The notes below the pieces were generated by a model. That model had not been told where the DNA came from. It ran no database searches and worked only from the letters and a program-made list of their open reading frames with translations. Of a DNA stretch of 64,000 nucleotides, positions 1 to 64,000 are shown piece after piece (positions within the stretch are counted from its first letter, which is position 1; each line of letters starts with the position of its first letter). The stretch covers positions 2,997,419 to 3,061,418 of the forward strand of contig NZ_CP186479.1 of assembly GCF_049354815.1 (NCBI RefSeq), read 5' to 3'. Both the position numbers and the translations under genes were made by a program. Source of the stretch: Devosia sp. CN2-171 (lineage in GTDB: Bacteria > Pseudomonadota > Alphaproteobacteria > Rhizobiales > Devosiaceae).

Positions 1-281
1 CCGACGGAGTCTTCGAGTTTGCTGCGATATTCGGCAAGGGCAGTGTCGGAATAGCCCTGCTCGAGAAAAATCGGCAAGGCCCGGTCGATGAGGCGCTGGC
101 CACCCTCGGCGAAGGCGGCGGTGGAGGCGAGCTTCTGCGGGGTGGCGTCGGCCGGCGTGTCACGCGTCATCAGCTCGAACGCGGTGCCGCACCAGAGGTC
201 CCGCCGCGCCTCTTCCGGCACTTCCTGCGCCAGCGCGGCGGCCGGCAGAAGCACCAGGGCGAAGACGAGGAACCTCGGCAT
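1..281 (-). CDS. secreted hypothetical protein, 3'-truncated at the window edge (N-terminal signal peptide MPRFLVFALVLLPAAALA)
   Basis: Reverse-strand ORF starting with ATG (rc of 279-281). Hydrophobic signal-like N-terminus. Runs off the left edge. Confidence 0.45.
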   Translation of the reverse strand, partial: MPRFLVFALVLLPAAALAQEVPEEARRDLWCGTAFELMTRDTPADATPQKLASTAAFAEGGQRLIDRALPIFLEQGYSDTALAEYRSKLEDSV

Positions 282-474
282 TGTCGTTCCTTGGGGAGGC
301 AAACGCGCTCTTTAGACCATGACCCGGGTGCCGGCGACAAGCCGCGACTGCGGCCATCCGAACCGGGAAGAATTGGATAACTACACCGACAGCCGGCCTT
401 TGAGGCTTATGCACCTAAAATGCTATCCAAATCCTCAGCGCCAGCAGAAGCGGGCGCTTTTGGGGGCTACAGAA

Positions 475-810
475 ATGAAACGTGCAGTAGCGGGCGGCGC
501 GATCGCCCTTGCACTGGCGGTGCTTTGCACGCCGGTGCTGGCCGAGGACCTCGATTTCGTCCTCACCAACAATTCGTCCTTTGCGGTGAAGAGCTTCTTC
601 ACCTCGCCGGCCGATGTCGACACCTGGGAAGAAGACGTGTTCGGCGAGAACTACCTGCCGGCCGGCAACTACGTCACCGTCACCATCGGCGACGGGCGCG
701 AGCAGTGCACCTACGACATGAAGTTCATCATGGAAGACGATTCCGAGTTCATCGAGAAGGGCGTCGACCTGTGTGAACTGGGCGAATACACGCTCTCGGA
801 CGCGCAGTAA
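475..810 (+). CDS. small secreted protein of unknown function (signal peptide MKRAVAGGAIALALAVLCTPVLA, two Cys)
   Basis: ORF 319-810. ATG at 475 gives a typical signal peptide. No recognisable family. Confidence 0.5.
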   Translation: MKRAVAGGAIALALAVLCTPVLAEDLDFVLTNNSSFAVKSFFTSPADVDTWEEDVFGENYLPAGNYVTVTIGDGREQCTYDMKFIMEDDSEFIEKGVDLCELGEYTLSDAQ

Positions 811-1049
811 CACTCCCGTTTTGCCTCTTGGAAGCGCTGGCCTCGGGCCGGCGCTTTCGGCCTTTGTGCCACGCGCCTTCGTGAGTTTGTCTCGCACGGC
901 GCTTGCAGGCCCAAACACCCCCTCCTATATAGCGCTCAAGGCCCGGCGACGGGTCAATTTCAAACACGGGAATCCGAACCCCAGTGAGGGACGTGAAGAA
1001 ACTGCCGTGAGGGGTTTCATTCGGGTTCGCCAACAAAGAGGCAGTAGGT

Positions 1050-2957
1050 ATGGGTAAAGTCATCGGTATCGATCTCGGTACGACCAATAGCTGCGTCGCA
1101 GTCATGGACGGCAGCACGCCCAAGGTCATCGAGAATGCGGAAGGCGCGCGCACCACGCCCTCCATGGTCGCGTTCAGCAAGGATGGCGAGCGGCTCGTCG
1201 GCCAGCCGGCCAAGCGCCAGGCCGTCACCAATCCGGAAGGGACGCTGTTCGCGGTGAAGCGCCTCATCGGCCGCCGCTACAACGACCCGATGGTCGAAAA
1301 GGACAAGGGCCTCGTGCCCTTCAAGATCGTCAACGCCGACAATGGCGACGCCTGGGTCGAGGTCGACGGCAAGAAGTCCTCGCCGTCCGAAATCTCGGCG
1401 ATGATCCTGACCAAGATGAAGGAAACCGCCGAATCGTATCTCGGCGAGCCGGTCACCCAGGCGGTGATCACGGTTCCCGCGTATTTCAACGATTCGCAGC
1501 GCCAGGCCACCAAGGACGCCGGCAAGATCGCCGGCCTCGAAGTGCTGCGCATCATCAATGAGCCGACGGCCGCCGCTCTGGCCTACGGGCTCGACAAGAA
1601 GAACACCGGCACCATCGCGGTCTATGACCTCGGCGGCGGCACTTTCGATATCTCGGTGCTCGAGATCGGCGACGGCGTGTTCGAGGTGAAGTCCACCAAC
1701 GGCGACACGTTCCTCGGCGGTGAAGACTTCGACATGCGCCTCGTCGACTACCTCGCCGACGAGTTCAAGAAGGACCAGGGGATCGACCTCCGCAACGACA
1801 AGCTCGCGCTGCAGCGGCTGAAGGAAGCGGCGGAAAAGGCCAAGATCGAGCTCTCGAGCGCGACCCAGACCGAGATCAACCTGCCATTCATCACCGCCGA
1901 CGCTTCGGGTCCGAAGCACCTGACGCTGAAGCTCACCCGCTCGAAGTTCGAGCAGCTGGTGGACGACCTCGTGCAGAAGACCATCGAGCCTTGCAAGCAG
2001 GCGCTCAAGGATGCCGGCGTCACCGCCGCGCAGATCGACGAAGTGGTGCTGGTCGGCGGCATGAGCCGCATGCCCAAGGTCCAGGAAGTCGTCAAGCAGC
2101 TGTTCGGCAAGGAGCCGCACAAGGGCGTCAACCCGGATGAAGTGGTCGCCATGGGCGCCGCCATCCAGGCCGGCGTGCTGCAGGGCGACGTCAAGGACGT
2201 GCTGCTGCTCGACGTGACCCCTCTGTCGCTCGGCATCGAGACGCTGGGTGGAGTGTTCACCCGCCTGATCGACCGCAACACCACGATCCCGACCAAGAAG
2301 AGCCAGACTTTCTCGACCGCAGAGGACAACCAGAGCGCGGTGACCATCCGCGTGTTCCAGGGCGAGCGCGAAATGGCAGCCAACAACAAGCTGCTCGGCA
2401 ACTTCGACCTCGCCGGCATTCCGCCGGCCCCGCGCGGCGTGCCGCAGATCGAAGTGACCTTCGACATCGATGCCAACGGCATCGTGCAGGTTTCGGCCAA
2501 GGACAAGGGTACCGGCAAGGAGCAGCAGATCCGCATCCAGGCCTCGGGTGGCCTGTCGGACGCCGATATCGAGCGCATGGTCAAGGAAGCCGAGGCCAAT
2601 GCCGAGGCCGACAAGAAGAAGCGCGACGCCGTCGAGGCCAAGAACCAGGCCGAATCGCTGATCCACTCGACCGAGAAGTCGCTGAAGGATTACGGCGACA
2701 AAGTCTCCGCCGAGGAGAAGGGCGCCATCGAGACGGCGATCACCGACCTCAAGGGCGTGCTCGAAGGCGACGACGCCGAGGCGATCAAGGAAAAGTCCGC
2801 GACGCTGGCCGAGGCTTCGATGAAGCTGGGCGAAGCCATGTACAAGGCATCGCAGGCCGAGGCTGAAGCCAAGGCGTCCGGCTCGGACCAGTCGCAGGAC
2901 GACGATGTCGTCGACGCCGAGTTCGAGGAAGTTCCGGACGACAAGAAGTCGGCCTGA
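1050..2957 (+). CDS. dnaK: molecular chaperone DnaK (Hsp70)
   Basis: 635-aa translation with canonical Hsp70 motifs ([16 protein letters not shown], the substrate-binding domain, and the C-terminal [10 protein letters not shown]-type tail). Confidence 0.97.
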
Positions 2958-3035
2958 TCCCCGTTAAATCGAAACAATAGGCCCGGCAGAAATGCCGGGC
3001 CTATTTGTTTGCGCCGCGTTCTGATAGCGTGCCCT

Positions 3036-3485
3036 ATGTTTCCAGACCTTAAATTGTTCAGCGACCCGGAAAAGCTCCGCAAGCTGATGATAAATGCCAA
3101 GCGGCTCGGCCACGCCGAATACGCGGTTGAAATACAGCTCAGGATCGCCGAACTGGCCGGACTTTCTTTTTCCGATCCGATCGAGCGTGAATTCTGGACC
3201 GCAGTCGCCTGCGCCGAGGAATTCAAGACCGCGGAGAACGGCAAGACCACCCGCCTGTCCCGCACCCGCCAGAAGCACAAGCGCGTCGGCGCCGTGCAAT
3301 GCCTCTCCGATTGGGCGCTGGATCCCGATGTCACCGACGGATTCGGCATTCTGCTCGCCGCCGGCCGGCCGGACCTGACCGGCGAAGCCATCGTGCTCCG
3401 TCATCCCGACGTCTTTTCCGCCGAGGCCCTCGCCAGCGCGCGGGTTAAACTTGCCGCCAACGGCGTCGAAACGGCCGCAAGCTGA
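3036..3485 (+). CDS. hypothetical protein (no recognised family); AT-richer 5' end
   Basis: ORF 3009-3485. ATG at 3036 (MFPDLKLF...). Lies between dnaK and dnaJ. Confidence 0.4.
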   Translation: MFPDLKLFSDPEKLRKLMINAKRLGHAEYAVEIQLRIAELAGLSFSDPIEREFWTAVACAEEFKTAENGKTTRLSRTRQKHKRVGAVQCLSDWALDPDVTDGFGILLAAGRPDLTGEAIVLRHPDVFSAEALASARVKLAANGVETAAS

Positions 3486-3586
3486 AGCTAGGCTGTTCCA
3501 CGTGGCCACCGCCGCCAAGCTCGACACCTGAATGTGCGAGGGGCCCGGAATGATCCGAGCCCCTTGGCATTTGCGCTGTGATTCGC

Positions 3587-4306
3587 TCAGAAGCGGAAGT
3601 TGAGGCCGACGGCAAACGCGTGAGCCGTGTTGTCGTATCGGTTGACCCAGTTGCCGGGGTAAATCACGCCGTCGACCAGCGTCAGGTCCTTCTGGCCGAA
3701 ATCCACGTAGTTGTACTCGGCAAAGACCGACCATCCATCCGCCACGGCATATTCAGCGCCCAGCCCCACGACATAGCCGACGCGCGTATCCTCGACCGAG
3801 CCGTTGAAGCTCATCACCGGCGTTGTGTCGTAGTCGGTGTGCCGGTTGCGAATGACGGCGAGGCCTCCCGTGCCGTAGAGCAGCAGTGCCGGATCGACCA
3901 GGTAGCCGAGCCGCCCCTTGATGGTCGCGATCGCGCTCGTTTCGGTCGTTGTGTACTCCGGGAAGCCCGGACCGACGGGGTAAAAGGCATTGCTCCCCGA
4001 CAGGTCCGTCAACTCGATCGTGCCGACGACACCCAGCACCATCTCGCCGAGCTGCACGTCACAGCCGACGCGCCCGCCCACGTTGAAGCCTTCGGCGACG
4101 TGGCTGCCGCCATCGTAATAGCCGGCCGCCAGCACCGTGGCTGTCGTCTGCGCGGCATATCCGAGGCTCGCGCCGACGTAGCAACCGGACCAGGACGCGA
4201 CCTCATCGGTCATCGCAACCTCGACGACACCGGCGCTGATCAGGTCAGCGGCACTGGCGGCCGTTGTCATCAGCGCCAGTGCGAGAGCACTGCTTAGAAT
4301 TCTCAC
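3587..4306 (-). CDS. outer-membrane beta-barrel protein (Omp25/OmpA-like porin family)
   Basis: 239 aa. N-terminal signal peptide (ALALALMTTAASAADL). Alternating aromatic/hydrophobic beta-strand pattern. C-terminal ...GLNFRF with terminal Phe. GTG start. Confidence 0.7.
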   Translation of the reverse strand: MRILSSALALALMTTAASAADLISAGVVEVAMTDEVASWSGCYVGASLGYAAQTTATVLAAGYYDGGSHVAEGFNVGGRVGCDVQLGEMVLGVVGTIELTDLSGSNAFYPVGPGFPEYTTTETSAIATIKGRLGYLVDPALLLYGTGGLAVIRNRHTDYDTTPVMSFNGSVEDTRVGYVVGLGAEYAVADGWSVFAEYNYVDFGQKDLTLVDGVIYPGNWVNRYDNTAHAFAVGLNFRF

Positions 4307-4438
4307 TATGGGCCCCTACGAACGAATGGATCAAATAATAGGTCGCAGCGTCTGCCAACGCGGTGCGCTTTACAAGCTCGCCGGGCCGAGCAGATGTGCA
4401 GAAGGCGCCTGACCCAGCCGATTCTTGGGACTTCAGGC

Positions 4439-4454
4439 GGTTTCACGTGAATCA
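4439..4454. promoter_or_regulatory. parS-like site GGTTTCACGTGAATCA (14/16 to TGTTNCACGTGAAACA)
   Basis: Read directly. Divergent intergenic region, OMP/esterase. Confidence 0.7.
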
Positions 4455-4663
4455 GCGGGCGGCAACGAGGGATGAGAGCCGATGCAACTGCGGACTCTTC
4501 CCAATCTCGCCGCAAGGCGGCCCAAATGTCTTCACATCGCGCGCTAAGGTGGGACGTGTTGAGAAGTGGATGCGGGAACCGTCAGCAGCGGTGCATCCAG
4601 AGAGGGCAAAGGGGTCCAGGCCACGGACCTGATGCCGGGGCGGCGACTTCGAAAGGGTATTGG

Positions 4664-5695
4664 ATGTCATCGGTAGAGGTGCGGCGGTACGCTCAGAACA
4701 GCGGACCGGATGCAACGGCTTCCCTTGAGCCGCCGGCCGAACGGCTGGACGCGGACATGCGTCACGTCCTCGGCGTGCTCGAGCAGATGGGCGGCAAGCG
4801 CATCGAGGCCTGCAAGTCGCCCGAAGCGCGCGCTCTGCCGACGCTCGACATGGCCCTGCGCCGGATCCTCCGCGATCAGGTCGACGACATGGATGTCAGC
4901 ATGGAGATGCGGCTCATCACCGGCCATACCGGCGATGTGCGGGCCCGCATCTACGTGCCGCAGAACGATATCGTCGCCGGCCCGCGGCCGATGATTCTCT
5001 TCCTCCATGGCGGCGGATTCGTGCTCGGCGACGTGGACAATTACGATGCGAGCCCGCGAGCCCTCGCGGCGCGCACCGGTGCGGTGGTGGTCTCGGCGCA
5101 TTACCGGCAGGCGCCGGAGCACCGTTTTCCGGCCGCGCACGAGGATGCCTGGTCGGCCTGGCAATGGCTGATCGAACATGCCCAGTCGCTCGGTGGCGAT
5201 CCGAAGCGTGCCGCGATCGTCGGCGAAGGCTCGGGCGCCAATCTCGCGGTCAACACGGCGCTCCGCGCCAAGGTCGAAGGCAAGCAGGCCCCGATCCACC
5301 TCGGGCTCGTCACCCCCATGGCGGCGATGCTGTTCGACCTGCCCTCGCATCAGCAGAACGCCACGACCTTCCCCTATTCCACCGCCACGCTCGAATGGGC
5401 GGCACGAAAACTCTTCCGCCACAAGGACGAGGCGCACGACGCGCGCATGAACATCGCCGGCCGGTTCGATCTCGACGGCTTGCCGCCGGTGACGGTGATC
5501 CTCGCCGAAGCCGATCCGCTGCGATCGGAAGGCGAGGCGCTCGCCGACGCCATCCGCCGCTCAGGCGTTTGGGTCGACGCCACGCTCTACGAGGGCGTGA
5601 CGCACGGCTTCTTCGGGCTCTACCGGGTGGTCAACAAGGCGATGTTCGCGCATGGCCAGCTGAGCCGGAACCTCGCCGCCGCCTTCGATCGCTGA
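4664..5695 (+). CDS. alpha/beta-hydrolase esterase/lipase (HSL-like family; HGGGF oxyanion motif)
   Basis: Translation contains LFLHGGGFVLGD and a GxSxG-like GEGSGAN nucleophile region. Start chosen at ATG 4664 (MSSVEVRRYAQ...). Confidence 0.7.
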   Translation: MSSVEVRRYAQNSGPDATASLEPPAERLDADMRHVLGVLEQMGGKRIEACKSPEARALPTLDMALRRILRDQVDDMDVSMEMRLITGHTGDVRARIYVPQNDIVAGPRPMILFLHGGGFVLGDVDNYDASPRALAARTGAVVVSAHYRQAPEHRFPAAHEDAWSAWQWLIEHAQSLGGDPKRAAIVGEGSGANLAVNTALRAKVEGKQAPIHLGLVTPMAAMLFDLPSHQQNATTFPYSTATLEWAARKLFRHKDEAHDARMNIAGRFDLDGLPPVTVILAEADPLRSEGEALADAIRRSGVWVDATLYEGVTHGFFGLYRVVNKAMFAHGQLSRNLAAAFDR

Positions 5696-5872
5696 TCGCT
5701 TCGGGGTTACCGCCTCGCGCGCCGCGGTGGATAAGCCACACCGCGGCTCTTCGTCGAACGGTATGCGTTGGATACCATTGAAGCGGTCCGCACCTATGGT
5801 AAGAGCGCACAGCAGTACTTATCTAGCCGGAATGCCTGGGACGGGGCACTGGGCAGCTGGGATCGAGACGGA

Positions 5873-7000
5873 TTGGCCAAACGCGACTTTTATGAAGTGC
5901 TCGGAGTGCCCAAGGGCGCCGACGAAGGGGTGCTGAAGGGCGCCTACCGCAAGCTTGCGATGCAGTTCCATCCGGACCGCAATCCGGGCAACGCCGATGC
6001 CGAGCACAAGTTCAAGGAAATCTCCGAAGCCTACGACACGTTGAAGGACCCGCAGAAGCGCGCGGCCTACGACCGGTTCGGGCATGCCGCCTTCGAGAAT
6101 GGCGGCGGACGCGGTCCGGGCGGCTTCGGGCCGGAATTCACCTCGTCGATGTCCGATATCTTCGAGGATATCTTCGGGGACTTCATGGGCGGTCAGCGCG
6201 GCCGCTCCGGCCAGTCGCGCCTCCGCGGCTCGGACCTGCGCTACAATCTCGAGATTTCGCTCGAGGAGGCATTTACCGGCCGCACCGTCGATATCGACGT
6301 GCCGACACTCGCCACCTGCGATACCTGCGACGGTTCGGGCGCCAAGCCCGGCACCGGCATGTCGACCTGCCGGCACTGCAACGGCCAGGGCAAGGTCCGC
6401 GCGGCGCAGGGCTTCTTCACCATCGAGCGCACCTGCCCGATCTGCAACGGCCGCGGCCAGATCCTCGAGCAGGCCTGCACCGATTGCGGTGGCCAGGGCC
6501 GTCGCCAGCAGAACCGCACGCTCAGCGTCGATATCCCCAAGGGGATCGAGGACGGCACCCGCATCCGCCTCGCCAACGAGGGTGAAGCGGGCCTGCGCGG
6601 TGGACCGCCGGGCGATCTCTACATCTTCATCTCGATCAAGCCGCACGACCTGTTCCAGCGCGACGGCGCTGACCTCTATGCCCGGGTCCCCATCGCCATG
6701 ACCACGGCAGCGCTGGGTGGCGAGTTCGAAGTACCGACGCTCGACGCCGCCCGCGCCCGGGTGAAAGTCGCCTCCGGTACGCAGCCGGGCCAGCGCGTCC
6801 GCCTCAAGGGCAAGGGCATGCCGATCCTCCGCTCGAAGGACTTTGGCGATCTCTACGTCCAGCTCGACGTCGAGACGCCGCAGAGCCTGTCGAAGCGCCA
6901 GCGCGAGTTGCTCGAAGAGTTCGAGAAGGAATCGACGCGCGAGAACTCGCCGACCAGCGAGGGCTTCTTCGCCAAGCTGAAGAGCATTTTCGAGGGCTGA
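5873..7000 (+). CDS. dnaJ: molecular chaperone DnaJ (J domain, G/F region, 4x CxxCxGxG zinc finger)
   Basis: Motifs [43 protein letters not shown] and CTDCGGQG are present. Probable TTG start at 5873. An upstream in-frame extension is unlikely. Confidence 0.92.
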
Positions 7001-7097
7001 GACGGGATCGGCCGGCGTCCGGCGCGCAGCCTGCTGACAAAAACTGGTCGTGGCCCGGACTAGCGTGGCGGCATTGTCCACCAGCTCCAGGCCCCAA

Positions 7098-7475
7098 ATG
7101 AAGTTCGCCTCAGTCCGTGTTGTCACCGACCAGTTCGACTTCGACGCCCTGGTCGATTTCTACGCTAGGCTCACCGGCGTGCGGCCGACGCGCCTCGCTC
7201 CCGGTTTTGGGGAGATCCGCCTCGAAGGCTGCACCTTGGCCATCTCGTCGCGCGAGATCATCGAGCGCGTGAACGGCGGCGCCGTCGTGCCCAACGCCAA
7301 CCGTTCCTTGATGCTCGAGTTCGAAGTCGACAACGTCGACGACCTGCTCGAGCGTGCGACGTCGCTGGCTCAGGTCGTCCAGCAGCCAACCACCATGCCG
7401 TGGGGCAATCGTTCGATGCTGCTCCGCGACCCTGACGGAGCAATCGTCAACATTTTCTCCCGACCCAACAGCTGA
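7098..7475 (+). CDS. VOC/glyoxalase-bleomycin-resistance-fold protein
   Basis: About 125 aa starting MKFASVRVVTDQFDF. Fold assignment is from overall pattern only. Confidence 0.5.
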   Translation: MKFASVRVVTDQFDFDALVDFYARLTGVRPTRLAPGFGEIRLEGCTLAISSREIIERVNGGAVVPNANRSLMLEFEVDNVDDLLERATSLAQVVQQPTTMPWGNRSMLLRDPDGAIVNIFSRPNS

Positions 7476-7524
7476 GAAGTGCCCGCACTTGCCAGCGGCG
7501 CCGTCGTGCCGCTAGCACTGCTTC

Positions 7525-8094
7525 ATGACCGATATTACCGCCCCCAAGACCGCCATCACCATCTGCGGCTCGCTCCGCAAGGATTCCATCAACGAACCGC
7601 TCCGCCGGCACATGTCGGCAAAGCTCCGCGAGGCCGGTGTCATCGTCACCGATCTCGATCTCGCTGATTTCGAGATGCCGATCTTCAACCAGGATTTCGA
7701 GGCCGAACACACGCCCGAGGCCGCGAAGCGCCTCGCGGACCTGTTCCGCTCGCACGACATCGTCCTCATCATCTCGCCCGAGTATAATGGCGGCATCACC
7801 CCGCTGATCGCCAACGTGATCTCGTGGATCAGCCGGCAGAAGCCGAGCCCGTTCCGGCACGCCATTTTCGGTATCGGCGGGGTCAGCGACGGCAAGTACG
7901 CGACGATCTTCGCCCTCTCGCACCTGCGCGACAGCCTCAGCAAGGTTGGCGCGCTGGTGGTGCCGACACTGCTCGGGATCGGGCCCTATCCGGACGTGTT
8001 CGACGAGAATGGCGCGCCCAACGAAGGCAACATCCAGTGGAAGGTCGGGCAGATGGTGCGCGAACTGACCCACTTCTCGCGCGGCGGCATCTGA
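7525..8094 (+). CDS. NAD(P)H-dependent FMN reductase (flavodoxin-like fold)
   Basis: ITICGSLRKDSINE...ISPEYNGGITP resembles SsuE/ChrR/ArsH-type reductases. Confidence 0.7.
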   Translation: MTDITAPKTAITICGSLRKDSINEPLRRHMSAKLREAGVIVTDLDLADFEMPIFNQDFEAEHTPEAAKRLADLFRSHDIVLIISPEYNGGITPLIANVISWISRQKPSPFRHAIFGIGGVSDGKYATIFALSHLRDSLSKVGALVVPTLLGIGPYPDVFDENGAPNEGNIQWKVGQMVRELTHFSRGGI

Positions 8095-8095
8095 G

Positions 8096-8708
8096 CGTGA
8101 CCTACGCACTTTACGTCACCCACCCACAGGTGGTGCAGGACCCGGCGATTCCGGTCCCCAGATGGGGGCTTTCTGAGCTCGGCCGTCGGCGCGCAGAACG
8201 ATTCGCGAACCACGTATTGATGCGTGCTGTCATACGCATCGTATCCAGCCGCGAAACCAAGGCCCTCGAGCTCGCGGCAATTCTTGCAGCGCTGTGTAAG
8301 GCGCCTGTGGAGAGCGGGGAAAACTTCGGCGAGAACGATCGCAGCAGTACTGGTTTTGTTCCGCGCGAGCGGTTCGAAGCGCTGGCCGATTCGTTCTTCG
8401 CGCACCCCGACACATCGGTCGAGGGCTGGGAGACAGCCCGGTCCGCACAGGGGCGCGTCGTCGGCGCGGTCGAGGCCGTGCTCCACGAGCACGATGCAAG
8501 CCGGCCAATCGCCTTCGCCGGCCACGGCGCCGTCGGCACGCTGCTCAAGTGCCACCTCGGCAAGCGTGACATCGCTCGCAGCGAAGACCAGAGCCGGCAT
8601 GGCGACCCCGGTGGCGGCAACGTCTTCGTCTTCCGGCTGAGCGATATGGCGCTGCTCACCGGGTGGACGGCGATGGAAGCTCTGCCCGAGACGATCCCCG
8701 GCCTCTAG
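8096..8708 (+). CDS. histidine phosphatase superfamily protein (phosphoglycerate-mutase-like branch)
   Basis: GTG start overlaps the previous stop. N-terminal YVTHPQV... motif region. About 200 aa. Confidence 0.5.
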
Positions 8709-9148
8709 CGGCCGGGCGCCCACTCGCCGACGCCGAACAGGTCGATCGCATCTTCCAGCGCCGCCTTCAGCCGGTCGAGGCGGGCGATGTCATGATCCAC
8801 CTCGCGCAGCCGCACCGGCCCCGCCGAGGGAGCCTCGCCGACCAGCGTAGTGCCCTTTTCTGTCAGGCCCACCAGCCGGGCCCGGCGATCATTCGGATCG
8901 GTCCGCACCGTCACAAGGTCCAGCCGGCGCAGCTCGTCGATCGATTGACCCAGCGTCGCCGGATGCATCACCAGCGCCTTGCGCAGCGCGGCCAAGGGCA
9001 ATTGCGGGCGCTCGGCACAGATGCGCAGCACCTGCAGCTGCAGCCCGGTAATGCCGAAGCGCTTGCGCAAGTCCGCCTCGAATGCCGCCATGGCGCGTTC
9101 GAGCCGCACCCAGGCGACGGTGGCGGAAAGCGCCTGCTGCTGCATGAA
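8705..9148 (-). CDS. MarR-family transcriptional regulator
   Basis: About 148 aa with a winged-helix region (LQVLRICAERPQLPLAALRKALVMHPATLGQSIDELRRLDLV...DRRARLV). The in-frame upstream extension is judged spurious. Confidence 0.7.
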   Translation of the reverse strand, partial: FMQQQALSATVAWVRLERAMAAFEADLRKRFGITGLQLQVLRICAERPQLPLAALRKALVMHPATLGQSIDELRRLDLVTVRTDPNDRRARLVGLTEKGTTLVGEAPSAGPVRLREVDHDIARLDRLKAALEDAIDLFGVGEWAPGR

Positions 9149-9262
9149 ACCCAACCGAATCTGACTTGCTATGGCGGCATACTGAGTGTCACGCCAGAGC
9201 GGCGCAAGCCTTGACCTCGGACCGCGACGCGTGGCACTAGCCAGAAAATCCGGAGACATCTG

Positions 9263-9961
9263 ATGGCAGGAACGCTCATCGTGGCGCTCGATCTCGACAC
9301 GCGAGACGAGGCCGAACGCTTGGTCGCGGAACTCGGCGACACCGTCGATTTCTACAAGATCGGCTACCAGCTGTTCTATGGCGGCGACGGGCTGAACCTC
9401 GGCAAGGCCCTCCTCGCCGCCGGCAAGCGGGTGTTCTTCGACCTCAAGATGCTCGATATCGACAACACGGTCGAAAAAGGCGTCAGTGCGATCGCCCGGA
9501 CCGGTGCCACAATGACGACGGTCCACGCCTACCCCAAGACCATGCGCGCTGCGGCCAGGGCGGCCGAAGGTTCCGGCCTCACAGTGCTCGGCGTCACGGT
9601 CCTCACCTCGATGGACGATGCCGACCTCATCGAGGCCGGCTATTCGCGCGATGCGGCCGGGCTCGTGGCGCTCCGCGCCGAACAGGCCACGGCGGCCGGG
9701 ATAGGCGGCATCGTCTGCTCGCCCAATGAAGCCGAGATGGTGCGCTCGATCGTCGGGCCCAGGCTCGCCATCGTCACCCCCGGCATCCGTCCGACCGGGA
9801 GCACGCACGGCGACCAGAAGCGCGTTACCGGCCCGGGTGAAGCCCTGAAGGCCGGCGCCAGCCACCTCGTCGTCGGCCGCCCGATCACCGCGGCACCCGA
9901 TCCGGTCGCGGCGGCGAAGGCCATCCTCGCCGAAATGGGTGGCGGGACGCGGTTGGCATGA
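9263..9961 (+). CDS. pyrF: orotidine 5'-phosphate decarboxylase
   Basis: Motifs VALDLD...FYKIGYQLF and [11 protein letters not shown] are present. About 232 aa. Confidence 0.9.
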
Positions 9962-10011
9962 CGCCGGCCGCTGCGCTATAGCCCATCGCAAGCGTTAGTC
10001 GGGAGCCGGGC

Positions 10012-10821
10012 ATGTCTGATCTCAAGGTCGCAATCGCGGGAGCCGGCGGACGCATGGGCGGCGCCAATATCCGCGCGATCGCGGCGACACCGGGGCTCGC
10101 GGTCTTTTCGGCTTTTGATCGCAGCGGCCCCGCCATCGGCCGGGATGCGGGCGAGCTGGCCGGCGTGGATGCGCTCGGCGTCGCCATCACCGACAATGTC
10201 GACGCCGCCCTTACCGGCGCCGAAGCAATCATCGATTTCACCGCCCCCGCCAATTCTGTGGCGCTGGCGAAGGAGGCGGCCAGACGCGGCCTCATCCACA
10301 TCATCGGCACCACCGGCTGCATCGAGGCCGATGATGCGGCCATCACAGATGCCGCCGCAAACGGCGCCCGCATCGTCAAGGCCGGGAATTTCTCGCTCGG
10401 CGTCAACGTGCTGCTCGGCCTCGTCAAGCAGGCGGCCGCGGCGCTGCCGGGCTTCGACATCGAAATCCTCGAGATGCACCACAACAAGAAGGTGGACGCG
10501 CCCTCGGGCACAGCGCTGATGCTCGGCGAAGCCGCCGCGCGCGGCCGCAATCTCGATCTCAAGACCCATTCGGTGCGTGTCCGCGACGGCCATACCGGCC
10601 CGCGCGAGGCTGGCAGCATCGGCTTTGCCACGCTACGCGGCGGCAATGTCGTCGGCGAGCACAAGGTGATCCTCGCCGGCCCGTCCGAGCGGATCGAACT
10701 CAACCACATCGCCGACAACCGCGCGCTCTTTGCAGAAGGCGCGGTGCGGGCGGCGCTCTGGGCCCGCGACCAGCGGCCCGGCCTCTATTCCATGGCCGAC
10801 GTGCTCGGCTTCAACTCATAG
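10012..10821 (+). CDS. dapB: 4-hydroxy-tetrahydrodipicolinate reductase
   Basis: N-terminal VAIAGAGGRMG Rossmann motif and EMHHNKKVDAPSGTAL signature. Confidence 0.92.
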   Translation: MSDLKVAIAGAGGRMGGANIRAIAATPGLAVFSAFDRSGPAIGRDAGELAGVDALGVAITDNVDAALTGAEAIIDFTAPANSVALAKEAARRGLIHIIGTTGCIEADDAAITDAAANGARIVKAGNFSLGVNVLLGLVKQAAAALPGFDIEILEMHHNKKVDAPSGTALMLGEAAARGRNLDLKTHSVRVRDGHTGPREAGSIGFATLRGGNVVGEHKVILAGPSERIELNHIADNRALFAEGAVRAALWARDQRPGLYSMADVLGFNS

Positions 10822-10831
10822 GAACTGATCG

Positions 10832-11446
10832 ATGACCGGTACGCTGATCCTCGTGCGCCATGGCGAGAGCGAGTGGAACCTGAAAAACCTCTTCACCGGC
10901 TGGCGCAACCCGGACCTCACCGAGAAGGGGATCAGCGAGGCCAAAGCCGCCGGCGAGCGCCTCAAGACGGCCGGCTTCAAGCCCGACGCCTACTTTACCT
11001 CCGCACTGCGCCGGGCCCAGCACACGCTCGACCTGATCCTCGAGACCCAGGGCATCACCGAGGTGACGATCACCCGTTCCAAGCTCCTCAACGAGCGCGA
11101 CTATGGCGACCTCTCGGGCCTCAACAAGGACGATGCGCGGAAGAAGTGGGGCGAAGAGCAGGTGCTGATCTGGCGCCGCTCGTTCGATGTCCCCCCGCCG
11201 GGCGGCGAAAGCCTCAAGGACACGGCGGCCCGCACGCTGCCCTATTTCGACGCCGAAATCCTGCCGCTGCTCAAGGCCCGCAAGACCGTCCTCGTCGCCG
11301 CGCACGGCAACTCGCTGCGCTCGATCGTCATGGCCATCGAGGGGCTGACCCCCGAACAGATCCTCAAGCGCGAACTCGCGACGGGGGAACCGGTGGTCTA
11401 CAAGATCGGGGCTGATGGGAAGCTGGCGGGGACGGTGGCGGTCTGA
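10832..11446 (+). CDS. gpmA: 2,3-bisphosphoglycerate-dependent phosphoglycerate mutase
   Basis: [18 protein letters not shown] catalytic-His motif. Short alphaproteobacterial form. Confidence 0.92.
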
Positions 11447-11458
11447 GGGCAACCAACC

Positions 11459-11812
11459 ATGCGGATCATGGTCGGCGTCTACTGGGCAGCGCGGCAGGAG
11501 TCACTTGACGCGTGCGCGGAACGTCTACGCAGGCATTTCGATCTGCTCAGTGAATTGTCTGAGTGGACGCGCGTTTGGTACCGTCGGCCGAACTCGGTAC
11601 GAAAGGGGAGCGTGCCAACTTCGCTTGCCAGCCACAATGATCTCGTTCGTTTACTCGGGCGAGGAGTGAACAGGCGAGACGACAACCGGGAGCCCATCGT
11701 CGACCTTGGCTGGCAGCTTCATCTCTGGAACGGCTATCAAGCGGCAACCCGTGCCAGACGGACGTTCATTGCGGATGCTATTCCGTCTGGGTTGGAAACT
11801 ACGCGACGCTAA
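11459..11812 (+). CDS. hypothetical protein; atypical composition (lower GC and GC3), possible orphan or acquired ORF
   Basis: 117-aa ORF in a stretch of about 470 bp with GC well below the window average. No recognisable domain. Confidence 0.3.
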   Translation: MRIMVGVYWAARQESLDACAERLRRHFDLLSELSEWTRVWYRRPNSVRKGSVPTSLASHNDLVRLLGRGVNRRDDNREPIVDLGWQLHLWNGYQAATRARRTFIADAIPSGLETTRR

Positions 11813-11933
11813 CCCTCGAAGGTTCATTCGACCCGGCAGTGATACTGCCCACCGTTTCTGGGCTAAAAGAAATCTGGACCGCCGGGACGGCACACGCGTG
11901 GGTCAATAACACCGAAGTGAGCCCCCTGCCGAA

Positions 11934-12797
11934 CTAAGCCCCCACCACCCCACTCTCCCATCCCAGAATCGCCCGCTTCCGCGGCACGCCCCAGTGGTAC
12001 CCGGTGAGCGCCCCGGTCGAACCCACCACCCGGTGGCACGGCACGACGAAGCTGATCGGGTTCTTGCCCACGGCCGCCCCCACGGCCCGAGCCGCGGTCG
12101 GCTTGCCGATATGCTGGGCGACGGTCTGGTAGGTCGTGGCCTTCCCCACCGGGATTTTCAGCAGCGTCTGCCAGACCTTGATCTCGAAATCGGTGCCGAT
12201 CAGCACGACCCGCACCGGCTCCTCGGCATTCCAGCGCTGGGGGTCGAACACCCGCGCCGCCACCGGCCGCACAGCCGCGTCATCGCGTCGATAGCTCGCG
12301 TTCGGCCAGCGGTTGGCGAGGTCCTCGAAGGCCGCCTCGACGCTGGTGTGCTCATCGGCAAAGCCGATGCCAGAGAGTCCGTATTCGGTCATGGTCAGCA
12401 CGGCCGTGCCGAAGGGGGAAGGCGCGATGCCCCAGGTCATCTCCAGCCCCTCGCCCTTGTTGCGATAGGCGCCGGGCGGCATGGCTTCGTGCGTCACGAA
12501 CAGGTCGTGTAACCGCGAGGTCGAGGAGAAGCCGACCTCGTAGGTCGTATCCAAGACGCTCTGCTTGTCGGCCAATAGCTTCTTGGCGTGGTTCAGCGCC
12601 ACGCATTGGGCGAAGCTCTTGGGGCTCAGCCCGCACCAGCGGCGGAAGAGGTCGGTGAGCTGCCGCTCGGTCAGCCCGAGTGCGCGGGCAAAGCGCGGCA
12701 GGTCGGTTTCATCGGGCAGGGTCTCGCTGAGATAAGCGATGGCCGCCTGCACGGTCTCGTAGTCCGAATTGGCGATGATGGTTTCGTGCTTGCTCAT
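11934..12797 (-). CDS. Ada-like bifunctional regulator: AraC-type HTH fused to methylated-DNA-protein-cysteine methyltransferase (Ogt)
   Basis: C-terminal PCHRVV active-site motif and an HTH region (TERQLTDLFRRWCGLSPKSF). Confidence 0.8.
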   Translation of the reverse strand: MSKHETIIANSDYETVQAAIAYLSETLPDETDLPRFARALGLTERQLTDLFRRWCGLSPKSFAQCVALNHAKKLLADKQSVLDTTYEVGFSSTSRLHDLFVTHEAMPPGAYRNKGEGLEMTWGIAPSPFGTAVLTMTEYGLSGIGFADEHTSVEAAFEDLANRWPNASYRRDDAAVRPVAARVFDPQRWNAEEPVRVVLIGTDFEIKVWQTLLKIPVGKATTYQTVAQHIGKPTAARAVGAAVGKNPISFVVPCHRVVGSTGALTGYHWGVPRKRAILGWESGVVGA

Positions 12798-12855
12798 GGG
12801 CTGAACATAGGCACCCGAGGTATCCGATGCGACCCGGTTTTGACGGGTTGCGGGA

Positions 12856-13348
12856 CTAAACCCGCGCTCGCTTCAGCGCAGTGCCAAAGGCTTTGGCAAA
12901 GCTCGATTTCTCGTCGGTATTGAGGAACGTCCCCACCTCGATGTCCCGCTCGCCGGTCCTAAGGTGCAGCCCGGTGGTCCGCTCGTTGAAATCGCGGTCG
13001 ATCACCAGCTTCACATAGAACGGGTTGAACCGCGTCAGCGTCTCCTTGCCGGTGCCGTCGACCTGCTTCAGCTCGAGCTGGTCGGGCCAGAGCGTCACCT
13101 GCTCATAGCGCTTGCCGTCGCGCTGATGCGCCAAGAGGGCCCAGGCGATCAGCCCGACATCGAGCCCCATGAAGCCGACAATCGGCCAGGCGCCCATCGA
13201 GAAAAAGATGATGCCGGGAATGGTCGCGAGCACGGCGACCATGACGATGACCGCGCGAAAGCCCCGGCGCCCCATCGAACGATGGGGCGTCAGCTTTGCC
13301 GCAAAGAGCGGCCTCGCTTGCGTTTGCGTCGTCATCCTGGGCATCACT
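12856..13348 (-). CDS. integral membrane protein of unknown function (DUF-type, two TM helices)
   Basis: Real start judged at MPRMTTQTQ (rc of 13346-13348). The upstream extension overlapping nth is judged spurious. Confidence 0.5.
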
Positions 13349-13374
13349 ATAAGCCGAGAATCGGGTTGGCGGAA

Positions 13375-14058
13375 ATGGCGCAGCAAAAAGTGAAACGGTC
13401 GCCCAAAAGGCTTCCAAAGGCAGATGTCGAAGCGATTTTCGGCGCTCTTGCGGCGAGCAACCCCGAACCGAAGGGTGAACTCGACTACGTCAACCCGTTC
13501 ACGCTGCTGGTCGCGGTGGTCCTTTCTGCCCAGGCAACGGACGCCGGCGTCAACAAAGCGACCAAAACACTGTTCCAGCTCGCCGATACGCCCGAGAAAA
13601 TGGTCGCCCTCGGCGTCGCCGGGATCGAGGAGCGGATCAAAACGATCGGGCTCTTCCGCAACAAGGCCAAGAACACCTTCGCGCTCAGCCAGCAGCTGAT
13701 CGAAAAGTTCAATTCCAAGGTGCCCGAGCACCGCGAGGCGCTCGAAAGTCTGCCGGGCGTCGGACGAAAGACAGCCAATGTCGTCCTCAACATCGCGTTC
13801 CGGCAGCCGACCATCGCGGTCGACACGCACCTGTTCCGCGTCTCCAACCGCACGGGGCTCGCCCCCGGCAACACTCCGCTCGAGGTGGAGACGGGCCTCA
13901 TGAAGGTCACCCCCGACCAGTACATGCTGCACGCGCATCACTGGCTGATCCTCCACGGCCGCTACATCTGCAAGGCCCGCAAACCCGATTGCTGGCGCTG
14001 CATCATTCGCGAATGGTGCCGGTTCGAGCCGAAGACGCCGGCCCCGAAGGGGACCTAA
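13375..14058 (+). CDS. nth: endonuclease III (DNA glycosylase/AP lyase; HhH-GPD and [4Fe-4S] cluster)
   Basis: LPGVGRKTANVVL HhH motif and the C-terminal C-x6-C-x2-C-x5-C cluster. Confidence 0.92.
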   Translation: MAQQKVKRSPKRLPKADVEAIFGALAASNPEPKGELDYVNPFTLLVAVVLSAQATDAGVNKATKTLFQLADTPEKMVALGVAGIEERIKTIGLFRNKAKNTFALSQQLIEKFNSKVPEHREALESLPGVGRKTANVVLNIAFRQPTIAVDTHLFRVSNRTGLAPGNTPLEVETGLMKVTPDQYMLHAHHWLILHGRYICKARKPDCWRCIIREWCRFEPKTPAPKGT

Positions 14059-14164
14059 CCCCACCCCGCGCTTGAACTCCGAAAGATTGCCCCTTCTCCG
14101 GTCGGGTGAAATCCCACCAGTGCTTGAAGTGAGGCGTGCTGGAGGATTCTACGATGGTTGCAAT

Positions 14165-14614
14165 CTACACCCCATACCCCCGCGCCATCGCTGCGGCGAA
14201 GCTGGGGATGAAGACAAAGATCGCCACCTGCAGCCACAGGAACTGGCGGGCCCTTGCTACCTCCGGGGGCGGCGGGACGAACCCGGGGTCTGCCTGTGCC
14301 GTCCGCCGCCAGCGGGCTATCGCTATCGTCGCCGGCACCGAGGCGATGCCCATGGCGACGAAGGCGAGCATCTTGGCCCAGAACACCCAGTTGCCGACGT
14401 AATATTCCCAACCGGCGGCGCCGAAGATCACTCTGACGATGCCGACGATGATGACGAGACCAGCCGCCGCGCCATAGGCGGCGTCGAGGGAGCCGAGCTG
14501 GCCAAGCCGCCGGCCTTCGATACCCGGACGCAAGAGCGCGAACTCGCCGGCGAATATGCCGACCAGGCTGAACACGGCGAGGTGGTGGAGGATGGCGAGG
14601 ATCAGGTCGAGCAT
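14165..14614 (-). CDS. membrane protein of unknown function (DUF2214-like)
   Basis: About 150 aa, multiple TM helices. Start at MLDLILAILHH. Confidence 0.45.
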   Translation of the reverse strand: MLDLILAILHHLAVFSLVGIFAGEFALLRPGIEGRRLGQLGSLDAAYGAAAGLVIIVGIVRVIFGAAGWEYYVGNWVFWAKMLAFVAMGIASVPATIAIARWRRTAQADPGFVPPPPEVARARQFLWLQVAIFVFIPSFAAAMARGYGV

Positions 14615-14696
14615 TTGTGTCGCGTCCCTTCCGCCTCGACCCAGCCGAGGCAGCATGTTAACACTGTACGCATCGAGATAGTCCCATATGTGATCA

Positions 14697-15296
14697 ATGT
14701 CAACATCCACAGAATCCGACCGCTACCATCACGGCGACCTGCGCCGCGCCCTGGTCGAGGCCGCGCTCGACCTGCTCGCCGAGGGCGGCACCGAGGCCCT
14801 CGGCCTGCGTGAGCTGGCGCGCCGGGTCGGCGTGTCCGCGGCCGCGCCCTATCGGCACTTCCGCGACCGGCAGGCACTGATCCAGGCCGTGGCGGCGGCG
14901 GGGTTCGAGAAGTTCGATGCCGAAGTCTGCGGCGCCAAGGACGGCGTGGCGCCCGAGGACCAGTTCGCCACCATGGCCGAGGCCTATGTGCATTTCGCAC
15001 TGGCGAATCCCAGGCTGTACCGGCTGATGTTTTCGTCCGAGCTGGGCAAGTTCGAGGACCCCGAACTGCGCCGCGCCGCGGACGCCGCCTATGCGAGTCT
15101 CGCTGTCGCCGCGGCGAGGGAGGATCCCGACGCACCGGGTGAAGCGGCGATCAGCGCCTGGGCCTTCGTCCACGGGCTCTCCATGCTGCTGCTCGACGGG
15201 CAGCTGCTCGGGGTCACCCCGGAGACCGCCGATCCGTTGATCCGCAAGCTCACCCGCCGCAGCGCCGACCAGCTTAGGCGAGGCCGAAGTCCCTGA
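14697..15296 (+). CDS. TetR/AcrR-family transcriptional regulator
   Basis: N-terminal HTH (GLRELARRVGVSAAAPYRHF). Confidence 0.75.
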   Translation: MSTSTESDRYHHGDLRRALVEAALDLLAEGGTEALGLRELARRVGVSAAAPYRHFRDRQALIQAVAAAGFEKFDAEVCGAKDGVAPEDQFATMAEAYVHFALANPRLYRLMFSSELGKFEDPELRRAADAAYASLAVAAAREDPDAPGEAAISAWAFVHGLSMLLLDGQLLGVTPETADPLIRKLTRRSADQLRRGRSP

Positions 15297-15371
15297 GTCC
15301 GTTGCGCCTCGCGCAAATCTCCTCTAAGTCCGGCGCCGGCTCGTTTTCTCCGTTTGAGACAAGGATTACCG

Positions 15372-16373
15372 ATGGCCGAGGCCCGGTTCGACGTATTGAC
15401 CATCGGCAATGCCATCGTCGACGTCATTGCACCCCTCGAACCCGGCTTCCTCGAGCGTGAAGGCCTTTCCGAAGGCATCATGCATCTCGTCGACGCGGAG
15501 CGCAGCGAATACCTCTACCAGCGCATGCCTGCGGAGAAGCAGCAGATCTCGGGTGGCAGCTCGGGCAATACGGCTGCCGGCGTTGCGTCGCTCGGTGGGC
15601 GCGCCGCCTTCGTGGGCAAGGTGGCCGACGACGCGCTTGGTGATGTGTTCGAAGACGACCTCAAGCGCATCGGCGTCCACTACGGCGTTTCCCGCCTCGT
15701 CGACGGTCCGGCCACGGCGCGCTGCATGATCCTCGTCTCGCCGCATGGCGAGCGGACGATGAACACTTATCTCGGCGCCTGCCACCAGCTCACCACAGCC
15801 GACATCAAGGAAGACGAGATCGGCGGCGCCACCATCACCTACATGGAAGGGTTCCTGTGGGATCCGACCGAAGCCAAGAAGGCCTTCGTGATGGCCGCGC
15901 ACTATGCGCACAAGCACGAGAAGGCCGCCTCCTTCACCCTCTCCGACCCGTTCTGCGTCAACCGCTACCGCGACGAGTTCCTCGACCTCATCCGAAGTAA
16001 GACCATGGATATCGTCTTCGGCAATATCGAAGAGCTGAAGTCGCTGTACCAGACCGATTTCCACGGCGCGGTGCAGGCCATCGCCCAGGATGCCGAGTTT
16101 GCCGCCATCACCATGGGCGCCCAGGGCGCCATGGCCATCCACAATGGCGAGATCATCACCGTGCCGGCTTACGCCGTGCCCGAAGTGGTCGATGTCACCG
16201 GCGCCGGTGACCTCTTCGCGTCAGGCTTCCTGCTGGCGCTGGCGCGTGAACGCGACCTCCGCACGGCGCTCCAGGCCGGCTGCCTCGCGGCCAGCGAAGT
16301 GATCTCGCATATCGGCGCACGACCGGTGGCGGATCTGCAGGCAATGGCCGCCGAGCATGGGGTCGGAGTTTAG
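15372..16373 (+). CDS. PfkB-family carbohydrate kinase (adenosine kinase-like)
   Basis: GG dipeptide and DVTGAGD C-terminal motif. About 333 aa. Confidence 0.8.
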   Translation: MAEARFDVLTIGNAIVDVIAPLEPGFLEREGLSEGIMHLVDAERSEYLYQRMPAEKQQISGGSSGNTAAGVASLGGRAAFVGKVADDALGDVFEDDLKRIGVHYGVSRLVDGPATARCMILVSPHGERTMNTYLGACHQLTTADIKEDEIGGATITYMEGFLWDPTEAKKAFVMAAHYAHKHEKAASFTLSDPFCVNRYRDEFLDLIRSKTMDIVFGNIEELKSLYQTDFHGAVQAIAQDAEFAAITMGAQGAMAIHNGEIITVPAYAVPEVVDVTGAGDLFASGFLLALARERDLRTALQAGCLAASEVISHIGARPVADLQAMAAEHGVGV

Positions 16374-16389
16374 GCTGGGCAGGTGAAAC

Positions 16390-17340
16390 TCACACCTTCC
16401 GCAACGCCACCCGCTCGATCGTGTGACTGCGCCCCTTGGTCAGCACCAGGTCAGCCCTGCTCCGCGTCGGCTGGATATTGTCCCGCAGGTTCGGCAGGTT
16501 GATCTCGGTCCACGCCCACATGCCGAACTTTTCCGCTTCCTCGGCGCTCATCTGGGTGAAGCGGTGGAAGAAGCTCTTGGGGTCGGCAAAGGCGGTCTGA
16601 CGCAAGCGCCGGAAGCGCTCCATGAACCAAGCCCTCAGGTCCGCCTCGGCGGCATCGATAAAGATCGAGAAATCAAGGAAGTCGGAAGCGAAGAGGATCG
16701 GGCGGCCGGATTTTGGCAACTCGCCCGGCTGCAGGATATTCAACCCCTCGACGATCAGGATGTCTGGCCGATCGATGGTGGTGAACTGCCCCGGCACGAC
16801 GTCGTAGACGAGATGCGAGTAGACCGGCACCTTCACATCAGGTTTTCCGGACTTGATGTCGCTGAGGAACCGGATCAGCGCGGTGCGATCATAGCTCTCT
16901 GGAAAACCCTTGCGGTCGGCGAGCTTCAGTTCGTCCAGTTTGGCATTCGAGAACAGGAACCCGTCCGTCGTCACGAGATCGACCTTGGGCGAACTCGGCC
17001 AGCGGCTGAGCAGCGCCCGCAGGATGCGCGAGGTGGTGGATTTCCCCACCGCAACCGAACCCGCAACACCGATAATGTACGGGACCTTCCGTCCATCGGC
17101 GCCGAGGAACTTCGTCGATGCGTCGTGCAACTGCTGCGTCGCCTCGACATAGAGCGAGATCAGCCGGCTCAGCGGCAGGTAGATTTCCTCGGCCTCGACA
17201 AACGAGATCGGGTCGGTCAGCGCGCGCAGCCGCTCGATATCAGCCGGCTCCAGTGTCATCGGCTCGTCGGCGCGGAAGCGGCTCCATTCGGCCTTGGTGA
17301 AATAGTGGTAGGGCTCGAGCTTCCTGTCGTCAGCAGTCAC
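16390..17340 (-). CDS. coaA: type I pantothenate kinase
   Basis: P-loop [12 protein letters not shown], 316 aa. Classic CoaA. Confidence 0.9.
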
Positions 17341-17661
17341 TTGCCCTGCCCCCGCGACGCCTTTTCCTGGAGGCCCGACTGCGCAGTGCGGCGCTCGAGC
17401 TGTGCCATTACGTCGCTGAGCGGCACCCCGGCGGCGCGCAATAGCACGAGCAGGTGGTAGAGCACGTCCGAGGCTTCGCTTTCGGTGCCCTTCCTGTCCT
17501 TGGTGACGGACGAGATGATGATCTCGGCCGCTTCCTCGCCGAACTTCTTGGCGCAGCGCTCGACACCGTCCTTGAGGAGCTTGGCCGTATAGCTCTCGTC
17601 CGGCGACGCACTCGCGCGGGCGGCGATGCGCTGGTCCAGGTCTTCAAGTGTGAAGCTCATC
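17337..17661 (-). CDS. hisE: phosphoribosyl-ATP pyrophosphatase
   Basis: About 108 aa ([16 protein letters not shown]...YHLLVLL). Overlaps hisF in the his operon context. Confidence 0.85.
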
Positions 17662-18474
17662 AAATCTCTCCCGCGTTGGTATCGCGCCGCATCGGGATGC
17701 CGTGGCGCTCCATGTAGTCCTTGGCCTCGCCCACCGTAAAAGTGCCGAAGTGGAAGATCGAGGCAGCGAGCACCGCCGAGGCGTGCCCCTCCTTCACCCC
17801 GTCGACGAGATCGTTGAGTGTGCCGACGCCGCCGGAAGCGATCACCGGCACATGCACGCTGTCGGCGATGGCGCGGGTCAGCTTCAGATCGAAGCCGGAC
17901 TTGGTGCCGTCGCGATCCATCGAGGTCACCAGCAGCTCGCCGGCGCCAAGCTCGACCATCTTCGCGGCGAATTCCACGGCATCGAGCCCGGTCGGGTTGC
18001 GGCCGCCATGGGTGTAGATTTCCCACTCGTCCATGTTGTGCTGGCCCGGCGCGCGGTTCTGGCGCTGGCGGGCATCGACCGAAACGACGATGCACTGGTC
18101 GCCGAATTTGTCGGCGGCGCGGGCGATGAAATCGGGGTCGTTCACGGCCGACGTGTTGATCGCCACCTTGTCGGCACCGGCGAGCAGGAGCTTGCGGATA
18201 TCCTCAATCCGCCGCACCCCGCCACCCACCGTCACCGGCATGAAGCAGTGCTCGGCGGTGCGCGCCACCACGTCGTAGATGGTTTCGCGATTGTCCGAGC
18301 TCGCGGTGATGTCGAGGAAGGTCAACTCGTCCGCGCCGGCAGCGTTATAGGCGATCGCCGCCTCCACCGGATCGCCGGCATCGATCAGGTCGACGAACTG
18401 CACGCCCTTGACGACGCGGCCGTCCTTGACGTCGAGGCAGGGAATGATCCGGGTCTTGAGGGTCATCGAGGCAG
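17660..18474 (-). CDS. hisF: imidazole glycerol phosphate synthase cyclase subunit
   Basis: [21 protein letters not shown]... (beta/alpha)8 barrel. ASGGVG. Confidence 0.93.
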
Positions 18475-18687
18475 GTCCTTGGGGCGTTTCTTCAGCTTGC
18501 TCCAGATCGCGCCGATGAAGCTGAACAGCCAGAAGAAGAAGGCGAAGAGGCCCATCAGGCCGATGAGAGGCGACAGGATCCCCGTGAAGCCGAGATAGAC
18601 GAGCAGGAGGATCGGCAGGATGGCGATGCCGTACCACCACAGGTCGACCTTGCCAATCAGCACCGGCTTGTTGCGCAGCCTAGGCAT
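18463..18687 (-). CDS. small membrane protein (about 74 aa, 2 TM) embedded in the his operon
   Basis: [29 protein letters not shown]... Overlaps the hisF start. Confidence 0.4.
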
Positions 18688-18998
18688 CGAAACCCGCCTT
18701 CCGCTTCCACCGCCCGCGATGCCAGTAGAGCACCCCAAGCCAGGCAAAGATCAGCAGGATCCCGGCCGGCCAGGTCACCAGCGCATACCAGAAGGTATTG
18801 GCCATCGCCTGCAGCTCGCCCGCCTTGTCGACACCATCGACGATGCAGGGATCGAGCACGCCATTGCTGACCGTGCAGCCATGGCTTTGCGCGACATTGG
18901 CCGCATAGACCGTCAGCGCGATCGGCGCCATGGCGCCGACAAAGATAAGCACCAGTGCGATCAGATAGGGCCACCACGGAAAGCGCGGGGCTGTCATG
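18680..18998 (-). CDS. small 2-TM membrane protein, paralog A (PRFP N-terminus, GC...C loop, HRGRW tail)
   Basis: 106 aa. Shares architecture with the adjacent ORF. Confidence 0.5.
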
Positions 18999-19302
18999 CG
19001 GCATTCCTCCACCGGCGTCGATGAACCAGCAGCACCGTCAGCCATATGGGCAACGCGATGAAGGCAAACCACATCCAAGTGAACGCGACGGCTCTGGACC
19101 AGAGAAGGGTACTGCCGAGAATTGGTCCCAATTCCGTCCGGCCGATCACACAGGTTGTGCCCCCCTTCAAATCGAAGGTGCAGCCATTGAGTTGCAGTAT
19201 CCAGTCGGCACCGACGGACAGTGCCAACGGCACGAGAAACGGCACCAGAATTACAGCCAGCCACCACCAATACCGACGCATTGGGAAGCGTGGGTCACTC
19301 AC
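18994..19302 (-). CDS. small 2-TM membrane protein, paralog B (PRFP N-terminus, GC...C loop, HRRRW tail)
   Basis: 102 aa. Tandem paralog of 18680-18998. Confidence 0.5.
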
Positions 19303-20036
19303 GCCGCCCTCACCTGCTTGAGCAGCGCCAGCGCTTCACGTGAATCAATGCGCCCGTCGTAAAGCGCACGACCTGAGATCGCGCCTTCGAGCACCTGGTA
19401 CTGCGGTTCGGTCATGGTCCGGATATCATCCATCGAGGCAAGCCCGCCCGAGGCGATCACCGGGATAGACACCGCCGTCGCAAGCTCCAGCGTCGAGGGC
19501 CAGTTGATGCCCTTGAGCACGCCGTCACGGTCGATATCGGTGTAGATTATCGCCGCGACCCCGGCCCCCTCGAAACGCTGGCCGAGCTCAATCGCCGTCA
19601 GCTCGGACGTTTCCGCCCAACCCTCGACCGCCACCTTGCCGCCACGCGCATCGATGCCGACCGCGACTTGCCCCGGAAACAGCCGCGCCGCTTCCCGCAC
19701 CAGCCCCGGATCACGCACCGCGACCGTGCCGAGGATGACGCGGGCGAGACCCTTGCCCAGCCAGCTCTCGATATGCGCGATGGTCCGGATACCACCACCG
19801 AGCTGTACCGGAAATTTCACCGCGCCGAGGATAGCCTCGACCGCGACGCCATTCACACTCTCGCCGGCGAACGCGCCGTTGAGATCGACGACATGCAGGT
19901 ACTCGAACCCCTGGTCCTCGAACGATTTCGCCTGCGCGGCGGGATCGTCATTGAACACGGTCGCCTGCGCCATGTCGCCCAGCTTCAGCCGGACGCACTG
20001 GCCATCCTTCAGGTCGATGGCGGGGAAAAGGATCAT
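19299..20036 (-). CDS. hisA: 1-(5-phosphoribosyl)-5-[(5-phosphoribosylamino)methylideneamino]imidazole-4-carboxamide isomerase
   Basis: [17 protein letters not shown]... SGGL. About 245 aa. The upstream extension is spurious. Confidence 0.92.
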
Positions 20037-20071
20037 GCGGAGGCTCCTGCCTGCATCGAGCGTGGGGCACA

Positions 20072-20187
20072 CCCCCTCCCAACCTCCCCCGTCAAGGGGG
20101 AGGTGCCGTTCAGTGGCTGACCCTCGATCCTGCCAAAAGCACCGGCAGACACCTCCCCCCTCGCGGGGGAGGTTGGGAGGGGGGGAG
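20072..20187. repeat. MITE/REP-like palindromic element, copy 1 (hairpin TIRs CCCTCCCAACCTCCCCC-N5-GGGGGAGGTG)
   Basis: The left TIR and the reverse-complemented right TIR are nearly identical (32 nt, 1-2 differences). Each TIR is itself a hairpin. Lies in the hisH-hisA intergenic region. Confidence 0.7.
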
Positions 20188-20202
20188 CGGCGATCACGAA
20201 AC

Positions 20203-20853
20203 TCACGGCTTCCACCGCAGAAAATTCCCAATGAGCGTCAGGCCGAGGGTCTGGCTCTTCTCAGGATGGAACTGGGTGCCCAGCATATTGTCGCGACCGA
20301 CGATGGCGGTGACGGTCTGGCCGTAGTCAGCCGACGCCACCAGCGTCTCGGGCCCGTCCGTCGCGAGGTGATAGGAGTGGACGAAATAGGCGTGCAGCCC
20401 ATTCTCGCCATCCGGGATGCCGTCGAGCAGCACATGCGGCGCGCCGAAGCGCAGCGTGTTCCAGCCCATGTGGGGCACCTTGAGTGCACCTTTGGGCTCC
20501 AGCCGCACCACCGCACCGGGAATCCAGCCGAGCCCCTTGGTGATCGCCTTCTCGCGCCCCTCGGTCGCCATCAGCTGCATGCCGACGCAGATACCGAGGA
20601 ACGGTACCCCACCCTTGATGACGCGCTCCTCGAGCACCTCGACCATGCCGGTCACGGCATCGAGCCCGGCGCGGCAATCGGCGAAGGCGCCGACGCCCGG
20701 CAGCACGATCCGGTCGGCTCGGCGGACGGCCTCGACGTCGTCGGTGACGAGAATTTCGTCGCCGGTTCCCGTCTCGCGCGCGGCGCGTTCGAAGGCCTTG
20801 GCGGCCGAGCGGAGGTTACCCGAGCCGTAGTCGATAATGGTGACGGTGCTCAT
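20203..20853 (-). CDS. hisH: imidazole glycerol phosphate synthase glutamine amidotransferase subunit
   Basis: [16 protein letters not shown]... GICVGMQ catalytic Cys, HPE. Confidence 0.93.
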
Positions 20854-21200
20854 TTGCCCTGCCGCTTCAGGTATTCGACGAGGGCGAAATCTTCGCCCTG
20901 GGCGACAAAGTCGCCCTGGTAGTCGCCGCCGGTCTTTGCCGTCTTCACCCGGCGGAAGGCCGGCGCCTCGAAGCCAATCAGGATCGCCAGCAGCACGTAG
21001 AGCCAGAACGCCGCCTCGCCGCCGATCACGAAGGATAGCGCCACGATCACGACGGTGGCGAACACCCAGCCGGCGAGCAGCAGCCACAGTCCATGGACGA
21101 GCGCATGGACCGGCGGCACGAGGGCGGCGGACCATGAAAAGCGATCGGCGACCGCAACCGGGCCATCGCTTTTACGCGCATAGACGGAATAGAGCGACAC
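20850..21200 (-). CDS. DUF2628-like membrane protein (commonly between hisB and hisH in alphaproteobacteria)
   Basis: 116 aa with two TM helices. Confidence 0.55.
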
Positions 21201-21467
21201 AGGCTAACCTCTGGGGATCGGGCTATGCGGTTCGCCTTAGAGCAAAACCGCCGCGGTTGGAAGATGAGGGAACCAGCCGCTACGCCCGGCATTGGTCTGA
21301 AGCACGAGGAGAGCCTGATGACACACGACGCTCACGACAGCCATGGCGAGCATGCCCAGGCAACATTTCTCGGCTGGTGCGCCGTCGGCCTGCTGGTGTT
21401 CATGGGTGTGTTCACCCTCGGCGTCCTCGGCGCCGCGGCCATGTACGGCTTCAGCTAAGCGCGGAGC

Positions 21468-21502
21468 GCCTTCAGGAAAAGCTGCAGGCTTTTCCTGAAG
21501 GC
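21468..21502. terminator. perfect 15-bp inverted repeat hairpin (GCCTTCAGGAAAAGC-tgcag-GCTTTTCCTGAAGGC), putative bidirectional terminator 3' of hisB
   Basis: Read directly. The arms are exact reverse complements. Sits 16 bp beyond the hisB stop. Confidence 0.55.
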
Positions 21503-21517
21503 GCGACCAGTTAAGCC

Positions 21518-22105
21518 CTAGAGCGTGCCCTTGGTCGACGGGATCACGTCGGCGGTGCGCGGATCGATCTCCACGGCACTTCGCAATGCCCGGGCCAGCG
21601 CCTTGAAGGCGCTCTCGGCGATATGGTGGTTGTTGTCGCCGTAGAAGGTCTCGACATGGAGCGTGATGCCGGCATTCATGGCGAAGGCCTGGAACCACTC
21701 GCGGAAAAGCTCGGTGTCCATCTCACCCACCTTGTCGCGGGTGAACTCGACCTTCCAGACAAGGAACGGCCGCCCCGACACATCGAGCGCGACGCGGGTC
21801 AGTGTGCCGTCCATCGGCAGGTCCGACGAGGCATAGCGGCGGATGCCCTTCTTGTCGCCGAGCGCTTTCTTCACGGCTTCGCCCAGCGCGATCCCGACAT
21901 CCTCGGCCGTGTGGTGGAAGTCGATATGGAGGTCGCCCTTGGCGCGTACGGTCATGTCGATCAGCGAGTGCTTGCTCAGCTGGTCCAGCATGTGGTCGAG
22001 GAAACCGATGCCGGTCTGCATATCGTGCTTGCCGGTACCGTCGAGGTTCACCGAGACGGTGATCTCGGTCTCATTGGTCTTGCGGGCGATTTCAGCGGTA
22101 CGCAT
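21518..22105 (-). CDS. hisB: imidazoleglycerol-phosphate dehydratase
   Basis: Characteristic IGPD N-terminal sequence ([23 protein letters not shown]...), 195 aa. Confidence 0.93.
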
Positions 22106-22280
22106 GGCAGAATTTCCGGTTGTCGCGGCGGCTCTAGCAGATAGCGCCGGAGCGGTGAAGATGCGGTGAAGGCCCGCTCTCCCTCGGTAACCTCCGGGGA
22201 ACTACCCAACCGTCTAGCCCGGTTTGCATTCCCCCGCCCCGCGCCTAAATAAGGCGGAACAGTTCTGGAGTTATTTCCCC

Positions 22281-22838
22281 ATGTCGAAAGACAACGAGTT
22301 CCCCGGCTGGCACGGCACGACGATCGTCGCCGTCCGCAAGGGCAACAAGGTGGTGGTCGCCGGTGACGGACAGGTCTCGGTCGGCAACACCGTGATGAAG
22401 CACAATGCCAAGAAGGTCCGGCGCCTCGCCGACGGCAAGGTGATCGGCGGCTTCGCCGGCGCCACGGCCGACGCCTTCACGCTGTTCGAGCGGCTCGAAG
22501 CCAAGCTGATCCAGTACCCGGACCAGCTGATGCGCGCGTCCGTCGAACTCGCCAAGGACTGGCGCACCGATCGGTACCTGCGCCGCCTCGAAGCCATGAT
22601 GATCGTCGCCGACAAGGACACGACCCTGGTGCTCACCGGCACAGGTGACGTCCTCACCCCCGATCACGACACCATCGCCATCGGCTCGGGCGGCAACTAC
22701 GCCTACTCGGCCGCGCTGGCCTTGAGCGAAAATACCGATCTCGACGCCGAGGACATCGCGCGCAAGGCGATGAAGATCGCGGCCGAGGTCTGCATCTACA
22801 CCAACGAAAACGTCACGCTCGAGTCGATCGAGCGTTGA
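22281..22838 (+). CDS. hslV: ATP-dependent protease subunit HslV
   Basis: [22 protein letters not shown]... with catalytic Thr after processing (GTTIVA). Confidence 0.93.
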
Positions 22839-22839
22839 T

Positions 22840-23334
22840 GTGAGCTACACCGTCCGCCGCCTCAGCGCCGACGATTCCCTGGCCTATCGGACCATCCGGC
22901 TCGATGGGCTGGAGGATGCGCCGGCGGCGTTCGGTGCCTCTCTCGCGGAAGACACCGCGCTGCCTGACGAGGAGTGGAAGGCCCGGCTCACGCGGAATTT
23001 CGCCTATGGCGTCTTCGACGGCAGTGAACTTGGCGGCATCGCCGGGTTCTTCGCCGAAGGCGGCGCCAAAACCAGGCATCGCGGACACCTCGTCGGCGTC
23101 TATATGCGCCCGGCGTTCCGCGCTACCGGCGCGTCGCGGCTGCTGCTCGATGCAGTAATCGGCGCGGCCCGCGAGCACGTGCAGTTTCTCTACCTGCAGG
23201 TGACGCAAGCCAACACACCGGCCGTACGGCTCTATGAGCGCATGGGCTTTGTTGTCTACGGCAAGGACCCGGGCGGCCTGATGGTCGACGGGGTCATGCA
23301 CGAGGACTACCTGATGATGCTGCGCCTCGCGTGA
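22840..23334 (+). CDS. GNAT-family N-acetyltransferase
   Basis: Acetyl-CoA-binding region (RATGASRLLLDAVI, YLQVTQANTPAVRLYERMGF). GTG start immediately after the hslV stop. Confidence 0.7.
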   Translation: MSYTVRRLSADDSLAYRTIRLDGLEDAPAAFGASLAEDTALPDEEWKARLTRNFAYGVFDGSELGGIAGFFAEGGAKTRHRGHLVGVYMRPAFRATGASRLLLDAVIGAAREHVQFLYLQVTQANTPAVRLYERMGFVVYGKDPGGLMVDGVMHEDYLMMLRLA

Positions 23335-23356
23335 GGGCAGCGGAAAGTGATGATGA

Positions 23357-24667
23357 ATGAGTGACACCAATTTCTCCCCGCGCGAAATCGTCGCCGAACT
23401 CGACCGCTACATCGTCGGCCAGCACGATGCGAAGCGCGCCGTCGCCGTGGCGCTGCGCAATCGCTGGCGCCGCCAGCAGCTGCCGGAAGATCTCCGCGCC
23501 GAGGTGACGCCCAAGAACATCCTGATGATCGGGCCGACCGGCGTCGGCAAGACCGAGATTTCGCGTCGGCTGGCCAAGCTCGCCCAGGCGCCGTTCATCA
23601 AGGTCGAGGCCACCAAGTTCACCGAGGTCGGCTATGTCGGCCGCGATGTCGAGCAGATCGTGCGCGACCTAGTAGAGGCCGGCATTTCGCTCCTGCGCGA
23701 CAAGAAGCGCGCCGAAGTCCAGGCGCAGGCCCATCACAATGCCGAGGAGCGCGTCCTCGATGCGCTGGTCGGCTCATCCGCCTCCCCCTCGACCCGCGAC
23801 GCCTTCCGCGCAAAACTCCGCAACAACGAGCTCGACGACAAGGAAATCGAGGTCGAGATGCAGCCCTCGGGCAATTCCGGCGGCTTCGAGATTCCCGGCA
23901 TGCCGGGCGCCAATATCGGCGTCATCAACATCCAGGACATGCTCGGCAAGGCCTTTGGCGGCCGCGGCGTCAAGCGGAAGGTCAAGGTGAAGGACGCGCA
24001 CCAGCCGCTGATCGCCGAGGAAGCCGACAAGCTGCTCGACCAGGATGCGCTCAACAAGGAAGCCGTCGACCTCGTCGAGAACCACGGCATCGCCTTCATC
24101 GACGAGATCGACAAGATCGTGAATCGCGAGGGCGGCTACGGTGGTGGCGTCAGCCGCGAAGGCGTGCAGCGCGACCTGTTACCGCTGATCGAAGGCACGA
24201 CCGTTTCGACCAAGTACGGCCCGGTGAAGACCGACCACATCCTCTTCATCGCTTCGGGCGCCTTCCACGTTGCCAAGCCCTCGGACCTCCTGCCCGAGCT
24301 GCAGGGCCGCCTCCCCATCCGCGTCGAGCTCAAGGCGCTGACCCGCGACGACCTGGTGGGCATCCTCAACGACACCGACGCCAGCCTCATCAAGCAGTAT
24401 GTGGCGCTGATGAAGACCGAGGGCCTCACCCTCGATTTCACGCCGGACTCGATCGAGGCCATCGCCGATGCCGCGGTGCATGTGAACTCGACGGTCGAGA
24501 ACATCGGCGCCCGCCGCCTCGCCACCATCCTTGAGCGGCTGGTCGAGGACATCTCGTTCGATGCGCCGGACAAGTCAGGCGAGACAATTCGCATCGACAA
24601 GGCCTATGTCGACGACCGCATCGGCAAGATGGCGGCGGACACGGACCTGAGCCGGTTCGTGCTGTAG
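23357..24667 (+). CDS. hslU: ATP-dependent protease ATPase subunit HslU
   Basis: Walker A GPTGVGKT, sensor motifs, 436 aa. Confidence 0.95.
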
Positions 24668-24681
24668 ACTGACTGCGGCCG

Positions 24682-24804
24682 AGACGGCCCCCCCATCCTC
24701 CCCCCTAAAGGGGGAGGTGTCCCGCCGGTGTGTTTGGCACAAATCGAAGACCGAAACTCGACTCTTCACCTCCCCCTTTATGGGGAGGCCGGGAGGGGGC
24801 CGTC
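24682..24804. repeat. MITE/REP-like palindromic element, copy 2 (TIRs CCATCCTCCCCCC-taaa-GGGGGAGGTG / CACCTCCCCC-tttat-GGGGAGGCCGGGAGGGGG, flanked by GACGGCCCCC/GGGGGCCGTC)
   Basis: Same TIR family as 20072-20187. The internal about 45 bp is unrelated. Lies 15 bp after the hslU stop. Confidence 0.65.
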
Positions 24805-24879
24805 TGCGAATGGCTGCAACGCGATGCCGCAACCACCCACCAGCTTGTCGAAATCCTCCCCTTCGGCGATACCCATCGC

Positions 24880-26046
24880 ATGACCCTCTTCGCCGCCGCC
24901 CGCCCCGCCGTCCAGTCCCTGCAATCCTCCCTCATCCGCGACGTCGCCAATGCCGCGATGGGCCGGACCGACGTCCTCCCGTTCTGGTTCGGCGAATCCG
25001 ACCAGCCGACCCCGCAATTCATCCGCGAAGCCGCGATGGCCTCGCTCGGCAGCGGCGAGACCTTCTACTCGCAGAATCTCGGCCGGCCGTACCTGCGCGA
25101 AGCGATCGGCACCTACCTCACCAACCTTCACGGCACGCCGGTCGATGCCGGCCGCATCGCCGCGGTCGGGTCCGGCGTCTCCGGCCTGATGCTCGCCGCG
25201 CAGATGGTGGTCTCGCCCGGCGATCGTGTCGTCGCCGTCACGCCGCTCTGGCCCAATATCGTCGAGATCCCAAAGATCCTGGGCGCCACCGTCGACCGCG
25301 TCCCGCTCACCGTCGCCAACGGCAAGTGGTCGCTCGATCTCGACGGGCTGCTGGCCGCGCTGACCCCCGACACCCGCATGGTGATCATCAACTCACCGAA
25401 CAATCCGACCGGCTGGACCATCGAGGAAGCCGAGGTCGACGCGATCCTCAGCCATTGCCGCAAGCATGGCATCTGGATTCTCAGCGACGATGTATACGAG
25501 CGGCTGGTGCACGACCCTGCCCGCAAATCCGCGCCGTCGTTCCTCCGCCGCTATCAGCCGGGCGACCGGATCATCTCGGTCAACAGCTTCTCGAAGGCCT
25601 GGTCGATGACCGGCTGGCGCATCGGCTGGCTCGTCACGCCCGAGACGCTGACCAACGATCTCGGCAAGATCATCGAATACAACACCTCATGCATCCTCGA
25701 GCCGATCCAGCGCGCCGCCACCGCCGCCGTCACCCACGGCGAACCGGAAGTGGCAAAGCTCCGCGCCCACCTCACGGCAACGCGAAACCTCCTAGTCGAT
25801 GAGCTTCGGTCACTCCCGGGCGTGGTCGTGCCGGAGGCGGGCGGGGCGATGTATGTGTTCTTCCGCATCGAAGGCCAGGACGACACGCTGGCGCTGGCGA
25901 AGCGCCTCGTCGAGGAGGCGGGCCTCGGGCTTGCCCCGGGCGGTGCGTTCGGGCCGGAAGGTAATGGCTGGCTGCGCTGGTGCCACGCGACAGAACCGCA
26001 GAAACTCCACGAGGGGATCAGGCGCCTCCGCGCTTTTCTCAGCTGA
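24880..26046 (+). CDS. pyridoxal-phosphate-dependent aminotransferase (class I, AspC-like)
   Basis: SFSKAWSMTGWRIGW PLP-lysine motif region. About 388 aa from ATG 24880. Confidence 0.82.
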   Translation: MTLFAAARPAVQSLQSSLIRDVANAAMGRTDVLPFWFGESDQPTPQFIREAAMASLGSGETFYSQNLGRPYLREAIGTYLTNLHGTPVDAGRIAAVGSGVSGLMLAAQMVVSPGDRVVAVTPLWPNIVEIPKILGATVDRVPLTVANGKWSLDLDGLLAALTPDTRMVIINSPNNPTGWTIEEAEVDAILSHCRKHGIWILSDDVYERLVHDPARKSAPSFLRRYQPGDRIISVNSFSKAWSMTGWRIGWLVTPETLTNDLGKIIEYNTSCILEPIQRAATAAVTHGEPEVAKLRAHLTATRNLLVDELRSLPGVVVPEAGGAMYVFFRIEGQDDTLALAKRLVEEAGLGLAPGGAFGPEGNGWLRWCHATEPQKLHEGIRRLRAFLS

Positions 26047-26050
26047 GGGT

Positions 26051-26066
26051 TGTTCCACGTGAATCC
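26051..26066. promoter_or_regulatory. parS-like site TGTTCCACGTGAATCC (14/16)
   Basis: In the 30-bp gap between the convergent aminotransferase and GGDEF-EAL genes. Confidence 0.7.
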
Positions 26067-26076
26067 GCGGAACAGC

Positions 26077-28026
26077 TCACGTCCCGCGCATCGCTCCCGT
26101 GGCCCGGCGCTCGGGCCCGCGGCGCGGGGCTGCCGGCGCGGCATCCGACATGCGCAGCAACCGATGCACCGCCTCGCGCGGCATCGGGTTGGCGATGAGG
26201 AACCCCTGCGCTTCGGCAAAGCCCATGTCGCAGACCCGATCGAGCTGCGCCGCGGTCTCGATCCCCTCGACCGTGGTGCGTATGCCCATGCGGCGGCCGA
26301 TATCGGCGACGGCGCCCAGAACGATCGCAGCCCGGCTGCCGTCGTCGCCAGCAACGAACGGCCCGCCGATCTTGAGCTTGTCGAAGGGGAAATCGAGCAG
26401 GTAGCTCAGCGCCGAGAAGCCGGTGCCGAAATCGTCCAGCGCGATCCCCAGGCCAAGTCCGCGCAGCTGTTTGAGGATCTCGATGTTGGTGCCCGTGGCG
26501 GCGAGCAACGCGCTCTCGGTGATTTCGAGCTCGACACGCTCATGGGCGATGCCGCTCGCGGCCAGCGCGTCGACCACCACGCCGACGAGATTGCCACGTT
26601 CGAACTGCACAGGTGACACATTGATGGCGATGCGCTGCCCACTGGGCCATTGCGCCGCCTCGGCCAGCGCTTCGTGGATCGCCCATTCGCCGATCGGGGC
26701 GATAAGGCCCAACTCTTCGGCCAGCGGGATGAAATCGGCCGGCAGGATCATGCCGGCGGTCGGATGGTGCCAGCGTAGCAGCGCCTCGAAGCCGGTGATG
26801 GTGCGCGAGGTGAGGTCGAGCACCGGCTGGTAGTGCAGCTCCAGCTCGTCGCCCGCCAGCGCATGCCGCAGGTCGCGCTCCAGCCGGCTGCGGTCGGAAA
26901 TAGCGCCGGCGAGATCTGGGGCAAAGAAGCGCTGCCCGCCGCGCCGCCCGCGCTTGATCGAATAGAGCGCGAGGTCGCCGTTCTGCAGCAGCCGATCCGG
27001 ACCGCCGCCGTCGCGCGGCGCCATGGCGATGCCGATGCTGACCCCGACCAGCACCGCATGCGCGTCGATCTCGAAGGGCCGGCGGATTTCCTCGAGGATC
27101 TGCTTGGCCAGCGCCGTTGCACTGTCATCGGTGGCGCCCGGCAGCAGAACAGCGAACTCGTCGCCACCCATACGGCCCACAGTGCCGCCGTCGCCGAGGC
27201 AATGGCGCAGCCGCGCCGCGACCTGGCGCAACAGGTTGTCGCCGGCCGCATGGCCCATGGAATCGTTGATCGCCTTGAAGCCGTCGAGATCGAGGCAAAG
27301 CACGGCAAAGCTGCCGCCCGGCGGCAGCGTTTCGAAGGCGAGGCCGAGGCGCTGGTAGAACAGGTTGCGGTTGGGCAGCTCGGTCAGCGGGTCGTGATAG
27401 GCTTGGAAGGCGAGCTCGGCCTGCATGTTGTGGAGTTCGGTGATGTCCTTGTGCATCGTCACCCAGCCGCCATCCGGCATGGCGCGGTGGCTGACCGAGA
27501 CGACGCGGCCATTGTTGAGATGGTGCGTCGCCGATGAGCTCAATCCATCGCGTGCCGCCGCCAGCCGCTCCTCGAGATAGGCCTTGGGATCGTTGCCGGC
27601 CGAGGTCCCGGCGACGATGCGGGCCTTGATGATGGCGGTGAGCGAGGTGCCGCGCCGGCCGAAACGGCGCGGCAGGCTGTACATTTCGAGATACTGCTGG
27701 TTGCACACCACGAGGCGCTCGTGCCTGTCGAACATGGCGAGGCCTTGCGCCATGTTCTCCAGCGCGGTGGCGAACCGGGTGTTCTGGGTCCGCAGCCGCT
27801 CCTGGCTGAGCCGCAGCTTGCCGGTTTGCCTCTTGATCTCGGCCTGCAGCCCGACCTGGAACTCCATCAGCTCGCCGACCATCAGCTCGATCGAGCGGTC
27901 GGTGCGGGCGCGATCCTGCTCGACTTCCTCATAGGCGGCTGCGACCAGCCGTCCGAGGGTGTCGAGGTCGACATGGCCGGTGTCGTCAGTGGCTTTTTCG
28001 AGCTGCCGGTCGAACAGTTTACGCAC
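26077..28026 (-). CDS. PAS-GGDEF-EAL cyclic-di-GMP signalling protein
   Basis: A GGDEF motif (RMGGDEFAVLL) and an EAL domain (ELEITES, DDFGTGFSAL) are present. 649 aa. Confidence 0.85.
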   Translation of the reverse strand: MRKLFDRQLEKATDDTGHVDLDTLGRLVAAAYEEVEQDRARTDRSIELMVGELMEFQVGLQAEIKRQTGKLRLSQERLRTQNTRFATALENMAQGLAMFDRHERLVVCNQQYLEMYSLPRRFGRRGTSLTAIIKARIVAGTSAGNDPKAYLEERLAAARDGLSSSATHHLNNGRVVSVSHRAMPDGGWVTMHKDITELHNMQAELAFQAYHDPLTELPNRNLFYQRLGLAFETLPPGGSFAVLCLDLDGFKAINDSMGHAAGDNLLRQVAARLRHCLGDGGTVGRMGGDEFAVLLPGATDDSATALAKQILEEIRRPFEIDAHAVLVGVSIGIAMAPRDGGGPDRLLQNGDLALYSIKRGRRGGQRFFAPDLAGAISDRSRLERDLRHALAGDELELHYQPVLDLTSRTITGFEALLRWHHPTAGMILPADFIPLAEELGLIAPIGEWAIHEALAEAAQWPSGQRIAINVSPVQFERGNLVGVVVDALAASGIAHERVELEITESALLAATGTNIEILKQLRGLGLGIALDDFGTGFSALSYLLDFPFDKLKIGGPFVAGDDGSRAAIVLGAVADIGRRMGIRTTVEGIETAAQLDRVCDMGFAEAQGFLIANPMPREAVHRLLRMSDAAPAAPRRGPERRATGAMRGT

Positions 28027-28029
28027 GCG

Positions 28030-29181
28030 TCAGGCCGCCTGTTCCGTCAGCAAGGTCACGGTCATGGTCTGGTTATGCAGCTGGCAGAAGCCCGACTGCT
28101 CATGCGGGGAGATCTCGCCATAGGAGTAGAACCCGACCGGCAGGCAGTTGGGCCCGAGCTCGGCAGCCGCCGCCTCCAGCTCCTCGTCAATGCGCTGGCC
28201 CATGAGCAGGCGTCGGCCGATGCAGCTGACGAGGATGGCGACGCTCTGCGCATCCGGTCCAGGCGCGGCCCGTTCCACGGCACGATGCGTTGCTTCGGCG
28301 GCACCGGCGCATAGCCTATCGAAGCTGCCGCGCATCAGCTGGGCCGACCAGCCCTCCGGCATGTCGCCAGCAAAGGTCATGGAGCCGACGACATGGTCGA
28401 CGCCCAGGATGGTACGCACGACGCTTTGGTCGGGGTGTTTGGGATCGAAGATGCGCATGGGAAACAGCAGGGCTGAGCCCGGCAGCTTCTGACTTTCCTC
28501 GGGGCCCAGATAGAGCTTGTAGAGATCGAGGGCCGGCTTGCCGTCGACCTCGAACAGGACGTTGCCGGCCGAGCGCGTGATTTGCCGCAGAGGGCCGAAT
28601 ACGTTCCAGCCGCCAGCGCTACCATGCCCGATCCGGATAGCGTCGCCGTAGAAGCCAACCGCCGCGATGGTGTTGGGCTCGGGCGGCGCGTCGCAGCCGA
28701 CAATGGTCTGGGCGAAATCGGGGCCGTCGCCGGCAAGGCCGCCGCTCACCGGGACGGACGCTCCGATCCGGCTGGCAATACCTTCGACCAGCGCGCTGCC
28801 GTTAACTCCCAAGCCGTCGGAGAGAACGAAGATGCCGGCCAGATCCTTGTCGTTGAGTTCGGCCCCGAGGGTTGCGCCGACGCTCCTCGAGTCGGTGGGG
28901 CGAGCGATGCGAGCGCTCGCGACCCGCACCCTGGTGCTGGAGAAGTCCAAGGCGACAGCCGAGACGACATCATCGCTGACATCGGTGCCGGTGACTTGCC
29001 CGCCGGTCGAGCAGCCGAGTACGTGCGCGCGCGGAAAGCGCTCCCGCAACTGCTCGTAGGGTGCACCGTCGGCAAGCATCTGCCGGCGGCCGAAGTAGAA
29101 AACAAGCCCTGCATCGGCGGGCGCGCCGTCGGTGCCCGACCAGTGGCCTGCCTTGTCCCAGAACATCTGCGCCGCGCGCAT
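28030..29181 (-). CDS. FIST-domain sensor protein (FIST_N/FIST_C)
   Basis: 383 aa. Immediately upstream of the GGDEF-EAL gene on the same strand with a 3-bp gap. Confidence 0.65.
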   Translation of the reverse strand: MRAAQMFWDKAGHWSGTDGAPADAGLVFYFGRRQMLADGAPYEQLRERFPRAHVLGCSTGGQVTGTDVSDDVVSAVALDFSSTRVRVASARIARPTDSRSVGATLGAELNDKDLAGIFVLSDGLGVNGSALVEGIASRIGASVPVSGGLAGDGPDFAQTIVGCDAPPEPNTIAAVGFYGDAIRIGHGSAGGWNVFGPLRQITRSAGNVLFEVDGKPALDLYKLYLGPEESQKLPGSALLFPMRIFDPKHPDQSVVRTILGVDHVVGSMTFAGDMPEGWSAQLMRGSFDRLCAGAAEATHRAVERAAPGPDAQSVAILVSCIGRRLLMGQRIDEELEAAAAELGPNCLPVGFYSYGEISPHEQSGFCQLHNQTMTVTLLTEQAA

Positions 29182-29373
29182 CGGTCCCTCCCACTATCCG
29201 GCCTCACCACCAAATTGTGACAGAACAAACCTTAACGCTTCAACGTAGAGTCCTCGCCAGTTTGCTTGCAAGGCATCGCCCGCAACTACGTATGCCGCCG
29301 TTTACGGTGCCGCGACGATTTGCCGACACGAACATGCCGGCGGCAACACGCCGCTCCGCGCCCTCCCCGGGCA

Positions 29374-30345
29374 CTAACCGTTCGGCGCACCGAACCGGGC
29401 TTCGCGCTCAGCTAGCCCCTCGGCGAGCCGGCTGCGCAGGTCCACCATCCAGTACGGCTCGTCGGCAAAGGTTTCGGCCAGCGAGCGGCGCACCCGGGCG
29501 TACCAGTAGAGATCGGCGAAGCGTCGGCAAATGCCCCGTGCGCGGTCGAGATCGGGTGGCAGGGGCCGTGCCGAAGCGTAGCCGGCGAGAAATGCCGCCT
29601 CGCCGGCGTCGGCCCGCTCCGGATCGATCTCCTCGCGAACGCTCGCCACCGCCTGCTCAATGTCCATGGCGAACCAGTGGTACATCGCATCGTCGAAATC
29701 GATGGCATGGCAGCGGCCGGACGCGGCATCGAAGAAGACATTGTCACACTCGAGATCGTAGTGGCAGAGCCCGTAGGCGTCGGCGTCCCGCGGCAGTGCC
29801 GCCAGCGCGCCGGCCACCAGCTTCGCTTCGGCCCGAGCAGCGTCGGTCTCGAACCACGGCGCCATCCAGTCGAGCGCCTCGACATGGGACCAGCGCTGCG
29901 TGCCGGGTGGAGCGTAGTCGCGCGACAGCGTGTGCAACTCCGCCAATGCACGCCCATGCGCTGCGACGATCTCGTCTGCGAGGCCAGTCCGACCGAGCTG
30001 CTGGCCGGGAACCCGGCGAAATGCGGTGGCGACGAACGGTCCCCATTCGGTCTCGGACACAACCATCTGTTCGCCGCTGCGGCTGCTTATCGCCTCGGGT
30101 GCGCCAAAGCCGCGATCGCGCAGGTAGGCGATGAAGGCGAGTTCCGCCGCCACACTCTGCGGATCCTTCTCGGCCTGTGGCGCGAAGCGCAGGAAGTGCG
30201 GTTCGCCGCCGCGGAGGAAGACATAGATGGCGTTGGATGAAATCCGGTACCAGGGAAAGGGCTCCGGGTCGGGCACCCACTCGGCCGCCAGCGTTTCGGC
30301 CAGCGCGCGATTGTCGAACAGGTGTCTGAGCTTGAGCATCACGCC
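29374..30345 (-). CDS. aminoglycoside/choline-kinase-like phosphotransferase (APH family fold)
   Basis: Catalytic HYDLECDNVFFD (HxDxxxxN) and DFDDAMYH (DFD) motifs. Start at MLKLRHLF. The longer upstream ORF extension is spurious. Confidence 0.7.
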   Translation of the reverse strand, partial: GVMLKLRHLFDNRALAETLAAEWVPDPEPFPWYRISSNAIYVFLRGGEPHFLRFAPQAEKDPQSVAAELAFIAYLRDRGFGAPEAISSRSGEQMVVSETEWGPFVATAFRRVPGQQLGRTGLADEIVAAHGRALAELHTLSRDYAPPGTQRWSHVEALDWMAPWFETDAARAEAKLVAGALAALPRDADAYGLCHYDLECDNVFFDAASGRCHAIDFDDAMYHWFAMDIEQAVASVREEIDPERADAGEAAFLAGYASARPLPPDLDRARGICRRFADLYWYARVRRSLAETFADEPYWMVDLRSRLAEGLAEREARFGAPNG

Positions 30346-30462
30346 CCCCAGGGCAGGCATAGGGCATGCCGGCCATCGGATTGCCAAGAGTTTAGGTTTT
30401 CCCGGTTGCGCAAACTCCCGGCCTCGCCCATGTGAGGCGAACTTTCGAACCCCCCGAGAACG

Positions 30463-31359
30463 ATGCCCACGAACACCCCGCGCCGCGCCCTCATGCTGGT
30501 CAATCCGAACGCCCGCCGCGGCACGGCAGCGCTCGAACCGGTGATCGACCGCCTGAAGGCGGGCGACATCGAGGTCAGCATCGAGCGCTTCGATTCGCCG
30601 GACGAAGTCAGCGCCGACATCATCCGGCGCGGCGGAGAATTCGATCTCGTCATCGTCTGCGGCGGTGACGGCACGCTCAACTCGGCGGCGCGCGGCGTGC
30701 TCGCAACCGGGTTGCCCATGGGTATCCTGCCGATGGGCACGGCCAACGACCTCGCCCGGACGCTGGAGATCTCCGACAACTTGCTGCTGGCCGCGGACGT
30801 GATCATTGCCGGCAAGACGCGGCGGGTCGACCTCGGCGAAGTGAACGAGCACCCGTTCTTCAATGTCGCCAGCATCGGGCTCAGCGTCGCGCTCGCCAAC
30901 GGACTGAGCCGCGAAGCCAAGCGCCGCTGGGGTAAGCTCGGCTACGCACTCGCCGCGCTCAAGGTCCTCGCCCGCGCCAAGCCGTTCAAGGCGACGATCA
31001 TCTCCGCCCGCGGCGAGGAGAAGGTGAAGACGCTGCAGATCGCCGTCGGCAACGGCCGGCACTATGGCGGCGGCACGGTGATCGAGGCTAATGCCGCGAT
31101 CGACGACGGCCATCTCGATCTCTACAGCCTCGAGCAGGATAATGTGTTCAAGCTCTTGCTGCTGTTCGGCCACTTCCGCCGCGGCACCCACGGCGCCTGG
31201 GAAGAGGTGCGCACCGACAAATCGGTGGAGTTCGACATCCGCACCAGGGAGCCGATGGCGGTCAACACCGATGGCGACATCGTCACTTCGACGCCGGCAC
31301 ATTTCCTGATCCGCCCCGCCGCGATCGAAGTGTTCGCGCCGGTGCCGGCCGGCAGCTGA
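30463..31359 (+). CDS. YegS/BmrU-like lipid kinase (diacylglycerol-kinase catalytic domain)
   Basis: The DAGK_cat-type GGDGT motif is present. 298 aa. Confidence 0.8.
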   Translation: MPTNTPRRALMLVNPNARRGTAALEPVIDRLKAGDIEVSIERFDSPDEVSADIIRRGGEFDLVIVCGGDGTLNSAARGVLATGLPMGILPMGTANDLARTLEISDNLLLAADVIIAGKTRRVDLGEVNEHPFFNVASIGLSVALANGLSREAKRRWGKLGYALAALKVLARAKPFKATIISARGEEKVKTLQIAVGNGRHYGGGTVIEANAAIDDGHLDLYSLEQDNVFKLLLLFGHFRRGTHGAWEEVRTDKSVEFDIRTREPMAVNTDGDIVTSTPAHFLIRPAAIEVFAPVPAGS

Positions 31360-31364
31360 CCCAC

Positions 31365-31380
31365 CGTTTCACGTGAATCC
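31365..31380. promoter_or_regulatory. parS-like site CGTTTCACGTGAATCC (13/16)
   Basis: Between the convergent lipid-kinase and SPFH genes. Confidence 0.65.
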
Positions 31381-31426
31381 AGAGCGAACACCGCCGGGAG
31401 ATCGCTCCCCCCGGCGGCTTGAGTGG

Positions 31427-32575
31427 TTACTCCTCGCGGAGCTTGACCAGATCGTTCATCAGGCCCGCCGTACCATTGTGGATGGTCAGGCGCTCGACCT
31501 TGCCGGCGATATCGCTCAGGGCTTCGAGCTCCTTGAGCCGCAGCATCACCGGGTTCTCCGCCATTACGCGCGCCGTGTTGAGCAGCGAACGGGTCGCGTT
31601 CGTCTCCTCGCGGCGACGGATGACGTTGGCCTCGGCCTCCTTCTCGGCCGCGACAACCTTGTTGAGGATGTCGCGCATCTCACCGGGCAGGATCACGTCC
31701 TTGATGGCGATCTCACCGACCGAGACACCGATCGCGGCCATCTGCGTCCGGACCTCGGCAATCGCCTCGGCCTCGGCCGTTACCTTGTCGGCGAGGATTT
31801 CGTCGAGGCTCTTGGTACCGAGCGACTTGCGGAACGCAAACTGCAGGGCACGGTAGAGCGCATCGGCGAAATCCTTGACCGTGGTCGCGGCCTTGATCGC
31901 GTCGATCACCTGGTAGTCGGCGCCGAGGTTCACCCGCAGCGTGACACGGTCACGCGTCAGGATCTCCTGGCCGGTCACATCGAGCGACTGCCGGCGGAGG
32001 TCGATGACCTTCACCGCCACCTTCTTCGTCACTGCCCAGAACATGTGCGCGCCCGCCTCGAGCTCGCGGACGAACTTGCCGTCGACGAACATCAGGCCGA
32101 CATGGCCTTCGGCGACGTCGACGGAGGTGACGAGGGCGAGCTTGGCGAGACCGCTGAGGCGCTTCTGCACCTTGTCCGGCACCGCCAGGTCACCGTCGAC
32201 CGCAAGGTGCTCGGTAGTCCACGGACCGGCTTCGGTCCAGAAGACTGCTCGTTCCTCCGGCTTCAGCACCGCATGGAGGCGCTTGTCGCGCGAGACGACA
32301 ACCACCTCGTCGGCACCGGCGCGAATCTCGGTCAGGTGCTGCGCCACCACCGAAGCCTGGTCGCGGAACAGCGCCTTGTCGAAGATCGAGACGAACTCCG
32401 GACGCGCGAGATCGTGCCATTCGATCTCGAGCCGGCCGCGGTCAGCCCGCAGCACGTGCTCGCCCGGGGTGAGGACCCCACGGAACTTGCCCTTGTACAG
32501 CGCGATCGCGCGCTGGTTTTCCTTGACTATCACGCGCTGCACACCGCGCACGCGATCCAGAATTTCGATCACCAT
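31427..32575 (-). CDS. SPFH/band-7 domain protein (flotillin/YqiK-like)
   Basis: 382 aa with SPFH core and coiled-coil C-terminus (AEKEAEANVIRRREE). Confidence 0.78.
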   Translation of the reverse strand: MVIEILDRVRGVQRVIVKENQRAIALYKGKFRGVLTPGEHVLRADRGRLEIEWHDLARPEFVSIFDKALFRDQASVVAQHLTEIRAGADEVVVVSRDKRLHAVLKPEERAVFWTEAGPWTTEHLAVDGDLAVPDKVQKRLSGLAKLALVTSVDVAEGHVGLMFVDGKFVRELEAGAHMFWAVTKKVAVKVIDLRRQSLDVTGQEILTRDRVTLRVNLGADYQVIDAIKAATTVKDFADALYRALQFAFRKSLGTKSLDEILADKVTAEAEAIAEVRTQMAAIGVSVGEIAIKDVILPGEMRDILNKVVAAEKEAEANVIRRREETNATRSLLNTARVMAENPVMLRLKELEALSDIAGKVERLTIHNGTAGLMNDLVKLREE

Positions 32576-32969
32576 GGTCGTACCTCCTGCGTCTCAAGCC
32601 TCTAGGTCATGCCCTGAGCTCGTCCTTCACTCGTTTGGGCCGATTGGCCCGGTGGTTCGCCAGCCCGCACCATGCGGGACCGGTCGAATTCTGCAGATCA
32701 AGCTTCGGGGCGGCCGACCGACCGGAGTCGCGGACCACGGCGAGCGGGATGGCGATGGAATGGCGAAGCCATGGCGCAAACGCGTGCGCGGACCGGGCCA
32801 GAACCACGTTCATCCTTCAGCCGGAGCCTGGCGGCCCCCGGAGGGCGGTTCCGGCTTTGGCAGTTCGGAGGCCGAAGCCGCCTCGCTGCCGCGACCGGTC
32901 CCACAGGACCGGCCCCGAAACCCTAAGTCTCAATAACCAGCACCTGAAGCTGGCGGCCGTTTACAGGGC

Positions 32970-33041
32970 CGTGATGGAGGGATTCGAACCCTCTACAGTC
33001 AGATTACAAATCTGATGCTCTTACCCAATGAGCTACATCCA
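32970..33041 (-). tRNA. tRNA-like gene, closest to tRNA-Thr(TGT); D-, anticodon- and T-arms canonical but the acceptor stem pairs only 4/7 as read
   Basis: The reverse complement gives TA-GCTC-ATTGGGTAA-GAGC, an anticodon arm TCAGA-TTTGTAA-TCTGA and a T-arm GAGGG-TTCGAAT-CCCTC. The 5' acceptor ATGGATG does not pair fully with the 3' CATCACG. An alternative reading of the loop gives a GTA anticodon. Confidence 0.5.
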
Positions 33042-33114
33042 TGGAGCACACAGCAGGGATCGAACCCGCGACCTCCGGATCATCTCCGGCGCTCTGCCAC
33101 TGAGCTAGGTGCGC
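33042..33114 (-). tRNA. tRNA-like gene with CCA and a non-canonical shortened anticodon arm (CCGG-AGATGAT-CCGG or CCGGA-GATGA-TCCGG); possibly a pseudogene
   Basis: Canonical D-arm (GCTC-AGTGGCA-GAGC), T-arm (GCGGG-TTCGATC-CCTGC) and acceptor (6/7 pairs). The anticodon arm is 1-2 nt short and position 33 is not U. It directly abuts the downstream tRNA-like gene. Confidence 0.4.
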
Positions 33115-33287
33115 AATCCCGGTTTCCTGTGACGGGCGGTACACGGGGAGGCAACGCCATCCGCGCCAGGCGAGAGCTCACGAGCTCGACCCTTTGCCAA
33201 TCACCGGCAAGTCGCCGGGAGCGGGCGTCTAGGCCTTTGTTCGCGCATCTGCAAGCGATTACTTTGCAGTACTTTTGGGTACGGCAA

Positions 33288-33315
33288 ATCACTGTTGCCT
33301 TGCAGCAACAGTGAT
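33288..33315. terminator. perfect 11-bp inverted repeat hairpin (ATCACTGTTGC-cttgca-GCAACAGTGAT) 3' of the ABC transporter gene, within a larger imperfect palindrome of about 70 bp
   Basis: Read directly. Sits 23 bp beyond the stop of the minus-strand ABC transporter. No U-tract. Confidence 0.5.
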
Positions 33316-33337
33316 GGACAAGTACTTGCCGGTACGC

Positions 33338-35083
33338 TCAGCTGGCGTTGACGTGCCCGAACTGTGCGCCGTGCAGCCGCGCATAGGCGCCGCCCTGCTT
33401 CAGCAACTGGTCGTGGGTACCCTCTTCGACGATGCCCTCGGTTCCCACTACGACGATGCGGTCGGCGTTGCGGATCGTCGCCAGCCGATGCGCCACGACC
33501 AGCGTCGTCCGCCCCTCGCTGAGAGCGCTCAGTGCCTGCTGGATGGCATGTTCGGTGGCCGTGTCCAGCGCCGAGGTGGCTTCGTCGAGGATCAGGATCG
33601 GCGGGTTCTTGAGGAATATCCGCCCGATGGCGAGGCGCTGCTTCTGGCCGCCCGAGAGCCTTACCCCACGTTCGCCGGCTAGCGTATCGAGCCCATCTGG
33701 CAGCGCGGCGACGAACTCGTCGAGCGCGGCGCGGCGCAACGCGTCCCAGATCTCGTCGTCACTGGCGCCGAGCCGGCCATAGGCGACGTTCTCGCGAATG
33801 GTCGAGCCAAACAGGAACACATCCTGCTGCACGATGCCGATCTGGCTCCGCAGCGAGGCCTGGGTCATGTCGCGGATATCGGTGCCGTCGATGGTGATCG
33901 CGCCACCGGTGACATCGTAGAAGCGCGGCAGCAGCGAGCAGATCGTCGTCTTGCCGGCGCCGGAGGGGCCGACGAAGGCAATGGTCTCGCCGGCCTTGAT
34001 GGTGAGGTTCAACCCGTCGAGCACCTTGCCGTGCTCGGAATAGGCAAAGCTCACGTCCTTGTACTCGATGTCGCCCTTCAGCCCCGACACGACCTTGGCG
34101 CCGGGACGGTCGGCGATGTCGGGCTCGGTGTCGATCAGCGTTGTGAAGCGGCGGAAGCCGGCGATGCCCTTGGGATAGCTCTCCAGCACCGAGGTGATCT
34201 TGTCGATCGGGCGAAAGAAGACGTTGACCAGCAGCAGGAAGCCGACGAAGCCGCCATAGCTGAGTTCGCCCCGGATGACGAACCAGGTGCCGGCGACCAT
34301 GACGATCAGCTGCACGAGGCGCGTCGACAGGTAGCTCAGCGCGATCGAGGCGGTCATGTAGGCATAGGCGTTGAGCTTGGTCGCCTTGTAGTTCGCGTTG
34401 TTCTCGGCGAAGAGGCCGCGCTCGTAATCCTCGTTGGCGAAAGCCTTGACCACGCGGATGCCGCCCACGCTCTCCTGCACGCGCACGTTGAAGTCGCCGA
34501 CCCGACGGAAGAGGCTCTGCCAGTTGAGCGTCATCTTGGCGCCGTAGCGCGACACCAGCCAGGTCATGAACGGCACGATCACCGTGGTCAGCAGCGCCAG
34601 CTGCCGATGCACCATGAACATCAGCAGGAACGCGCCGATGAAGGTCATGATGGCGATGAACAGGTCCTCAGGACCGTGATGGGCGACCTCGCCCACTTCC
34701 TCGAGGTCCTTGGTGACGTGGGTGATCAGCTGGCCCGACTTGTTGTTGTCGAAATAGCGGAAGCTCAGCTTCTGGATGTGGTCGAAAGCCTGCCGGCGCA
34801 TCTCGGTCTCGATCGAGATGCCGAGCGCATGGCCCCAGTAATTGACGATGGCCTGCAGCCCGGTGTTGAGCACATAGATGCCGAGCAGCGCCGCGGCCGC
34901 CATGGCGATCAGCACCCAGTTCTGCCCGGGCAGCAGCCGGTCGACGAACATCTGCACTGCAAGCGGGAAGGCGAGTTCGAGGAGGCCCGCGATCACGGCG
35001 CAGCCGAAATCGAGGAAGAACAGATGCTTGTAGGGGGCGTAGTAGGAAAAGAAGCGGCGCAGCATCAAATTCGTCCGAGGCAA
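33338..35083 (-). CDS. ABC transporter permease/ATP-binding fusion protein (MsbA/exporter type)
   Basis: Six-TM N-terminal domain. Walker A GPSGAGKTT, signature LSGGQKQR, Walker B ILILDEATSALD. Confidence 0.9.
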   Translation of the reverse strand: MPRTNLMLRRFFSYYAPYKHLFFLDFGCAVIAGLLELAFPLAVQMFVDRLLPGQNWVLIAMAAAALLGIYVLNTGLQAIVNYWGHALGISIETEMRRQAFDHIQKLSFRYFDNNKSGQLITHVTKDLEEVGEVAHHGPEDLFIAIMTFIGAFLLMFMVHRQLALLTTVIVPFMTWLVSRYGAKMTLNWQSLFRRVGDFNVRVQESVGGIRVVKAFANEDYERGLFAENNANYKATKLNAYAYMTASIALSYLSTRLVQLIVMVAGTWFVIRGELSYGGFVGFLLLVNVFFRPIDKITSVLESYPKGIAGFRRFTTLIDTEPDIADRPGAKVVSGLKGDIEYKDVSFAYSEHGKVLDGLNLTIKAGETIAFVGPSGAGKTTICSLLPRFYDVTGGAITIDGTDIRDMTQASLRSQIGIVQQDVFLFGSTIRENVAYGRLGASDDEIWDALRRAALDEFVAALPDGLDTLAGERGVRLSGGQKQRLAIGRIFLKNPPILILDEATSALDTATEHAIQQALSALSEGRTTLVVAHRLATIRNADRIVVVGTEGIVEEGTHDQLLKQGGAYARLHGAQFGHVNAS

Positions 35084-35138
35084 TCAGCTTAAGCGGGTCT
35101 CCGCTTAGGCCCGTTGCCCGGACCTGTCCACTGGAGGC

Positions 35139-36044
35139 TCAGAAGGCTAGACTCCACGTTGCCAGCGTCGTGCTGCCCTCGAAACGATTGACCGCGTTGA
35201 ACTCGCGGTAGTGCCGGAAGCTGAACTGGCCCATCGGGGTCAGGTAGCTGGCACCCACGCCGACGGCGTCGACGCTGCCCTTGAGATCGCCATAGAGGGC
35301 GCCCGCGCCGGAGTCCCCGGTCAGCTGGCGATAGTCGTAACCGACGATGCCGGCCGTGAAGCCATTGCCGAAGTCCTTGCCCACCGCCCACTCGAAATGC
35401 ATCTCGGTGCCGGTCTGGTAGTCGGTCGCGGTATTCTCGAAACTATAGGTGAAGCCGAGTTGGCCGTTCACCTGGATCAGGGTCTGCGGCTCGATCCAGG
35501 TGAAGCCCCAGCCGGCATCGATTGCCGGACGGTTGAGGCCGGTGCTGGGGAAGAAACCGACGTCGTAGGTGCCGGTCGGGAGCACGGCCGAGACATAGGC
35601 GGTGTGGAAGAAGGTGCCTTCCTGCCAGCCCAGTTGCGCCTTGATCCAGGTGTCCATGGCGCCCCAGCCGTCGGTCTGGGCACTAATCATGCCGTTGTAG
35701 ACCGACCCGGCGAAATCGGTGTGCGCCACCCCGATCGTGGCGCCGAGACCGAGCGTACCGCCCAGGATCGGCATATCCGGCACATAGAGCAGGTTGACGC
35801 CGGTCTCGAAGAAGTCGAGTTCGGCGCCGGGATCGACCGGCAGGCCGCCAAACATGGCCCCGCTCTGGGTGACGCCGCTATAGTAGCCGATGAAGGGCGT
35901 CACATAGGTCTTGGCCGGCGGCGTGACGCCGGCATTGAACGCCGTGCTGCCCAGCTTGTAGACACCGAGGCCCGCCTCGGCGGCGAGCAGCGGCGCCGGC
36001 GCCGCGAGCAGGCCGAGTATGGATGCCGAAATGATCCTGCGCAT
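35139..36044 (-). CDS. outer-membrane beta-barrel protein (MetA-pathway/transporter-like OMP family)
   Basis: Signal peptide and an alternating beta-strand pattern. Terminal Phe (WSLAF). Confidence 0.6.
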   Translation of the reverse strand: MRRIISASILGLLAAPAPLLAAEAGLGVYKLGSTAFNAGVTPPAKTYVTPFIGYYSGVTQSGAMFGGLPVDPGAELDFFETGVNLLYVPDMPILGGTLGLGATIGVAHTDFAGSVYNGMISAQTDGWGAMDTWIKAQLGWQEGTFFHTAYVSAVLPTGTYDVGFFPSTGLNRPAIDAGWGFTWIEPQTLIQVNGQLGFTYSFENTATDYQTGTEMHFEWAVGKDFGNGFTAGIVGYDYRQLTGDSGAGALYGDLKGSVDAVGVGASYLTPMGQFSFRHYREFNAVNRFEGSTTLATWSLAF

Positions 36045-36169
36045 AGCCGCTCCCCAAATGCCGACTCAGCAGACGAATTTTGGGCGCTTCAGGTCCGTTC
36101 GACAACGTTGGCGTTCGGCCTGTCCCCCGATCACACGAGAGACGCTAGCCAACTATCAGCAATGATTCG

Positions 36170-36529
36170 TTAACGGCGCCGACGAATCAGCTCGTTGCTC
36201 AGCCAGGTGAGATCCTCAGGCGCGAGGCGGCCGATGTCGCGGGCGAGGCGGTTGGCGAGCTCGGTCGCCTGGGCAGGCATGCCGGCGGTATCGATGGTGA
36301 TCTTGGGATCGCTCATCTCGGCAAGGCGCTGCAGCTCCTCTGCATCGTCCCAGATGACGTTGAAATAGGCGATGATCTTTTGCAGCAGCGTAAAGGTCGG
36401 CTTGCCGCGCCGGCCGTGCTCGAGCGCGCTGAGATAGGCACTCGATACGTCAAGCGCCGCCGCCATCTCCTTGAGCGTCACGCCGCGCTCGTCGCGCATA
36501 GCCCGCAGTTTTTCTCCCAACGGGGTCAT
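36170..36529 (-). CDS. XRE-family helix-turn-helix transcriptional regulator
   Basis: HTH motif LRAMRDERGVTLKEMAAALDVSSAYLSALEHG. Overlaps the upstream Smr gene by 4 bp. Confidence 0.65.
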   Translation of the reverse strand: MTPLGEKLRAMRDERGVTLKEMAAALDVSSAYLSALEHGRRGKPTFTLLQKIIAYFNVIWDDAEELQRLAEMSDPKITIDTAGMPAQATELANRLARDIGRLAPEDLTWLSNELIRRRR

Positions 36530-37113
36530 CGATAATCGCGCTCCCGGCGCAGGCGGACATAGAAGGCACCGTCGCCGCCATGCCCCTGCGCCGCCGTATC
36601 CCAGCCGGCGACGAGCGGGGCGAGATTGGGCTCCGACAGCCAGATCGGCAGCATGGCGCGCAACACGCCGCGCTCGACGATCACCGCCGCATCGTCGCCG
36701 AGCTTTTTCAGCCCCTTGCCGGTGATCACCAGCAAGGTCCGGTCGCCACGCGCCGAGCGGGCATGAATGAAACGGGTCAGAGCCGCGTGGGCCTCGACCT
36801 GGCGCATGCCGTGCAGGTCGATGGTGCCGTCGATCTCTTCGCGGCCGCGCTGCAGGCGCTGCTTGAGGTTGGGTTCGATTCCGGCCCGCGGCTTCTTTCC
36901 CGGCCGGCCATCGGATTGATATGGCGGCATAACAGGCACGAGCCGATGGGGTTTCGGACGCGGAGCCGGCGGGGCCACAGGCAGCGGCAGGGGTTCGGAG
37001 TCGAGGTTCACGATCGGGCGCTGGGGGCGAAGTGGCGAAACGGTCTGGCGCACCTCGAGCCAAAGGTGCCAGTCGGGGAGCTGGCCCTTCCCGTCCGACC
37101 GGCGCTTGGCCAT
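36526..37113 (-). CDS. Smr-domain protein (MutS2-related small nuclease domain)
   Basis: C-terminal Smr signature (TIDLHGMRQVEAHAALTRFI...LLVITGKG). Start at MAKRRSDGKG. Confidence 0.68.
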   Translation of the reverse strand: MAKRRSDGKGQLPDWHLWLEVRQTVSPLRPQRPIVNLDSEPLPLPVAPPAPRPKPHRLVPVMPPYQSDGRPGKKPRAGIEPNLKQRLQRGREEIDGTIDLHGMRQVEAHAALTRFIHARSARGDRTLLVITGKGLKKLGDDAAVIVERGVLRAMLPIWLSEPNLAPLVAGWDTAAQGHGGDGAFYVRLRRERDYR

Positions 37114-37138
37114 GGCATGTCGCCCCCGCCCGTCCGGC

Positions 37139-37852
37139 CTATTCGAGCTGGCTGGTGGCGACGAGCTTCCAGTTGGGGTCGCGCGACTTGGGGGAACGCG
37201 CAAAGGTCCATTCGTCGGCGATGTTGGTGACCTGGTCGGCATTGCCCTCGATCAGCGTGCCGTCCTTGTCGCGCGTGGCCGAGACCACCTCGGCATGGAA
37301 GCGGATGGTGACGCTGGCGAGCCGCTTGTCGCCCTCGGCTTCCGAGATCTCGATCTTGGGCAGGCCGACAAAGGTGAAGTCGACCGTGCGGCCGGCCGCC
37401 TCGCGCTCCTTGATAACGCGCTCGAAGCCGTCATAGACGTCCTTTTCGAGGAGGTTCTTCAGCGTCTGCCGGTCGCCCGAGGCAAAGGCGGTGACGATCA
37501 TCTCGTAGGCCGACTTGGCGCCTTCGAGGAAACTCTTGGGCGAGAAGGTCGGATCGACCTCGGCGATGGCCCTGAGCCCGCCCGCCACTTGTTCGTCGCC
37601 ATGCGCGACCTGAGTGATCTCAGCCTCGAGCTTGCGCTGGTGACGCTCGGCATCCTCATTGGTCTCGGGAACGGGACGCGGCCGCATCTGCACCACGTTC
37701 TCCTCGCCGGGCTTGGGAGCGGCGGCTTCGCGGCGCTGCGCCGGAGTCCTCTCGTTGCCGGTGCGGGTGCCGAGCACCTGGCGCAGGCGATAGAGCACCA
37801 CGATCGCGAGGCCGATCACGATGAGCGTGGGAATGTCGAAGAATTCATCCAT
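37139..37852 (-). CDS. Tim44-like domain protein
   Basis: N-terminal TM helix then a Tim44-like C-terminal domain. Its position opposite fxsA-secB is the arrangement I associate with other alphaproteobacteria. Confidence 0.65.
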   Translation of the reverse strand: MDEFFDIPTLIVIGLAIVVLYRLRQVLGTRTGNERTPAQRREAAAPKPGEENVVQMRPRPVPETNEDAERHQRKLEAEITQVAHGDEQVAGGLRAIAEVDPTFSPKSFLEGAKSAYEMIVTAFASGDRQTLKNLLEKDVYDGFERVIKEREAAGRTVDFTFVGLPKIEISEAEGDKRLASVTIRFHAEVVSATRDKDGTLIEGNADQVTNIADEWTFARSPKSRDPNWKLVATSQLE

Positions 37853-37999
37853 CGGGCACAGGTCTCGCGGCGAAGAAACGGGGTGGCGGCCATGGGCGGC
37901 CGGACAATCTGACCTATATATAGGGAAAGGCTCAGCCGGAAACCAGTTCACTTCCACCGGCACGGCTTTGTGACGCAGCGCTTTCGAAAGGGTTAGCCG

Positions 38000-38449
38000 T
38001 TGGGCCGCTTGTTGTTTCTGGCATTTCTCCTCGTCCCGCTGATCGAGATCGCCTGCTTCATCCTGATCGGTAACGCCATCGGACTATGGCCGACGCTCCT
38101 CGGCGTGCTGGTCACGGCGGTCGCCGGCTCGCTGCTGCTGCGCTTCCAGGGCATCTCGATCATCAACGATATCCGGGCGACGATGGGCCGCGGCGAGTTG
38201 CCGGCGCGTTCGCTCGCCGATGCAATGATGATCGGGCTCGCCGGTATTCTGCTCGTGACGCCCGGCTATTTCACCGACCTGCTCGGGCTGCTCCTCCTCA
38301 TTCCGCCCGTCCGCACGGCGCTCTACGCCTGGTTGCGCTCGCGGGTCCGGGTCGTCGCGACGACGACCAGTTCGGCCTATGGCTTCGGGCCACGCCGGGT
38401 CGAGGACGACACGATCGAGCTCGATTCGGACGAGTGGCGACCGCGCTGA
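38000..38449 (+). CDS. fxsA: FxsA family membrane protein
   Basis: LFLAFLLVPLIEIACFILIGNAIGLWPTLLGV... characteristic FxsA N-terminus. Confidence 0.72.
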   Translation: MGRLLFLAFLLVPLIEIACFILIGNAIGLWPTLLGVLVTAVAGSLLLRFQGISIINDIRATMGRGELPARSLADAMMIGLAGILLVTPGYFTDLLGLLLLIPPVRTALYAWLRSRVRVVATTTSSAYGFGPRRVEDDTIELDSDEWRPR

Positions 38450-38524
38450 GCCGCCGCGCGCTTGTGACCCAGGGCCAAAAGTGCTAGCCAGCCCGCCGAC
38501 TGAACGCTCGAGGACCATCAAGAT

Positions 38525-39025
38525 ATGGCTGACCAGACCCCGGCCGGCGCGGCCAATGCCCCGACCAATGCCGCCACGCCCCCCAGCTACAGCCTCGTGG
38601 GCCAGTATACCCGCGACCTGAGCTTCGAGAGCCCCGGCGCGCCGGGCTCGGTGCTGCTCGGCGGCGCCAATCCGAAATTCGACCTCGGCATCAATGTCGG
38701 CGTCAAGAAGCAGGCCGACGACCTTTATGCGGTCGAGCTCAACATCAAGGCCAAGGCCGAGCGCGACGCCAATCTGCTGTTCAATGTCGAGCTCGTCTAT
38801 GGCGGCGTGTTCCGGCTCAAGAACGTCACCGAGCAGCAGCTGCCGGGCCTGTTGATGGTCGAATGCCCGCGCATGATCTTCCCGTTCGCCCGGCACGTGC
38901 TGGCGACCGTCGTCCAGCTCGGCGGCTTCCCGCCGCTGATGATGGAGCCGGTCGATTTCACCGCGCTGTACCTCCAGAACCTCAAAGCCATGCAAGCCCA
39001 GCAGGCTCCGGCAGCGACGAACTGA
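38525..39025 (+). CDS. secB: protein-export chaperone SecB
   Basis: 166 aa with the SecB core (LLFNVELVYGGVFRLKNV...NVTEQQL...MIFPFARHVLATV). Confidence 0.92.
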   Translation: MADQTPAGAANAPTNAATPPSYSLVGQYTRDLSFESPGAPGSVLLGGANPKFDLGINVGVKKQADDLYAVELNIKAKAERDANLLFNVELVYGGVFRLKNVTEQQLPGLLMVECPRMIFPFARHVLATVVQLGGFPPLMMEPVDFTALYLQNLKAMQAQQAPAATN

Positions 39026-39040
39026 GGTAGGGTCCGCCCT

Positions 39041-39076
39041 TGCTTATCCTCCCCCGCTCCGCAGGGGAGGATAAGG
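39041..39076. terminator. hairpin GCTTATCCTCCCC-cgctccgca-GGGGAGGATAAGG immediately 3' of secB; shares the CCTCCCC/GGGGAGG theme with the MITE TIRs
   Basis: Read directly. Confidence 0.5.
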
Positions 39077-39080
39077 CGGC

Positions 39081-39794
39081 CTACTCCGCCGCCACCGAAA
39101 CTTCCGAGTACTTCACCCAGATCGCCTCGGCGCCCAGTGTGCCGACCAGCACGGCATGCGCCTTGAGCTCGGCATCGCTGAGCCGCGGTGCCAGCGGTAG
39201 CGGCCGCCGCCGGGCCGGTGCAAAGACGATCGGTCCACCGCCGGCTTCTGTGCGCGTATCGGAGCCCAGCGACAGCGCCACCTGTCGCCCACCGATCAGT
39301 TCGAGGTAAACGTCGGCGAGGATCTCGCTGTCGAGCAGCGCGCCGTGCAGCGTGCGCTTGGAATTATCGATGCCATAGTGCTTGCAGAGTGCATCGAGGC
39401 TGACGCGCGCGCCGGGGTGGCGCTGGCGCGCCACCATCACGGTATCGATCACCTGGTTGGAAAGCCGGGGCTTCCGCAGCCGCTCGAGCTCGAAATTCAG
39501 AAAACCGATATCGAAATCGGCATTGTGGATGACCAGCGTCGCGTCCCCGATGAACTCGAGGAAGTTATCCGCTTCGGCGGCGAAGAGCGCCTTGTCGCGC
39601 AGGAATTCGGTCGAGAGCCCATGGACGCGGAACGCCTCGTCGGGCACGTCGCGCTCAGGGTTGAGGTAGACGTGGAAATTGCGCCCGGTCGGGATGTGGT
39701 TCAGCAGCTCGACGCAGCCGATCTCGACCACCCGGTCGCCGCTCTGGTGCGAGAGGCCGGTGGTTTCGGTATCGAGCACGATTTCGCGAGTCAT
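39081..39794 (-). CDS. dnaQ: DNA polymerase III epsilon subunit (3'-5' proofreading exonuclease)
   Basis: Exo I DTETTG, Exo II HNADFD, Exo III HGALLDSEILADVY. Confidence 0.92.
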   Translation of the reverse strand: MTREIVLDTETTGLSHQSGDRVVEIGCVELLNHIPTGRNFHVYLNPERDVPDEAFRVHGLSTEFLRDKALFAAEADNFLEFIGDATLVIHNADFDIGFLNFELERLRKPRLSNQVIDTVMVARQRHPGARVSLDALCKHYGIDNSKRTLHGALLDSEILADVYLELIGGRQVALSLGSDTRTEAGGGPIVFAPARRRPLPLAPRLSDAELKAHAVLVGTLGAEAIWVKYSEVSVAAE

Positions 39795-40387
39795 GTGCGG
39801 GTTTTGGTCCTGAGCCGTTGCACCAGTCGGCGCACCTCGTCGCGCGTCGCCTCGATGGTGCCGGAAGTGTCGAATATGTAGGTGGCGCGCTTGATCTTTT
39901 CAGCCTGCGGCATCTGCCGAGCAAGGATCGCTTCCAGCTTATCCACCGTCATGCCCGGCCGTGCCAGCGCCCGCCGCCGCTGTTCAGTCGCGTCAACGGT
40001 CGTGACGATCACGCCATCAAGGCCCCAATCGACCCCGTTCTCGAACAGCAGCGGGATATCGACCACGGCGATCGCATCACCGGCCGCCTCGGCGTCGGCG
40101 AGGAACTGTTTGATCCCCGCCCGCACCAGCGGATGAACGATGGCCTCGAGCTCTTTGATCCGCTCGGGATGGCCGACCACCTGTCCGCTAAGCCGCTGTC
40201 GGTCGATCGCGCCGTCCACCGTCACGCCTGGGAACGCCGCCTCGACCGGCTCGACGGCCGCTCCGCGATAAAGCTCGTGCACATAGTCGTCGGACGAAAA
40301 GGTCGGCACGCCCAGCTCGGCAAAGGCCTTCAGCACCGTCGATTTGCCGGTCGCGATCGAGCCGGTAAGGCCGAGCTTGGTGGTCAC
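39791..40387 (-). CDS. coaE: dephospho-CoA kinase
   Basis: P-loop GLTGSIATGKST. About 198 aa. Confidence 0.9.
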   Translation of the reverse strand: MTTKLGLTGSIATGKSTVLKAFAELGVPTFSSDDYVHELYRGAAVEPVEAAFPGVTVDGAIDRQRLSGQVVGHPERIKELEAIVHPLVRAGIKQFLADAEAAGDAIAVVDIPLLFENGVDWGLDGVIVTTVDATEQRRRALARPGMTVDKLEAILARQMPQAEKIKRATYIFDTSGTIEATRDEVRRLVQRLRTKTRT

Positions 40388-41217
40388 AGCGTCGCCTCCA
40401 CCTTCTGGCGCAGCTCCGCCGTCACCTCCGGCCGCACCCCGAACCAGGCCTCGAAGCCGGGAACCGCCTGGTGCAGCAGCATGCCAAGCCCGTCGACGGT
40501 GCGAACCCCGACGGCTCGTGCATCGGCGAGAAGCGGCGTCATCAGAGGCACGTAGACGATATCGGTCACCAGCGCCGTCTCAGGCAGCAGGCCGAGGTCG
40601 AGATCGTCGAAGCGGGACTCGTGCATGCCGATCGAGGTGGTATTGACCAGGAGGTCGGCGCCACCGGCATAGAAGGCGAAGTCGCTAAGCCGGCCCGGCG
40701 TGAAGGGGCCGTCGATCTCCCGCGCCAGTGCCTCGGCCTTTTCGGGCGTGCGATTGAGCAGCACGATTTCCTTGAACCCCCGTTCGCGCAGGGCGACGAG
40801 GATGGCCCGGGCCGCGCCGCCGGCGCCGAGGACGATGGCTCGACCCAGCCGTACGCTCCAGCCTGGGGCGTTCTGGTCGAGATTGCCGAGAAAGCCCATG
40901 TAGTCGGTGTTGAAGCCGCGGATGCGGCCGCCTTCTTCACGCACCAGCGTATTCACCGCACCGATCGTTTCGGCCAGCGGGTCGATGCTGTCGCAGAGGC
41001 GGAACACCTCCTCCTTGTGGGGAATGGTCACATTGCCGCCGACAAACTCGCCGGCCCGTACGCGCCCAACGAACCCGGCCAGATCGTCCGGCGCCACATC
41101 TATGGCGTCATAACTTCCGGCAATTGCGTGCTCGGCCAGCCAGGTGCCGTGGATCAGCGGCGAGCGCGAGTGCCTTATGGGATGGCCGATGACGAAGGCT
41201 TTTTTCACGTGAATCAT
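40384..41217 (-). CDS. aroE: shikimate dehydrogenase
   Basis: GAGGAARAI Rossmann motif and an NRT motif. The start codon is embedded in a parS site. Confidence 0.9.
   Translation of the reverse strand: MIHVKKAFVIGHPIRHSRSPLIHGTWLAEHAIAGSYDAIDVAPDDLAGFVGRVRAGEFVGGNVTIPHKEEVFRLCDSIDPLAETIGAVNTLVREEGGRIRGFNTDYMGFLGNLDQNAPGWSVRLGRAIVLGAGGAARAILVALRERGFKEIVLLNRTPEKAEALAREIDGPFTPGRLSDFAFYAGGADLLVNTTSIGMHESRFDDLDLGLLPETALVTDIVYVPLMTPLLADARAVGVRTVDGLGMLLHQAVPGFEAWFGVRPEVTAELRQKVEATL
41201..41216. promoter_or_regulatory. parS-like site TTTTTCACGTGAATCA (14/16), overlapping the aroE start codon
   Basis: Read directly. Encodes MIHVK at the aroE N-terminus. Confidence 0.65.
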
Positions 41218-41835
41218 TTTCCGAAAACGTCGGGGGCATGGAGCCGCAAGGCACCAAGCAAAGGCAAGAGTGGCAGCCCAAGGATGGTGAAATAGTCGCC
41301 TTCGACCCGTTCGAACAGGCGGATGGACGGACCTTCAAGCCGATAGCCGCCCACCGATCCGAGTACCGCTTCACCTTCCAGCGCCAGAATCTCGTCCCGT
41401 TCGGACGGCGAGAAGTCCCGCATGGTCAACCTTGCTGTCTCGACTACCGACCACAATACCGTGCCGTTTCGAGCCAGTGCGACGCCGGAATGCAGGTGAT
41501 GTGTCCGGCCACGAAGACGATCGAGCTGTCGGGCCGCTTCTCTCAGATCGACCGGTTTGTGCAGGATACTGGCCGCCAATTCCGGGCGGGGGCCGTCCGC
41601 CTCAGCCAGCACCTGATCCGCCCCGATCACCACTCCCTCCGGCCGAGTCGCCGAAACCGTCAACGCCTTCGCCTCAGCCAGCCGACGGGCGACGGCGACC
41701 GCATCGCCACCTTTCCCCAGCACTTCGGCTTCCACTGCCCGTTCGTCGATTTCCGCTGGACTCGCCTCGAATCGGAGCCCGACCCCCGCCAACAGGGCGT
41801 TTCGCGCGGCACTCTTTGAAGCAAGGATCAGCATG
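41214..41835 (-). CDS. maf: Maf-like nucleoside triphosphate pyrophosphatase
   Basis: MLILASKSAARNALL... typical Maf N-terminus. The longer upstream extension (to 41942) is possible. Confidence 0.78.
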
Positions 41836-41879
41836 CCCGGGGTTTTCCACATTGTGCTTGCTGGCTCAAGTTGGCCCTC

Positions 41880-41888
41880 GGTGGATAA
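41880..41888 (-). promoter_or_regulatory. DnaA box-like 9-mer TTATCCACC (8/9 to TTATCCACA)
   Basis: Read directly. Confidence 0.5.
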
Positions 41889-41963
41889 CCAACCCGGCAC
41901 GGCGTCATCCCAACTTGTCCCCGCTCGGACGAAATCCATCAACAGGCGGCGGCGTGCAGATCG

Positions 41964-41978
41964 TTAACAGACCGTTAA
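41964..41978. promoter_or_regulatory. CtrA box TTAACAGACCGTTAA (TTAA-N7-TTAA)
   Basis: Read directly. Confidence 0.6.
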
Positions 41979-42061
41979 GGTGAGTTCCGGGGAAAACCCA
42001 TTGCGTATGCCGAGCCGTCGTCCACACACTCGTTAAGACTTTCTCAACCACTATGGCATGG

Positions 42062-42076
42062 TTAACGCCCCGTTAA
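42062..42076. promoter_or_regulatory. CtrA box TTAACGCCCCGTTAA (TTAA-N7-TTAA)
   Basis: Read directly. Confidence 0.6.
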
Positions 42077-42175
42077 TCCCGGTGACTCCCGCTCCTGTCC
42101 ACGGGCTCCACCGGCGCAGTTTGCACAGGCATCGCGAGCCACCCTGCCGCGCGCTTCTGTCGCCGCGATCCGCGT

Positions 42176-42184
42176 TGTGGAGAA
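42176..42184 (-). promoter_or_regulatory. DnaA box-like 9-mer TTCTCCACA (8/9)
   Basis: Read directly. Confidence 0.45.
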
Positions 42185-42209
42185 GGGTGAATTCCTGCAA
42201 AACACCGCC

Positions 42210-42248
42210 ATGATAATACAAATGAAGAATCTAGATTCTTTTGGTTGG
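42210..42248. promoter_or_regulatory. AT-rich stretch (candidate DNA-unwinding element and hemE promoter) with two GANTC sites
   Basis: TGATAATACAAATGAAGAATCTAGATTCTTTTGGTTGG is far below the local GC content. Confidence 0.5.
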
Positions 42249-42262
42249 AAGGGACGGCAGCC

Positions 42263-43294
42263 GTGAACCCGGTGCTAAAACCCCTTCTCGAGACGGTTCG
42301 TGGCAAACGCCAGGACCGGCTCCCCATCTGGATCATGCGGCAAGCCGGACGCTACCTGCCGGAGTACCGCGAGCTGCGCGCCAGGGCCGGCAGCTTCCTC
42401 GATCTTTGCTACACCCCGGAACTGGCTGCCGAAGTAACGCTCCAGCCGCTGCGGCGCTTCGATCTCGATGCGGCGATCCTCTTTTCCGATATTCTCGTCA
42501 TTCCCGATGCGCTCGGCCAGACCGTGCGCTTCGAAGTGGGCGAAGGACCACAGCTCGAGCCCATCACCGCCATGACGCTCGATCGGCTCGATCCCGAAAC
42601 GGCTCTGGAGAAGCTGAACCCGATCATCGAGACTGTTCGCCGGGTACGTGCTGGTCTCAGTCCAGACAAGACCCTGATCGGCTTCTGCGGCTCCCCCTGG
42701 ACCGTTGCCACCTACATGATCGGCGGTCGCGGCTCCTCCGACCAGGCTGCGGCGCGTGTCTTTGCGCTGACCCAGCCGGTCGCCTTTGCCCGGCTCATCG
42801 ACATCCTCGTCGATACGAGCGTCGAATACCTGGCGGCCCAGTTCCGCGCCGGCGCCGATGTGGTGCAGCTGTTCGAGAGCTGGGCGATGAACCTTGACGA
42901 AGTCGCTTTCGACAGATGGGTGATCGAACCGAACCGGCGGATCGTCGAGGGCCTGCGCCGGGAAATCCCCGATGCGCCGGTCATCGGTTTTCCGCGCGGT
43001 GCAGCCGGGAACCTGCCGGCCTATGCCGCGCGGACCAAAGTTAACCTCCTCGGCCTCGATTACGGCACGCCCCTCGCCTTCGCGCAAAACCTGCCAGCCG
43101 GTCTCGGCGTCCAGGGCAATCTCGATCCGCTGCGGCTATTGGCGGGCGGCGAACAGATGGACGATCGCATCCGGCAGATCGTTGCCGGCTTCCGTGACCG
43201 GCCGCACATCTTCAACCTCGGCCACGGCATCGTGCCGGAAACGCCGATCGCACATGTCGAGCGCCTGATCGAAGTGGCGCGTGGAGCTTTTTGA
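42263..43294 (+). CDS. hemE: uroporphyrinogen decarboxylase
   Basis: PIWIMRQAGRYLPEY signature. GTG start at 42263 preferred over TTG at 42245. Confidence 0.9.
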   Translation: MNPVLKPLLETVRGKRQDRLPIWIMRQAGRYLPEYRELRARAGSFLDLCYTPELAAEVTLQPLRRFDLDAAILFSDILVIPDALGQTVRFEVGEGPQLEPITAMTLDRLDPETALEKLNPIIETVRRVRAGLSPDKTLIGFCGSPWTVATYMIGGRGSSDQAAARVFALTQPVAFARLIDILVDTSVEYLAAQFRAGADVVQLFESWAMNLDEVAFDRWVIEPNRRIVEGLRREIPDAPVIGFPRGAAGNLPAYAARTKVNLLGLDYGTPLAFAQNLPAGLGVQGNLDPLRLLAGGEQMDDRIRQIVAGFRDRPHIFNLGHGIVPETPIAHVERLIEVARGAF

Positions 43295-43295
43295 G

Positions 43296-43721
43296 ATGGA
43301 ATGGGTCAAGGCGCTGCATATCCTGAGCGTCATCGCCTGGATGGCGGGGATGCTCTATCTGCCGCGGCTCTTCGTCTATCACGCCGATGCCGAGAAGGGT
43401 GGCGTGCAGTCCGAGACGTTCAAGGTGATGGAGCGCCGCCTTTATCGCGGCATCACCACGCCGGCGATGATCGCCGCCTGGATCTTTGGCCTGTGGCTTG
43501 CCTTCGGCTTCGGCCTGGTCGATTTCAGTCAGGGCTGGATGTGGCTCAAGGCGCTGATGGTGCTGATCCTCAGTGGCATTCACGGCTATTACGGCCGGAT
43601 ACTCCGCGATTTCGCCCACGACCGGAACACGCGCTCGTCAAAATTCTTCCGGGCGATCAACGAAATCCCCTTCGTCATCGCCATCGTCATCGTCATCTCG
43701 GTGGTGGTGAAGCCGTTCTAG
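43296..43721 (+). CDS. hemJ: protoporphyrinogen IX oxidase HemJ (UPF0093 membrane protein)
   Basis: WVKALHILSVIAWMAGMLYLPRLFVYH... HemJ family. Adjacent to hemE. Confidence 0.8.
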   Translation: MEWVKALHILSVIAWMAGMLYLPRLFVYHADAEKGGVQSETFKVMERRLYRGITTPAMIAAWIFGLWLAFGFGLVDFSQGWMWLKALMVLILSGIHGYYGRILRDFAHDRNTRSSKFFRAINEIPFVIAIVIVISVVVKPF

Positions 43722-43741
43722 GTCGGTGGCCGTTGCCAGTC

Positions 43742-43757
43742 CGTTTCACGTGAATCC
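43742..43757. promoter_or_regulatory. parS-like site CGTTTCACGTGAATCC (13/16)
   Basis: In the hemJ-rho intergenic region. Confidence 0.65.
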
Positions 43758-43896
43758 GTTCGGCACTTGAATGTAACAGCGCTTTTGGCTATCTGAGTGC
43801 CAGCCTGATTGTTGGGCGCCTCCCCGGCGCTTTCCGGGCCACCCACCTCCCCTTCGATATCTCCCGCCACTTCGTCCCCAAGGGTCCTTACGCGCA

Positions 43897-45162
43897 ATGG
43901 AAAGTATCAAGCTCAGCGAGCTGAAGGCCAAGACGCCTGCCGAACTGCTCGAGTTCGCCGAGACCTATGACGTCGAGAGTGCCTCGACGCTGCGCAAGCA
44001 GGAACTGATGTTCGCCATCCTCAAGGAGCTGGCGGCACGCGAAGTCGATATCACCGGCGAAGGCGTGGTTGAGGTTCTGCCGGACGGCTTCGGCTTCCTC
44101 CGCTCGCCTGATGCGAACTACCTGCCGGGCCCGGACGACATCTACGTCTCCCCGAGCCAGATCCGCCGCTTCTCGCTGAGGACCGGCGACACGGTCGAGG
44201 GCCAGATTCGCTCTCCCAAGGAAGGCGAGCGCTATTTTGCGCTGCTCAAGGTCAACACCATCAACTTCGAGGACCCCGAAAAGGTCCGCCACAAGATCAA
44301 CTTCGACAACCTGACGCCACTCTATCCCGATGAGCGCCTGCGCCTCGAGCTGCCGGACCCGACCAACAAGGACAAGAGCGCCAGGATCATGGATCTGGTG
44401 GCGCCGCTCGGCAAAGGCCAGCGTGCCCTGATCGTTGCGCCACCGCGTACCGGTAAGACCGTACTGTTGCAGAATATCGCACAGTCGATCGCCATCAATC
44501 ACCCCGAGTGCTACCTCATCGTGCTGCTCATCGATGAGCGCCCCGAGGAAGTCACCGACATGCAGCGTTCGGTGAAGGGCGAGGTCATCTCCTCGACCTT
44601 CGATGAGCCGGCCTCGCGCCACGTCCAGGTCGCCGAAATGGTGATCGAGAAGGCAAAACGCCTCGTCGAGCACAAGCGCGACGTGGTCATCCTGCTCGAC
44701 TCGATCACCCGCCTCGGCCGCGCCTACAACACCGTGGTGCCGTCGTCCGGCAAGGTGCTGACCGGCGGTGTCGACGCCAACGCTCTGCAGCGTCCCAAGC
44801 GCTTCTTCGGCGCCGCCCGCAACATCGAAGATGGCGGCTCGCTCACCATCATCGCCACGGCGCTGATCGATACCGGCAGCCGCATGGACGAAGTGATCTT
44901 CGAAGAGTTCAAGGGTACCGGTAACTCCGAAATCATCCTTGATCGCAAGGTCTCGGACAAGCGCATCTTCCCGGCGATGGACGTCACCAAGTCCGGCACC
45001 CGCAAGGAAGAGCTGCTGGTCGAACCGGATATTCTGCGCAAGATGTACGTCCTCCGCCGTATCCTCAACCCGATGGGCACGGTCGACGCGATGGAGTTCC
45101 TGATGGACAAGATCCGTCAGACCAAGACGAACTCCGATTTCTTCGACTCGATGAATACCTAA
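43897..45162 (+). CDS. rho: transcription termination factor Rho
   Basis: 421 aa with an RNA-binding N-terminal domain and Walker [18 protein letters not shown]. Confidence 0.95.
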
Positions 45163-45291
45163 CGGTTGAAGCCGGCGTGACCTCCACCTGGCTTCTCACC
45201 CTCATCGTCGTCATCCCCGCGAAAGTGGGGATCATCCATCGTGCAGCGCGCACAGCGTGGGCCTTGGCCCTGATGCCTGAAGAAGCTGCAC

Positions 45292-46617
45292 ATGCGTAGC
45301 GATGACACCATCGTCGCCCTGTCCTCAGGCTCCGTTCCCTCGGGCGTCGCCATCATCCGGTTCTCGGGCCCGGCAGCCGGTCGGGTTCTAATCGAGATGC
45401 TCGGCGCCCTCCCCGAACCCCGACGCCTGACCCTTGCCGACATCCGCCTCGACGGCGAAACTCTCGATCGAGGCCTCATCGCCTGGATGCCCGGCCCCAA
45501 CAGCTTCACCGGCGAAGATTGCGCCGAACTCCAGGTGCACGGCTCGCCGGCCGTCGTCCGCGTAATCCTTCGCCGGCTCAGCTCACAATCTGGCATCAGG
45601 CTGGCCGAAGCCGGGGAATTCACCCGCCGCGCTTTCGAGAACGGCAAGCTCGATCTCGTCGAAGCCCAGGGCCTCGGGGATCTGATCGAGGCCGAAACCG
45701 AGAATCAGCGCGCCCTGGCCTATTCGCGCATGGAGGGTGGGCTGACCCGGCAGGTCGAAGGCTGGCGCGAGCGCCTGCTGGATCTCCGTGCCGAGATCGA
45801 AGCACAGCTCGATTTCTCTGACGAAGGCGACGTCGGTGCGCTTCCCGATACTTTTGCCGCCGAGGTTGAGGCGCTGAATGACGATATTGGCGACGTGCTG
45901 GCGACGCGCGGCCAGGGCCGAATCCTGCGGAGCGGCTTTCGTGTTGTGCTCGCGGGTCCGCCGAACGCCGGCAAGTCGAGCCTGCTTAATGCCCTGTCTC
46001 GTTCAGAGGTGGCCATCGTCTCCGATGAGCCGGGCACCACGCGCGACCTCAAGGAAGCACCGCTCGACGTCCACGGCCAACTCATCATCCTGATCGATAG
46101 CGCCGGCCTGAGGGATACGAGTTCGAAAGCCGAAGCGATCGGTGTCGAACGGGCGAAGCAGGCGATGATCGGAGCAGATCAGGTGCTTTGGCTACAGGCC
46201 CCGGATATCGCGGCGGTCCTCCCACCGATTTTTCCCGAGTTCGACACAGAGCCCTGGCGACGCCCGCCGATCATGATTGTCGGCACGAAGGCCGATATCG
46301 GGTTGGTAGAAGGTGCGCACCTGTCCGTTTCCGTCACAACCGGGGAAGGCATAGAGGCACTGCTGGACAAGCTCTACGAAGTATCAGGAGCTGGCTCCGT
46401 TCAGGCCTCGGAGCTGCTGGTGAGCCACGAGCGGGATCGCGAGGCCCTGCTGGGGGCTGTCATGGCGCTGGCGCGAGTTTCGGAACAGTTGGACAATCCA
46501 GAACTGGCTGCTGAGGAGTTGCGGGCCGCGTCCTATGCGCTCGAGCGACTGCTTGGCCGCATGGATGCGGAGTCGGTGCTCGACCGTCTGTTCAGCGCCT
46601 TTTGCATCGGCAAGTGA
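45292..46617 (+). CDS. mnmE: tRNA modification GTPase MnmE (TrmE)
   Basis: G-domain GPPNAGKSSLLN, DEPGTTRD and a C-terminal CIGK motif. The stop codon is part of a parS site. Confidence 0.93.
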   Translation: MRSDDTIVALSSGSVPSGVAIIRFSGPAAGRVLIEMLGALPEPRRLTLADIRLDGETLDRGLIAWMPGPNSFTGEDCAELQVHGSPAVVRVILRRLSSQSGIRLAEAGEFTRRAFENGKLDLVEAQGLGDLIEAETENQRALAYSRMEGGLTRQVEGWRERLLDLRAEIEAQLDFSDEGDVGALPDTFAAEVEALNDDIGDVLATRGQGRILRSGFRVVLAGPPNAGKSSLLNALSRSEVAIVSDEPGTTRDLKEAPLDVHGQLIILIDSAGLRDTSSKAEAIGVERAKQAMIGADQVLWLQAPDIAAVLPPIFPEFDTEPWRRPPIMIVGTKADIGLVEGAHLSVSVTTGEGIEALLDKLYEVSGAGSVQASELLVSHERDREALLGAVMALARVSEQLDNPELAAEELRAASYALERLLGRMDAESVLDRLFSAFCIGK

Positions 46618-46630
46618 TTCACGTGAAACG
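46615..46630. promoter_or_regulatory. parS-like site TGATTCACGTGAAACG (14/16), contains the mnmE stop codon
   Basis: Read directly. Confidence 0.7.
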
Positions 46631-46686
46631 TCGGGTAGGCGCCATGAGAGCTGCACCCGCATGGCAGCCCGGCCGCCCCGCCCGGT

Positions 46687-46702
46687 TGATTCACGTGAAA
46701 CA
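46687..46702. promoter_or_regulatory. parS site TGATTCACGTGAAACA (15/16)
   Basis: In the mnmE-mnmG intergenic region. Confidence 0.75.
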
Positions 46703-46743
46703 GTGGCGTAGACCCCCCTTCCTCATCAAGGAAAGTTGGTTGG

Positions 46744-48606
46744 ATGAGCGATTTCGGCGTCATTGTCGTCGGCGGTGGTCACGCGGGGTCTGAAGCCGCG
46801 GCGGCATCCGCACGCCTCGGTGTTCCCACGGCGCTGATCACCCACAAGTTCGCCACCATCGGCGAGATGAGCTGCAATCCGGCCATCGGCGGGCTCGGCA
46901 AGGGCCATCTGGTGCGCGAGATCGACGCCATGGACGGGCTGATGGGCAGCGTTGCGGACGCCGCCGGCATCCAGTTTCGTGTCCTCAACCGCCGCAAGGG
47001 CCCGGCAGTGCGTGGTCCCCGCGCCCAGGCCGATCGCAAGCTCTACAAGGCGGCGATGCAGGCGGCCATCACCAGGCAGCCCAATCTCACCGTCATCGAA
47101 GGCGAGGTTGACGACCTGATCGTCGAGAATGGCCGCATCGCCGGCGCCGTGCTGCTCGACGGGCGCCGGTTCGGCGCCAAGGCGGTCGTGCTTACCACCG
47201 GCACGTTTCTGCGCGGCCTCATCCACCGCGGCGAGGAGACCATCCCGGCCGGTCGCGTCGGCGAGAAGCCGGTGCTTGGGCTCTCCACCCGCCTCGAAGC
47301 GCTGGGTCTGCAGCTCGGCCGGCTGAAGACCGGGACGCCGGCGCGGCTCGACGCGACCTCCATCGACTTCTCCGGGCTCGAAGAACAGCAGGGCGACGAT
47401 CCACCGGAACCGTTCTCGGCATTGACGACCACAATCACCACGCCGCAGGTCAGCTGCTTCATCACCCGCACGACGGCCGAGACGCATCGCATCATAGCGG
47501 ACAATCTTCACCGCTCGGCCATGTATTCCGGCCGCATCAAGAGCCGCGGGCCGCGCTACTGCCCGTCGATCGAGGACAAGATCGTCCGCTTCGCCGATCG
47601 GGAGAGCCACCAGATCTTTCTCGAGCCGGAGGGGCTCGATGACCCGACGATCTATCCCAATGGGCTGTCCACCTCGCTGCCGGCAGAGGTCCAGGAGGCG
47701 TTCCTCAAGTCCATGCCGGGCCTCGAGAATGTCCGGATCATCCGCCCCGGCTATGCCATTGAGTACGACTACGTCGATCCGCGCGAACTGACCCCGACGC
47801 TCGAGCTGAAGCGCCTGCCTGGCCTCTATCTCGCCGGCCAGATCAACGGAACAACGGGCTATGAAGAGGCCGCGGCGCAGGGGCTTTACGCTGGTGCCAA
47901 TGCCGGCCTCACCACCAGGGGCGATGTTCCGCTGCGCCTGTCGCGCACCGAGAGCTATCTCGGCGTCATGGTCGACGACCTCGTGACTCGCGGCGTTTCC
48001 GAGCCTTACCGCATGTTCACTTCGCGCGCAGAGTTCCGGCTGCACCTCAGAAGTGACAATGCCGACCAGCGACTTACGCCGACGGCGGTGGCCGCGGGCC
48101 TCGTCGGCGATGAGCGGCGGGAGCGTTTCGAAGAGAAGCGTGCCGCTCTCACGAGCGGGCGGAAGCTGCTCGACACGTTGACGGTCTCTCCGACGACGGC
48201 ACGGAAGGCTGGTTTGGCGGTGAACGCCGACGGACAGCAGCGAAGCGCTTTCGAGCTGCTCTCCTATCCGGAGATGTCCGCTGAGCAACTGCTGCCCCTC
48301 TGGCCCGAGCTGGGCGGTGTGTCGCTGGCGATCATGGAGCAGCTGTCGATCGACGCGCAGTATGCGGTGTATCTCGACCGTCAGCAGGCCGATATCCTCG
48401 CGATGAAGCGGGACGAGAGTCGCGACATTCCGGGCTGGCTGGACTATTCGGCGCTGCCGGGCCTGTCGATGGAGCTGCGCCAGAAGCTTTCGGAGCGGCG
48501 TCCCGCCACAATTGCGCAGGCCCAGGCGATTGACGGGGTCACTCCAGCGGCGATCACACTGCTCCTGTCTGTGATCCGTCGGGGCAGCTTGCGCCAGGCG
48601 GTTTGA
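46744..48606 (+). CDS. mnmG: tRNA uridine 5-carboxymethylaminomethyl modification enzyme MnmG (GidA)
   Basis: FAD-binding [14 protein letters not shown] and a SCNPAIGG motif. 620 aa. Confidence 0.95.
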
Positions 48607-49250
48607 TGGACGCAATCGACCGGCTTTCGGAGCATTTTCATCGGCCCGCCACCCTGGTGCGCACCGATCTGGAATCGTTTGCCACGCTGCTGCGCAAATG
48701 GAACGCTGTGCAGAATCTTGTTTCACGTGAAACAGAGTCGGCGCTGTGGGACCGGCACATCGTCGATTCCGTCCAGATTCTGCCGCTGCTTCGCCGCTCC
48801 GATGAACGCTTTCTGGACATCGGTTCAGGTGGCGGACTGCCGGCGATTCCGCTGGCCATTGCGCTAAAGGGTGGCCCGGCGAAGTTCCAGCTGGTCGAGC
48901 CGATCACCAAGAAGGTCGCCTTCCTGCGCCAGGCCATCCGCGAATTCGGCCTCGCGGCACAGGTGCATGCCGGCCGCAGCGACGATTTTGATTCACGTGA
49001 AACATCGCCGGTCGAGTTTGACGTGATCACCTCCCGCGCCCTCGCGGCGCTGCCGATGCTGCTGGGACTTATCCACCCCTTCTTTGGCCCGGAAACCCGC
49101 GCAATCCTGCACAAGGGGCGAGACTACGCGCGCGAACTCGAAGAAAGCCGTTTGGCCTGGGACTTTGACGTGGTATTAACCGACAGCGCCACGGAAATGG
49201 GCGCCGTATTGCTGCAGATCAGCAATTTGCGAATAAAACCAGTTAGTTAG
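48603..49250 (+). CDS. rsmG: 16S rRNA (guanine527-N7)-methyltransferase RsmG (GidB)
   Basis: SAM-binding [15 protein letters not shown]. Contains two in-frame parS sites. Confidence 0.9.
48719..48734. promoter_or_regulatory. parS site TGTTTCACGTGAAACA (16/16, perfect palindrome), inside the rsmG CDS
   Basis: Read directly. Confidence 0.85.
48989..49004. promoter_or_regulatory. parS site TGATTCACGTGAAACA (15/16), inside the rsmG CDS
   Basis: Read directly. Confidence 0.8.
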
Positions 49251-49274
49251 CGGCAATGCTCGGAGGCCGTAGCC

Positions 49275-50075
49275 TTGGCTCCTCGTATCCTGACCCTTGC
49301 CAACCAGAAGGGCGGAGTCGGTAAGACCACCACCGCCATCAACCTTGCGACCGCCCTCGCCGCCATCGGCGAGCGCGTGCTGATCGTTGATCTCGATCCA
49401 CAAGGCAATGCGTCCACCGGGCTCGGTATCAGCCGTCTCGGGCGCGACGTATCGAGTTATGACCTGCTGATGGGCGATGCCCGGGTGGCTGAAGCCGCCG
49501 TGATGACGAGTGTGCCCAACGTCGCGATCGTGCCCTCGACGCTCGACCTGCTCGGCGTCGAGTTGACAATCGCGCAGCAGGCCGATCGCGCCTTCCGGCT
49601 GCGCGACGCCTTCAAGGCCATGCATGAGCTGACCATCAATGGCCAGCATGTCAGCTACGTGCTGATCGATTGCCCGCCCTCGCTTAACCTGTTGACGATC
49701 AACGCACTTGTGGCTGCCGATGCGGTGTTGGTGCCGCTGCAGTGCGAGTTTTTTGCACTCGAGGGCATGAGCCAGCTGCTGCAGACGATCGAGCAGATCC
49801 GCTCGACGCTCAACCCACGGCTCAGCATCCAGGGCGTAGTGATGACCATGTTCGATCGGCGCAACAATCTCAGCGAGCAGGTGCTGCAGGACGTGCGATC
49901 GGAGATGGGATCGCTGGTTTACGATACTGTGATACCGCGCAATGTCCGGCTCTCCGAAGCGCCATCCTACGGCAAGCCGGCACTGCTCTACGACCTCAAA
50001 TGCGCAGGCAGCCAAGCGTATCTCCGCCTTGCCACCGAGGTGATCCGGCGCGAGCGGCAGCTCGTAGCGGCATGA
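49275..50075 (+). CDS. parA: chromosome partitioning ATPase ParA (Soj)
   Basis: Deviant Walker A KGGVGKTT. TTG start. Confidence 0.93.
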   Translation: MAPRILTLANQKGGVGKTTTAINLATALAAIGERVLIVDLDPQGNASTGLGISRLGRDVSSYDLLMGDARVAEAAVMTSVPNVAIVPSTLDLLGVELTIAQQADRAFRLRDAFKAMHELTINGQHVSYVLIDCPPSLNLLTINALVAADAVLVPLQCEFFALEGMSQLLQTIEQIRSTLNPRLSIQGVVMTMFDRRNNLSEQVLQDVRSEMGSLVYDTVIPRNVRLSEAPSYGKPALLYDLKCAGSQAYLRLATEVIRRERQLVAA

Positions 50076-50086
50076 AGGAACTTGCA

Positions 50087-50959
50087 ATGAACGAGAAACC
50101 CTCCCGGCTCGGGCGCGGCCTCGCAGCGCTGATCGGCGATATGGCGACCATGGAGGGCGCGCGGCTAGCCGATAGCGGCAGCGGGAAGCGCCTGCCGGTC
50201 GATTTCCTCATCGCCAACCGGGCCAATCCGCGCCGGGAGTTCGATGCCGAACAGCTCGAGGAGCTGACGAACTCGGTGCGCGAGAAGGGCGTGATGCAGC
50301 CCTTGCTCGTCCGGCCGACCACCGATCCGAACATGTTCGAGATCATCGCCGGCGAGCGCCGCTGGCGTGCCGCGCAGCGCGCCGGCCTCTCCGATGTTCC
50401 GGTGGTCGTGCGCGAAGTCGACGACAAAGAAGCGCTCGAACTCGCGATCATCGAGAACGTCCAGCGCGTCGACCTCAATCCGCTCGAAGAAGCAATGGGT
50501 TACGGCCAGCTGATCGAGCAGTTCGATTACACGCAGAACGACCTCGCCCAGGTCATTGGCAAGTCGCGCTCGCATGTCGCCAACACGTTGCGGCTGCTAA
50601 AGCTGCCGGAGGACGTGCGCGGAATGATGGCGCGCGGCGAGCTAACGGCCGGTCACGCCCGCACGCTGATCACCGCCGAGGATCCGACGGCCCTCGCCCG
50701 CCGCATCGTCGGTGGCGGCCTTTCGGTGCGCGAAGCTGAGGTGCTGACCCAGCGCGAGCTCGCGTCGCCGAAGAAGAAGGCCGCACCGGCGCCGCAGAAG
50801 GACGCCGACACCGCGGCGCTCGAGAAGCGCCTGTCGGACGTGCTCGGCCTCCACGTCGCCATCGACCACAAGGAGCAGGGCGGCCGCCTCGAAATCCGCT
50901 ACCGCACGCTCGAACAGCTCGACGGCATCTGCATGAAGCTTACTGGTTACGGGGTCTAG
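50087..50959 (+). CDS. parB: chromosome partitioning protein ParB (Spo0J), CTPase clamp
   Basis: ParB-box GERRWRAA and an HTH motif. About 290 aa. Confidence 0.93.
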   Translation: MNEKPSRLGRGLAALIGDMATMEGARLADSGSGKRLPVDFLIANRANPRREFDAEQLEELTNSVREKGVMQPLLVRPTTDPNMFEIIAGERRWRAAQRAGLSDVPVVVREVDDKEALELAIIENVQRVDLNPLEEAMGYGQLIEQFDYTQNDLAQVIGKSRSHVANTLRLLKLPEDVRGMMARGELTAGHARTLITAEDPTALARRIVGGGLSVREAEVLTQRELASPKKKAAPAPQKDADTAALEKRLSDVLGLHVAIDHKEQGGRLEIRYRTLEQLDGICMKLTGYGV

Positions 50960-51090
50960 TCGCCTAACTGGCAGAAGGTCACGGCCTATCGATGCACCTT
51001 GTGTGGAACTTCAGGTCCAGGTCCGCCTGAGTTCTGGCTCAGTCCCGCTTCAGAATCCGTTCATGAGCGTTCAGAATCCGGTCGCAGTCA

Positions 51091-51107
51091 GGGCAGCTGG
51101 CCTGCCC
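51091..51107. terminator. hairpin GGGCAG-ctggc-CTGCCC between the convergent parB and holA genes
   Basis: Read directly. Confidence 0.4.
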
Positions 51108-51117
51108 TATTACATCG

Positions 51118-51133
51118 TGCTCCACGTGAAACA
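51118..51133. promoter_or_regulatory. parS site TGCTCCACGTGAAACA (15/16)
   Basis: Between the convergent parB and holA genes. Confidence 0.75.
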
Positions 51134-51138
51134 TTCGG

Positions 51139-52158
51139 CTAACGCTCTGCAGCCATTGTACAAATCGCCAGAAGCGCCCGGCGGCTGACCACATCCTGCA
51201 GTCCGTAGCGCTTCCGGCTGTCGGCCACCGCGAGCTGCAGACGCTCGAGCGCTGCGGAGAGCGCTTCGTCGGTCCAAAGCCGCAATTGCCGCTCCAGCGA
51301 CGAGCGCCGCGAAAAGTGCGGGCGGGGTCTGGCATTGTCGAGCACGGCGCCAGCCGACTTGCCGGCGTCGGACTCGCTGCGCCAGCGCCGGAGCGTTGCG
51401 AAGTGGTTCAGCGCGCTGGCAAGGATTTGCTGGGTGTTGACGCTTTGCGCCAGGGCCCGCTCCAGCGCCGTGTCGAGTTCGGCGGCATGGCCGCTGGCTG
51501 TGGCGTCGATGATCTGGTCGAGGACGAGGGCGGCGTTGTCGGCGCAGAGCAGGAGGACATCCTCCCGTGTCAGCACCTTGCTGTCGGCCGCATAGAGCAG
51601 CAGCTTTTCGAGCTCGCGCCGGGTGATTTCGCGGTCGTTGCCGAGCGTATCGCGCAGCGCCGCCACTGTATCCTGGTCGGCGCGGATGCCGGCCTTGGAG
51701 AAGGTCTCGGCAATCAGCCGGCCAAGTGATTCGTCGGTATCGGGGTAGCAGGGCAGGGCGCGGCCGAGCTTTGTCGTCTCGACCAAGGCGCGCAGGGGAT
51801 CCTTGGGCGTCAGATTGCCCGCCTCGAGGATGATCACCGAGCCGGGATCGTCGCGCAGCTCGGTCAGCGGCATGACCAAGGACTTGCCGGCGCCACGGAC
51901 GCGAATCACCCGGCGATCGCCGAACAGCGAGGTGGTCTTGGCCTCCACGGCGAGGCGCGAGGGATCGGCATCGAGTTCGGCGCAATCGAGCACGACGAGA
52001 TTCATGCTGTCGGCGTCGTTGCCGGCGAAGCGCCGGGCGAGACGCTGGGCGGTCTCGCGCACCAATCCGGCGTCAGGGCCGTAGGCGAGGATGATACCGG
52101 CCTCGAGATCGGGGCGGTCGACGAAGCGCTGCACTTCGTGCGCCTTGAGCGCAACCAT
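51139..52158 (-). CDS. holA: DNA polymerase III delta subunit
   Basis: 339 aa with the delta-subunit N-terminal pattern. Operonic with lptE-leuS, a conserved arrangement. Confidence 0.82.
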   Translation of the reverse strand: MVALKAHEVQRFVDRPDLEAGIILAYGPDAGLVRETAQRLARRFAGNDADSMNLVVLDCAELDADPSRLAVEAKTTSLFGDRRVIRVRGAGKSLVMPLTELRDDPGSVIILEAGNLTPKDPLRALVETTKLGRALPCYPDTDESLGRLIAETFSKAGIRADQDTVAALRDTLGNDREITRRELEKLLLYAADSKVLTREDVLLLCADNAALVLDQIIDATASGHAAELDTALERALAQSVNTQQILASALNHFATLRRWRSESDAGKSAGAVLDNARPRPHFSRRSSLERQLRLWTDEALSAALERLQLAVADSRKRYGLQDVVSRRALLAICTMAAER

Positions 52159-52670
52159 CAGGCGCCCGACTGGCTCAGCGTGCCCAAAAGGGTCAGGCGA
52201 ATGGTCTCGGCGAGCGCGCGCGCCGCCTGCTCATAGGCGGACTTCTCGGCCTCGGAGGCCGCGAGTGCTTGGCTGTCGGTCATATAGGGCGCGGCGGCGG
52301 TGCGAGTGGTCTTGAGGAGCGGCTGGCCATCGGCGCCGGTTACCTCGATCACAGCGGTCACCGTGGCCTGCCGGGCCTCGGAGGGGCGCAGCACATCAGA
52401 TTTGGTGAGACGGTCGTCATCGCCGGTCGTGGTGATCTTCACCACCGGCCGCGATGGATCGGCCGAGCGGCCGAAGCGGAGCACCAGTTCCTGGTAAATC
52501 ACCTGCTCGAGCCGATTGGTCGGCTCGGCATAGCGGAAGGCCTGCTTCTCGGTCGCGAGGGTCCGTTCACCGTAAACAGGGGTCAGCCCGGAGCAGCCGG
52601 CAAGCGCCAGGGCGCCGGAAAGTCCCAGTGCGATCAGGCCACTACGGAGACTGCGGTTAGGCGACCACAT
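52158..52670 (-). CDS. lptE: LPS-assembly lipoprotein LptE
   Basis: Lipobox LAGCSG. Conserved leuS-lptE-holA synteny. Confidence 0.8.
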
Positions 52671-55284
52671 TGATGATCCTGTCCGGAACGATCACGACCT
52701 TCTTGGGCGGCTTGCCGTCCAGCATGCGGGCAACCGCGTCGATAGACAAGGCCTCGCGCTCGACGAGGTCGTTTGGCGACCCCTTGGGCACGGTGATCTC
52801 GCCGCGGCGCTTGCCGTTGACCTGCACCGGGATGATGACGTCGGAATCGACCAGCAGCGCCGGATCGGCCGCGGGCCAGCCGGCGTCGCAGATCATGCCG
52901 GACTTGCCCAGCGCGGCCCAGCAGGCCTCGGCGAGGTGCGGCATCATCGGCGCGACGAGCTGGATCAGGCGCTCGATACCCTCATGCAGGGCGCCGATGC
53001 GGCCCGGCGTCGGGTTGGCGGCGGTAGCGGCGATGAACTTGGCGAGCCCGTTGCTCAGCTCGTAGATCTGGGCTACAGCGCGATTGAAGCGCAGCCCTTC
53101 GATCTCGGTGCCGACATTGGCGACGGTGCGGTGGACGAGCCGCCGGATGGTCGCCGTCTCATCGTCCGACATATCGGGCGCGCCGGCGGGATTGCCGAAA
53201 AGGTCCAGCGCATCGCCGACCAGCTTCCAGACGCGCTGCAGAAAGCGCGACGAGCCTTCGATGCCCGCTTCCGTCCACTGCACGTCGCGCTCCGGCGGTG
53301 AGTCCGACAGCATGAACCAGCGGGCCGTATCGGCGCCGTAGGTGCGGACGATCTCGTCCGGGTCGACGACGTTCTTCTTCGATTTGCTCATCTTTTCGAT
53401 GGAGCCAATCTCGATGGCGGCGCCGGTCGTCGCATGCACGGCCGTGCGGTTATCGCCGCCGGAAATGGTGATGTCGGCCGGCGAGACCCATTCGCCACTC
53501 GCGTCGCGATAGGTCTCGTGCACCACCATGCCCTGGGTGAAGAGGCCCTTGAACGGCTCTTCGATGTTGAGGTGCCCCGTCTTCTTCATCGCTCGCGTGA
53601 AGAAGCGCGAATAGAGCAGGTGCAGGATCGCATGCTCGACGCCGCCGATGTACTGATCGACCGGCAGCAGCGAGTTGGCAACGCCCGGAATGGTCGGGGT
53701 CTCGGCATGCGGCGCGGTAAAGCGGGCAAAATACCAGGAGCTGTCGACGAACGTGTCCATCGTGTCGGTCTCGCGCGTCGCGGCGCCACCGCATTTGGGG
53801 CAGGCGACGTGCTTCCAGGTCGGATGGTGGTCGAGCGGATTGCCGGGTCGATCGAAGGTCACGTCCTCGGGCAGCACCACCGGCAGGTCCTTGTCGGGAA
53901 CCGGCACGGTGCCGCAGTTCTCGCAGTGGATCACCGGGATCGGGCAGCCCCAGTAGCGCTGACGGCTGACGCCCCAGTCGCGCAGGCGATAGTTGACCTC
54001 AACCGTGCCCTGCGGCCGGTTGTCGAGGGCGCGGGCGCCAAAATACTCGGCGATCTTCTTCTTGGCGGCGTCGATCTCGAGCCCGTCGAGGAAGTCCGAG
54101 TGATAGATGCGGCCCGGGCCGTTGTAGGCCTCGGCCTCCACCTCGAACTCGCCGGCGTCGGCGCCTTCCGGCAGCACCACCGGGATCACCGGCAGGCCGT
54201 ACCGACGGGCGAAGTCGAGGTCGCGCTGGTCATGCGCCGGGCAGCCGAAAATGGCGCCGGTGCCGTAGTCCATCAGCACGAAGTTCGCGACATAGACGGG
54301 CAGCGTGGCGCCGGGCTTGACGGGATGTTTCACGTGCAAGCCGGTGAAAACACCCAGCTTTTCGGCCTTGTCGATGGCTTCGGTAGCCGTTCCCTGGCGG
54401 TGCGTCTCGGCGATGAAAGCGGCGATCGCCGGCTGCTCAGACAGGGCCTTCGCCAGCGGATGGTCGGCAGAAATGGCAATGAAGCTCGCGCCGAAGATGG
54501 TGTCCGGGCGGGTGGTGAAGACCTCGATCGAGGTGCAATCGTCCTTCGGGGTGTCGAGCTCGAACAGCAGCCGCAGGCCTTCGGACTTGCCGATCCAGTT
54601 GCGCTGCATGGTGCGCACCTTCTCCGGCCAGTGGTCGAGCGTATCGAGCGCCTCCAGCAGGTCCTCGGCATAGTCGGAGACCTTGAAGGCCCACTGGTTG
54701 AGTTCGCGCTGCTCAACGACCGCTCCCGAGCGCCAGCCCCGGCCATCGACCACCTGCTCGTTGGCGAGCACGGTCATGTCGACGGGATCCCAGTTCACCT
54801 TGGATTTGCGGCGGGTAACGAGGCCCTCGCGCAGCATGTCGAGGAAGAGCTTCTGCTGCTTGGAATAATACTCGACGTCGCAGGTGGCGAACTCGCGCGT
54901 CCAGTCGATGCCCAGCCCGATCGATTTCAGCTGGTCGCGCATGGTGGCGATGTTGGCGTAGGTCCAGGCCTTGGGGTGGACCTTGTTCTGCATGGCGGCA
55001 TTCTCGGCCGGCAGGCCGAAGGCGTCCCAGCCCATCGGGTGCAGCACGGCAAAGCCCTTGGCACGCTTGTAGCGCGCCAGCACGTCGCCCATGGTATAGT
55101 TGCGCACGTGCCCCATGTGGATGCGGCCGGACGGATAGGGGAACATCTCGAGCACGTAGTAGGGCTCGCGCGTGTCGCCGGGTTCGAGCACGAAGGAACG
55201 CGCCTCGTCCCAGGCCTTCTGCCACCGCGGCTCTTCGACACGCGGATTGTAGCGCTCGCTCGTTCTACCAGTCACTTCGGACAC
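52657..55284 (-). CDS. leuS: leucine--tRNA ligase
   Basis: 875 aa. HIGH motif ([11 protein letters not shown]) and KMSKS motif. Confidence 0.96.
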
Positions 55285-55376
55285 GTCCTCAAAGTCGCAG
55301 TTTGCGTTGCGTTCACAGGGGTTTTTGGCTACCGGACCTTCATCAGAATTCCGTTAACCGGTCAACAGAGAGCGCC

Positions 55377-56042
55377 ATGCCGACCGCTGCCGAGCGCCTG
55401 GAGAATATCATCGACCGGATCGAGACGGCACGCCGCCGTTTTGGTCCACCGCCGGACCGTGTGCAGCTGGTCGCGGTCTCGAAGACGTTCGATGCCGCAG
55501 CAATCCGGCCGTTTCTTGACGCCGGGCAGCGCGTCTTCGGTGAGAACCGGGTGCAGGAAGCGCAGAGCAAGTGGCCTGAGCTGCGGGTCTCCTATGACGG
55601 CATAGAACTGCATCTAATCGGGCCGTTGCAGACCAACAAGGCCCGCGAAGCGGTAGCGCTGTTCGATGTGATCCAGACTGTCGATCGCGACAAGCTCGCC
55701 GGCGTGCTCCGCGCCGAGATGGGCCGGGCCGGCCGGCAGCTGCCGGTGTTCGTGCAGGTCAATATCGGCCGCGAGGAGCAAAAGGCAGGCATAGCGCCGC
55801 TCGAGGCGGTGGAATTCGTGGCGCGCTGTCGGAGCGTCCACGGGCTCGATGTCGTCGGCCTCATGTGCATCCCGCCGGAGGGCGATCCGGCCGGACCCTA
55901 TTTTGCCCATCTCGCCGCGCTGGCACGCGACGCGAAGGTGGAGAAGCTGTCCATGGGGATGAGCAACGATTTCGAAACCGCCATCGCCATGGGCGCAACG
56001 CATGTCCGCGTCGGCAGTGCGTTGTTCGGGGCACGGGGCTAA
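55377..56042 (+). CDS. yggS: YggS-family pyridoxal-phosphate homeostasis protein
   Basis: LVAVSKT lysine motif and an alanine-racemase-N-like fold. About 221 aa. Confidence 0.85.
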   Translation: MPTAAERLENIIDRIETARRRFGPPPDRVQLVAVSKTFDAAAIRPFLDAGQRVFGENRVQEAQSKWPELRVSYDGIELHLIGPLQTNKAREAVALFDVIQTVDRDKLAGVLRAEMGRAGRQLPVFVQVNIGREEQKAGIAPLEAVEFVARCRSVHGLDVVGLMCIPPEGDPAGPYFAHLAALARDAKVEKLSMGMSNDFETAIAMGATHVRVGSALFGARG

Positions 56043-56437
56043 TTCCGCGCGGGTGCTATGGTGGCATAGCAGCCCGCTGCGGGGCTGAGTAGTTGGCCGA
56101 CATCGTGCCCACAACGCAGGGCAGACCCATGTGCTCGAACACCTCCCGGTGCGGGAGGCCCAACCCACGAACCTCCAGCAGCAGTCGTCCCAGCGCAGGC
56201 TGAGACCCAAGCTCAGCGGGTGCGAGCTGAGAGAGATGGATCCCTGCCTTTGCAGGGATGACGCCGAGGTTGGTCGGACCTGCAGTGAACGTCGGCTCTC
56301 ATACATGGCAGGACGCCGGTCGCCAGCGACCACCAACATACTAGTGACCTAGTTCCATTGTCCTTGCCGCAAGGCCTCGCCTGTCAGCGTCCTGTCAGCT
56401 TTCGGCGTCTATCGAATTTAGGCGGACCCAGGTGAAA

Positions 56438-56451
56438 CTTTGACGTGTCAA
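56438..56451. promoter_or_regulatory. 14-bp perfect palindrome TTTGACgtGTCAAA, flanked by GAAAC/GTTTC, about 105 bp upstream of the response-regulator gene; candidate operator
   Basis: Read directly. Confidence 0.4.
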
Positions 56452-56554
56452 ATCACGTTTCTAGTCGTGTAGCGATGTAACGCCGTTTTGATTGGCCGGG
56501 CGTGCGGGCCCAGCATAACTCAGGAATACAGGGCCGATGGCTTGGGGTAACACG

Positions 56555-57238
56555 ATGAATAGACGGCGTATTCTGATCGTTGATGACGATGGCGACCTGC
56601 GCAAGACTCTCGTCGATCAGCTGAACCCCTACCGCGAGTTCGACCTCGTCGAAGCAGAAACGGCCGCAGATGCGCTGGGCAAGGTGCGTGGCGCCCATAT
56701 CGACCTGATGCTGCTCGATGTCGGCCTGCCCGACATGGATGGGCGCGAGGCGGTGAAAATCCTCCGCCGCGAGGGCTTCAAGAGCCCGATCATCATGCTG
56801 ACCGCGCAGGACAGCGACGCCGACGAGATCCTCGGGCTCGAATCCGGCGCCAACGACTATGTGACCAAGCCCTTTCGCTTCTCGGTGCTGCTGGCCCGCA
56901 TCCGTGCCTCGCTGCGCCAACACGACCAGAGCGAGGACGTGGTTTTCACCATCGGGCCCTACAGCTTCCAGCCGGCGGCCAAGATGCTCGAATCGCCGGA
57001 TGGTCAGAAGGTGCGGCTGACCGACAAGGAAACCTCGATCCTGAAATATCTCTACCGGCAGGGTCCCAAAACCATCACCCGCGAGATTCTGCTGAAGGAA
57101 GTGTGGGGGTACAACAACCGCGTCACCACCCACACGCTCGAGACGCACATCTACCGCCTGCGCCAGAAAATCGAGCGCGATCCGTCCAACGCCCGGCTCC
57201 TCGTTACCGAAGAGGGCGGCTATCGGCTGGTGCCGTAA
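56555..57238 (+). CDS. OmpR/winged-helix family response regulator (CtrA/CenR-like subfamily)
   Basis: Receiver domain with the phospho-acceptor region LLDVGLPDMDG and a C-terminal trans_reg_C domain (...THIYRLRQKI). Confidence 0.8.
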   Translation: MNRRRILIVDDDGDLRKTLVDQLNPYREFDLVEAETAADALGKVRGAHIDLMLLDVGLPDMDGREAVKILRREGFKSPIIMLTAQDSDADEILGLESGANDYVTKPFRFSVLLARIRASLRQHDQSEDVVFTIGPYSFQPAAKMLESPDGQKVRLTDKETSILKYLYRQGPKTITREILLKEVWGYNNRVTTHTLETHIYRLRQKIERDPSNARLLVTEEGGYRLVP

Positions 57239-57449
57239 GGCGCAGCCGCCTGGCCGGGACGCGGGGTCCCTCCCTCCCTGCGTCCCTGCCGGTTTTTCCC
57301 CCACCCGGTGCATAACCCGGCGGCTTTCCACCAGCTGGGGCAAAATCGGTTCCTGACATCGGGAAGAAATGCTCTATATCGGGGGCTGCGGCACGACCGG
57401 GCGCCATCTGGCGCTCGCGACTGAAGCGCGGTGCGGGAATAAGGGCGGG

Positions 57450-57905
57450 ATGCAACTCGACGACGCTGCGACCATATTGGGACGTGCGGATTTCTTCGAA
57501 ATCTGCGACGCCGAGCAGAGGCGTCTGCTTGCGTTTGCGTCCGAGCGCAAGAAGTTCCGGCCCAACTCGGTGATCTACTCCGCCGGCGACATGCCAGAGG
57601 GCGCGCATGTGCTCGTCTCGGGCACGGTGTCGAGTACCCAGGAGGGGGCCGAGAACAACCCGTTCCTGATCCATGATGTCGGCTCCGTCCTCGGCGCGAT
57701 GGGCCTCGTGATTGCCAAGCCGCGGCCCGTGACGATCAAGGCGATCGATGCGGTCGAAACGCTGTTCGTGCCGCGCACGGCGTTCATGAAGCTTGCCAAC
57801 CAGTATCCTGACCTCGCCGGCCGGGCGGCGGACCGCATCCGCCGCGAGCTGACCGGCTATCTCGGCGCCATCGAAGAGGCGCGGGGCCGGTTCAGGAAGG
57901 GCTGA
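57450..57905 (+). CDS. cyclic-nucleotide-binding domain protein lacking an obvious DNA-binding domain (Crp/Fnr-family-like)
   Basis: About 151 aa, cNMP-binding beta-barrel only. Confidence 0.55.
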   Translation: MQLDDAATILGRADFFEICDAEQRRLLAFASERKKFRPNSVIYSAGDMPEGAHVLVSGTVSSTQEGAENNPFLIHDVGSVLGAMGLVIAKPRPVTIKAIDAVETLFVPRTAFMKLANQYPDLAGRAADRIRRELTGYLGAIEEARGRFRKG

Positions 57906-57916
57906 GGCCGGCCGGA

Positions 57917-57932
57917 CGTTCCACGTGAATCA
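57917..57932. promoter_or_regulatory. parS-like site CGTTCCACGTGAATCA (14/16), overlapping the ridA stop codon
   Basis: Fills the gap between two convergent genes. Confidence 0.7.
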
Positions 57933-58319
57933 CTCGTCGACAACGGCTTCGGCTTCGATCTCCACCAGCCAATCCGGATCGACGAAGGCGCTGACCTGCA
58001 TCAGCGTTGTCACCGGCCGGATGGTGCTGAAGACCTCGGCATGGGCGCGGGCGGCGTCCTTCCAGAGCGAAATGTCGGTGAGGATGATGCGGGTGCGGGT
58101 CACGTCCTCGAGCCGGGCGCCGGCGTCGTTCAGCGCCTTGGCGACGATCTCGAGGCAGCGCCTGGTCTGGCCGTAGGCGTCGCCAATCGCCGCCGTACCG
58201 CCTTCGGCCTTGATCGGGGCAGTGCCGCCGACCACGACGGTGCTGCCGACGCGGACGGCGCGGGAGAACCCGATCACCGGTTCAAGATAGGAGCCGGAGC
58301 TGACGAGCTGGCGGGACAT
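57930..58319 (-). CDS. ridA: RidA/YjgF-family reactive-intermediate deaminase
   Basis: About 129 aa. Characteristic C-terminal region (LVEIEAEAVVD). Confidence 0.8.
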   Translation of the reverse strand: MSRQLVSSGSYLEPVIGFSRAVRVGSTVVVGGTAPIKAEGGTAAIGDAYGQTRRCLEIVAKALNDAGARLEDVTRTRIILTDISLWKDAARAHAEVFSTIRPVTTLMQVSAFVDPDWLVEIEAEAVVDE

Positions 58320-58327
58320 TTCAGGCC

Positions 58328-59134
58328 TCACGAAAAACGGGCGATGACGGGAACGTGGTCGGACGGTTGCGTGGTCCAGCCGCGGGCGGCGCGGATGATC
58401 TCGGCGCCGGACGTGTGCGCGGCGATGTCCGCGGTAGCCCAGATGTGGTCGAGGCGACGGCCCTTGTCGGCAGCGTCCCAGTCCTTGGCGCGATAGCTCC
58501 ACCACGAATAGAGCTTTTGGTCGGCCGGGAAGTACTTCCTGACCACATCGACCCAGCCATGCCCGCCGGTCAGCAGCTCGTTAAGCGCTTCGGTCTCTAT
58601 TGGGGTATGGCTGACGACCTTCAGCAGCTGCTTGTGGCTCCACACGTCATGCTCGAGCGGAGCGATGTTGAAGTCGCCGCAGATCAGCTGGCCCTCTTGG
58701 AAATGGTCCTCGCCGAACCAGCTCTTCAGCTCGGAGAGGAAGCCGAGCTTGTGTTTGAATTTCGGGTTGATCTCTACGTCGGCCTCGTCACCGCCGGCCG
58801 GGATGTAGAAATTATGGACAGTCAGCGGGCCCCTGCCGAAATCGACCAGCGCCGAGACATGCCGGCTCTCCTCGATTTCGCAGAAAACGCGTGAGGAGAT
58901 GTCGGTCAGCGGGAATTTCGAGACGATGGCGACGCCGTGGTAGCCCTTCTGGCCGTGCACAGCCTGGTAGGGATAGCCGGCAGCGGTGAATTCCTTCTTC
59001 GGAAACTGGTCGTTGAGGCACTTGATCTCCTGCAGGCAGAGGATATCCGGCCGGTACTGACTCAGGAAATCCAGCACCATCGGCAGCCGCAGGCGGACCG
59101 AGTTGATGTTCCAAGTGGCAAAGGTGGTCGGCAT
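58328..59134 (-). CDS. xth: exodeoxyribonuclease III
   Basis: FATWNINSVRLRL...LCLQEIK N-terminus and catalytic SDHVPV C-terminus. Confidence 0.9.
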   Translation of the reverse strand: MPTTFATWNINSVRLRLPMVLDFLSQYRPDILCLQEIKCLNDQFPKKEFTAAGYPYQAVHGQKGYHGVAIVSKFPLTDISSRVFCEIEESRHVSALVDFGRGPLTVHNFYIPAGGDEADVEINPKFKHKLGFLSELKSWFGEDHFQEGQLICGDFNIAPLEHDVWSHKQLLKVVSHTPIETEALNELLTGGHGWVDVVRKYFPADQKLYSWWSYRAKDWDAADKGRRLDHIWATADIAAHTSGAEIIRAARGWTTQPSDHVPVIARFS

Positions 59135-59207
59135 GAAAAGGAAGCGCCCCGGTTAAGGTGGCGCTTCTTATGCAGAGCGGCACGGCGAGCGTAAAGCCGG
59201 AAAGCTC

Positions 59208-59852
59208 CTAACTCTCCTTCGGTGCGGTCACCGGACGGAAGGTGGGGTCGATATAGAAATACGACTTTGGGATCTCGACGTCCTTGTCGACGTCATAGAG
59301 CGAGAAAGTCAGCTCGGAACCCGAGGGTTCGGTGAGCGTCCACTGCTTCAAATCCTTGCTCTCGGTATCGAACACCAGCGCCACCCGCACGACGCCGGCC
59401 GGCGTGTCGTCCTGCAGGGTCAGCGACAGATAGTCGTCCGACTGCGCGATGGCGACGATGTTGGCCTTGAACAAGTCGATCTTGCTATCGAGGAACTGGC
59501 GCAGCGGTACCTTGTCCTGCGGATAGGCGTACTGGGTCTTCTCCTTGCGATCGACGACATAAAAGCCGCGGCCGACCGAGACGATCTGCTCGTAGGAGGG
59601 GGGATTGTAGCGGAACAGGATCTTGCCCGGGCGCTCTAGGAAGAACGTGCCCTCGATGCGGCTGCCTTGCGTATCGAGCTGCAGGAAACGGCCGACCATG
59701 GTCTTGATCGCGGAGTTATGCTCGTTGATCTCGGTGATCAGCTGCTTTTCGGCATCGGTCAGCACGCGCGGTTCGGCGGCGCCCTGCTCCTGGGCAAGGG
59801 CCGGGAAGGCGGCGACAAGGGCGGCGAAGGCGAGAAAGCTGCGGCGGATCAT
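59208..59852 (-). CDS. lolA: outer-membrane lipoprotein carrier protein LolA-like
   Basis: Signal peptide. LolA-type sequence (FLQLDTQGSRIEGTFFLERPGKILFRY). Confidence 0.75.
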   Translation of the reverse strand: MIRRSFLAFAALVAAFPALAQEQGAAEPRVLTDAEKQLITEINEHNSAIKTMVGRFLQLDTQGSRIEGTFFLERPGKILFRYNPPSYEQIVSVGRGFYVVDRKEKTQYAYPQDKVPLRQFLDSKIDLFKANIVAIAQSDDYLSLTLQDDTPAGVVRVALVFDTESKDLKQWTLTEPSGSELTFSLYDVDKDVEIPKSYFYIDPTFRPVTAPKES

Positions 59853-59965
59853 CGTGGGCTTCTATCCTTGGTGCTCCGGAAATCGGAGCATGCCTCTAGA
59901 TAGCAATTGCGGCAACAGCGGGAAGGTTCCCTGGGAGGCGCTGCAAGGAGCGCCTCCGCTGAGGT

Positions 59966-62617
59966 TCAGTATCCGTCGGCGTTGTTGCCGACGAGGATTT
60001 CGCGCTTGCCGGCGTGGTTGGGGGCGGAGATGACGCCCTCCTTCTCCATGCGCTCGATCAGCGTCGCGGCCTTGTTGTAGCCGACGGCGAGGCGGCGCTG
60101 GATGTAGGAGGTCGAGACCTTCTTGTCGGTCAGCACGACGTTGACGGCCTTGTCGTAGAGCTCGTCGCCCGAGCCGCCGAAGTCGTCGCCGCCACCGGCC
60201 ATGCCGTCCTCGCCCATCTCGTCTTCGTCGCTGACGATGGCTTCGAGGTAGTCCGGGGCGCCCTGGGACTTCAGGTGGTTGACGATGGCCTCGACTTCGC
60301 CGTCGGCGACGAACGGGCCGTGCAGACGCCGGATGCGGCCGCCGCCGGCCATGTAGAGCATGTCGCCATTACCGAGCAGCTGCTCGGCACCCTGCTCGCC
60401 CAGAATGGTGCGGCTATCGATCTTGGATGTCACCATGAAGGAGATACGGGTCGGGAAGTTGGCCTTGATGGTGCCGGTGATAACGTCGACCGACGGACGC
60501 TGGGTGGCGGTGATGACGTGGATGCCGGCGGCGCGGGCCATCTGCGCGAGGCGCTGGACCGAGCCTTCGATCTCCTTGCCGGCGACCATCATCAGGTCGG
60601 CCATTTCGTCGATGATGATGACGATGAAGGGTAGCGGCTCGAGGTTGAACTCCTCGCTCTCGTACTGCGCCTCGCCGGTCTCGCGATCGAAGCCGGTCTG
60701 CACGGTGCGGGTGATGACCTCGCCCCTGGCTGCGGCCTCGCCGACGCGCTGGTTGAAGCCGTCGATGTTGCGCACGCCGATCTTGCTCATCTTGCGATAG
60801 CGGTCCTCCATCTCGCGGACGGCCCATTTTAGGGCGACCACGGCCTTGGAGGGATCAGTGACGACCGGCGTCAGCAGATGCGGGATGCCGTCATAGATCG
60901 ACAGTTCCAGCATCTTTGGATCGATCATGATCAGGCGGCACTGCTCGGGCGTCATCTGGTAGAGCAGCGAGAGAATGAAGGTGTTGATGCCAACCGACTT
61001 GCCCGAGCCGGTGGTGCCGGCGATGAGCAAATGCGGCATGCGGGCGAGATCGGCGATGATAGGCTCGCCGCCGATGGTCTTGCCGAGGCAGATCGGGAGC
61101 TTGCCCTTCATCTTCTCGAAGTCGGACGAAGCCAGCATTTCGCGCAGGTAAACCGTTTCGCGCTGCTCGTTGGGCAGCTCGATTCCGATGGCATTACGGC
61201 CGGGAACCACGGCGACGCGGGCCGAAATCGCGCTCATCGAGCGGGCGATGTCGTCGGCGAGCGAGATGACGCGGCTCGACTTGATGCCGGGCGCGGGCTC
61301 GAGTTCGTAGAGGGTGACGACGGGGCCGGGGCGGACGTTGATGATGTCGCCTTTCACGCCGAAATCGGCGAGGACCGACTCGAGCTTGCGCGCCATGGCT
61401 TCGAGGCGTTCGGGCGCATGCTCGGGGCTCGGGCCCTTGTGTTTGGGCGGGCTGAGCAGGCTCAGCGCGGGCAGTTCGAACCCGGCGGGCTCATCGAGGA
61501 GCGAGCCTTGGGCTTCACGGGCGGCGCGCATGCCCTGCTGCGGACGGGGTGCCGGAGCGGCAACGCGTGGCGAGAGAACCGGCGCGGCCTGGTGTCCGGC
61601 AGGAGCGTGGGATAGGGGGCCGGGGTTGCGGTTGGCCATGGGGCCACGCAGCGGGGTCTGCATTTCCCAGCGCGGCGGGTTGGAGAGATCGTCCTCGGCC
61701 TCGTCCGGATAGTCGTCGAAGGGCGGCTCGTCATGCGCGGCGACGATCGAGCGCCGCTCACCCGAAAGCTGCGGTTCGACGTGGACGGATGGCACGTTCG
61801 GGGCGCGGCCATGGAGGCTCGGCTCGACCGCTTCGCCACGCCAGGCCTCGGCCTCACGTTCGGCGGCACGGCGCTCGGCGAGCTTGATGCCGGCGCGCTT
61901 CATGGCCGAGCGGGCGGAAAAGCCCATGTGGACGGCGTAGCCGAGGATGATGTCGAAGAACGAGTCGCGGTCGGGCTCATCCTCATCGGTGGCTGCGGCC
62001 GACTTGGCGGAGGTCTTGGCATTTGCCTTGCCCTTGGGAAGGTCGGGCAATGCGACCTTGCCGAGGCCCATGGCGATCCAGAACAGCGCGAGGGTCGGGG
62101 CAGCGATGATGATGGCGAAGAGGACGGCGGTCACCGGCTGCGGAGATTCGCCGGTGGCAAAGGTCGCGAGATTGGTGAAGCTCTGGCCGACGAGGCCGCC
62201 GAGTCCGGTCGGGAGCGGCCAGCTCTCGGGTGCGGCGACGAAGGCGGCAAGGCCGCAGCTGAGGATGGTGGCAGCGACCCAGGCCGGAACGCGCAGCGCC
62301 ATACGCGACGGTGCACGCTGGCGCAGCAGCGCCCAGCCCCAGAGGGCAGGCGGTACCAGCAGCGTCAGGACGCCGAGGCCGAAAAGCTGGAACGAGATGT
62401 CGGCGATGACGGCGCCGGGGAAACCGAGCCAGTTCTTCGCCGGCTCGCCCGAGGCATAGGAAAAGCTCGGGTCATCTACCGACCAGGTGGCGAGTGAGAC
62501 CAGAGTGATCGCCACCAGCCCCAGCACGATCGCGCCGATCAGGCGGAGCGGGATGCGAATCGCAATGACAGGGGCAGAATTTCGGCGGGCGTCTTCGATG
62601 AGGTGCTGTGCCGGCAT
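59966..62617 (-). CDS. ftsK: DNA translocase FtsK
   Basis: N-terminal TM segments, a Pro/Ala-rich linker, a motor domain (Walker A GTTGSGKS) and a C-terminal gamma (KOPS-reading) winged helix. Confidence 0.93.
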
Positions 62618-62724
62618 CGTCTGGGTACACTCTACAAAAGTAACGCTGGACGGCGCGCAGACGGCACGCCGATCAAGCCAGATGCTAGGCGGTTAGGGTT
62701 AATCCGGTGCTAACCCATGCGGGG

Positions 62725-64000
62725 TCAGTGGAAATTCCGTCCGCTGGGCAGGGCGGCACGTGCTTGCTGGCGCAGGCGCTCGTCGCGGCGGAGCTGGGCC
62801 GCATCGCGGCCTGGCTGTGGTCCGGTGCGGCCTTCGTCGCCACGCGCAAGCACGGCATCGCCGATATCGAGGCCCTGGGCCAGGTCGAGGAGGCGCGGGG
62901 TCAGGTCGTAGAAGGTGTGGGCGACGATGTGGACGACGAGCCCCTCGCGCTGCAGCTTGCCGCGGACGGCCATGGCGCGCGAGCCGAGCACGACCTTGCG
63001 ATTGGCGGCAAAGGTCTTGGGCCAGATGATGATGTTGGCGATGCCGGTTTCATCCTCGAGGGTGGAAAAGATCACCCCGCTCGCCGTACCCGGCTGCTGG
63101 CGGACGAGGACGAGGCCGGCGGCTTCCACCCAAACCCCGTCGCGCTGGTCGACAAGGTCGGCGCAGCGGATGGTGCGGCGGCGGTCGAGCTCGTGGCGCA
63201 TGAAGCCGAGCGGGTGGCCCTTCAGCGACAGGGTCAGGGTGCGGTAGTCGTACACCACCGACTCGCCTTCGGGCATCAGCGGCAGGTTGCCCTGGGCATC
63301 GTCGGCCTGGCTGGGACGCTGGCCGGTGGAAAAGAGCGGCAGGCGCTCGGCGCCTGCCGTGCCGCGAAGGCCACGCACCGTCCACAGTGCCTCGCGGCGG
63401 GATAGTCCCATGGACTGGAAGGCATCAGCTTCGGCGAGTTTCTCGAGAGTTTCGACCGGTACGCCGGTCTTCAGCCACAGGTCGCGGATCGAGGCGTAGC
63501 CGGCGCCGCGACGGGCGACGATCAGGTTAGCATGGGCTTCCTTGATGCCGGAAATCTGCCGGAGCCCGAGCCGGATGGATTGCGTCGACCAGATGTCGTC
63601 CCGCATCTCGGCATGTTGCTTGGCGATGCGCTGGTTGCCAGGGAATCCCTCTTCGAGGACATGCCCATAGTCGGAGCGGTTTACGTCGACCGAGCGCACC
63701 TCGACGCCGTGCTCGATGGCATCGCGGATGATCTGGGCCGGGGCATAAAAGCCCATGGGCTGGCTGTTGAGCAGGGCGCAGGCGAAGACGTCGGGGTAGT
63801 GGCACTTCATCCAGCACGAGGCATAGACGAGCAGCGCGAAGGAGGCGGCATGGCTCTCGGGGAAGCCGTATTCGCCAAACCCCTGGATCTGGGCGAAGCA
63901 GCGCTTGGCAAACTCATCGCTGAAGCCGTTGGCCTTCATCCCGGCGATGAACTCGTCCGAGAACTGAGCCAGCCTGCCGGTTCGCCGCCAAGCGGCCATG
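62725..64000 (-). CDS. DNA polymerase III alpha-subunit family protein, C-terminal part (5' end beyond the window); possibly error-prone DnaE2/ImuC
   Basis: Fingers/OB region (YGFPESHAASFALLVYASCWMKCHYP, NSQPMGFYAP). The ORF is open to the right edge. Confidence 0.75.
   Translation of the reverse strand, partial: MAAWRRTGRLAQFSDEFIAGMKANGFSDEFAKRCFAQIQGFGEYGFPESHAASFALLVYASCWMKCHYPDVFACALLNSQPMGFYAPAQIIRDAIEHGVEVRSVDVNRSDYGHVLEEGFPGNQRIAKQHAEMRDDIWSTQSIRLGLRQISGIKEAHANLIVARRGAGYASIRDLWLKTGVPVETLEKLAEADAFQSMGLSRREALWTVRGLRGTAGAERLPLFSTGQRPSQADDAQGNLPLMPEGESVVYDYRTLTLSLKGHPLGFMRHELDRRRTIRCADLVDQRDGVWVEAAGLVLVRQQPGTASGVIFSTLEDETGIANIIIWPKTFAANRKVVLGSRAMAVRGKLQREGLVVHIVAHTFYDLTPRLLDLAQGLDIGDAVLARGDEGRTGPQPGRDAAQLRRDERLRQQARAALPSGRNFH

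Follow-up and report, generated by a model that had tools for sequence, protein, structure and literature searches.

The region around the predicted replication origin of Devosia sp. CN2-171 contains many copies of a 16-bp palindrome, most of which depart from perfect symmetry in the same way. This raises the question of what these copies are and why one half of them differs. We analyzed a 64-kb stretch of DNA, referred to as the window, whose GC content we measured at 62–68%, where an earlier note on this DNA had given about 67%. The same note had sought the relatives of the host in the Sphingomonadales, which is incorrect, as Devosia belongs to the Hyphomicrobiales.

The parS array and the origin

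Searches of the window with the 16-mer TGTTNCACGTGAAACA, allowing up to three mismatches (<=3), yielded 26 strand-hits, corresponding to 13 loci, where 0.68 were expected. The 10-bp core TTCACGTGAA occurs nine times, with an expectation of 0.05. The earlier note had listed eleven parS sites and regarded the motif as strongly selected, a view which our analysis supports. All eleven are present as 16-mers with 0–3 mismatches, the one at 48719 being perfect, but the list was incomplete, lacking the sites at 19332 and 54326. The core that it considered common to all sites is found in most of them, but those at 26051, 51118 and 57917 have TCCACGTG or CACGTGGA in place of an exact TTCACGTGAA.

Table 1. 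Sites and genes of the array, in window coordinates
Feature	Sequence	Position	Strand	Context
parS	GGTTTCACGTGAATCA	4439..4454	+	GANTC arm right; intergenic, divergent OMP / hydrolase genes
parS	CGCTTCACGTGAATCA	19332..19347	+	GANTC arm right; 3' end of His_biosynth gene
parS	TGTTCCACGTGAATCC	26051..26066	+	GANTC arm right; between convergent aminotransferase / GGDEF-EAL genes
parS	CGTTTCACGTGAATCC	31365..31380	+	GANTC arm right; between convergent DAGK-like / Band-7 genes
parS	TTTTTCACGTGAATCA	41201..41216	+	GANTC arm right; overlaps aroE start and maf stop (ATGA, minus strand)
probable oriC		41843..42244	.	maf/hemE gap; lower GC
parS	CGTTTCACGTGAATCC	43742..43757	+	GANTC arm right; intergenic, hemJ / rho
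parS	TGATTCACGTGAAACG	46615..46630	-	GANTC arm left; contains the mnmE stop codon (TGA)
parS	TGATTCACGTGAAACA	46687..46702	-	GANTC arm left; intergenic, mnmE / mnmG
perfect parS	TGTTTCACGTGAAACA	48719..48734	.	no GANTC arm; inside rsmG, codons V-S-R-E-T
parS	TGATTCACGTGAAACA	48989..49004	-	GANTC arm left; inside rsmG (D-S-R-E-T)
parA		49275..50075	+	ParA/MinD-type ATPase (Pfam)
parB		50072..50959	+	Pfam ParB_N, HTH_ParB, ParB_C; GERRWRA and ENVQR motifs
parS	TGCTCCACGTGAAACA	51118..51133	.	no GANTC arm; between convergent parB and downstream minus-strand gene
weak candidate parS	TGTTTCACGTGCAAGC	54326..54341	.	3 mismatches; inside leuS
parS	CGTTCCACGTGAATCA	57917..57932	+	GANTC arm right; between convergent cNMP-binding / RidA-like genes

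The 13 sites extend over ~54 kb on both sides of oriC and adjoin parA-parB; within the window, their density drops with distance from the origin. Four of them are located between convergent genes and four or five inside coding sequence. Alignment columns outside the 16-mer are random, whether the sites of the window or their orthologues are compared. Because the sites match the universal consensus, are strongly enriched and show nothing conserved beyond the 16-mer, and because parA and parB (intact domains, specificity residues) lie alongside, oriC is nearby and the same positions are occupied in relatives, we conclude, from sequence, that the 13 motif copies on either side of oriC are the parS sites of the chromosomal ParABS system, to which ParB would bind. 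Their number, which had been placed at the high end for bacteria, is high for an alphaproteobacterium (the median in other alphaproteobacteria is 4 parS per 20 kb, within ~2 kb) but is exceeded by the 20–23 sites of Streptomyces coelicolor and Listeria innocua (PMC7333895).

The presence of parA and parB in this region, noted earlier, was confirmed by Pfam. In an alignment of ParB to 6T1F, the KSRSH and TAGHAR motifs are kept and equivalents of R173 and G201 (Caulobacter numbering), mapped as parS-specificity residues in PMC7383237, are present. ParB also has a lysine at the 'permissive' position 184 (Jalal 2020), a residue that is common there in ParBs generally.

An origin at ~42 kb, as predicted in the earlier note, is supported by two CtrA-type TTAA-N7-TTAA elements (41964, 42062) and three DnaA-box-like sites (41843, 41880, 42176) in the gap between maf and hemE, which is thus the probable oriC. 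The two CtrA-type elements are the only ones in the window, where 0.02 would be expected in 64 kb. The gap further contains a double-GANTC palindrome at 42225–42240. The minimum of the GC skew is broad, at 45–51 kb.

The GANTC motif in one half-site

Ten of the 13 sites contain exactly one GANTC, confined to one half of the site, where it takes the form GAATC or GATTC. These ten are heteropalindromes of TGTTTCAC and GTGAATCA, in which one arm is canonical and the other has a single T-to-A change that makes the GANTC. The GAATC arm had been described as a lineage-specific variant half-site; the asymmetry is indeed real and lineage-specific, but its identity with the CcrM motif GANTC was overlooked. 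Of 18 departures from the core consensus, 10 are the GANTC-creating change (P ~2e-9), and GANTC is threefold depleted in the window, with 108 occurrences observed vs 330 expected. Such a depletion has been reported for CcrM-bearing Alphaproteobacteria (PMC3973325) and, together with the known CcrM content of the Hyphomicrobiales, it leads us to infer that CcrM is probably present; no methyltransferase gene is found within the window.

The absence of sites with two GANTCs is marginal in the window alone (P=0.055). Across Devosia, 346 parS sites were counted, of which 232 contain a single GANTC, 114 lack it and 0 contain it twice; these counts come from loci that are not phylogenetically independent. 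Around the pair of parS sites in rsmG, GANTC is ~6-fold enriched (53 loci), and the perfect site at 48719 is flanked directly by GAATC (48713) and GAGTC (48735). The abutting GAATC uses an AAT codon, but as AAT makes up 30% of Asn codons, this is only suggestive. A rule for the orientation of the GANTC arm was dropped, since neither of its two forms was significant (8 of 10 arms face the origin and 7 of 10 are right-hand on the + strand) and since the mnmE-mnmG pair is inverted in L054.

Orthologous parS positions are occupied in ~60 Devosia loci as well as in Rhizobiaceae and Phyllobacteriaceae. One locus from Parvularculaceae (L063) was left out, as its 570-residue ParB-like protein is not an orthologue. 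The site upstream of rho (43742) is, as judged from the alignments, the cleanest case for an invariant GANTC-defining base: T14 is found in 44/44 Devosia loci, with positions 1 and 16 and the flanks randomized. T14 is likewise found in all 18 Devosia loci that have the far-right class (57917), and position 3 of the mnmE-mnmG pair (46615 and 46687) is A in 99/99 sites from Devosia loci. In the intergenic classes, where positions 1 and 16 and the flanks have been randomized, the canonical arms also remain canonical. The site at 19332 is conserved in Devosia A16, L146 and L148, and the one at 26051 in L146, L148 and L144.

Coding is a confounder of the variant base in three classes, through the mnmE stop (46615), the maf stop and aroE start (41201) and an Asp codon of rsmG, of which it is the second base (48989). 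The site at 41201 is conserved in Devosia and occurs in Rhizobium and Agrobacterium, which also have the GANTC arm, as TGTTTCACGTGAATCA; both GANTC-arm sites found in Agrobacterium belong to coding-confounded classes. Nitratireductor-type genomes have GACTCAC arms, where N changes and G-A-N-T-C is kept. At other alphaproteobacterial ParB loci, 0 of 170 arms are GATTCAC, and Caulobacter parS sites 1–5 have no GANTC arm. Taken together, the comparative data indicate that the GANTC-defining base is under purifying selection and point to GANTC as the selected feature.

Among the sites that have no GANTC arm, the perfect one in rsmG keeps its inner 14 bp unchanged in 55/55 Devosia loci, and other alphaproteobacteria, too, have perfect parS sites at the positions in mnmE-mnmG and rsmG; by this comparison, the site at 48719 is ancient and common to other members of the class. 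The class at 51118 is symmetric throughout the genus and the candidate at 54326 varies among Devosia. An analysis of co-variation in ParB found only Q141 and C282 to set the lineages with GANTC arms apart from other alphaproteobacteria; both residues are probably clade markers and are not known to contact DNA.

Possible methylation and alternative readings

The reading we favor, with moderate confidence, is that the 13-parS array forms the chromosomal centromere and that the GANTC arm has been retained as a methylation site, one that would gate ParB nucleation. By analogy to characterized ParABS systems, each 16-bp site would serve ParB dimers for nucleation, after which the dimers would close into sliding clamps bound to CTP and spread to the flanks, and the resulting partition complex would be moved by ParA and probably load SMC as well. 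The GANTC arm would most likely be kept as a CcrM target, whose N6-methyladenines would then sit in the major groove read by the ParB recognition helix; R173 of ParB (Caulobacter numbering) contacts the guanine beside the base that varies, and it is this groove that holds the recognition helix (PMC7383237). Nucleation at GANTC-arm sites would thus depend on whether they are fully methylated, as before replication, or hemimethylated, as from origin firing until the late-cycle return of CcrM, whereas the non-methylatable perfect sites in rsmG and downstream of parB would provide constitutive binding. In Caulobacter, origin-proximal GANTCs are hemimethylated in ~80% of cells (PMC3973325). When CcrM was depleted in A. 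tumefaciens, the proportion of cells showing two ori1 foci underwent no measurable change (PMC11514494), so that any effect of methylation would not be essential there.

The GANTC arm within parS suggests that DNA methylation and the segregation of chromosomes are linked in a way that the literature we searched does not describe. Among the cell-cycle modules of alphaproteobacteria, ParABS and CcrM/GcrA have been studied best, yet so far as two separate systems; they would be joined by a methylation motif that is conserved within the ParB half-site. Such a motif would provide a simple mechanism tying centromere activity to replication and a reason for the differences in parS number and sequence between lineages, an open question in reviews (PMC7333895). 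More speculatively, and in our estimate rather improbably, the parS sites of Devosiaceae, Rhizobiaceae and Phyllobacteriaceae at large could be epigenetically switchable, with CcrM methylation altering ParB nucleation or CTP-clamp loading such that, once in every cycle, the passing fork would license or remodel the partition complex. Asymmetric sites would then give sisters with different hemimethylated forms (inner vs outer adenine), a difference that could even tell the centromere of the old pole from that of the new pole in these bacteria, which grow at their poles. The link to methylation is directly testable in A. tumefaciens, which has the GANTC arm and for which a CcrM-depletion strain, methylomes and ParB1 ChIP-seq exist.

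There is a substantial possibility, to which we nevertheless assign less than even probability, that the array is an ordinary one and its GANTCs are incidental. The ParB of this clade would tolerate the T-to-A change at position 3, and the heteropalindromes would merely be weaker sites, perhaps tuned in affinity or fixed by codons. This agrees with the location of position 3 outside the known specificity-determining bases (PMC7383237), the coding confounds at three site classes, the lysine at position 184, the similar asymmetry of Caulobacter parS, where one half is conserved (PMC5815017), and the largely normal duplication and segregation of Agrobacterium ori1 upon CcrM depletion. A neutral T/A difference should, however, flip between species, whereas every arm keeps its state next to neighbors saturated with change. 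A symmetric dimer further predicts convergence of the arms and some A3/A3 sites, of which there are none among the 346, and tuning of affinity could use many substitutions rather than mainly the GANTC-creating one. The GACTC arms of Nitratireductor even gain a second mismatch yet preserve GANTC, a motif that is strongly avoided elsewhere in the Devosia genome. Should methylation prove irrelevant, the analysis would still document a heteropalindromic parS specific to the lineage and, in Devosia, an array whose 13 sites are unusually dispersed.

We consider it improbable that a third factor explains the GANTC arm, either because GcrA or another m6A reader uses it within a composite site with ParB or because ParB occupancy keeps the GANTC hypomethylated as a mark. 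GcrA and CcrM do form a conserved alphaproteobacterial module (PMC11514494), several sites precede genes (rho, mnmG), GANTCs cluster at the rsmG parS pair, and protein-protected hypomethylated GANTCs are known from Caulobacter (PMC5172544). Yet no second conserved motif is found beside the 16-mer, and the GANTC-arm sites at 26051, 31365 and 57917 are located between convergent genes, where no promoter is expected (the armless site at 51118 is likewise convergent). It is hardly conceivable, finally, that the motif belongs to a protein other than ParB, as the operator of another CACGTG-binding regulator, or to a REP/MITE-type repeat. Many copies are intergenic, as such elements would be, but their sequence is the consensus universal to parS, diverse ParB-encoding alphaproteobacteria have perfect parS sites at the positions in mnmE-mnmG and rsmG, and the one 21-kb Devosia locus away from the origin that we analyzed (n=1) has no copy. 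Conservation stops exactly at the 16-mer and, as the flanks are random, we rejected a REP/MITE or extended repeat; the distribution of copies within genes and between convergent genes, not specifically at promoters, does not fit an operator regulon. This reading is already largely refuted.

Comparison with known systems

We searched the literature for a GANTC inside chromosomal parS, for a ParB sensitive to methylation, for the exact variants and for CcrM in Devosia, and obtained nothing relevant. Control by Dam-dependent hemimethylation, as known from gammaproteobacteria (SeqA at oriC, IS10, V. cholerae RctB sites), is a precedent for the mechanism we favor in that the methylation state of a repeated site near an origin gates protein binding once per cell cycle, but the methyltransferase, motif and binding proteins are different and none of these cases involves ParB-parS. 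Other parallels are the CcrM/GANTC switches at the ctrA, dnaA, ftsZ and mipZ promoters and at A. tumefaciens repABC/ori2, which also have a GANTC in a protein-binding site near the origin and in which fork passage turns full methylation into hemimethylation for most of the cycle. These are, however, promoters or, in repABC, GANTCs near but not within parS (PMC11514494, PMC9040568), whereas in Devosia the motif is inside the chromosomal ParB half-site.

Like Devosia, the multi-site arrays of B. subtilis (8–10 sites), P. aeruginosa (10), S. coelicolor and L. innocua (20–23) comprise many origin-proximal copies of the consensus, on which CTP-dependent ParB spreads and loads SMC. The sites of these four arrays are known to vary at positions 1, 5, 12 and 16. 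To our knowledge, none of the four has been reported with a methyltransferase motif embedded in one arm.

The parS cluster of Caulobacter crescentus (sites 1–7; Toro 2008, Tran 2018) likewise belongs to an alphaproteobacterial chromosomal ParABS system with multiple 16-bp sites, which are located a few kb from a CtrA-box origin next to hemE, in part inside essential genes, and of which one half is better conserved. In contrast to Devosia, with sites dispersed over both chromosome arms, it has five strong sites in ~5 kb on one arm. Its variants are of the TGTTCCAC or GAAAAC types, whereas the variant in Devosia is almost always the GANTC-creating base.

parS sites around the origin

Scanning with the 16-mer TGTTNCACGTGAAACA, allowing up to three mismatches, yielded 13 parS loci in the window (26 strand-hits against 0.68 expected), and the core TTCACGTGAA occurs nine times in the 64 kb, against 0.05 expected. 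All eleven coordinates listed in an earlier note were recovered, and the copy it called perfect, 48719, is an exact match, but its list was incomplete, lacking sites 19332 and 54326. When all window copies were aligned with 30-bp flanks, the conserved block proved to be exactly the 16-mer and nothing beyond it; since conservation is confined to the 16-mer, a REP-type or mobile repeat is ruled out. A parS array is in itself of a well-known kind: by established ParABS biology, ParB would nucleate at the sites, load as CTP clamps and then spread, ParA would move the ParB-parS complex, and SMC would be loaded at the array.

On this chromosome of 4,658,488 bp, Pfam annotation shows the gene order of a classic alphaproteobacterial origin neighbourhood. 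To the left lie secB, a dnaQ-like gene, coaE, aroE and maf; a 300-bp gap separates this side from hemE, hemJ, rho, mnmE, mnmG, rsmG, parA and parB on the right, beyond which leuS, ftsK and dnaE follow on the minus strand. The maf/hemE gap contains the only two CtrA-type motifs (TTAA-N7-TTAA) of the 64 kb, where 0.02 are expected, and three DnaA-box-like 9-mers; its GC content drops, and the lowest point of the cumulative GC skew lies a few kb further right. These features support the previously predicted origin at about 42 kb, and the gap looks like a Caulobacter-type origin. The presence of parA and parB in the region is likewise borne out, whereas the earlier assignment to Sphingomonadales was wrong, as Devosia sp. 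CN2-171, whose proteins match the window's ParB and an aminotransferase at 100% identity, belongs to the Hyphomicrobiales, Devosiaceae. At the edge of the origin, directly upstream of hemE, there is a perfect 16-bp palindrome, AAGAATCTAGATTCTT, with two GANTC motifs 2 bp apart; GAATCTAGATTC is kept in 10 closely related Devosia loci.

Features of the window and distances of parS sites from the origin
Feature	Position	Strand	Distance (kb)
parS	4439		37.6, left
parS	19332		22.7, left
parS	26051		16.0, left
parS	31365		10.7, left
parS, aroE start	41201		0.85, left
parS, rho-upstream	43742		1.7, right
parS, mnmE-mnmG	46615		4.6, right
parS, mnmE-mnmG	46687		4.6, right
parS, rsmG	48719		6.7, right
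parS, rsmG	48989		6.9, right
parS, parB-downstream	51118		9.1, right
parS	54326		12.3, right
parS, far-right	57917		15.9, right
maf/hemE gap	41843-42244
CtrA-type motifs	41964, 42062
DnaA-box-like 9-mers	41843, 41880, 42176
hemE-upstream palindrome	42225-42240
GANTC cluster, 5' part of rsmG	48672-48994
parA	49275-50075
parB	50072-50959
APH ORF	29374-31359	minus
APH domain	about 29559-30231	minus
DAGK/YegS-like gene	30463-31359	plus
tRNA-like pair	32973-33114	minus
tRNA-like element, upstream	33114-33045	minus
tRNA-like element, downstream	33039-32973	minus

The GANTC arm in Devosia and its relatives

In ten of the 13 sites, TGTTTCAC is paired with GTGAATCA to give a heteropalindrome. The asymmetric GAATC arm described in the earlier note thus holds for these ten, but it had escaped notice that the variant arm, GAATC or GATTC, is the CcrM recognition sequence GANTC, which the canonical GAAAC is not. 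CcrM is the cell-cycle adenine methyltransferase of Alphaproteobacteria, and GANTC depletion has been described in members that carry it (PMC3973325). The window has 108 GANTCs where 330±16 are expected, a threefold depletion, and the parS sites hold a tenth of them. The sites depart from the 14-bp core consensus 18 times, and 10 of these departures are the GANTC-creating change T3 to A (P about 2e-9 for a uniform spectrum). Pfam annotation found no methyltransferase gene within the 64-kb window. GANTCs also surround the two rsmG sites, with seven in 320 bp compared to a genome average of one per 590 bp, and the perfect site is directly flanked by GAATC and GAGTC; across 53 Devosia loci, the 360 bp around this pair hold a median of 4 GANTCs where the background is 0.68, an enrichment of about 6-fold.

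A ParB scan of species-representative genomes gave about 60 Devosia loci, taken with ±10 kb of flank. Common to all are the sites at the aroE start, upstream of rho, between mnmE and mnmG (two), in rsmG (two), downstream of parB and at the far right, and the left-arm sites at the end of hisA and downstream of an aminotransferase are kept in three genomes, one of them Devosia sp. A16. A 21-kb non-ori control locus had no parS site. With one site criterion throughout and about 21 kb per locus, Devosiaceae had a median of 7 sites (range 5-9, GANTC arm 4.5, span about 13 kb), Rhizobiaceae and Phyllobacteriaceae 4 (GANTC arm 2, span about 8 kb) and other alphaproteobacteria 4 (GANTC arm 0, span about 2 kb). 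Within the ±10 kb frame the window counts 9 sites, out of 13 in all, and its array is dense and unusually dispersed among alphaproteobacteria. [quoted passage not shown]

In a metagenome scan with a ParB alignment, most other alphaproteobacteria (ParB 46-57% identical) have only the perfect GTTTCACGTGAAAC at the mnmE-mnmG and rsmG positions. None of their 170 arms was GATTCAC, although many such loci are GANTC-depleted. GANTC arms do occur in the nearest outgroups, as GATTC or GAATC in the comparison loci of Rhizobium/Ciceribacter (L078, L082), Agrobacterium (L149-L153) and L054. Among these outgroups, Nitratireductor (L070) and a relative (L071) have GACTCACGTGAAAC at five sites whose flanks are unrelated; its arm has two mismatches to parS, yet G-A-N-T-C is intact. 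In both, four parS stand in tandem between mnmE and mnmG, in about 130 bp (L070:6335-6471, L071:6447-6556), two or three with GACTC arms and the last one perfect. In contrast to Devosia, Caulobacter has no GANTC arm in the five sequences retrieved, which are sites 1-5 in Tran et al. 2018. One locus from a Parvularculaceae MAG (L063), which entered the set through a 570-aa ParB-like protein that is not the chromosomal ParB, is GANTC-enriched (observed/expected 1.9), unlike all other alphaproteobacterial loci examined.

Literature searches on GANTC or CcrM with parS or ParB, ParB hemimethylation, the exact variants and Devosia CcrM found no description of a GANTC-bearing heteropalindromic parS. 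In repABC replicons, GANTCs lie near, not within, parS (PMC9040568, PMC11514494), whereas in chromosomal parS of Devosia they lie inside the arm; in Caulobacter, 'GANTCs at the parS locus' served as a methylation control (PMC5172544).

Selection on the arm and a possible link to methylation

Our comparisons show an ori-flanking, genus-conserved parS array in which most sites carry a methylation motif in one arm, where it is under purifying selection. Among Devosia parS-like sites, 232 have one internal GANTC, 114 none and 0 two, in species that are phylogenetically non-independent; for the window by itself, the lack of double GANTCs is marginal (P=0.055). In the 44 loci with the intergenic rho-upstream site, the flanks are random and both end positions vary (position 1 C17/T16/G7/A4, position 16 C22/G11/T11), yet T stands at position 14 in 44/44 and at position 3 in 43/44. 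The far-right class has T14 in 18/18, the mnmE-mnmG sites have A3 in 99/99, and the symmetric classes rsmG-1 and parB-downstream are symmetric throughout the Devosia loci. No significant rule emerged for the direction in which the GANTC arm points.

Since the ParB dimer is symmetric and its half-sites are equivalent, a neutral T/A should switch from one species to the next, and any base that is better or worse would be expected to reach, or vanish from, both arms; for the two states to coexist lastingly within each site, the variant arm must be under a second constraint. Coding sequence confounds three classes: the mnmE stop TGA forms bases 1-3 of 46615 (46615-46617), the ATGA of the maf stop and aroE start lies inside 41201 (41214-41217), and the variant base of 48989 is the second position in a codon for Asp. 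The same gene boundaries are embedded in parS in Rhizobium and Agrobacterium, and both Agrobacterium GANTC-arm sites belong to these classes. The argument for selection therefore rests on 43742, 46687, 57917, 26051, 31365, 4439 and the Nitratireductor sites.

The ParB encoded in the window is complete for the three Pfam domains and carries the motifs GERRWRA and ENVQR as well as the equivalents of R173 and G201, which define parS specificity in Caulobacter (PMC7383237). At the A184 equivalent it has Lys (LRLLKLP), giving the R-T-K-G combination that was promiscuous in a Caulobacter background (Jalal et al. 2020, PMC7383237). However, in the ParB comparison this position does not separate GANTC-arm lineages from other alphaproteobacteria, and the same Lys occurs in the two non-alphaproteobacterial loci (L061, L062), so it does not account for the variant sites.

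CcrM biology suggests full methylation of the parS GANTCs ahead of initiation, followed by a hemimethylated state that would last from the firing of the origin to a late stage of the cycle; about 80% of Caulobacter cells have their ori-proximal GANTCs in this hemimethylated state (PMC3973325). In the numbering of Jalal et al., the methyl groups would fall at positions 2 and -4 of the half-site, in the same major groove as the recognition helix, adjoining the guanine contacted by R173 (PMC7383237). The likeliest outcome would be that ParB nucleation at the ten GANTC-arm sites depends on methylation state, in a direction not predictable from sequence, while perfect sites would bind ParB constitutively. 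Any such effect would be modulatory, not essential, because in A. tumefaciens the share of cells showing two ori1 foci is essentially the same after CcrM depletion (PMC11514494). The question of GANTC-arm parS is directly testable in Agrobacterium.

Minor observations

In Devosia sp. A8/3-2 (L055:9992-10306, complete genome CP104974.1), the parB frame ends after about 105 codons within an intact parS array, reflecting a frameshift or a sequencing error. The window contains two tandem tRNA-like elements, which may be degenerate tRNAs or integration-site remnants: the upstream one has a CCA end and a 5-nt anticodon loop and is called tRNA-His with the odd anticodon 'atg' by ARAGORN, and in the downstream one GC is 45% and the acceptor stem is incomplete. 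A 642-aa ORF with an APH phosphotransferase domain overlaps the DAGK/YegS-like gene; as third-position GC in the overlap favours the latter, the true APH start probably lies further downstream than that of the longest ORF.

Follow-up and report, generated by a model that had tools for sequence, protein, structure and literature searches.

The BoxC/PIT/TM_ECO repeats of Escherichia coli (Hoyne & Maher 2000; Holder et al. 2015, PMC4666352) are G/C-rich, multicopy sequences built, in order, from a pyrimidine stem and a purine stem separated by a loop of 3 to 6 nt and, after a second loop of 3 nt, a purine block mirroring the purine stem. They are intergenic (always so in the case of TM_ECO), they show neither strand bias nor a link to transposons, and their loci vary between close relatives. 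Some are arranged as inverted pairs that mix two types of second loop (TTA and CCG). In the ITxF definition (Holder et al. 2015, PMC4666352), a class II intrastrand triplex motif joins three successive blocks of one strand: a pyrimidine stem, the purine stem that pairs with it, and a third block that runs antiparallel to the latter and forms G.G:C, A.A:T, or T.A:T triads. The TM_ECO triplex is stable as a single-stranded DNA oligonucleotide in vitro, no triplex was found in double-stranded DNA, and DMS footprinting in vivo was negative (PMC4666352).

Other intergenic repeats resemble these in part. REP, BIME, and REPIN sequences (Bertels & Rainey 2011; Nunvar 2010; Di Nocera 2013, PMC3733652) are built from hairpin units of 20 to 40 bp that occur singly, as head-to-head homo- or heterodimers with conserved spacers, or in clusters; they lie downstream of genes, with unidirectional or convergent ORFs on either side, are not flanked by target duplications, and differ among relatives in copy number and position. 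Four CGTC REP families of alphaproteobacterial hosts have 8- to 9-bp stems starting with AT, loops of 4 to 5 nt, and a CCA tail; most are paired head to head around structured, conserved spacers, and they have no dedicated transposase (Di Nocera 2013, PMC3733652). The RIMEs and AB/C palindromes of Sinorhizobium and Rhizobium are described, in the later source through which we cite them, as intergenic mosaic palindromic repeats of Rhizobiales (Osteras et al. 1995, via PMC2573895). Bacterial MITEs (e.g., Correia, ERIC/IRU, and RU-1) are elements of 100 to 170 bp with terminal inverted repeats that fold into long hairpins, lie between genes, and are often cotranscribed.

We compared with these systems a repeat found in a 64,000-nt stretch of the genome of Devosia sp. 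CN2-171 (referred to here as the window; all positions follow its numbering). The ~120-bp element in the hisH-hisA spacer is a single copy of a multicopy intergenic palindromic repeat of Devosia-like bacteria, and these repeats make up a new family of the BoxC/REP-like kind, well defined though ordinary. Family copies measure ~110 to 150 bp, and in each of them two arms in inverted orientation flank a conserved spacer of ~45 nt; the ends of the family consensus are CTGACTGA..AGACGGCC / GGCCGTCT..TCAGTCAG. Subfamily A carries a further inverted extension of ~19 nt, and the shorter subfamily B, which includes copy 1, has a CACC/GGTG outer stem. In each arm, a loop of 4 to 5 nt joins a pyrimidine stem (CCTCCCCC) to a purine stem (GGGGGAGG); a second loop, of 3 nt, leads to a third block (GGAGGGGG), which is the exact mirror of the purine stem. 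By this order of blocks, the arms correspond to the class II intrastrand triplex motifs published for E. coli BoxC/PIT/TM_ECO. The features of the window are collected in Table 1.

Table 1. Repeat elements, their parts, and neighboring genes in the window
Feature	Position	Strand	Basis and remarks
Arm as one strand, 5'-CACCTCCCCCTTGACGGGGGAGGTTGGGAGGGGG-3'			
hisA	19299..20036	-	Pfam His_biosynth (E=2.7e-78) and codon-model gene call; downstream of copy 1 in the operon; ATG at 20036
Copy 1, whole element (subfamily B, CACC/GGTG outer stem)	20067..20188	none	Inverted repeat, nhmmer, RNA fold
Copy 1, left arm	20072..20103	-	ITxF-style scan; read on the minus strand, a class II three-block motif without mismatch
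Copy 1, spacer (core), 48 nt	20104..20151	none	Alignment to subfamily-B spacer
Copy 1, right arm	20152..20183	+	Perfect class II three-block motif (ITxF-style scan)
hisH	20203..20853	-	Pfam GATase and codon-model gene call; upstream of copy 1; stop codon 20203-20205
hslU	23357..24667	+	Pfam AAA_2/AAA; upstream of copy 2
Copy 2, whole element (subfamily A)	~24679..24819	none	nhmmer 24679-24819, 120 bits
Copy 2, outer inverted-repeat extension GAGACGGCC	24681..24689	+	Conserved among subfamily A copies; partner GGCCGTCTG at 24798-24806
Copy 2, left arm, partly decayed	24688..24717	-	Relaxed scan, 1 triad mismatch; consensus alignment
Copy 2, spacer (core)	24718..24768	none	83% identity to the core of copy L070
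Copy 2, right arm	24769..24799	+	7-nt register, 0 mismatches
secB-side hairpin CCTCCCC-N9-GGGGAGG, 12-bp extended stem	39048..39070	none	Outside the family

Copy 1 lies 14 to 19 nt from the hisH stop codon, within a 166-nt spacer (20037 to 20202) with a predicted RNA fold of -102.3 kcal/mol (z=-5.8). Its terminal inverted repeats are 39 nt long (20067 to 20105 and 20150 to 20188; 87% complementarity), and the family HMM matches it from 20061 to 20198 with 92 bits (nhmmer). On the plus strand, the left arm opens with the mirror block CCCCCTCC (20072 to 20079) and loop 2 (CAA, read as TTG in the ITxF-style scan), followed by CCTCCCCC (20083 to 20090), loop 1 (GTCAA), and GGGGGAGG (20096 to 20103). 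The right arm runs from CCTCCCCC (20152 to 20159) through CTCGC, GGGGGAGG (20165 to 20172), and TTG to GGAGGGGG (20176 to 20183). Both arms score 8/8 Watson-Crick pairs plus 8/8 mirror triads in the class II test, with loops of 5 and 3 nt. The initial annotation had placed an element with near-identical terminal inverted repeats and hairpin-forming ends between hisH and hisA. The strings it named are present at their coordinates, Pfam supports both genes, and the hairpin CCTCCCCC-N3-8-GGGGGAGG occurs 3 times against 0.00 expected (5 times against 0.01 in relaxed form).

The second copy that it reported after hslU is real, although the element runs further out than the ends first given, into the outer extension and its partner (Table 1). 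Copy 2 occupies a 212-nt spacer between the hslU stop (24667) and the start of an aminotransferase gene (24880), and its onset falls 1 nt past the hslU stop codon if the terminal ACTGACTG (24668 to 24675) is counted in. Its predicted RNA fold is -89.7 kcal/mol (z=-6.7). In the left arm, the hairpin is whole (CCTCCCCC at 24697 to 24704 and GGGGGAGG at 24710 to 24717) and the mirror block is 2 nt short, with CCCCCCC in place of CCCCCTCC. The right arm consists of CCTCCCCC (24769 to 24776), TTTAT, GGGGAGG (24782 to 24788, minus one G), CCG, and GGAGGGGG (24792 to 24799); both arms pass the class II test at 7 nt with ≤1 mismatch. The cores of the two copies had been called unrelated, whereas both match the conserved family spacer: that of copy 1 follows the subfamily-B pattern ...TCGATC.TGCC....CACCGGCAGAC (62% identity to the subfamily-B copy L065), and that of copy 2 aligns with another family core (Table 1) and contains a GANTC site (GACTC, 24760 to 24764) conserved in subfamily A. 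A hairpin between the convergent secB gene and its neighbor, previously taken for a solo unit of the same flavor, was rejected as a family member. Only a 7-bp CCTCCCC/GGGGAGG stem is common to it and the arms; it lacks an outer box, a third block, and an HMM match, is not a three-block motif, and is probably a local terminator-type hairpin.

The mirror relation between purine stem and third block holds well beyond these two copies. In the window, three-block motifs (searched within the ITxF limits of 6- to 15-nt stems, ≤1 mismatch, and 1- to 6-nt loops) were observed 3 to 4 times and never in 100 second-order Markov simulations. Across all loci, 189 mirror blocks are perfect, whereas the direct-repeat control gives 40. 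There are at least seven stem types, each with its own mirror block, and loop 2 measures 3 nt in 143 cases and 5 nt in 39. Stem type is associated with box register (Fisher p=8e-10, the counts being copies rather than independent events), and in 8 of 10 heterodimers, again counted as copies and not as independent events, the outer box matches its own hairpin rather than the partner box. It may be that only a few ancestral units gave rise to the variant arms. Because the pattern used for the genome and viral scans already included the third block, matches from other phyla are three-block by construction; the HisA-selected loci are the only unbiased set, and there a perfect third block accompanies 13 of 36 purine/pyrimidine hairpins.

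The local hairpins of the two arms are 97.5% and 98.7% paired, with double changes within an arm. A single long hairpin across both arms was rejected as the conserved structure, since its pairing fails at columns where the local hairpins hold; the arms behave as independent units. The outer boxes of dimers also pair with each other, and the paired change from CCCTCCC/GGGAGGG to CCCACCC/GGGTGGG is explained equally well by a simple outer stem and by a triplex. The resemblance to Shine-Dalgarno strings, to which attention had been drawn, arises incidentally from the homopurine tract, an obligatory part of the three-block layout. G-quadruplex or i-motif formation and anti-Shine-Dalgarno mimicry were considered as sources of the G/C tracts and set aside because the mirror rule explained the third block.

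A scan of reference genomes for further copies retrieved at least 119 stretches, from which at least 101 nonredundant Devosiaceae-like copies were kept. Among the matches listed, 72 of 101 are of dimer length and 96 of 101 are intergenic; copies begin at a median of 15 nt past a stop codon. Arms also occur singly, in threes, or as a right arm followed by a left arm. With gene configuration and baseline both taken from a codon log-likelihood gene caller, the flanking genes are co-directional in 62 cases, convergent in 22, and divergent in 4, versus 60.7, 14.1, and 13.2 expected (chi-square p=0.004). Of 88 copies, 84 lie between unidirectional or convergent ORFs, downstream of coding regions, and divergent promoter regions are avoided (4 versus ~13 expected). 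Orientation relative to transcription is unbiased (15/28). A blastn search of plasmid and phage records gave no match, a result to be read with a low-complexity filter that may mask the arms; 21 predicted viral contigs in IMG/VR carry arms or full elements. The three-block arm was also retrieved from cyanobacteria, Prevotella, Leptospirales, Chloroflexi, Rhodocyclaceae, and others. The suggestion that the family is lineage specific therefore stands for the dimer, which is confined to Devosiaceae, and fails for the arm, a BoxC/PIT-type unit spread over several phyla.

In relatives with 92 to 94% identical HisA, hisH and hisA overlap (ATGA), and therefore the hisH-hisA junction gains and loses such elements. 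Many relatives have spacers of -4, +1, or 17 to 55 nt at this junction; in others it is filled by 97 to 526 nt from the Devosiaceae family or from other three-block families. The site downstream of hslU is equally variable. The his copy is kept at the same site in four genomes, the flanking genes of which are only 71 to 81% identical. The REP-like multicopy family first proposed is genuine, and close relatives differ in having or lacking its copies.

The block layout, G/C richness, intergenic placement, lack of strand bias and of a transposon link, and variable loci described above for BoxC/TM_ECO recur in the Devosia family, down to inverted pairs that mix two types of second loop, here AT(G) and CC(G). 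The differences lie in the stem (9 nt, GGGNGAGGG, in E. coli versus 8 nt, GGGGGAGG), in the predominance of the inverted dimer with its conserved spacer, in the host clade (Devosiaceae, Alphaproteobacteria), and in placement: TM_ECO shows no distance trend to ORFs and is more often upstream, whereas the Devosia family sits tightly after stop codons. The TM_ECO consensus, CCCTCNCCC-N3-6-GGGNGAGGG-N3-GGGNGAGGG, has 0 matches in the window and is present in 8 other loci, including the Devosia loci L103, L105, and L205. REP and REPIN sequences share the hairpin units, dimer types, placement, and variability of the Devosia family. Their definition, however, contains no mirror block, and the Devosia arms have no GTAG tag. 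From the CGTC REPs, which agree in 8-bp stems, loop length, dimer form, host class, and, as far as the sampled loci show, the lack of a dedicated transposase, the family departs in having neither AT at stem positions 1 and 2 nor a CCA tail. Subfamily A does contain CGTC (in ...GGCCGTCTC), although outside the box and not abutting the stem, and subfamily B (copy 1) has none. To the RIMEs and AB/C palindromes the family can be likened by description, as mosaic palindromic repeats between genes of Rhizobiales.

Taken together, these results make it probable that the element represents a Devosiaceae-wide, BoxC-type three-block repeat family without self-encoded mobility and is most likely a tolerated passenger in the his operon. 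The main competing account, which we judge unlikely, is a REPIN system in which the arms are REP hairpins. A domesticated Y1 transposase (RAYT/TIRYT), with a single gene copy elsewhere in the genome, would recognize these DNA hairpins and copy the inverted dimers into new intergenic sites; the three-block layout would then serve recognition by this enzyme and not triplex formation. The architecture agrees with that of REP dimers, set head to head around conserved spacers of 20 to 100 bp. Units that are single, dimeric, or clustered, homo- and heterodimers, and placement downstream of coding regions without target duplications (Di Nocera 2013) would also fit, and a cross-phylum arm could reflect one enzyme clade. 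Yet no RAYT-like ORF was detected in 867 kb plus 816 kb of loci around copies (~1.68 Mb) with an approximate YafM probe that had no Pfam match, although it did pick up a cyanobacterial RAYT fragment; because RAYTs are typically single-copy, such a locus sample can easily miss one. The missing GTAG tag, the lack of other CGTC-family features in subfamily A and of CGTC itself in subfamily B, and a literature that gives no transposase for BoxC/TM_ECO or alphaproteobacterial CGTC REPs also speak against it. The tblastn and motif scans gave no match in Devosia loci, and the weak or fragmentary RAYT matches in L045 and L077 were not linked to arms. A classical MITE—an IS derivative with an internal deletion, mobilized by a DDE transposase that acts in trans by binding its terminal inverted repeats—is very unlikely, despite long terminal inverted repeats, a length below 200 bp, many copies, and presence/absence polymorphism. 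Inspection of the aligned ends of 66 copies revealed no target-site duplication, the arms are separable modules, no plasmid or phage match was obtained, and neither a parental IS nor a longer element with the same ends was present in the sampled loci. All-against-all clustering of ORFs near copies likewise returned no recurrent transposase, only ABC-transporter and housekeeping families. In the strict sense, the MITE label of the initial annotation is not supported.

A functional RNA element, in which the hairpin after the stop codon shields upstream mRNA from 3'-5' decay, tunes hisH against hisA, or stalls terminating ribosomes as some E. coli REPs do, would suit the short distance to stop codons, the depletion in divergent promoter regions, the persistence of the his copy, and the extreme stability of the predicted RNA hairpins. 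It is nevertheless improbable for the family, and the RNA stability, processing, or attenuation role proposed earlier is unsupported: copies have no orientation bias, the folds of the sense and antisense strands differ neither in stability (24 versus 19, p=0.34) nor in G-U counts (135 versus 144), and relatives with 92 to 94% identical HisA have no element, or one of a different family, at the junction. At the gathering threshold, Rfam matched only 2 tRNAs in the window; permissive E-values added only generic long-hairpin (miRNA precursor) matches far below threshold, and in 17 distant-phylum loci nothing matched at the arms. The G/C-rich hairpin plus T-run of an intrinsic terminator is absent at both copies, the family consensus has no T-run, and no promoter signature was found at copies 1 and 2. 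Moreover, a purine-motif triplex is impossible in RNA, and an RNA reading therefore leaves the conserved third block unexplained. A role in RNA is possible for individual copies. That unrelated local terminators look alike by chance is next to impossible: G/C-rich hairpins after genes are common, and the secB-side hairpin is probably one of them, but the full arm pattern occurs 4 times in the window against 0 expected, the spacer is conserved, and hundreds of copies exist elsewhere. A more far-reaching proposal, which we consider doubtful, is that three-block units form an ancient, cross-phylum class of self-propagating DNA motifs, spread through non-B structure (template switching or repair at stalled forks) or by one conserved enzyme reading their geometry, and that the preference for the first ~15 nt after stop codons is a real targeting rule. 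If this were true, the mechanism would become tractable in the Devosiaceae dimers, for which many orthologous sites are either filled or empty.

For the BoxC-type repeat family without its own mobility, a course of events can be sketched by analogy with TM_ECO. In DNA made single-stranded by replication, repair, or transcription, each arm would fold into a hairpin, and the adjacent G-block would bind the purine strand of that hairpin through reverse-Hoogsteen pairs. Such structures would turn the sites into hot spots of copy-in events and of small insertions and deletions, and the element would spread and decay through host functions. Given the negative results for TM_ECO in double-stranded DNA and in vivo, the triplex may never form in cells. 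Copy 1, most likely a tolerated passenger, would have parted the ancestrally overlapping hisH/hisA junction (ATGA) by 166 nt, would have introduced or preserved a new ribosome-binding site for hisA, and would be cotranscribed as a very stable RNA hairpin. The tight placement after stop codons hints at a targeting or selection rule that lies outside this explanation.

To our knowledge, some 30 years on there is no account of how BoxC/PIT/triplex-motif repeats function or multiply. The Devosia family provides a second, sequence-independent example of the class. Its stem variants and heterodimers are natural "mutants" in which the outer box follows its own hairpin, as either a triplex or a structure-reading protein would require, and the sharp position after stop codons, together with filled and empty orthologous sites, opens two questions to experiment in Devosia: how the repeats spread, and whether the third strand matters in vivo. 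For genome annotation, the family accounts for large, stable "hairpins" within operons that are liable to be miscalled as terminators, sRNAs, attenuators, or MITEs. Related loci also hold GGGGAGAAGG...GGATGAGGGG-type dimers, which likewise obey the mirror rule; these GGATGAGGGG-type dimers may be linked to RIMEs.

The element between hisH and hisA (copy 1) is a 122-bp palindrome whose 39-nt arms show 87% complementarity, and it makes up most of the 166-nt spacer between the two genes; a second element (copy 2) begins directly after the hslU stop codon. The strings quoted for these elements in the initial annotation were found in the window. The hairpin motif CCTCCCCC-N3-8-GGGGGAGG occurs 3 times in the window versus 0.00 expected (5 versus 0.01 in a relaxed form), and the whole-arm pattern CACCTCCCC-N4-7-GGGGAGG-NN-GGGRGGG matches all four arms of the two copies, with 0 matches expected. 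Promoter-like and terminator-like signatures are absent from both copies, and the co-transcribed copy 1 hairpin has a predicted RNA fold of about -100 kcal/mol.

Features of the window discussed in the text
Feature	Position	Strand	Basis or remark
hisA	19299-20036	-	Pfam, codon-model gene call
Copy 1	20067-20188
hisH	20203-20853	-	Pfam, codon-model gene call
hslU	23357-24667	+	Pfam, codon-model gene call
Copy 2	about 24679-24819
GANTC site (GACTC)	24760-24764		adjoins right arm
Aminotransferase gene	24880-26046	+	Pfam, codon-model gene call
Two adjacent tRNA genes	32973-33114	-	only Rfam gathering-level matches in window
Plain hairpin CTTATCCTCCCC..GGGGAGGATAAG	39048-39070		12-bp stem; 55-nt gap between convergent secB and next gene
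Palindrome TTCACGTGAA sites	4442, 19335, 26054, 31368, 41204, 43745, 46618, 46690, 48722, 48992, 51121, 54329, 57920		at most 1 mismatch

Class II intrastrand triplex motifs were described by Holder et al. in 2015 (PMC4666352). The best-known example, E. coli BoxC (the PIT element, or TM_ECO), reads CCCTCNCCC-N3-6-GGGNGAGGG-N3-GGGNGAGGG, i.e., a pyrimidine stem and a purine stem joined by a loop, then a 3-nt loop and a purine block that can sit antiparallel on the purine stem through G.G:C, A.A:T, or T.A:T triads (PMC4666352). The Devosia arm, CCTCCCCC-N5-GGGGGAGG-TTG-GGAGGGGG, has the same three-block layout, its third block being an exact mirror of the purine stem across a 3-nt loop (loop 2). 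An ITxF-style scan of the window found both arms of copy 1 perfect (8 pairs and 8 triads), while both arms of copy 2 passed in slightly decayed form (2 nt gone from one box and one G from one stem); the scan returned no other three-block motif in the window and 0 in 100 simulated windows. Across all collected loci, a perfect mirror block accompanied 189 strand-counted hairpins versus 40 for a direct-repeat control. This count takes each hairpin on both strands, which sets a ceiling of about 50%; therefore, the mirror block is present in roughly 80 to 90% of the two commonest stem types. Among the mirror-block hairpins, 143 have a 3-nt loop 2 and 39 a 5-nt one. Seven or more stem types have their own mirror blocks, among them GGGGGAGG (mirror GGAGGGGG or GGTGGGGG), GGGGAGGG (GGGAGGGG or GGGTGGGG), AGGGGAGG (GGAGGGGT), and GGGAGAGG (GGTGAGGG). 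The HisA-selected loci, picked independently of repeat patterns, contain 36 perfect purine/pyrimidine hairpins, 13 of them with a third block that is also perfect.

Two pairing models were compared using 66 copies aligned with MAFFT. With covariation counted as copies rather than as independent events, an outer stem with two local arm hairpins left 88% of cells paired versus 82.8% in shuffles (0 of 500 as high); the arm hairpins themselves were 97.5% and 98.7% paired, and a stem switch from CCTCCCCC to CCCTCCCC affects the two strands of an arm jointly. Pairing of the left arm with the right arm was rejected, as it gave no gain over shuffles and failed exactly at the stem-switch columns. Since the first model holds and the second fails, each arm forms a hairpin unit by itself; the units come in at least two sequence types and combine into homo- and heterodimers. 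Box register can be predicted from the type of the adjoining stem (Fisher p=8e-10). Of 10 interpretable heterodimers, 8 keep every box in register with the hairpin of its own arm, the two boxes then being mismatched to each other and loop 2 having an implied length of 3 nt on either side. A box that follows its own hairpin is a requirement of a triplex or of a geometry-reading protein, not of a simple outer stem; some paired box changes (CCCTCCC/GGGAGGG to CCCACCC/GGGTGGG) suit the outer stem equally well.

A reference-genome scan with the arm pattern gave at least 119 stretches, of which the matches listed belong mostly to Devosiaceae such as Devosia and Pelagibacterium; in many of them two arms form a pair at a distance of about 78 nt. 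A family HMM trained on 23 paired copies retrieved at least 101 non-redundant, Devosiaceae-like copies (72 of the 101 are at least 100 nt long), bearing out the initial annotation's expectation of a wider family. The left half of the aligned consensus is ...CTGACTGA-TAG-AGACGGCC-CCCTCCC-AT-CCTCCCCC-ATAAA-GGGGGAGGTG, followed by a ~45-nt spacer (CC.CGCCGGTG.GTTTGGCACGATCGA.G.C.....CTCGACTCTTC) and the right half, ACCTCCCCC-TTTAT-GGGGGAGG-CC-GGGAGGG-GGCCGTCT-CTA-TCAGTCAG. The cores of the two window copies had been called unrelated, which is wrong: copy 2 is a typical member of subfamily A whose spacer shares 83% identity with the spacer at locus L070, and copy 1 belongs to the shorter subfamily B, which has only CACC/GGTG outside the boxes and whose spacer it matches. 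Between copies in different genomes, spacer identity reaches 85 to 93%, and its mean is 0.64 within genomes versus 0.47 between genomes. The subfamily A spacer also conserves a GANTC site, the CcrM methylation motif of alphaproteobacteria; a 2003 study reportedly associated long intergenic repeats with methylation sites in this class.

Nearly all copies are intergenic (96/101). Their neighbors are co-directional, convergent, and divergent in 62, 22, and 4 cases versus 60.7, 14.1, and 13.2 expected (p=0.004), and the median distance from stop codon to element edge is 15 nt (at most 20 nt in 63/106). A metagenome scan with HisA yielded 80 loci (HisA 75 to 94% identical). At 18 of them hisH and hisA overlap by 4 nt (ATGA/GTGA), including L121 and L123 (HisA 94% and 92% identical); the junction is +1 nt at 14 loci and 17 to 55 nt at about 17. 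The family of copy 1 occupies it in L130 and L143, and other three-block families do so in L120, L126, and L122. In a more distant clade (L156, L171, L176-L178, L187, L190, L195-L197, and L199), a small DUF1330-family gene (~96 aa; Pfam E=3e-31) stands in place of the repeat, with spacers of 288 to 323 nt. The element at the his site is common to four genomes whose flanking genes are only 71 to 81% identical, and in one of the four, Devosia sp. EBPR_s431bin.24 (L119, 1140-1470), the orthologous spacer holds a dimer plus an extra left-type arm, which shows arm-level duplication at a fixed site. The region downstream of hslU varies among relatives as well, holding a full element, a right arm and then a left one, a member with one hairpin, or a classic terminator together with a plain hairpin.

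Other palindromic families with the same box-linker-hairpin logic fill these two junctions in L120, L122, L126, L129, and L131, for example, CCCCTCACCC-[mini hairpin]-CCCCTCTCCCC..GGGGCGAGGGG and CCTTCTCCCC..GGGAGAAGG-[11-nt mini hairpin]-GGATGAGGGG, the latter possibly a RIME or AB/C-type repeat of Rhizobiales. In these families, too, the third block mirrors the purine stem (T.A:T allowed), but across a long loop 2. The hisH-hisA junction of L131 contains an AT-rich, 467-nt insert.

Copy 1 is thus a member of a Devosiaceae palindromic repeat family with BoxC/PIT-class three-block arms, a family that is intergenic, lies close to stop codons, and shows turnover among closely related genomes. 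By analogy with TM_ECO, each arm would fold on single-stranded DNA as a hairpin plus third strand; for TM_ECO itself, a triplex is established in vitro only (PMC4666352). Such structures, or a protein reading them, may drive spread and local instability. The his copy, which would have parted a gene pair overlapping in the ancestor and would be co-transcribed as a hairpin, is most simply a tolerated passenger. The initial annotation had proposed a role in RNA stability, processing, or attenuation. No evidence singles out an RNA function for this copy: across the family, orientation relative to transcription is random (15/28 the same), and the sense and antisense RNAs match in fold stability (24 versus 19, p=0.34) and in G-U count (135 versus 144). 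A selected RNA element is unsupported and, in our estimate, improbable.

Mobilization of the REPIN type by an unseen single-copy RAYT is somewhat unlikely; the architecture is compatible with it, and about 1.68 Mb of sampled loci contained no RAYT-like ORF. Beside the copies, the only recurrent protein families were ABC-transporter and housekeeping genes. This agrees with BoxC/TM_ECO (PMC4666352) and the alphaproteobacterial CGTC REPs (PMC3733652), neither of which has a dedicated transposase. Descent from an insertion sequence, implied by the earlier label "MITE," is highly improbable: the sampled loci show no parental IS and no target-site duplication at aligned ends. Chance similarity, with next to no probability, is refuted. 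Blastn gave no match to plasmid or phage records. Arms are present in 21 Devosia-like IMG/VR predicted viral contigs (L200-L220; 0.59 to 0.68 GC), 8 of them with complete dimers and none with a Y1 transposase; either the repeats invade prophages or the contigs are host fragments. A 73-aa fragment in a Coleofasciculus MAG (L077, 6730-6948), 44% identical to an E. coli RAYT (YafM) probe, is flanked by ureG-like and K+-channel-like genes; it lies about 5 kb from an arm and is probably a RAYT pseudogene without link to that arm.

The kind of repeat is already known from BoxC/PIT/TM motifs and REP-like dimers. The stem sequence, host clade, tight placement after stop codons, and predominance of dimers with a conserved spacer and outer inverted extension appear to be undescribed; a REP survey (Di Nocera 2013; PMC3733652) mentions neither Devosia nor this arm motif, and no follow-up literature to Holder et al. 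(PMC4666352) covers the motif. Heterodimers and filled and empty sites make the old question of motif spread testable.

The same arm also caps composite repeats of other kinds in distant phyla. An AT-rich Leptospirales MAG (L056, 1896-2096; L106, 2528-2730) has, within a ~200-bp repeat, an arm identical to that of copy 1, GTCAA loop included; in Rhodocyclaceae (L080, L081, L016, L002, and L014), the arm lies in a ~170-nt multi-hairpin repeat, several per locus; and in cyanobacteria (L077, L088, L069, and L045), it runs on as ...GGGGAGGTGCCGTAGGCGGTGGGG. Candidate explanations are shared ancestry, horizontal spread, and convergent evolution toward the triplex rule. The literal TM_ECO/BoxC consensus occurs in L103 (6529-6563), L105 (2899-2932), L205 (7710-7744), L127 (12607-12641), L101, L015, L059, and L108; since Devosia loci are included, several triplex-motif families coexist in these genomes.

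The hairpin after secB, initially grouped with the family, is not a member; it shares only a 7-bp stem with the family and has neither a T-run nor a third block; it may be a bidirectional terminator-like structure or a relic arm. Finally, the 10-bp palindrome TTCACGTGAA, often inside ..GTTTCACGTGAATCC.., occurs 13 times in the window at up to one mismatch (9 exact) versus 1.1 expected, with several sites in intergenic gaps, and could serve as a binding site for a regulator or represent a further family of short repeats.

Follow-up and report, generated by a model that had tools for sequence, protein, structure and literature searches.

The origin region of a Devosia chromosome (Alphaproteobacteria) carries a series of 16-bp palindromes of the parS type, several of which lie in narrow gaps between convergent genes or directly on start and stop codons. 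This arrangement raises the question of whether the sites have a second function at gene ends, in sparing promoters or in terminating transcription, or whether they simply persist where such a sequence is least costly. The window discussed below is the whole stretch of DNA analysed, 64,000 nucleotides in length.

Candidate parS sites around the origin

The gene order in the window is maf-aroE, oriC, hemE-hemJ-rho-mnmE-mnmG-rsmG-parA-parB and holA-leuS, with gene ends verified against NCBIfam and Pfam. The best solved relative of the parB product is the Caulobacter ParB-parS structure 6T1F (E=1.8e-75) which, together with the TIGR00180 match, marks it as a helix-turn-helix ParB of the parS-binding kind.

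The term parS-like site is used here for 16-bp inverted repeats that differ from TGTTNCACGTGAAACA at no more than 3 positions. The window holds 13 such 16-mers, against 0.68 expected by chance, and nine of them cluster near oriC and parAB, between 41.2 and 57.9 kb. The mismatch spectrum (one perfect site, two sites with 1 mismatch and six with 3) breaks off cleanly past 3 mismatches, the window scan returning no 16-mer with 4 mismatches and only three with 5. Most of the Devosia sites share an asymmetric half-site, TGATTCAC, whose TGA forms the stop codon of maf, mnmE and ridA.

Table 1. Features of the window, in order of position
Feature	Positions	Strand	Mismatches	Context
parS-like GGTTTCACGTGAATCA	4439..4454		2	divergent gap, ompA-like gene and lipase gene
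parS-like CGCTTCACGTGAATCA	19332..19347		3	inside hisA, 32 bp before stop; reads I-D-S-R-E-A
Stable hairpin, no T tract	26047..26078			spans convergent gap; left parS arm plus flank (GGGTTGTTCC / GGAACAGCTC)
parS-like TGTTCCACGTGAATCC	26051..26066		3	30-bp convergent gap, aminotransferase stop 26046, GGDEF-EAL stop 26077
parS-like CGTTTCACGTGAATCC	31365..31380		3	5 bp past lipid-kinase stop, 67-bp convergent gap
Separate GC-rich hairpin CCGCCGGG...CCCGGCGG	31391..31417			downstream of SPFH gene; conserved in relative L069
parS-like TTTTTCACGTGAATCA	41201..41216		2	minus-strand TGA is maf stop; aroE ATG overlapping (ATGA junction)
Candidate oriC	41835..42244			between maf and hemE; DnaA-box-like and CtrA-box (TTAA-N7-TTAA) motif matches only
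parS-like CGTTTCACGTGAATCC	43742..43757		3	20 bp past hemJ stop, 139 bp before rho ATG
Promoter-like motif TTGAAT-N17-GCTATCT	43767..43794	+		9 nt downstream of parS 43742
parS TGATTCACGTGAAACG	46615..46630		2	first three bases are mnmE TGA stop
parS TGATTCACGTGAAACA	46687..46702		1	mnmE-mnmG gap, 41 bp upstream of mnmG ATG
parS TGTTTCACGTGAAACA	48719..48734		0 (perfect)	inside rsmG; reads L-V-S-R-E-T
parS TGATTCACGTGAAACA	48989..49004		1	inside rsmG; reads F-D-S-R-E-T
parA	49275..50075	+		
parB	50087..50959	+		cognate centromere-binding CTPase; TIGR00180 ParB/Spo0J 4e-55
GC-rich hairpin AGGGCAG-CTGGC-CTGCCCT	51090..51108			gap between parB and holA; separate from parS, ends 9 nt upstream
parS TGCTCCACGTGAAACA	51118..51133		2 (strict consensus)	5 bp from holA stop
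parS-like TGTTTCACGTGCAAGC	54326..54341		3 (one in inner part of right arm)	inside leuS
parS-like CGTTCCACGTGAATCA	57917..57932		3	24-bp convergent gap; minus-strand TGA is ridA stop

The six placements on which the initial annotation built its case, four in convergent gaps, one on the mnmE TGA and one on the aroE ATG, are all correct, although the list was selective and omitted seven further sites of the 13. Four of those omitted are intragenic: the two best matches, 48719 and 48989 in rsmG, and the sites in hisA and leuS, of which the leuS 16-mer is doubtful as a functional site. Site 4439 lies outside the interval covered at that stage. The maf gene, whose stop falls within site 41201, had also been overlooked; the remainder of this site codes for the aroE residues I-H-V-K.

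Caulobacter crescentus, likewise an alphaproteobacterium, has seven parS sites near parAB (PMC5815017) with the same 16-bp consensus, and in both organisms strong and weak sites are clustered beside parAB and the origin. The Devosia set differs in its extent, with 13 candidates over 54 kb against a smaller cluster in Caulobacter, and in the asymmetric half-site of most of its members. In Caulobacter, the spread of ParB extends about 2 kb around each site, and transcription is believed to affect it. By analogy with Caulobacter and Bacillus, each Devosia 16-mer would nucleate ParB, which would then close as a CTP clamp and slide along the adjacent DNA, and the spacing of the sites between 41.2 and 57.9 kb (0.07 to 3.6 kb) would allow them to form one partition complex. 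Two of the seven Caulobacter sites bind weakly and are judged unlikely to matter in vivo; the 3-mismatch sites of Devosia may bind weakly in the same way.

Placement at gene ends and conservation in relatives

Only 11.6% of bases are non-coding, yet eight of the 13 sites fall there (p=2e-5), and convergent gaps, which make up 14.4% of intergenic bases, hold four of these eight (p=0.019). Counted by gap, a site is present in 4 of 9 convergent gaps versus 3 of 41 others (Fisher p=0.015), and of the five convergent junctions from 26 to 58 kb, four contain one. Sharper than the convergent-gap pattern is the proximity to stop codons: for six of the 13, a stop is no more than 5 bp away, against 2.9% expected (p=8e-7), a signal that is stable across thresholds of 5-30 bp. 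All thresholds were picked post hoc and the statistics rest on 13 sites. The proposal of non-random placement is thus upheld strongly against a uniform null and nominally (p about 0.02) against a random intergenic null, for the sites of this window and post hoc. Base composition alone does not account for the pattern, since near-miss 16-mers (6-9 mismatches) show a slight intergenic excess only and no consistent one in convergent gaps.

The convergent-gap excess is driven by weak sites, with three of the six 3-mismatch sites in such gaps compared with one of the seven sites with 2 or fewer mismatches. This would be expected if the few sites, the post hoc tests and an inherited synteny had together produced a convergent pattern that has no cause of its own, as would the modest probability against the intergenic null and the marginal skew towards stops within occupied gaps (about p=0.06 by hand calculation). 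Two of the four convergent-gap sites are also lineage-specific: the position of 26051 is not kept in relatives, and parS is absent from them at the position of 31365, both sites lying in a rearranged region. Chance and shared ancestry are nevertheless a rather unlikely explanation, given the strength of the stop proximity and its recurrence at non-orthologous sites of other Devosia species. The extra sites of relatives also lie a few bp past a stop, yet the gaps that hold them are co-directional, as in front of an ABC-transporter gene (6-12 bp, three of four species) and at 11672 in L013 and 20771 in L029.

In about 55 Devosia loci the core sites occupy constant positions, and the same is true of a more distant relative whose ParB is 58% identical. 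Conservation beyond that of the flanks is found for the sites at the mnmE stop (position kept in 45 loci), between mnmE and mnmG, at both rsmG positions, between hemJ and rho (42 related loci) and between parB and holA. The intergenic sites form islands of conservation, at 1.64-1.95 bits per position versus 0.10-0.45 in their flanks; site 46687, kept in 52 loci, reaches 1.95 bits versus 0.25-0.44. The leuS 16-mer, at 1.69 bits, has flanks conserved to a similar degree (1.43 and 1.53), and the hisA site is kept in 7 related loci. Among the convergent gaps, that between parB and holA (179 bp in the window) contains a parS in 45 of about 55 related loci, even where it measures no more than 24-30 bp. 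For the 57917 gap, whose counterpart lies between a cNMP gene and ridA or xth, only 3 related loci have a site.

For an intergenic bias, the closest parallel in the literature is the cluster of Corynebacterium glutamicum, an actinobacterium with ten parS sites in 35 kb near oriC, nine of them intergenic (PMC7083940); Devosia additionally has strong intragenic sites. Pseudomonas aeruginosa resembles Devosia in its high G+C genome and origin-proximal parS (PMC4368675, PMC5521831, PMC7022226), but its bias is the opposite one, nine of ten parS sites being reported within coding sequences (PMC4368675). With opposite biases in P. aeruginosa and Devosia, there is no universal rule for parS placement, and the P. 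aeruginosa sites indicate that coding placement is not generally forbidden.

Hairpins and termination

Intrinsic terminators occupy the same places as these sites, the 3' spacers of convergent genes, where they may be bidirectional, and the initial annotation suggested that the parS palindrome might itself serve as a terminator hairpin. The sequence already contradicts this idea, which is very improbable. Intrinsic terminators combine a stable G+C-rich stem-loop of their own with a U tract, and the parS palindromes have neither. Folding energies of the 16-mers are 0 to -3.9 kcal/mol, and the arms pair in context only at 48719, inside rsmG; the conserved asymmetry of TGATTCAC/GTGAAACA breaks the complementarity of the arms. 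No T tract follows any site on either strand (0-4 T in the downstream 10 nt), and a terminator scan over the sites gave no match. A stable hairpin overlaps a site at 26051 alone (-17.5 and -18.2 kcal/mol, z -3.3 and -3.6), and there it consists of one parS arm and flanking sequence rather than of the palindrome; in relatives that carry the same 16-mer the hairpin is missing.

Two of the four parS-bearing convergent gaps have separate GC-rich hairpins of their own, at 31391-31417 and 51090-51108, and the former is likely to be the real terminator of its gap. At 31365 parS fills the spacer between stop and hairpin; in L069, which lacks the parS, the same hairpin lies 3 bp from the stop. In several Devosia species parS directly adjoins a canonical terminator.

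The 24-bp gap at 57917 is devoid of RNA structure (z +0.9 and +2.3), and strong hairpins of -29 to -44 kcal/mol occur in two convergent gaps that lack parS, 39026-39080 and 3486-3586. In theory, a ParB roadblock could replace the terminator in gaps of 24-30 bp, such as those in which several species keep parS between parB and holA, or RNA polymerases converging on a site could push ParB-CTP clamps back. Such a function for parS at converging gene ends is improbable: with a sample of four gaps, two have their own hairpins and a third the stable hairpin overlapping its site, and in several species parS has a canonical terminator right beside it.

Promoters, constraint and retention

The statement in the initial annotation that none of the sites sits in an obvious promoter does not survive the full list. 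Site 43742 lies beside a promoter-like motif, about 102 nt ahead of the rho start and kept in 37 of 43 related loci, which from its sequence may be the rho promoter; 46687 lies just ahead of mnmG, and 4439 separates two divergent genes. In relatives, the 16-mer of 26051 is found about 75 bp upstream of the ABC-transporter start, and another site lies upstream of xth. The accompanying suggestion, that the placement keeps ParB away from promoters in transcription-free zones, holds at best in part. A site between a stop codon and a terminator hairpin, as at 31365, is moreover in DNA that is transcribed.

Selection that sets parS where transcription ends, sparing promoters from ParB nucleation complexes, is nonetheless a possible, if unlikely, source of the bias. 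Promoter-proximal sites can be costly, since in P. aeruginosa ParB bound to parS3 and parS4, both intergenic, represses the promoters next to them and the genes downstream (PMC7022226), and both the excess in convergent gaps and the steady occupation of the gap between parB and holA are in keeping with such selection. The genus-wide arrangement at rho, the other promoter-near and transcribed sites, and the location of the strongest sites within rsmG are difficult to reconcile with it, and it is hard to tell apart from an explanation based on constraint.

The explanation we prefer, though with confidence no better than evenly balanced, is that the sites are ParB loading sites of a multi-site centromere and that it is mainly differences in constraint, and not a second function, that have shaped their placement. 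An A+T-rich palindrome of 16 bp with a TGA in one frame per strand would be costly within GC3-rich genes, and is likely to be risky within promoters or ribosome-binding regions. Because of this cost in genes and risk in promoters, the weaker, mobile sites at the periphery would persist just past stop codons, and a short convergent gap would consist solely of such post-stop spacer. In three cases the TGA of the half-site simply doubles as the stop codon of the gene. The old, strong core sites would be retained wherever they are located, including within rsmG and beside the rho promoter.

Some observations tell against this explanation. A pure free-DNA model would put most sites in the four intergenic regions of 450-760 bp, but of these the 450-bp divergent gap alone contains one (4439), and the preference of the convergent-gap sites is for gaps of 24-67 bp. 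The maintenance of parS in 24-30-bp gaps between parB and holA suggests that the site is positively retained there, not just tolerated.

The 13 sites are best read as a genuine multi-site ParB centromere near oriC and parAB, of an ordinary bacterial type and mildly biased in placement. The proposal that parS functions at converging gene ends has a weaker form, in which new parS sites would arise under a general 'stop-codon-anchored' rule. Cohesin piles up between convergent genes in yeast, and a sweeping of ParB clamps by converging polymerases would be analogous. Such a sweep, if it occurs, would confine the partition complex near its loading site.

parS cluster in the origin region

The window has the usual gene order of an alphaproteobacterial origin region, and this order is kept across the whole genus Devosia. 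NCBIfam and Pfam scans place dnaQ-coaE-aroE-maf on the minus strand and, past a 410-bp non-coding stretch, hemE-hemJ-rho-mnmE-mnmG-rsmG-parA-parB on the plus strand, with holA-lptE-leuS downstream of parB on the minus strand. Motifs in the candidate oriC are DnaA-box-like 9-mers at 41843, 41880 and 42176, together with a pair of CtrA boxes (TTAA-N7-TTAA), at 41964 and at 42062, that are both perfect; its end, near 42150-42244, is rich in A+T. The ParB encoded here shares 99% identity with ParB from a metagenome-assembled genome and 76-90% with that of many Devosia species; among solved structures, the Caulobacter ParB-parS complex (6T1F) is closest to it.

Allowing up to three mismatches, TGTTNCACGTGAAACA is found at 13 sites, compared with 0.68 expected from shuffled sequence. 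Against the strict consensus, one site has no mismatch, two have one, four have two and six have three; none has four and three 16-mers have five. Because the mismatch spectrum is empty at four, the 13 sites form a distinct population. They account for 13 of the 19 CACGTG hexamers in this DNA, whose G+C fraction is about 0.65. Mixed half-sites, one GTTTCAC and one GATTCAC (the TGTTTCACGTGAATCA type), are present in nine of the 13, and two GATTCAC halves in none. Since the asymmetric variant is shared with a relative whose ParB is only 58% identical (L054 sites 3994, 4617, 6171 and 6208), it may point to a ParB preference specific to the lineage. The 13 sites are best taken for the places where ParB loads in a normal multi-site ParABS centromere; the system is a further case of a well-known kind, and what the window holds is an ordinary alphaproteobacterial parS cluster.

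The convergent gap 3486-3586 contains a half-parS, TGTTCCACGTGG, at 3494-3505, 8 bp past a stop codon. This may be what is left of a decayed site, or else a half-site such as P. aeruginosa ParB binds.

Features of the window and occurrence of parS sites in about 55 Devosia loci (sites are named by their start)
Feature	Position	Setting	Evidence or occurrence
Candidate oriC	41835-42244	Between maf and hemE	DnaA-box-like and CtrA-box motif matches
maf	41214-41834	Minus strand	Pfam Maf, 4.9e-42; missed by a simple codon-score gene caller
Promoter-like motif	43767-43794	Starts 9 nt past parS 43742	
parS	4439	Divergent gap	
parS	19332	Within hisA	
parS	26051	Fills 30-bp convergent gap	
parS	31365	67-bp convergent gap, 5 bp past lipid-kinase stop	
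parS	41201	maf/aroE junction; overlaps aroE ATG	10 loci
parS	43742	hemJ-rho gap	42 loci
parS	46615	First bases are the mnmE TGA	Nearly all loci
parS	46687	mnmE-mnmG gap; mnmG ATG 41 bp downstream	Nearly all loci
parS	48719, 48989	Within rsmG	Nearly all loci
parS	51118	179-bp parB/holA gap, 5 bp from holA stop	45 loci
parS	54326	Within leuS	12 loci
parS	57917	24-bp convergent gap; supplies ridA TGA	3 loci (cNMP/ridA or cNMP/xth gap)
parS class in relatives		Co-directional gap upstream of xth	13 loci

Placement relative to genes and stop codons

The initial annotation saw parS sites as placed precisely in convergent gaps or over start and stop codons, citing 26051, 31365, 41201, 46615, 51118 and 57917. 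All six placements are correct on a hand-checked map of 67 genes, and the observation is real but selective, since seven sites were absent from the argument: two in rsmG (the perfect site and one with a single mismatch), one each in hisA and leuS, and 4439, 46687 and 43742. Also overlooked was that 41201 supplies the TGA of maf, which overlaps the aroE ATG as ATGA. The site thus marks an operon-internal stop/start junction and not a promoter-side position; a reading that placed it in a divergent gap, at the oriC edge, was rejected, as Pfam identifies maf at 41214-41834 on the minus strand.

Both mnmE and maf terminate in Gly-Lys-TGA, then TTCACGTGAAA (46612-46617; 41214-41219). In mnmE this end is that of the conserved C-terminal CIGK motif, so that parS begins at the first base free of protein constraint.

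The placement tests were all picked after the data had been seen, with n=13. By these, eight of the 13 sites are non-coding (p=2e-5 against 11.6% non-coding bases), and four of the eight lie in convergent gaps, compared with 14.4% of intergenic bases (p=0.019). The map has ten convergent junctions, nine with a gap (1065 bp in all); four of the nine gaps hold a site, as against three of 41 other gaps (Fisher p=0.015), and in the stretch from 26 to 58 kb a site occupies four of the five convergent junctions. Closeness to stop codons is a sharper regularity than this convergent-gap excess: six of the 13 sites overlap a stop or lie within 5 bp of one (2.9% expected, p=8e-7), as do five of the eight intergenic sites (9% expected, p=3e-4), and the result is stable for thresholds of 5 to 30 bp. 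The convergent-gap excess is due to weak sites, with three of the six 3-mismatch sites in such gaps versus one of the seven better ones. Within occupied gaps the skew towards stops is only marginal by a rough hand calculation. Base composition was rejected as a cause of the intergenic bias because near-miss 16-mers (6-9 mismatches) show only a slight excess: 14-23% of them are non-coding and 1-6% fall in convergent gaps, compared with 62% and 31% of the real sites.

Three of the in-gene sites (48719 and 48989 in rsmG, 19332 in hisA) share one reading frame, xxT G[T/A]T TCA CGT GAA, encoding [V/D]-S-R-E. Their codons end in A/T, while third codon positions in the genome are about 85% G+C, a signature of selection on DNA rather than protein.

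A precedent for the intergenic clustering exists in C. glutamicum, where nine of ten parS are intergenic (PMC7083940). P. aeruginosa is the opposite, with nine of ten within coding sequences (PMC4368675); there, the genes downstream of parS3 and parS4 are repressed by these sites (PMC7022226). In Caulobacter, two of seven parS are weak binders and were considered unlikely to play a part in vivo (PMC5815017), a warning for the 3-mismatch sites of Devosia. In the searchable papers, no rule tying parS to convergent gaps or to stop codons was found.

Relation to terminators and promoters

The suggestion that the parS palindrome doubles as a terminator hairpin is wrong. Each lone 16-mer folds with only 0 to -3.9 kcal/mol, and in a 76-nt context full arm pairing occurs only at 48719, within rsmG. 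No site has more than four T in the 10 nt downstream, and a terminator scan gave no match at any of the 13. The conserved half-site asymmetry also puts A opposite A in any parS hairpin. Among the four occupied convergent gaps, a stable hairpin overlaps a site only at 26051 (-17.5 and -18.2 kcal/mol; z -3.3 and -3.6); its stem joins the left arm of parS to a flank that is missing where relatives carry the identical 16-mer. The 31365 and 51118 gaps have their own GC-rich hairpins beside parS, at 31391-31417 and 51090-51108, no structure forms in the 24-bp gap of 57917 (z +0.9 and +2.3), and strong hairpins of -29 to -44 kcal/mol occur in convergent gaps that lack parS. In the parB/holA gap of six related loci (L027, L028, L037, L043, L045 and L046), parS directly adjoins a canonical terminator (e.g. 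GAAACCGCCC...GGGCGGTTTTT), the last bases of parS forming the foot of its stem.

A strict avoidance of promoters is also contradicted. At 37 of 43 loci, the hemJ-rho site is followed by TTGAA-N16-19-GCTAnnT, whose distance upstream of the rho start is nearly constant (102-117 nt). The motif resembles alphaproteobacterial housekeeping promoters and is a predicted rho promoter; its conserved position would thus give a conserved rho leader of about 100 nt. Because of this motif beside 43742, together with 46687, 4439 and the sites upstream of ABC-transporter and xth genes in relatives, promoter avoidance by parS is at most a tendency.

Conservation and turnover of sites

parS positions recur across the roughly 55 Devosia loci compared, which cover 10 kb either side of parB. 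Site classes were assigned by ortholog-anchored classification; de novo gene calls with a window-trained codon model were discarded as they missed rsmG and other genes in lower-GC Devosia. The more distant relative with 58% identical ParB keeps the mnmE-stop, mnmE-mnmG and rsmG sites. Intergenic classes are conservation islands, with 1.64-1.95 bits per position in the 16-mer versus 0.10-0.45 in the 24-nt flanks, a contrast carrying some ascertainment bias since the sites were found by consensus match. The leuS 16-mer is no more conserved than its coding flanks and, to judge from this, may not be a functional site.

In the parB/holA gap, parS is kept even where the gap is only 24-30 bp, and in some species the parB TAG overlaps it. 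The gap has grown in L004-L007 and L009, through repeats of REP- or MITE-like elements rich in G+C (ctctccccagaggggcgaggggacgc and its complement) and, in L009, through a 3.6-kb insertion with a gene; parS adjoins the holA stop throughout.

Eight related contigs, compared with the aminotransferase gene as anchor, lack counterparts of the peripheral sites 26051 and 31365 at these places; downstream of that gene the region is rearranged in relatives. Orthology was rejected, as no relative has parS in the corresponding convergent gap; L069 has an aminotransferase/SPFH convergent gap with the same terminator hairpin and without parS. The 26051 16-mer, TGTTCCACGTGAATCC, occurs in relatives about 75 bp upstream of an ABC-transporter start, in a co-directional gap immediately past the preceding gene's stop, and also in the hemJ-rho gap of L002-L007. 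Another weak 16-mer, CGTTTCACGTGAATCC, is identical at 31365 and 43742. The loci behind these recurrences, which fall at unrelated places, are 26051, 31365 and 43742 in the window, L064 13126, L065 13120 and the hemJ-rho gap of L002-L007. A 5.3-kb block, 26077-31359 (GGDEF-EAL, FIST, APH, lipid kinase), lies between two same-orientation parS, both preceded by CAGCTGA. These sequence recurrences suggest copying or rearrangement at parS sites; no further homology was found in the flanks of the recurring 16-mers or the bracketing sites.

In this interpretation the core sites are old and retained regardless of context, and weaker peripheral sites turn over, being found where a 16-bp A+T-rich palindrome is least harmful: in the spacer that directly follows a stop codon, which in a short convergent gap is the entire gap. 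Such least-harm placement would account for the hugging of stop codons, for the three cases in which a gene takes its stop codon from the TGA of the site, and for stop-proximal sites recurring in relatives' co-directional gaps. It does not fully explain the near-emptiness of long intergenic regions or the persistent occupancy of the parB/holA gap, so a functional link between parS placement and transcription is possible.

The window is of practical value for annotating the Devosia centromere and origin, and is a caution against over-interpreting weak parS matches. If the bias towards stops and convergent spacers held for independent gains in many genomes, it would state in a simple rule where centromere sites of bacteria can evolve, and would open a way to ask how DNA is shared between ParB clamps and RNA polymerase.

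Follow-up and report, generated by a model that had tools for sequence, protein, structure and literature searches.

Initiation of chromosome replication is DnaA-dependent in Sinorhizobium meliloti and Brucella abortus, in both of which dnaA lies far from the origin. Among alphaproteobacterial origins with CtrA sites, the Caulobacter origin, Cori, is situated at hemE; its five CtrA sites are accompanied by weak DnaA boxes, by GANTC sites and by an AT-rich region (PMC6393856, PMC4285127, PMC4468827). Outside Caulobacter, CtrA sites or CtrA binding are reported for the Rickettsia prowazekii origin (Brassinga 2002, cited in PMC4468827), and a CtrA ChIP-seq peak adjoins the origin of Hyphomonas neptunium (PMC7200025). 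These two are CtrA-linked origins of alphaproteobacteria, but they belong to other orders than Devosia. Within the same order, the Hyphomicrobiales, the S. meliloti oriC and the B. abortus chromosome I origin share with the locus described here a hemE-linked location and maf...hemE synteny; in PMC4433202, and in PMC2877005 where it cites Bellefontaine et al. 2002, they are described as having no CtrA motifs and no CtrA binding. Because CtrA does not bind these two origins, direct CtrA control is not the default expectation in the Hyphomicrobiales.

Here we present an analysis of a 64-kb window, meaning the whole stretch of DNA under study, from a member of the Devosiaceae. The gap between maf and hemE in this window is probably the Devosiaceae chromosomal oriC, of the same hemE-linked type as Cori of Caulobacter and the origin of Sinorhizobium. 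The origin type itself is already known; the new point is the family-wide presence of putative CtrA boxes at the predicted origin of a Hyphomicrobiales lineage, and CtrA sites were previously undescribed in the Devosiaceae lineage.

The predicted oriC comprises the whole maf-hemE intergenic region (41835..42262), an assignment based on motif concentration, family conservation and corrected skew. An earlier note on this DNA had described a 427-bp gap at 41836-42262; the gap is as described, with its limits corrected to 41835-42262 (428 bp). On the left it is bounded by maf (41214..41834, minus strand; NCBIfam Maf-like match, 2.3e-62), the first gene of a leftward maf-aroE-coaE-dnaQ group, and on the right by hemE (42263..43294, plus strand; NCBIfam hemE match, 1.3e-116), which heads the rightward series hemE-hemJ-rho-mnmE-mnmG-rsmG-parA-parB. 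With gene identities assigned by NCBIfam, the resulting order, dnaQ-coaE-aroE-maf followed by hemE-hemJ-rho-mnmE-mnmG-rsmG-parA-parB, matches the conserved alphaproteobacterial origin cluster, which bears out the earlier proposal that the flanking genes fit an origin; Cori likewise abuts hemE in this cluster. The position of maf upstream of hemE is retained in 75 of 80 related loci. The statement that dnaA and dnaN fall outside the window also holds, neither gene being among the approximately 31 open reading frames scanned.

One difference in synteny concerns duf299 (PF03618), which in Mesorhizobium and Erythrobacter separates maf from hemE and is kept there by most relatives of the S. meliloti and Brucella families, whereas it was found neither in the whole 64-kb window nor in the other Devosiaceae gaps, whose length is 430-480 bp. 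In Caulobacter, duf299 (CCNA_00001 / RP001) overlaps or flanks Cori, whereas in the window it is absent and the far flank is maf. For a Cori-type origin, duf299 marks synteny and is not needed for function. No Rfam match was obtained in 41000-43000, even at E ≤ 1, and neither a sigma-70 consensus promoter nor an intrinsic terminator was detected in 41600-42500. By-eye fits of the conserved block to the Caulobacter or S. meliloti promoter consensus also failed.

The signals of DnaA boxes, TTAA motifs and AT-richness are all concentrated in this gap and nowhere else in the window. The sequence TTAA-N7-TTAA, the form of the full CtrA box, occurs twice in 64 kb, both times in the gap, against an expectation of 0.02, and shuffles of the gap itself gave a probability below 1e-5 for two or more occurrences. 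In addition, 5 of the 22 TTAA tetramers of the window fall in the gap. Putative CtrA box 1, TTAACAGACCGTTAA, is at 41964..41978 and its end is 9 bp from the DnaA-like box at 41988. Putative box 2, TTAACGCCCCGTTAA, is at 42062-42076 within an element spanning 42058..42076, the left half of which (42058-42065, minus strand) is the only occurrence in the window of the 8-mer CtrA motif TTAACCAT. A putative CtrA half-site, GTTAAG (42032..42037), begins 5 bp past the DnaA-like box at 42018 and is kept as GTTAAC or GTTAAG within the subclade of the window. The two perfect boxes and the extra half-site had been listed in the earlier note, and all three are present. Both in the Devosia gap and in Cori, several full TTAA-N7-TTAA sites are interleaved with weak or moderate DnaA boxes, although Cori has five full boxes where the Devosia gap has two plus the half-site.

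Comparison of 77 distinct Devosiaceae-type versions of the maf-hemE gap revealed that at least one full CtrA box is present in 74 of them, and that full boxes number 103 in the family gaps versus a single one in 575 kb of flanking sequence. The spacing is strict: when spacers of N0 to N15 were counted in the family gaps, N7 was found 103 times and N6 six times, N0-N5 and N8-N11 never, and N12-N15 15 times. The boxes occupy fixed slots at about -210, -150, -110 and -52 relative to the conserved TTGTGG. Slot A, represented in the window by box 1, holds a full box in 24 of the 77 sequences; slot B, represented by box 2, is occupied by a full box in 55 of them, a number that rises to 74 when one mismatch is allowed. 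The half-sites of slot B have an information content of 8-9, whereas the spacer varies freely, and the extended family consensus reads gTTAAC-N5-cGTTAAc. By comparison, a full box was found in only 8 of 73 non-Devosiaceae hemE-upstream regions used as a matched control, and all 19 full boxes found in about 650 kb of hemE loci are upstream of hemE, no more than 700 bp away. Full boxes also precede hemE in a few other lineages, namely Cohaesibacter, Bartonella apis, a Beijerinckiaceae MAG and several other MAGs; none of the sampled Mesorhizobium, Aminobacter and Brucella/Ochrobactrum loci has one, and few Rhizobiaceae loci do. On balance we lean towards the view that CtrA controls the origin directly throughout the Devosiaceae, as a conserved trait: selection would keep at least one full box, while individual boxes come and go in three or four fixed slots that lie between the DnaA boxes.

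Three of the eight DnaA boxes with at most one mismatch in the window are in the gap, and no other 430-bp window has more. The earlier note had listed four DnaA-like 9-mers (41880, 42176, 42018 and 42096), all of which exist, but the best of them, TTATCCACC at 41880..41888 (minus strand), which is the nearest match to the E. coli consensus in the window, is not conserved, with at most one mismatch in only 3% of family sequences. The best-conserved pair, at 41843 and 41988, was missing from that list. The predicted box TTTTCCACA at 41843..41851 (plus strand), which matches the consensus at 8 of 9 positions and is 8 bp away from the start codon of maf, is conserved better than any other element of the gap: the identical 9-mer occurs in 69 of the 77 family sequences, 97% have at most two mismatches, and its information content is 8-9. 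The DnaA-like box TTTTCCCCG at 41988..41996 (minus strand) has at most two mismatches in 65% of the family, with an information content of 9 for its GGGGA core; its commonest family form, TTATCCCCA, contains the Caulobacter W-box TCCCCA. At 42018..42026 (plus strand), TCGTCCACA has at most two mismatches in 77% of family sequences, and the column-wise family majority, TTATCCACA, is the full consensus. The DnaA-like box TTCTCCACA at 42176..42184 (minus strand), with the conserved core TCCACAA, directly adjoins the AT-rich block; it has at most two mismatches in 64% of the family, and its TTGTGG is invariant in 8 of 8 independently fetched Devosiaceae sequences. Taken together, these four positions have at most two mismatches in 64-97% of the 77 sequences versus 1.7% at control positions.

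The weak W-box-like element TTGTCCCCG at 41915..41923 (plus strand), with a TCCCC core, is conserved in part of the family only, and CTGTCCACG at 42096..42104 (plus strand), with at most two mismatches in only 5% of the family, is not conserved and is probably a chance match. Unlike Cori, the gap in the window contains neither an exact Caulobacter G-box, TGATCCACA, nor an exact W-box, TCCCCA; TCCCCG occurs twice. In the basal unwinding system, a DnaA box with at most two mismatches lies 0-16 bp from a run of at least three NAN trinucleotides (PMC8287927). By eye, on the rightward side, no (NAN)3 DnaA-trio run was seen within 16 bp of the 42176-42184 box.

Immediately 5' of hemE lies a conserved AT-rich block, beginning GAATTCCTGCAAAACACCGCCATGATAATACAAAT, at 42189..42249. 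The lowest-GC windows of 40, 60 and 100 bp in the entire 64 kb are all at 42181-42250, with a 40-bp minimum of 28% GC, and an AT-rich 40-bp stretch next to hemE had been pointed out in the earlier note; the gap overall is 58% GC versus about 65% for the window. The block is conserved in every one of the 7 Devosiaceae genome loci but not in any of the 73 others, and it is a candidate for a DNA-unwinding element, for the hemE promoter, or for both. GANTC motifs, the CcrM-type methylation sites, had likewise been noted, and there are three of them in the gap: a GACTC at 42084..42088 and two, at 42227 and 42234, which form the 12-bp palindrome GAATCTAGATTC (42227..42238). At least one GANTC is retained at the place of this palindrome in relatives. 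Across the family, the gap has 10.7 GANTC sites per kb and the flanks 1.36 per kb, an 8-fold enrichment, and in the window as a whole the motif is 3-fold depleted, with 108 sites versus 330 expected. Cori and the Devosia gap have in common that GANTC sites are clustered and that the side towards hemE is AT-rich. In contrast to Cori, dnaA is not nearby. An origin of the Cori type is expected to have an IHF site that overlaps a CtrA site; the IHF consensus, WATCAANNNNTTR, was not found in the Devosia gap with at most one mismatch. Of the 12 positions of the published Cori IHF site, TAACGCTCTGTT, 10 agree with box 2; six of those ten are CtrA half-site bases, and the spacer is unconserved in the family.

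The earlier note had named a cumulative GC-skew minimum elsewhere as a result that would refute the origin assignment. At first sight this is the case, as the raw cumulative G-C minimum of the window is at 51,295. However, third-position skew follows gene orientation with a coefficient of -0.16; because it tracks the coding strand in this way, the raw minimum at 51.3 kb corresponds to a change from plus- to minus-strand genes, and we rejected raw GC skew as an origin locator, the more so as it is mere noise in the 4 kb around hemE of 57 relatives. After correction for orientation, third-position skew over the 64-kb window steps from negative to positive at 42.1-46.8 kb (permutation P = 0.0045), with a residual sum of squares (RSS) of 396-404 for this interval versus 471 at 51 kb. 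A length of 64 kb is too short for a chromosome-scale skew test. On the complete Devosiaceae chromosome NZ_OZ245853.1, hemE is located at about 3.375 Mb. The hemJ-rho, rho-mnmE and mnmE-mnmG gaps, which also lie in the 42-47 kb skew interval, were considered as origins and dismissed: they have parS sites, but neither a DnaA-box cluster nor an AT-rich minimum. Gene-strand bias was too weak to be used as an origin marker: by our own count from the gene list, 18 of 38 genes to the left and 11 of 18 to the right are co-oriented.

There are 13 parS-like sites versus 0.11 expected, distributed over 4.4-57.9 kb with a median of 43.7 kb. The array had been described as centred on the gap; it does surround the gap, but the four best sites (at most one mismatch) are at 46.7-49.0 kb, 4-7 kb to the right. 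This array core (46615..49004; sites 46615, 46687, 48719, a perfect match, and 48989) is upstream of parAB, and in Cori, too, parS and parAB are a few kb away. Synteny, motif concentration, family conservation and corrected skew thus all support the Cori-like origin originally suggested for this region.

We infer that replication starts at the gap, that CtrA and DnaA bind the sites listed above, and that the effect of CtrA is repressive. DnaA would bind the weak to moderate boxes at 41843 (plus strand), 41988 (minus), 42018 (plus) and 42176 (minus), perhaps along with those at 41880 and 41915, and would open the AT-rich block at about 42190-42249 beside hemE. Phosphorylated CtrA (CtrA~P) would occupy the two full boxes (41964 and 42062) and the half-site (42032), which lie between or next to the central DnaA boxes. 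In CtrA-active cells, the bound CtrA would hinder DnaA assembly, and perhaps origin-proximal transcription, tying initiation to the cell cycle. The GANTC cluster would make the region a target of CcrM methylation, and the parS sites, which flank the gap left and right and are strongest 4-7 kb rightwards, before parAB, would hand the new origins to ParAB.

Several other readings of the gap have to be weighed. It could be an origin in which the CtrA boxes are only transcriptional operators: they would regulate the promoters of hemE and of maf-aroE-coaE-dnaQ, which diverge, without acting directly on initiation. The distance is 130 bp between box 1 and the start of maf and 187 bp between box 2 and that of hemE, CtrA works mainly as a transcription factor, with about 100 promoters as targets, loss of the Cori CtrA sites is tolerated by Caulobacter in minimal medium, and in S. 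meliloti CtrA acts on replication only indirectly, all of which speak for operators. However, the box positions are fixed relative to the conserved DnaA boxes rather than to any recognisable promoter, no sigma-70-like promoter having been found in the region, and slot A and the half-site are within 5-9 bp of DnaA-like boxes. Moreover, boxes turn over from slot to slot, yet at least one box is always retained inside the DnaA-box array. Since both roles coincide in Cori, an operator function is not fully separable from direct control of initiation, but operators alone seem to us unlikely. It is also conceivable that some protein other than CtrA binds the TTAA-N7-TTAA motifs, or that these arise as a by-product of base composition in an origin that is AT-richer than the rest of the window. 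A compositional effect is ruled out by the strictness of the N7 spacing, and the motif is mostly lacking from the similarly AT-richer origin gaps of 73 other taxa. As to the identity of the protein, both the family consensus and the embedded TTAACCAT agree with published CtrA motifs, and CtrA is present in most Alphaproteobacteria, which leaves this reading only a very slight chance.

A more radical possibility is that the gap is nothing but a divergent promoter region regulated by CtrA and DnaA, with the true origin at about 51 kb near parB-holA or outside the window. DnaA has a second role as a transcription factor, the window has no dnaA or dnaN, the raw skew minimum is at 51,295, and the 4-kb skew at hemE in the 57 relatives gave no signal. 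Against this, the corrected skew fit favours 42.1-46.8 kb and disfavours 51 kb, the parS array surrounds the maf-hemE gap, and the parB-holA gap, which is not AT-poor, contains no DnaA box with at most one mismatch. Furthermore, the Caulobacter origin was mapped experimentally at hemE in the same gene cluster, and the same is reportedly true of the S. meliloti origin. We therefore regard an origin elsewhere as quite improbable, and retain the maf-hemE gap as the predicted oriC.

This assignment places the origin of an unstudied family and supplies candidate sites at base-pair level. The 77 origin versions, with boxes in slots A, B, C or combinations of these, form a comparative series for the evolution of CtrA sites at origins. 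If family-wide CtrA control is true, the coupling of CtrA to the origin in Alphaproteobacteria would be either ancestral and repeatedly lost or repeatedly gained, so that the Devosiaceae bear on whether direct CtrA silencing of initiation is an ancestral trait of this class. Culturable Devosia would offer a contrast within a single order, because the studied Hyphomicrobiales models are without CtrA binding at the origin. Finally, a 2.1-kb metagenome contig with 99.3% identity was encountered.

Minus-strand maf (41214-41834) and plus-strand hemE, which starts with GTG at 42263, are separated by a gap that is very probably a replication origin. This gap spans 41835-42262, 428 bp; the earlier note had the right location and gave its extent as 427 bp. 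Several motifs read there from the DNA were found in place, namely two perfect CtrA boxes (TTAA-N7-TTAA) at 41964-41978 (box 1, TTAACAGACCGTTAA) and 42062-42076 (box 2, TTAACGCCCCGTTAA), an extra half-site (GTTAAG at 42032), and three GANTC motifs, one at 42084 and a pair at 42227 and 42234 that forms the palindrome GAATCTAGATTC. The two boxes are the sole copies in 64 kb, where dinucleotide shuffles predict 0.02, and 100,000 shuffles of the gap never gave a two-box outcome. Five of the window's 22 TTAA tetramers fall in the gap, as do three of the eight sites in the window that depart from TTATCCACA at no more than one base, the maximum for any 430-bp window. The 8-mer CtrA motif TTAACCAT has a single copy in the window, on the minus strand, where it makes up the left half of box 2. 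Furthermore, the AT-rich stretch reported 5' of hemE proved to hold the lowest GC content of the entire 64 kb, with the minima of 40-, 60- and 100-bp windows all at 42181-42250.

The alignment of eight Devosiaceae gaps revealed conserved motif-like islands amid 60% background identity. A family signature built from one conserved block, TTGTGG-N9-AAT-N5-CNAAACACNGCYATRAWRAW, matched 7/7 Devosiaceae loci and 0/73 other loci, and identified 87 stretches in metagenome contigs. Together, the window, genome loci and metagenome stretches yielded 81 full-length gaps, 77 of them distinct. At least one full box was present in 74 of the 77, and two or more in 28; overall, the gaps held 103 full boxes versus 1 in 575 kb of flanks from the same contigs. 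Box positions are fixed relative to the conserved TTGTGG. Slot A, at about -210, corresponds to box 1 and holds a full box in 24/77 gaps; a middle slot at about -150 does so in 9/77; slot B, at about -110, corresponds to box 2 and is full in 55/77 (74/77 with at most one mismatch); and slot C, at about -52, is full in 15/77 and empty in the window. Across the 77 gaps the half-sites have near-maximal information content and the spacer is free in sequence, with a strict length: 103 TTAA pairs are separated by N7, 6 by N6, none by N0-N5 or N8-N11, and 15 in total by N12-N15. The extended family consensus, gTTAAC-N5-cGTTAAc, agrees with the published CtrA motif. A Hyphomicrobiales family with conserved origin CtrA boxes that turn over among fixed slots is novel.

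Conservation also sorted the DnaA-like 9-mers, scored as the share of the 77 gaps with at most two mismatches to TTATCCACA at the aligned position; control positions averaged 1.7% (102 positions, both strands). All four 9-mers named previously are present, at 41880 (minus), 42018 (plus), 42096 (plus) and 42176 (minus), but 41880, the best sequence match among them, and 42096 show no conservation in the family alignment. The other two are retained in 77% (42018, column majority TTATCCACA) and 64% (42176, with the core TCCACAA conserved). Two further 9-mers had been missed: TTTTCCACA at 41843 (plus), conserved in 97% and identical in 69/77, and TTTTCCCCG at 41988 (minus), conserved in 65% with TTATCCCCA as its most frequent form. 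Additionally, most relatives carry an extra TTATTCACA near 42119, of which the window has a degenerate version. Only 9 bp separate the end of slot A from the box at 41988, and 5 bp separate the box at 42018 from the start of the CtrA half-site; the predicted CtrA and DnaA sites are thus interleaved, as in Cori, the hemE-linked origin of Caulobacter crescentus, where both G-boxes lie near or overlap CtrA sites (PMC4468827). GANTC reaches 10.7 per kb in the gaps versus 1.36 per kb in the flanks, with at least two in every gap; over the whole window it is depleted 3-fold, with 108 sites against 330 expected. A second, minor DnaA-like cluster occurs in the dnaQ-coaE coding region (39524-39532, TCATCCACA; 39939-39947, TTATCCACC), with 4 sites of at most two mismatches inside one 430-bp stretch; it may be due to chance.

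The raw cumulative G-C curve has its minimum at 51,295, some 9 kb rightward of the gap, which at face value is the outcome that the earlier note named as refuting an origin there. At third codon positions, coding strands carry far more C than G, with a coefficient of -0.16; read on the plus strand, third-position skew takes opposite signs in plus-strand (-0.164) and minus-strand (+0.163) genes. Local skew therefore follows gene orientation rather than replication direction, and the raw curve turns where the plus-strand run from hemE to parB gives way to the minus-strand run from holA to leuS. We modelled gene-level third-position skew, at the scale of the window, by combining an orientation term with a step. 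Breakpoints at 42.1-46.8 kb gave the best fit (RSS 396-404); a break at 51 kb (RSS 471) or no step (RSS 538) fitted more poorly. The orientation-corrected step (permutation P = 0.0045 within the window) runs from negative on the left to positive on the right, the sign of an origin, and its support interval includes the maf-hemE boundary. The remaining gaps in this interval contain parS sites, but neither a DnaA cluster nor an AT-rich minimum.

The window is housekeeping chromosome (dnaK, dnaJ, hslU, ftsK, rho, leuS), and NCBIfam models bore out the gene order described in the earlier note, with dnaQ, coaE, aroE and maf on the minus strand and hemE, hemJ, rho, mnmE, mnmG, rsmG, parA and parB on the plus strand. 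Beyond parB, on the minus strand, are holA and leuS (NCBIfam), with lptE between them (Pfam). The earlier note placed dnaA and dnaN outside the window, and neither was met in the ~31 ORFs scanned there. HemE is 69-76% identical to its counterparts in Devosia and Pelagibacterium and ~55% to the HemE proteins found in other Hyphomicrobiales and in Sphingomonadales, which places the source organism in Devosiaceae. The maf-hemE distance is 430-480 bp in 7/7 Devosiaceae genome loci and 1.1-1.6 kb in most other taxa, where the additional gene is a PF03618 kinase/pyrophosphorylase (duf299). Cori overlaps duf299 in Caulobacter (PMC6393856), whereas the 64-kb window has no PF03618 gene at all. A 2127-bp JGI metagenome contig (L117, Ga0247823_10108502) is 99.3% identical to 41294-43420, so the same species occurs in that sample; both its CtrA boxes are identical to those of the window.

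Outside the family, a full box was found in 8 of 73 matched hemE-upstream regions, and all 19 full boxes in 80 hemE loci (~650 kb) are upstream of hemE at distances of no more than 700 bp; the motif is therefore origin-specific and uneven among lineages. Sampled loci named Mesorhizobium, Aminobacter, Brucella/Ochrobactrum, Sphingomonas and Erythrobacter have no full box. The eight non-Devosiaceae loci with boxes (L008, L013, L024, L028, L038, L041, L051 and L080) carry them 92-370 bp upstream of hemE and have no further full box. Cohaesibacter accounts for two of these loci, one of them carrying two boxes; Bartonella apis, a Beijerinckiaceae MAG and several other MAGs are also represented.

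Taken together, we favor a DnaA-dependent oriC in which the conserved AT-rich block beside hemE would house the unwinding element, a promoter close to the origin, or the two together. CtrA likely binds the predicted boxes; CtrA~P would occupy the two full boxes and half-site amid the DnaA boxes. We lean towards repression as the consequence, such that initiation would be confined to cells without active CtrA. The clustered GANTC sites would be methylated by CcrM, and duplicated origins would be captured by ParB-parS. Cori contains the hemE promoters and an AT-rich region along with five CtrA sites (versus two full boxes and a half-site here), five GANTC sites, an IHF site, two G-boxes and five W-boxes. 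In Hyphomonas neptunium a CtrA ChIP peak adjoins the origin (PMC7200025), and PMC2877005 cites the B. abortus origin as not bound by CtrA. None of the literature mentioning Devosia and CtrA together concerns the origin.

The window holds 13 parS-like sites (at most three mismatches) versus 0.11 expected, spanning 4.4-57.9 kb. The earlier note described the array as centred on the gap; the median site is at 43.7 kb, and the four best sites lie to the right of the gap at 46.7-49.0 kb. Ten of the 13 are the asymmetric 16-bp variant TGATTCACGTGAAACA, which has an internal GANTC (4439, 19332, 26051, 31365, 41201, 43742, 46615, 46687, 48989 and 57917) and also occurs in the relatives' hemE loci L001-L006 and L012. 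Its GANTC half faces ~44-46 kb in 9/10 sites, flipping between 43742 and 46615, and these orientations are unchanged in relatives. GANTC is found in 65/82 parS-like sites over the 80 hemE loci, including 17/17 in Devosiaceae; we found no literature tying chromosomal parS to GANTC. A perfect parS at 48719 has GANTC on either side (GAATCT-parS-GAGTC). This site and 48989 lie in rsmG, whose coding sequence also contains the window's densest GANTC cluster (48587-49016, 7 sites in its 430 bp) and has the lowest third-position GC (0.70) among the genes called.

Finally, a low-GC patch at 32973-33114 (minus strand) carries a tandem pair of aberrant tRNA-like sequences. ARAGORN calls the one at 33045-33114, whose anticodon loop is 5 nt long, tRNA-His (anticodon ATG); the other, at 32973-33039 (45% GC, GUA-like anticodon loop), covers tRNA model positions 4-67 only and so lacks the acceptor stem ends. 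The pair may be what is left of an integration site.
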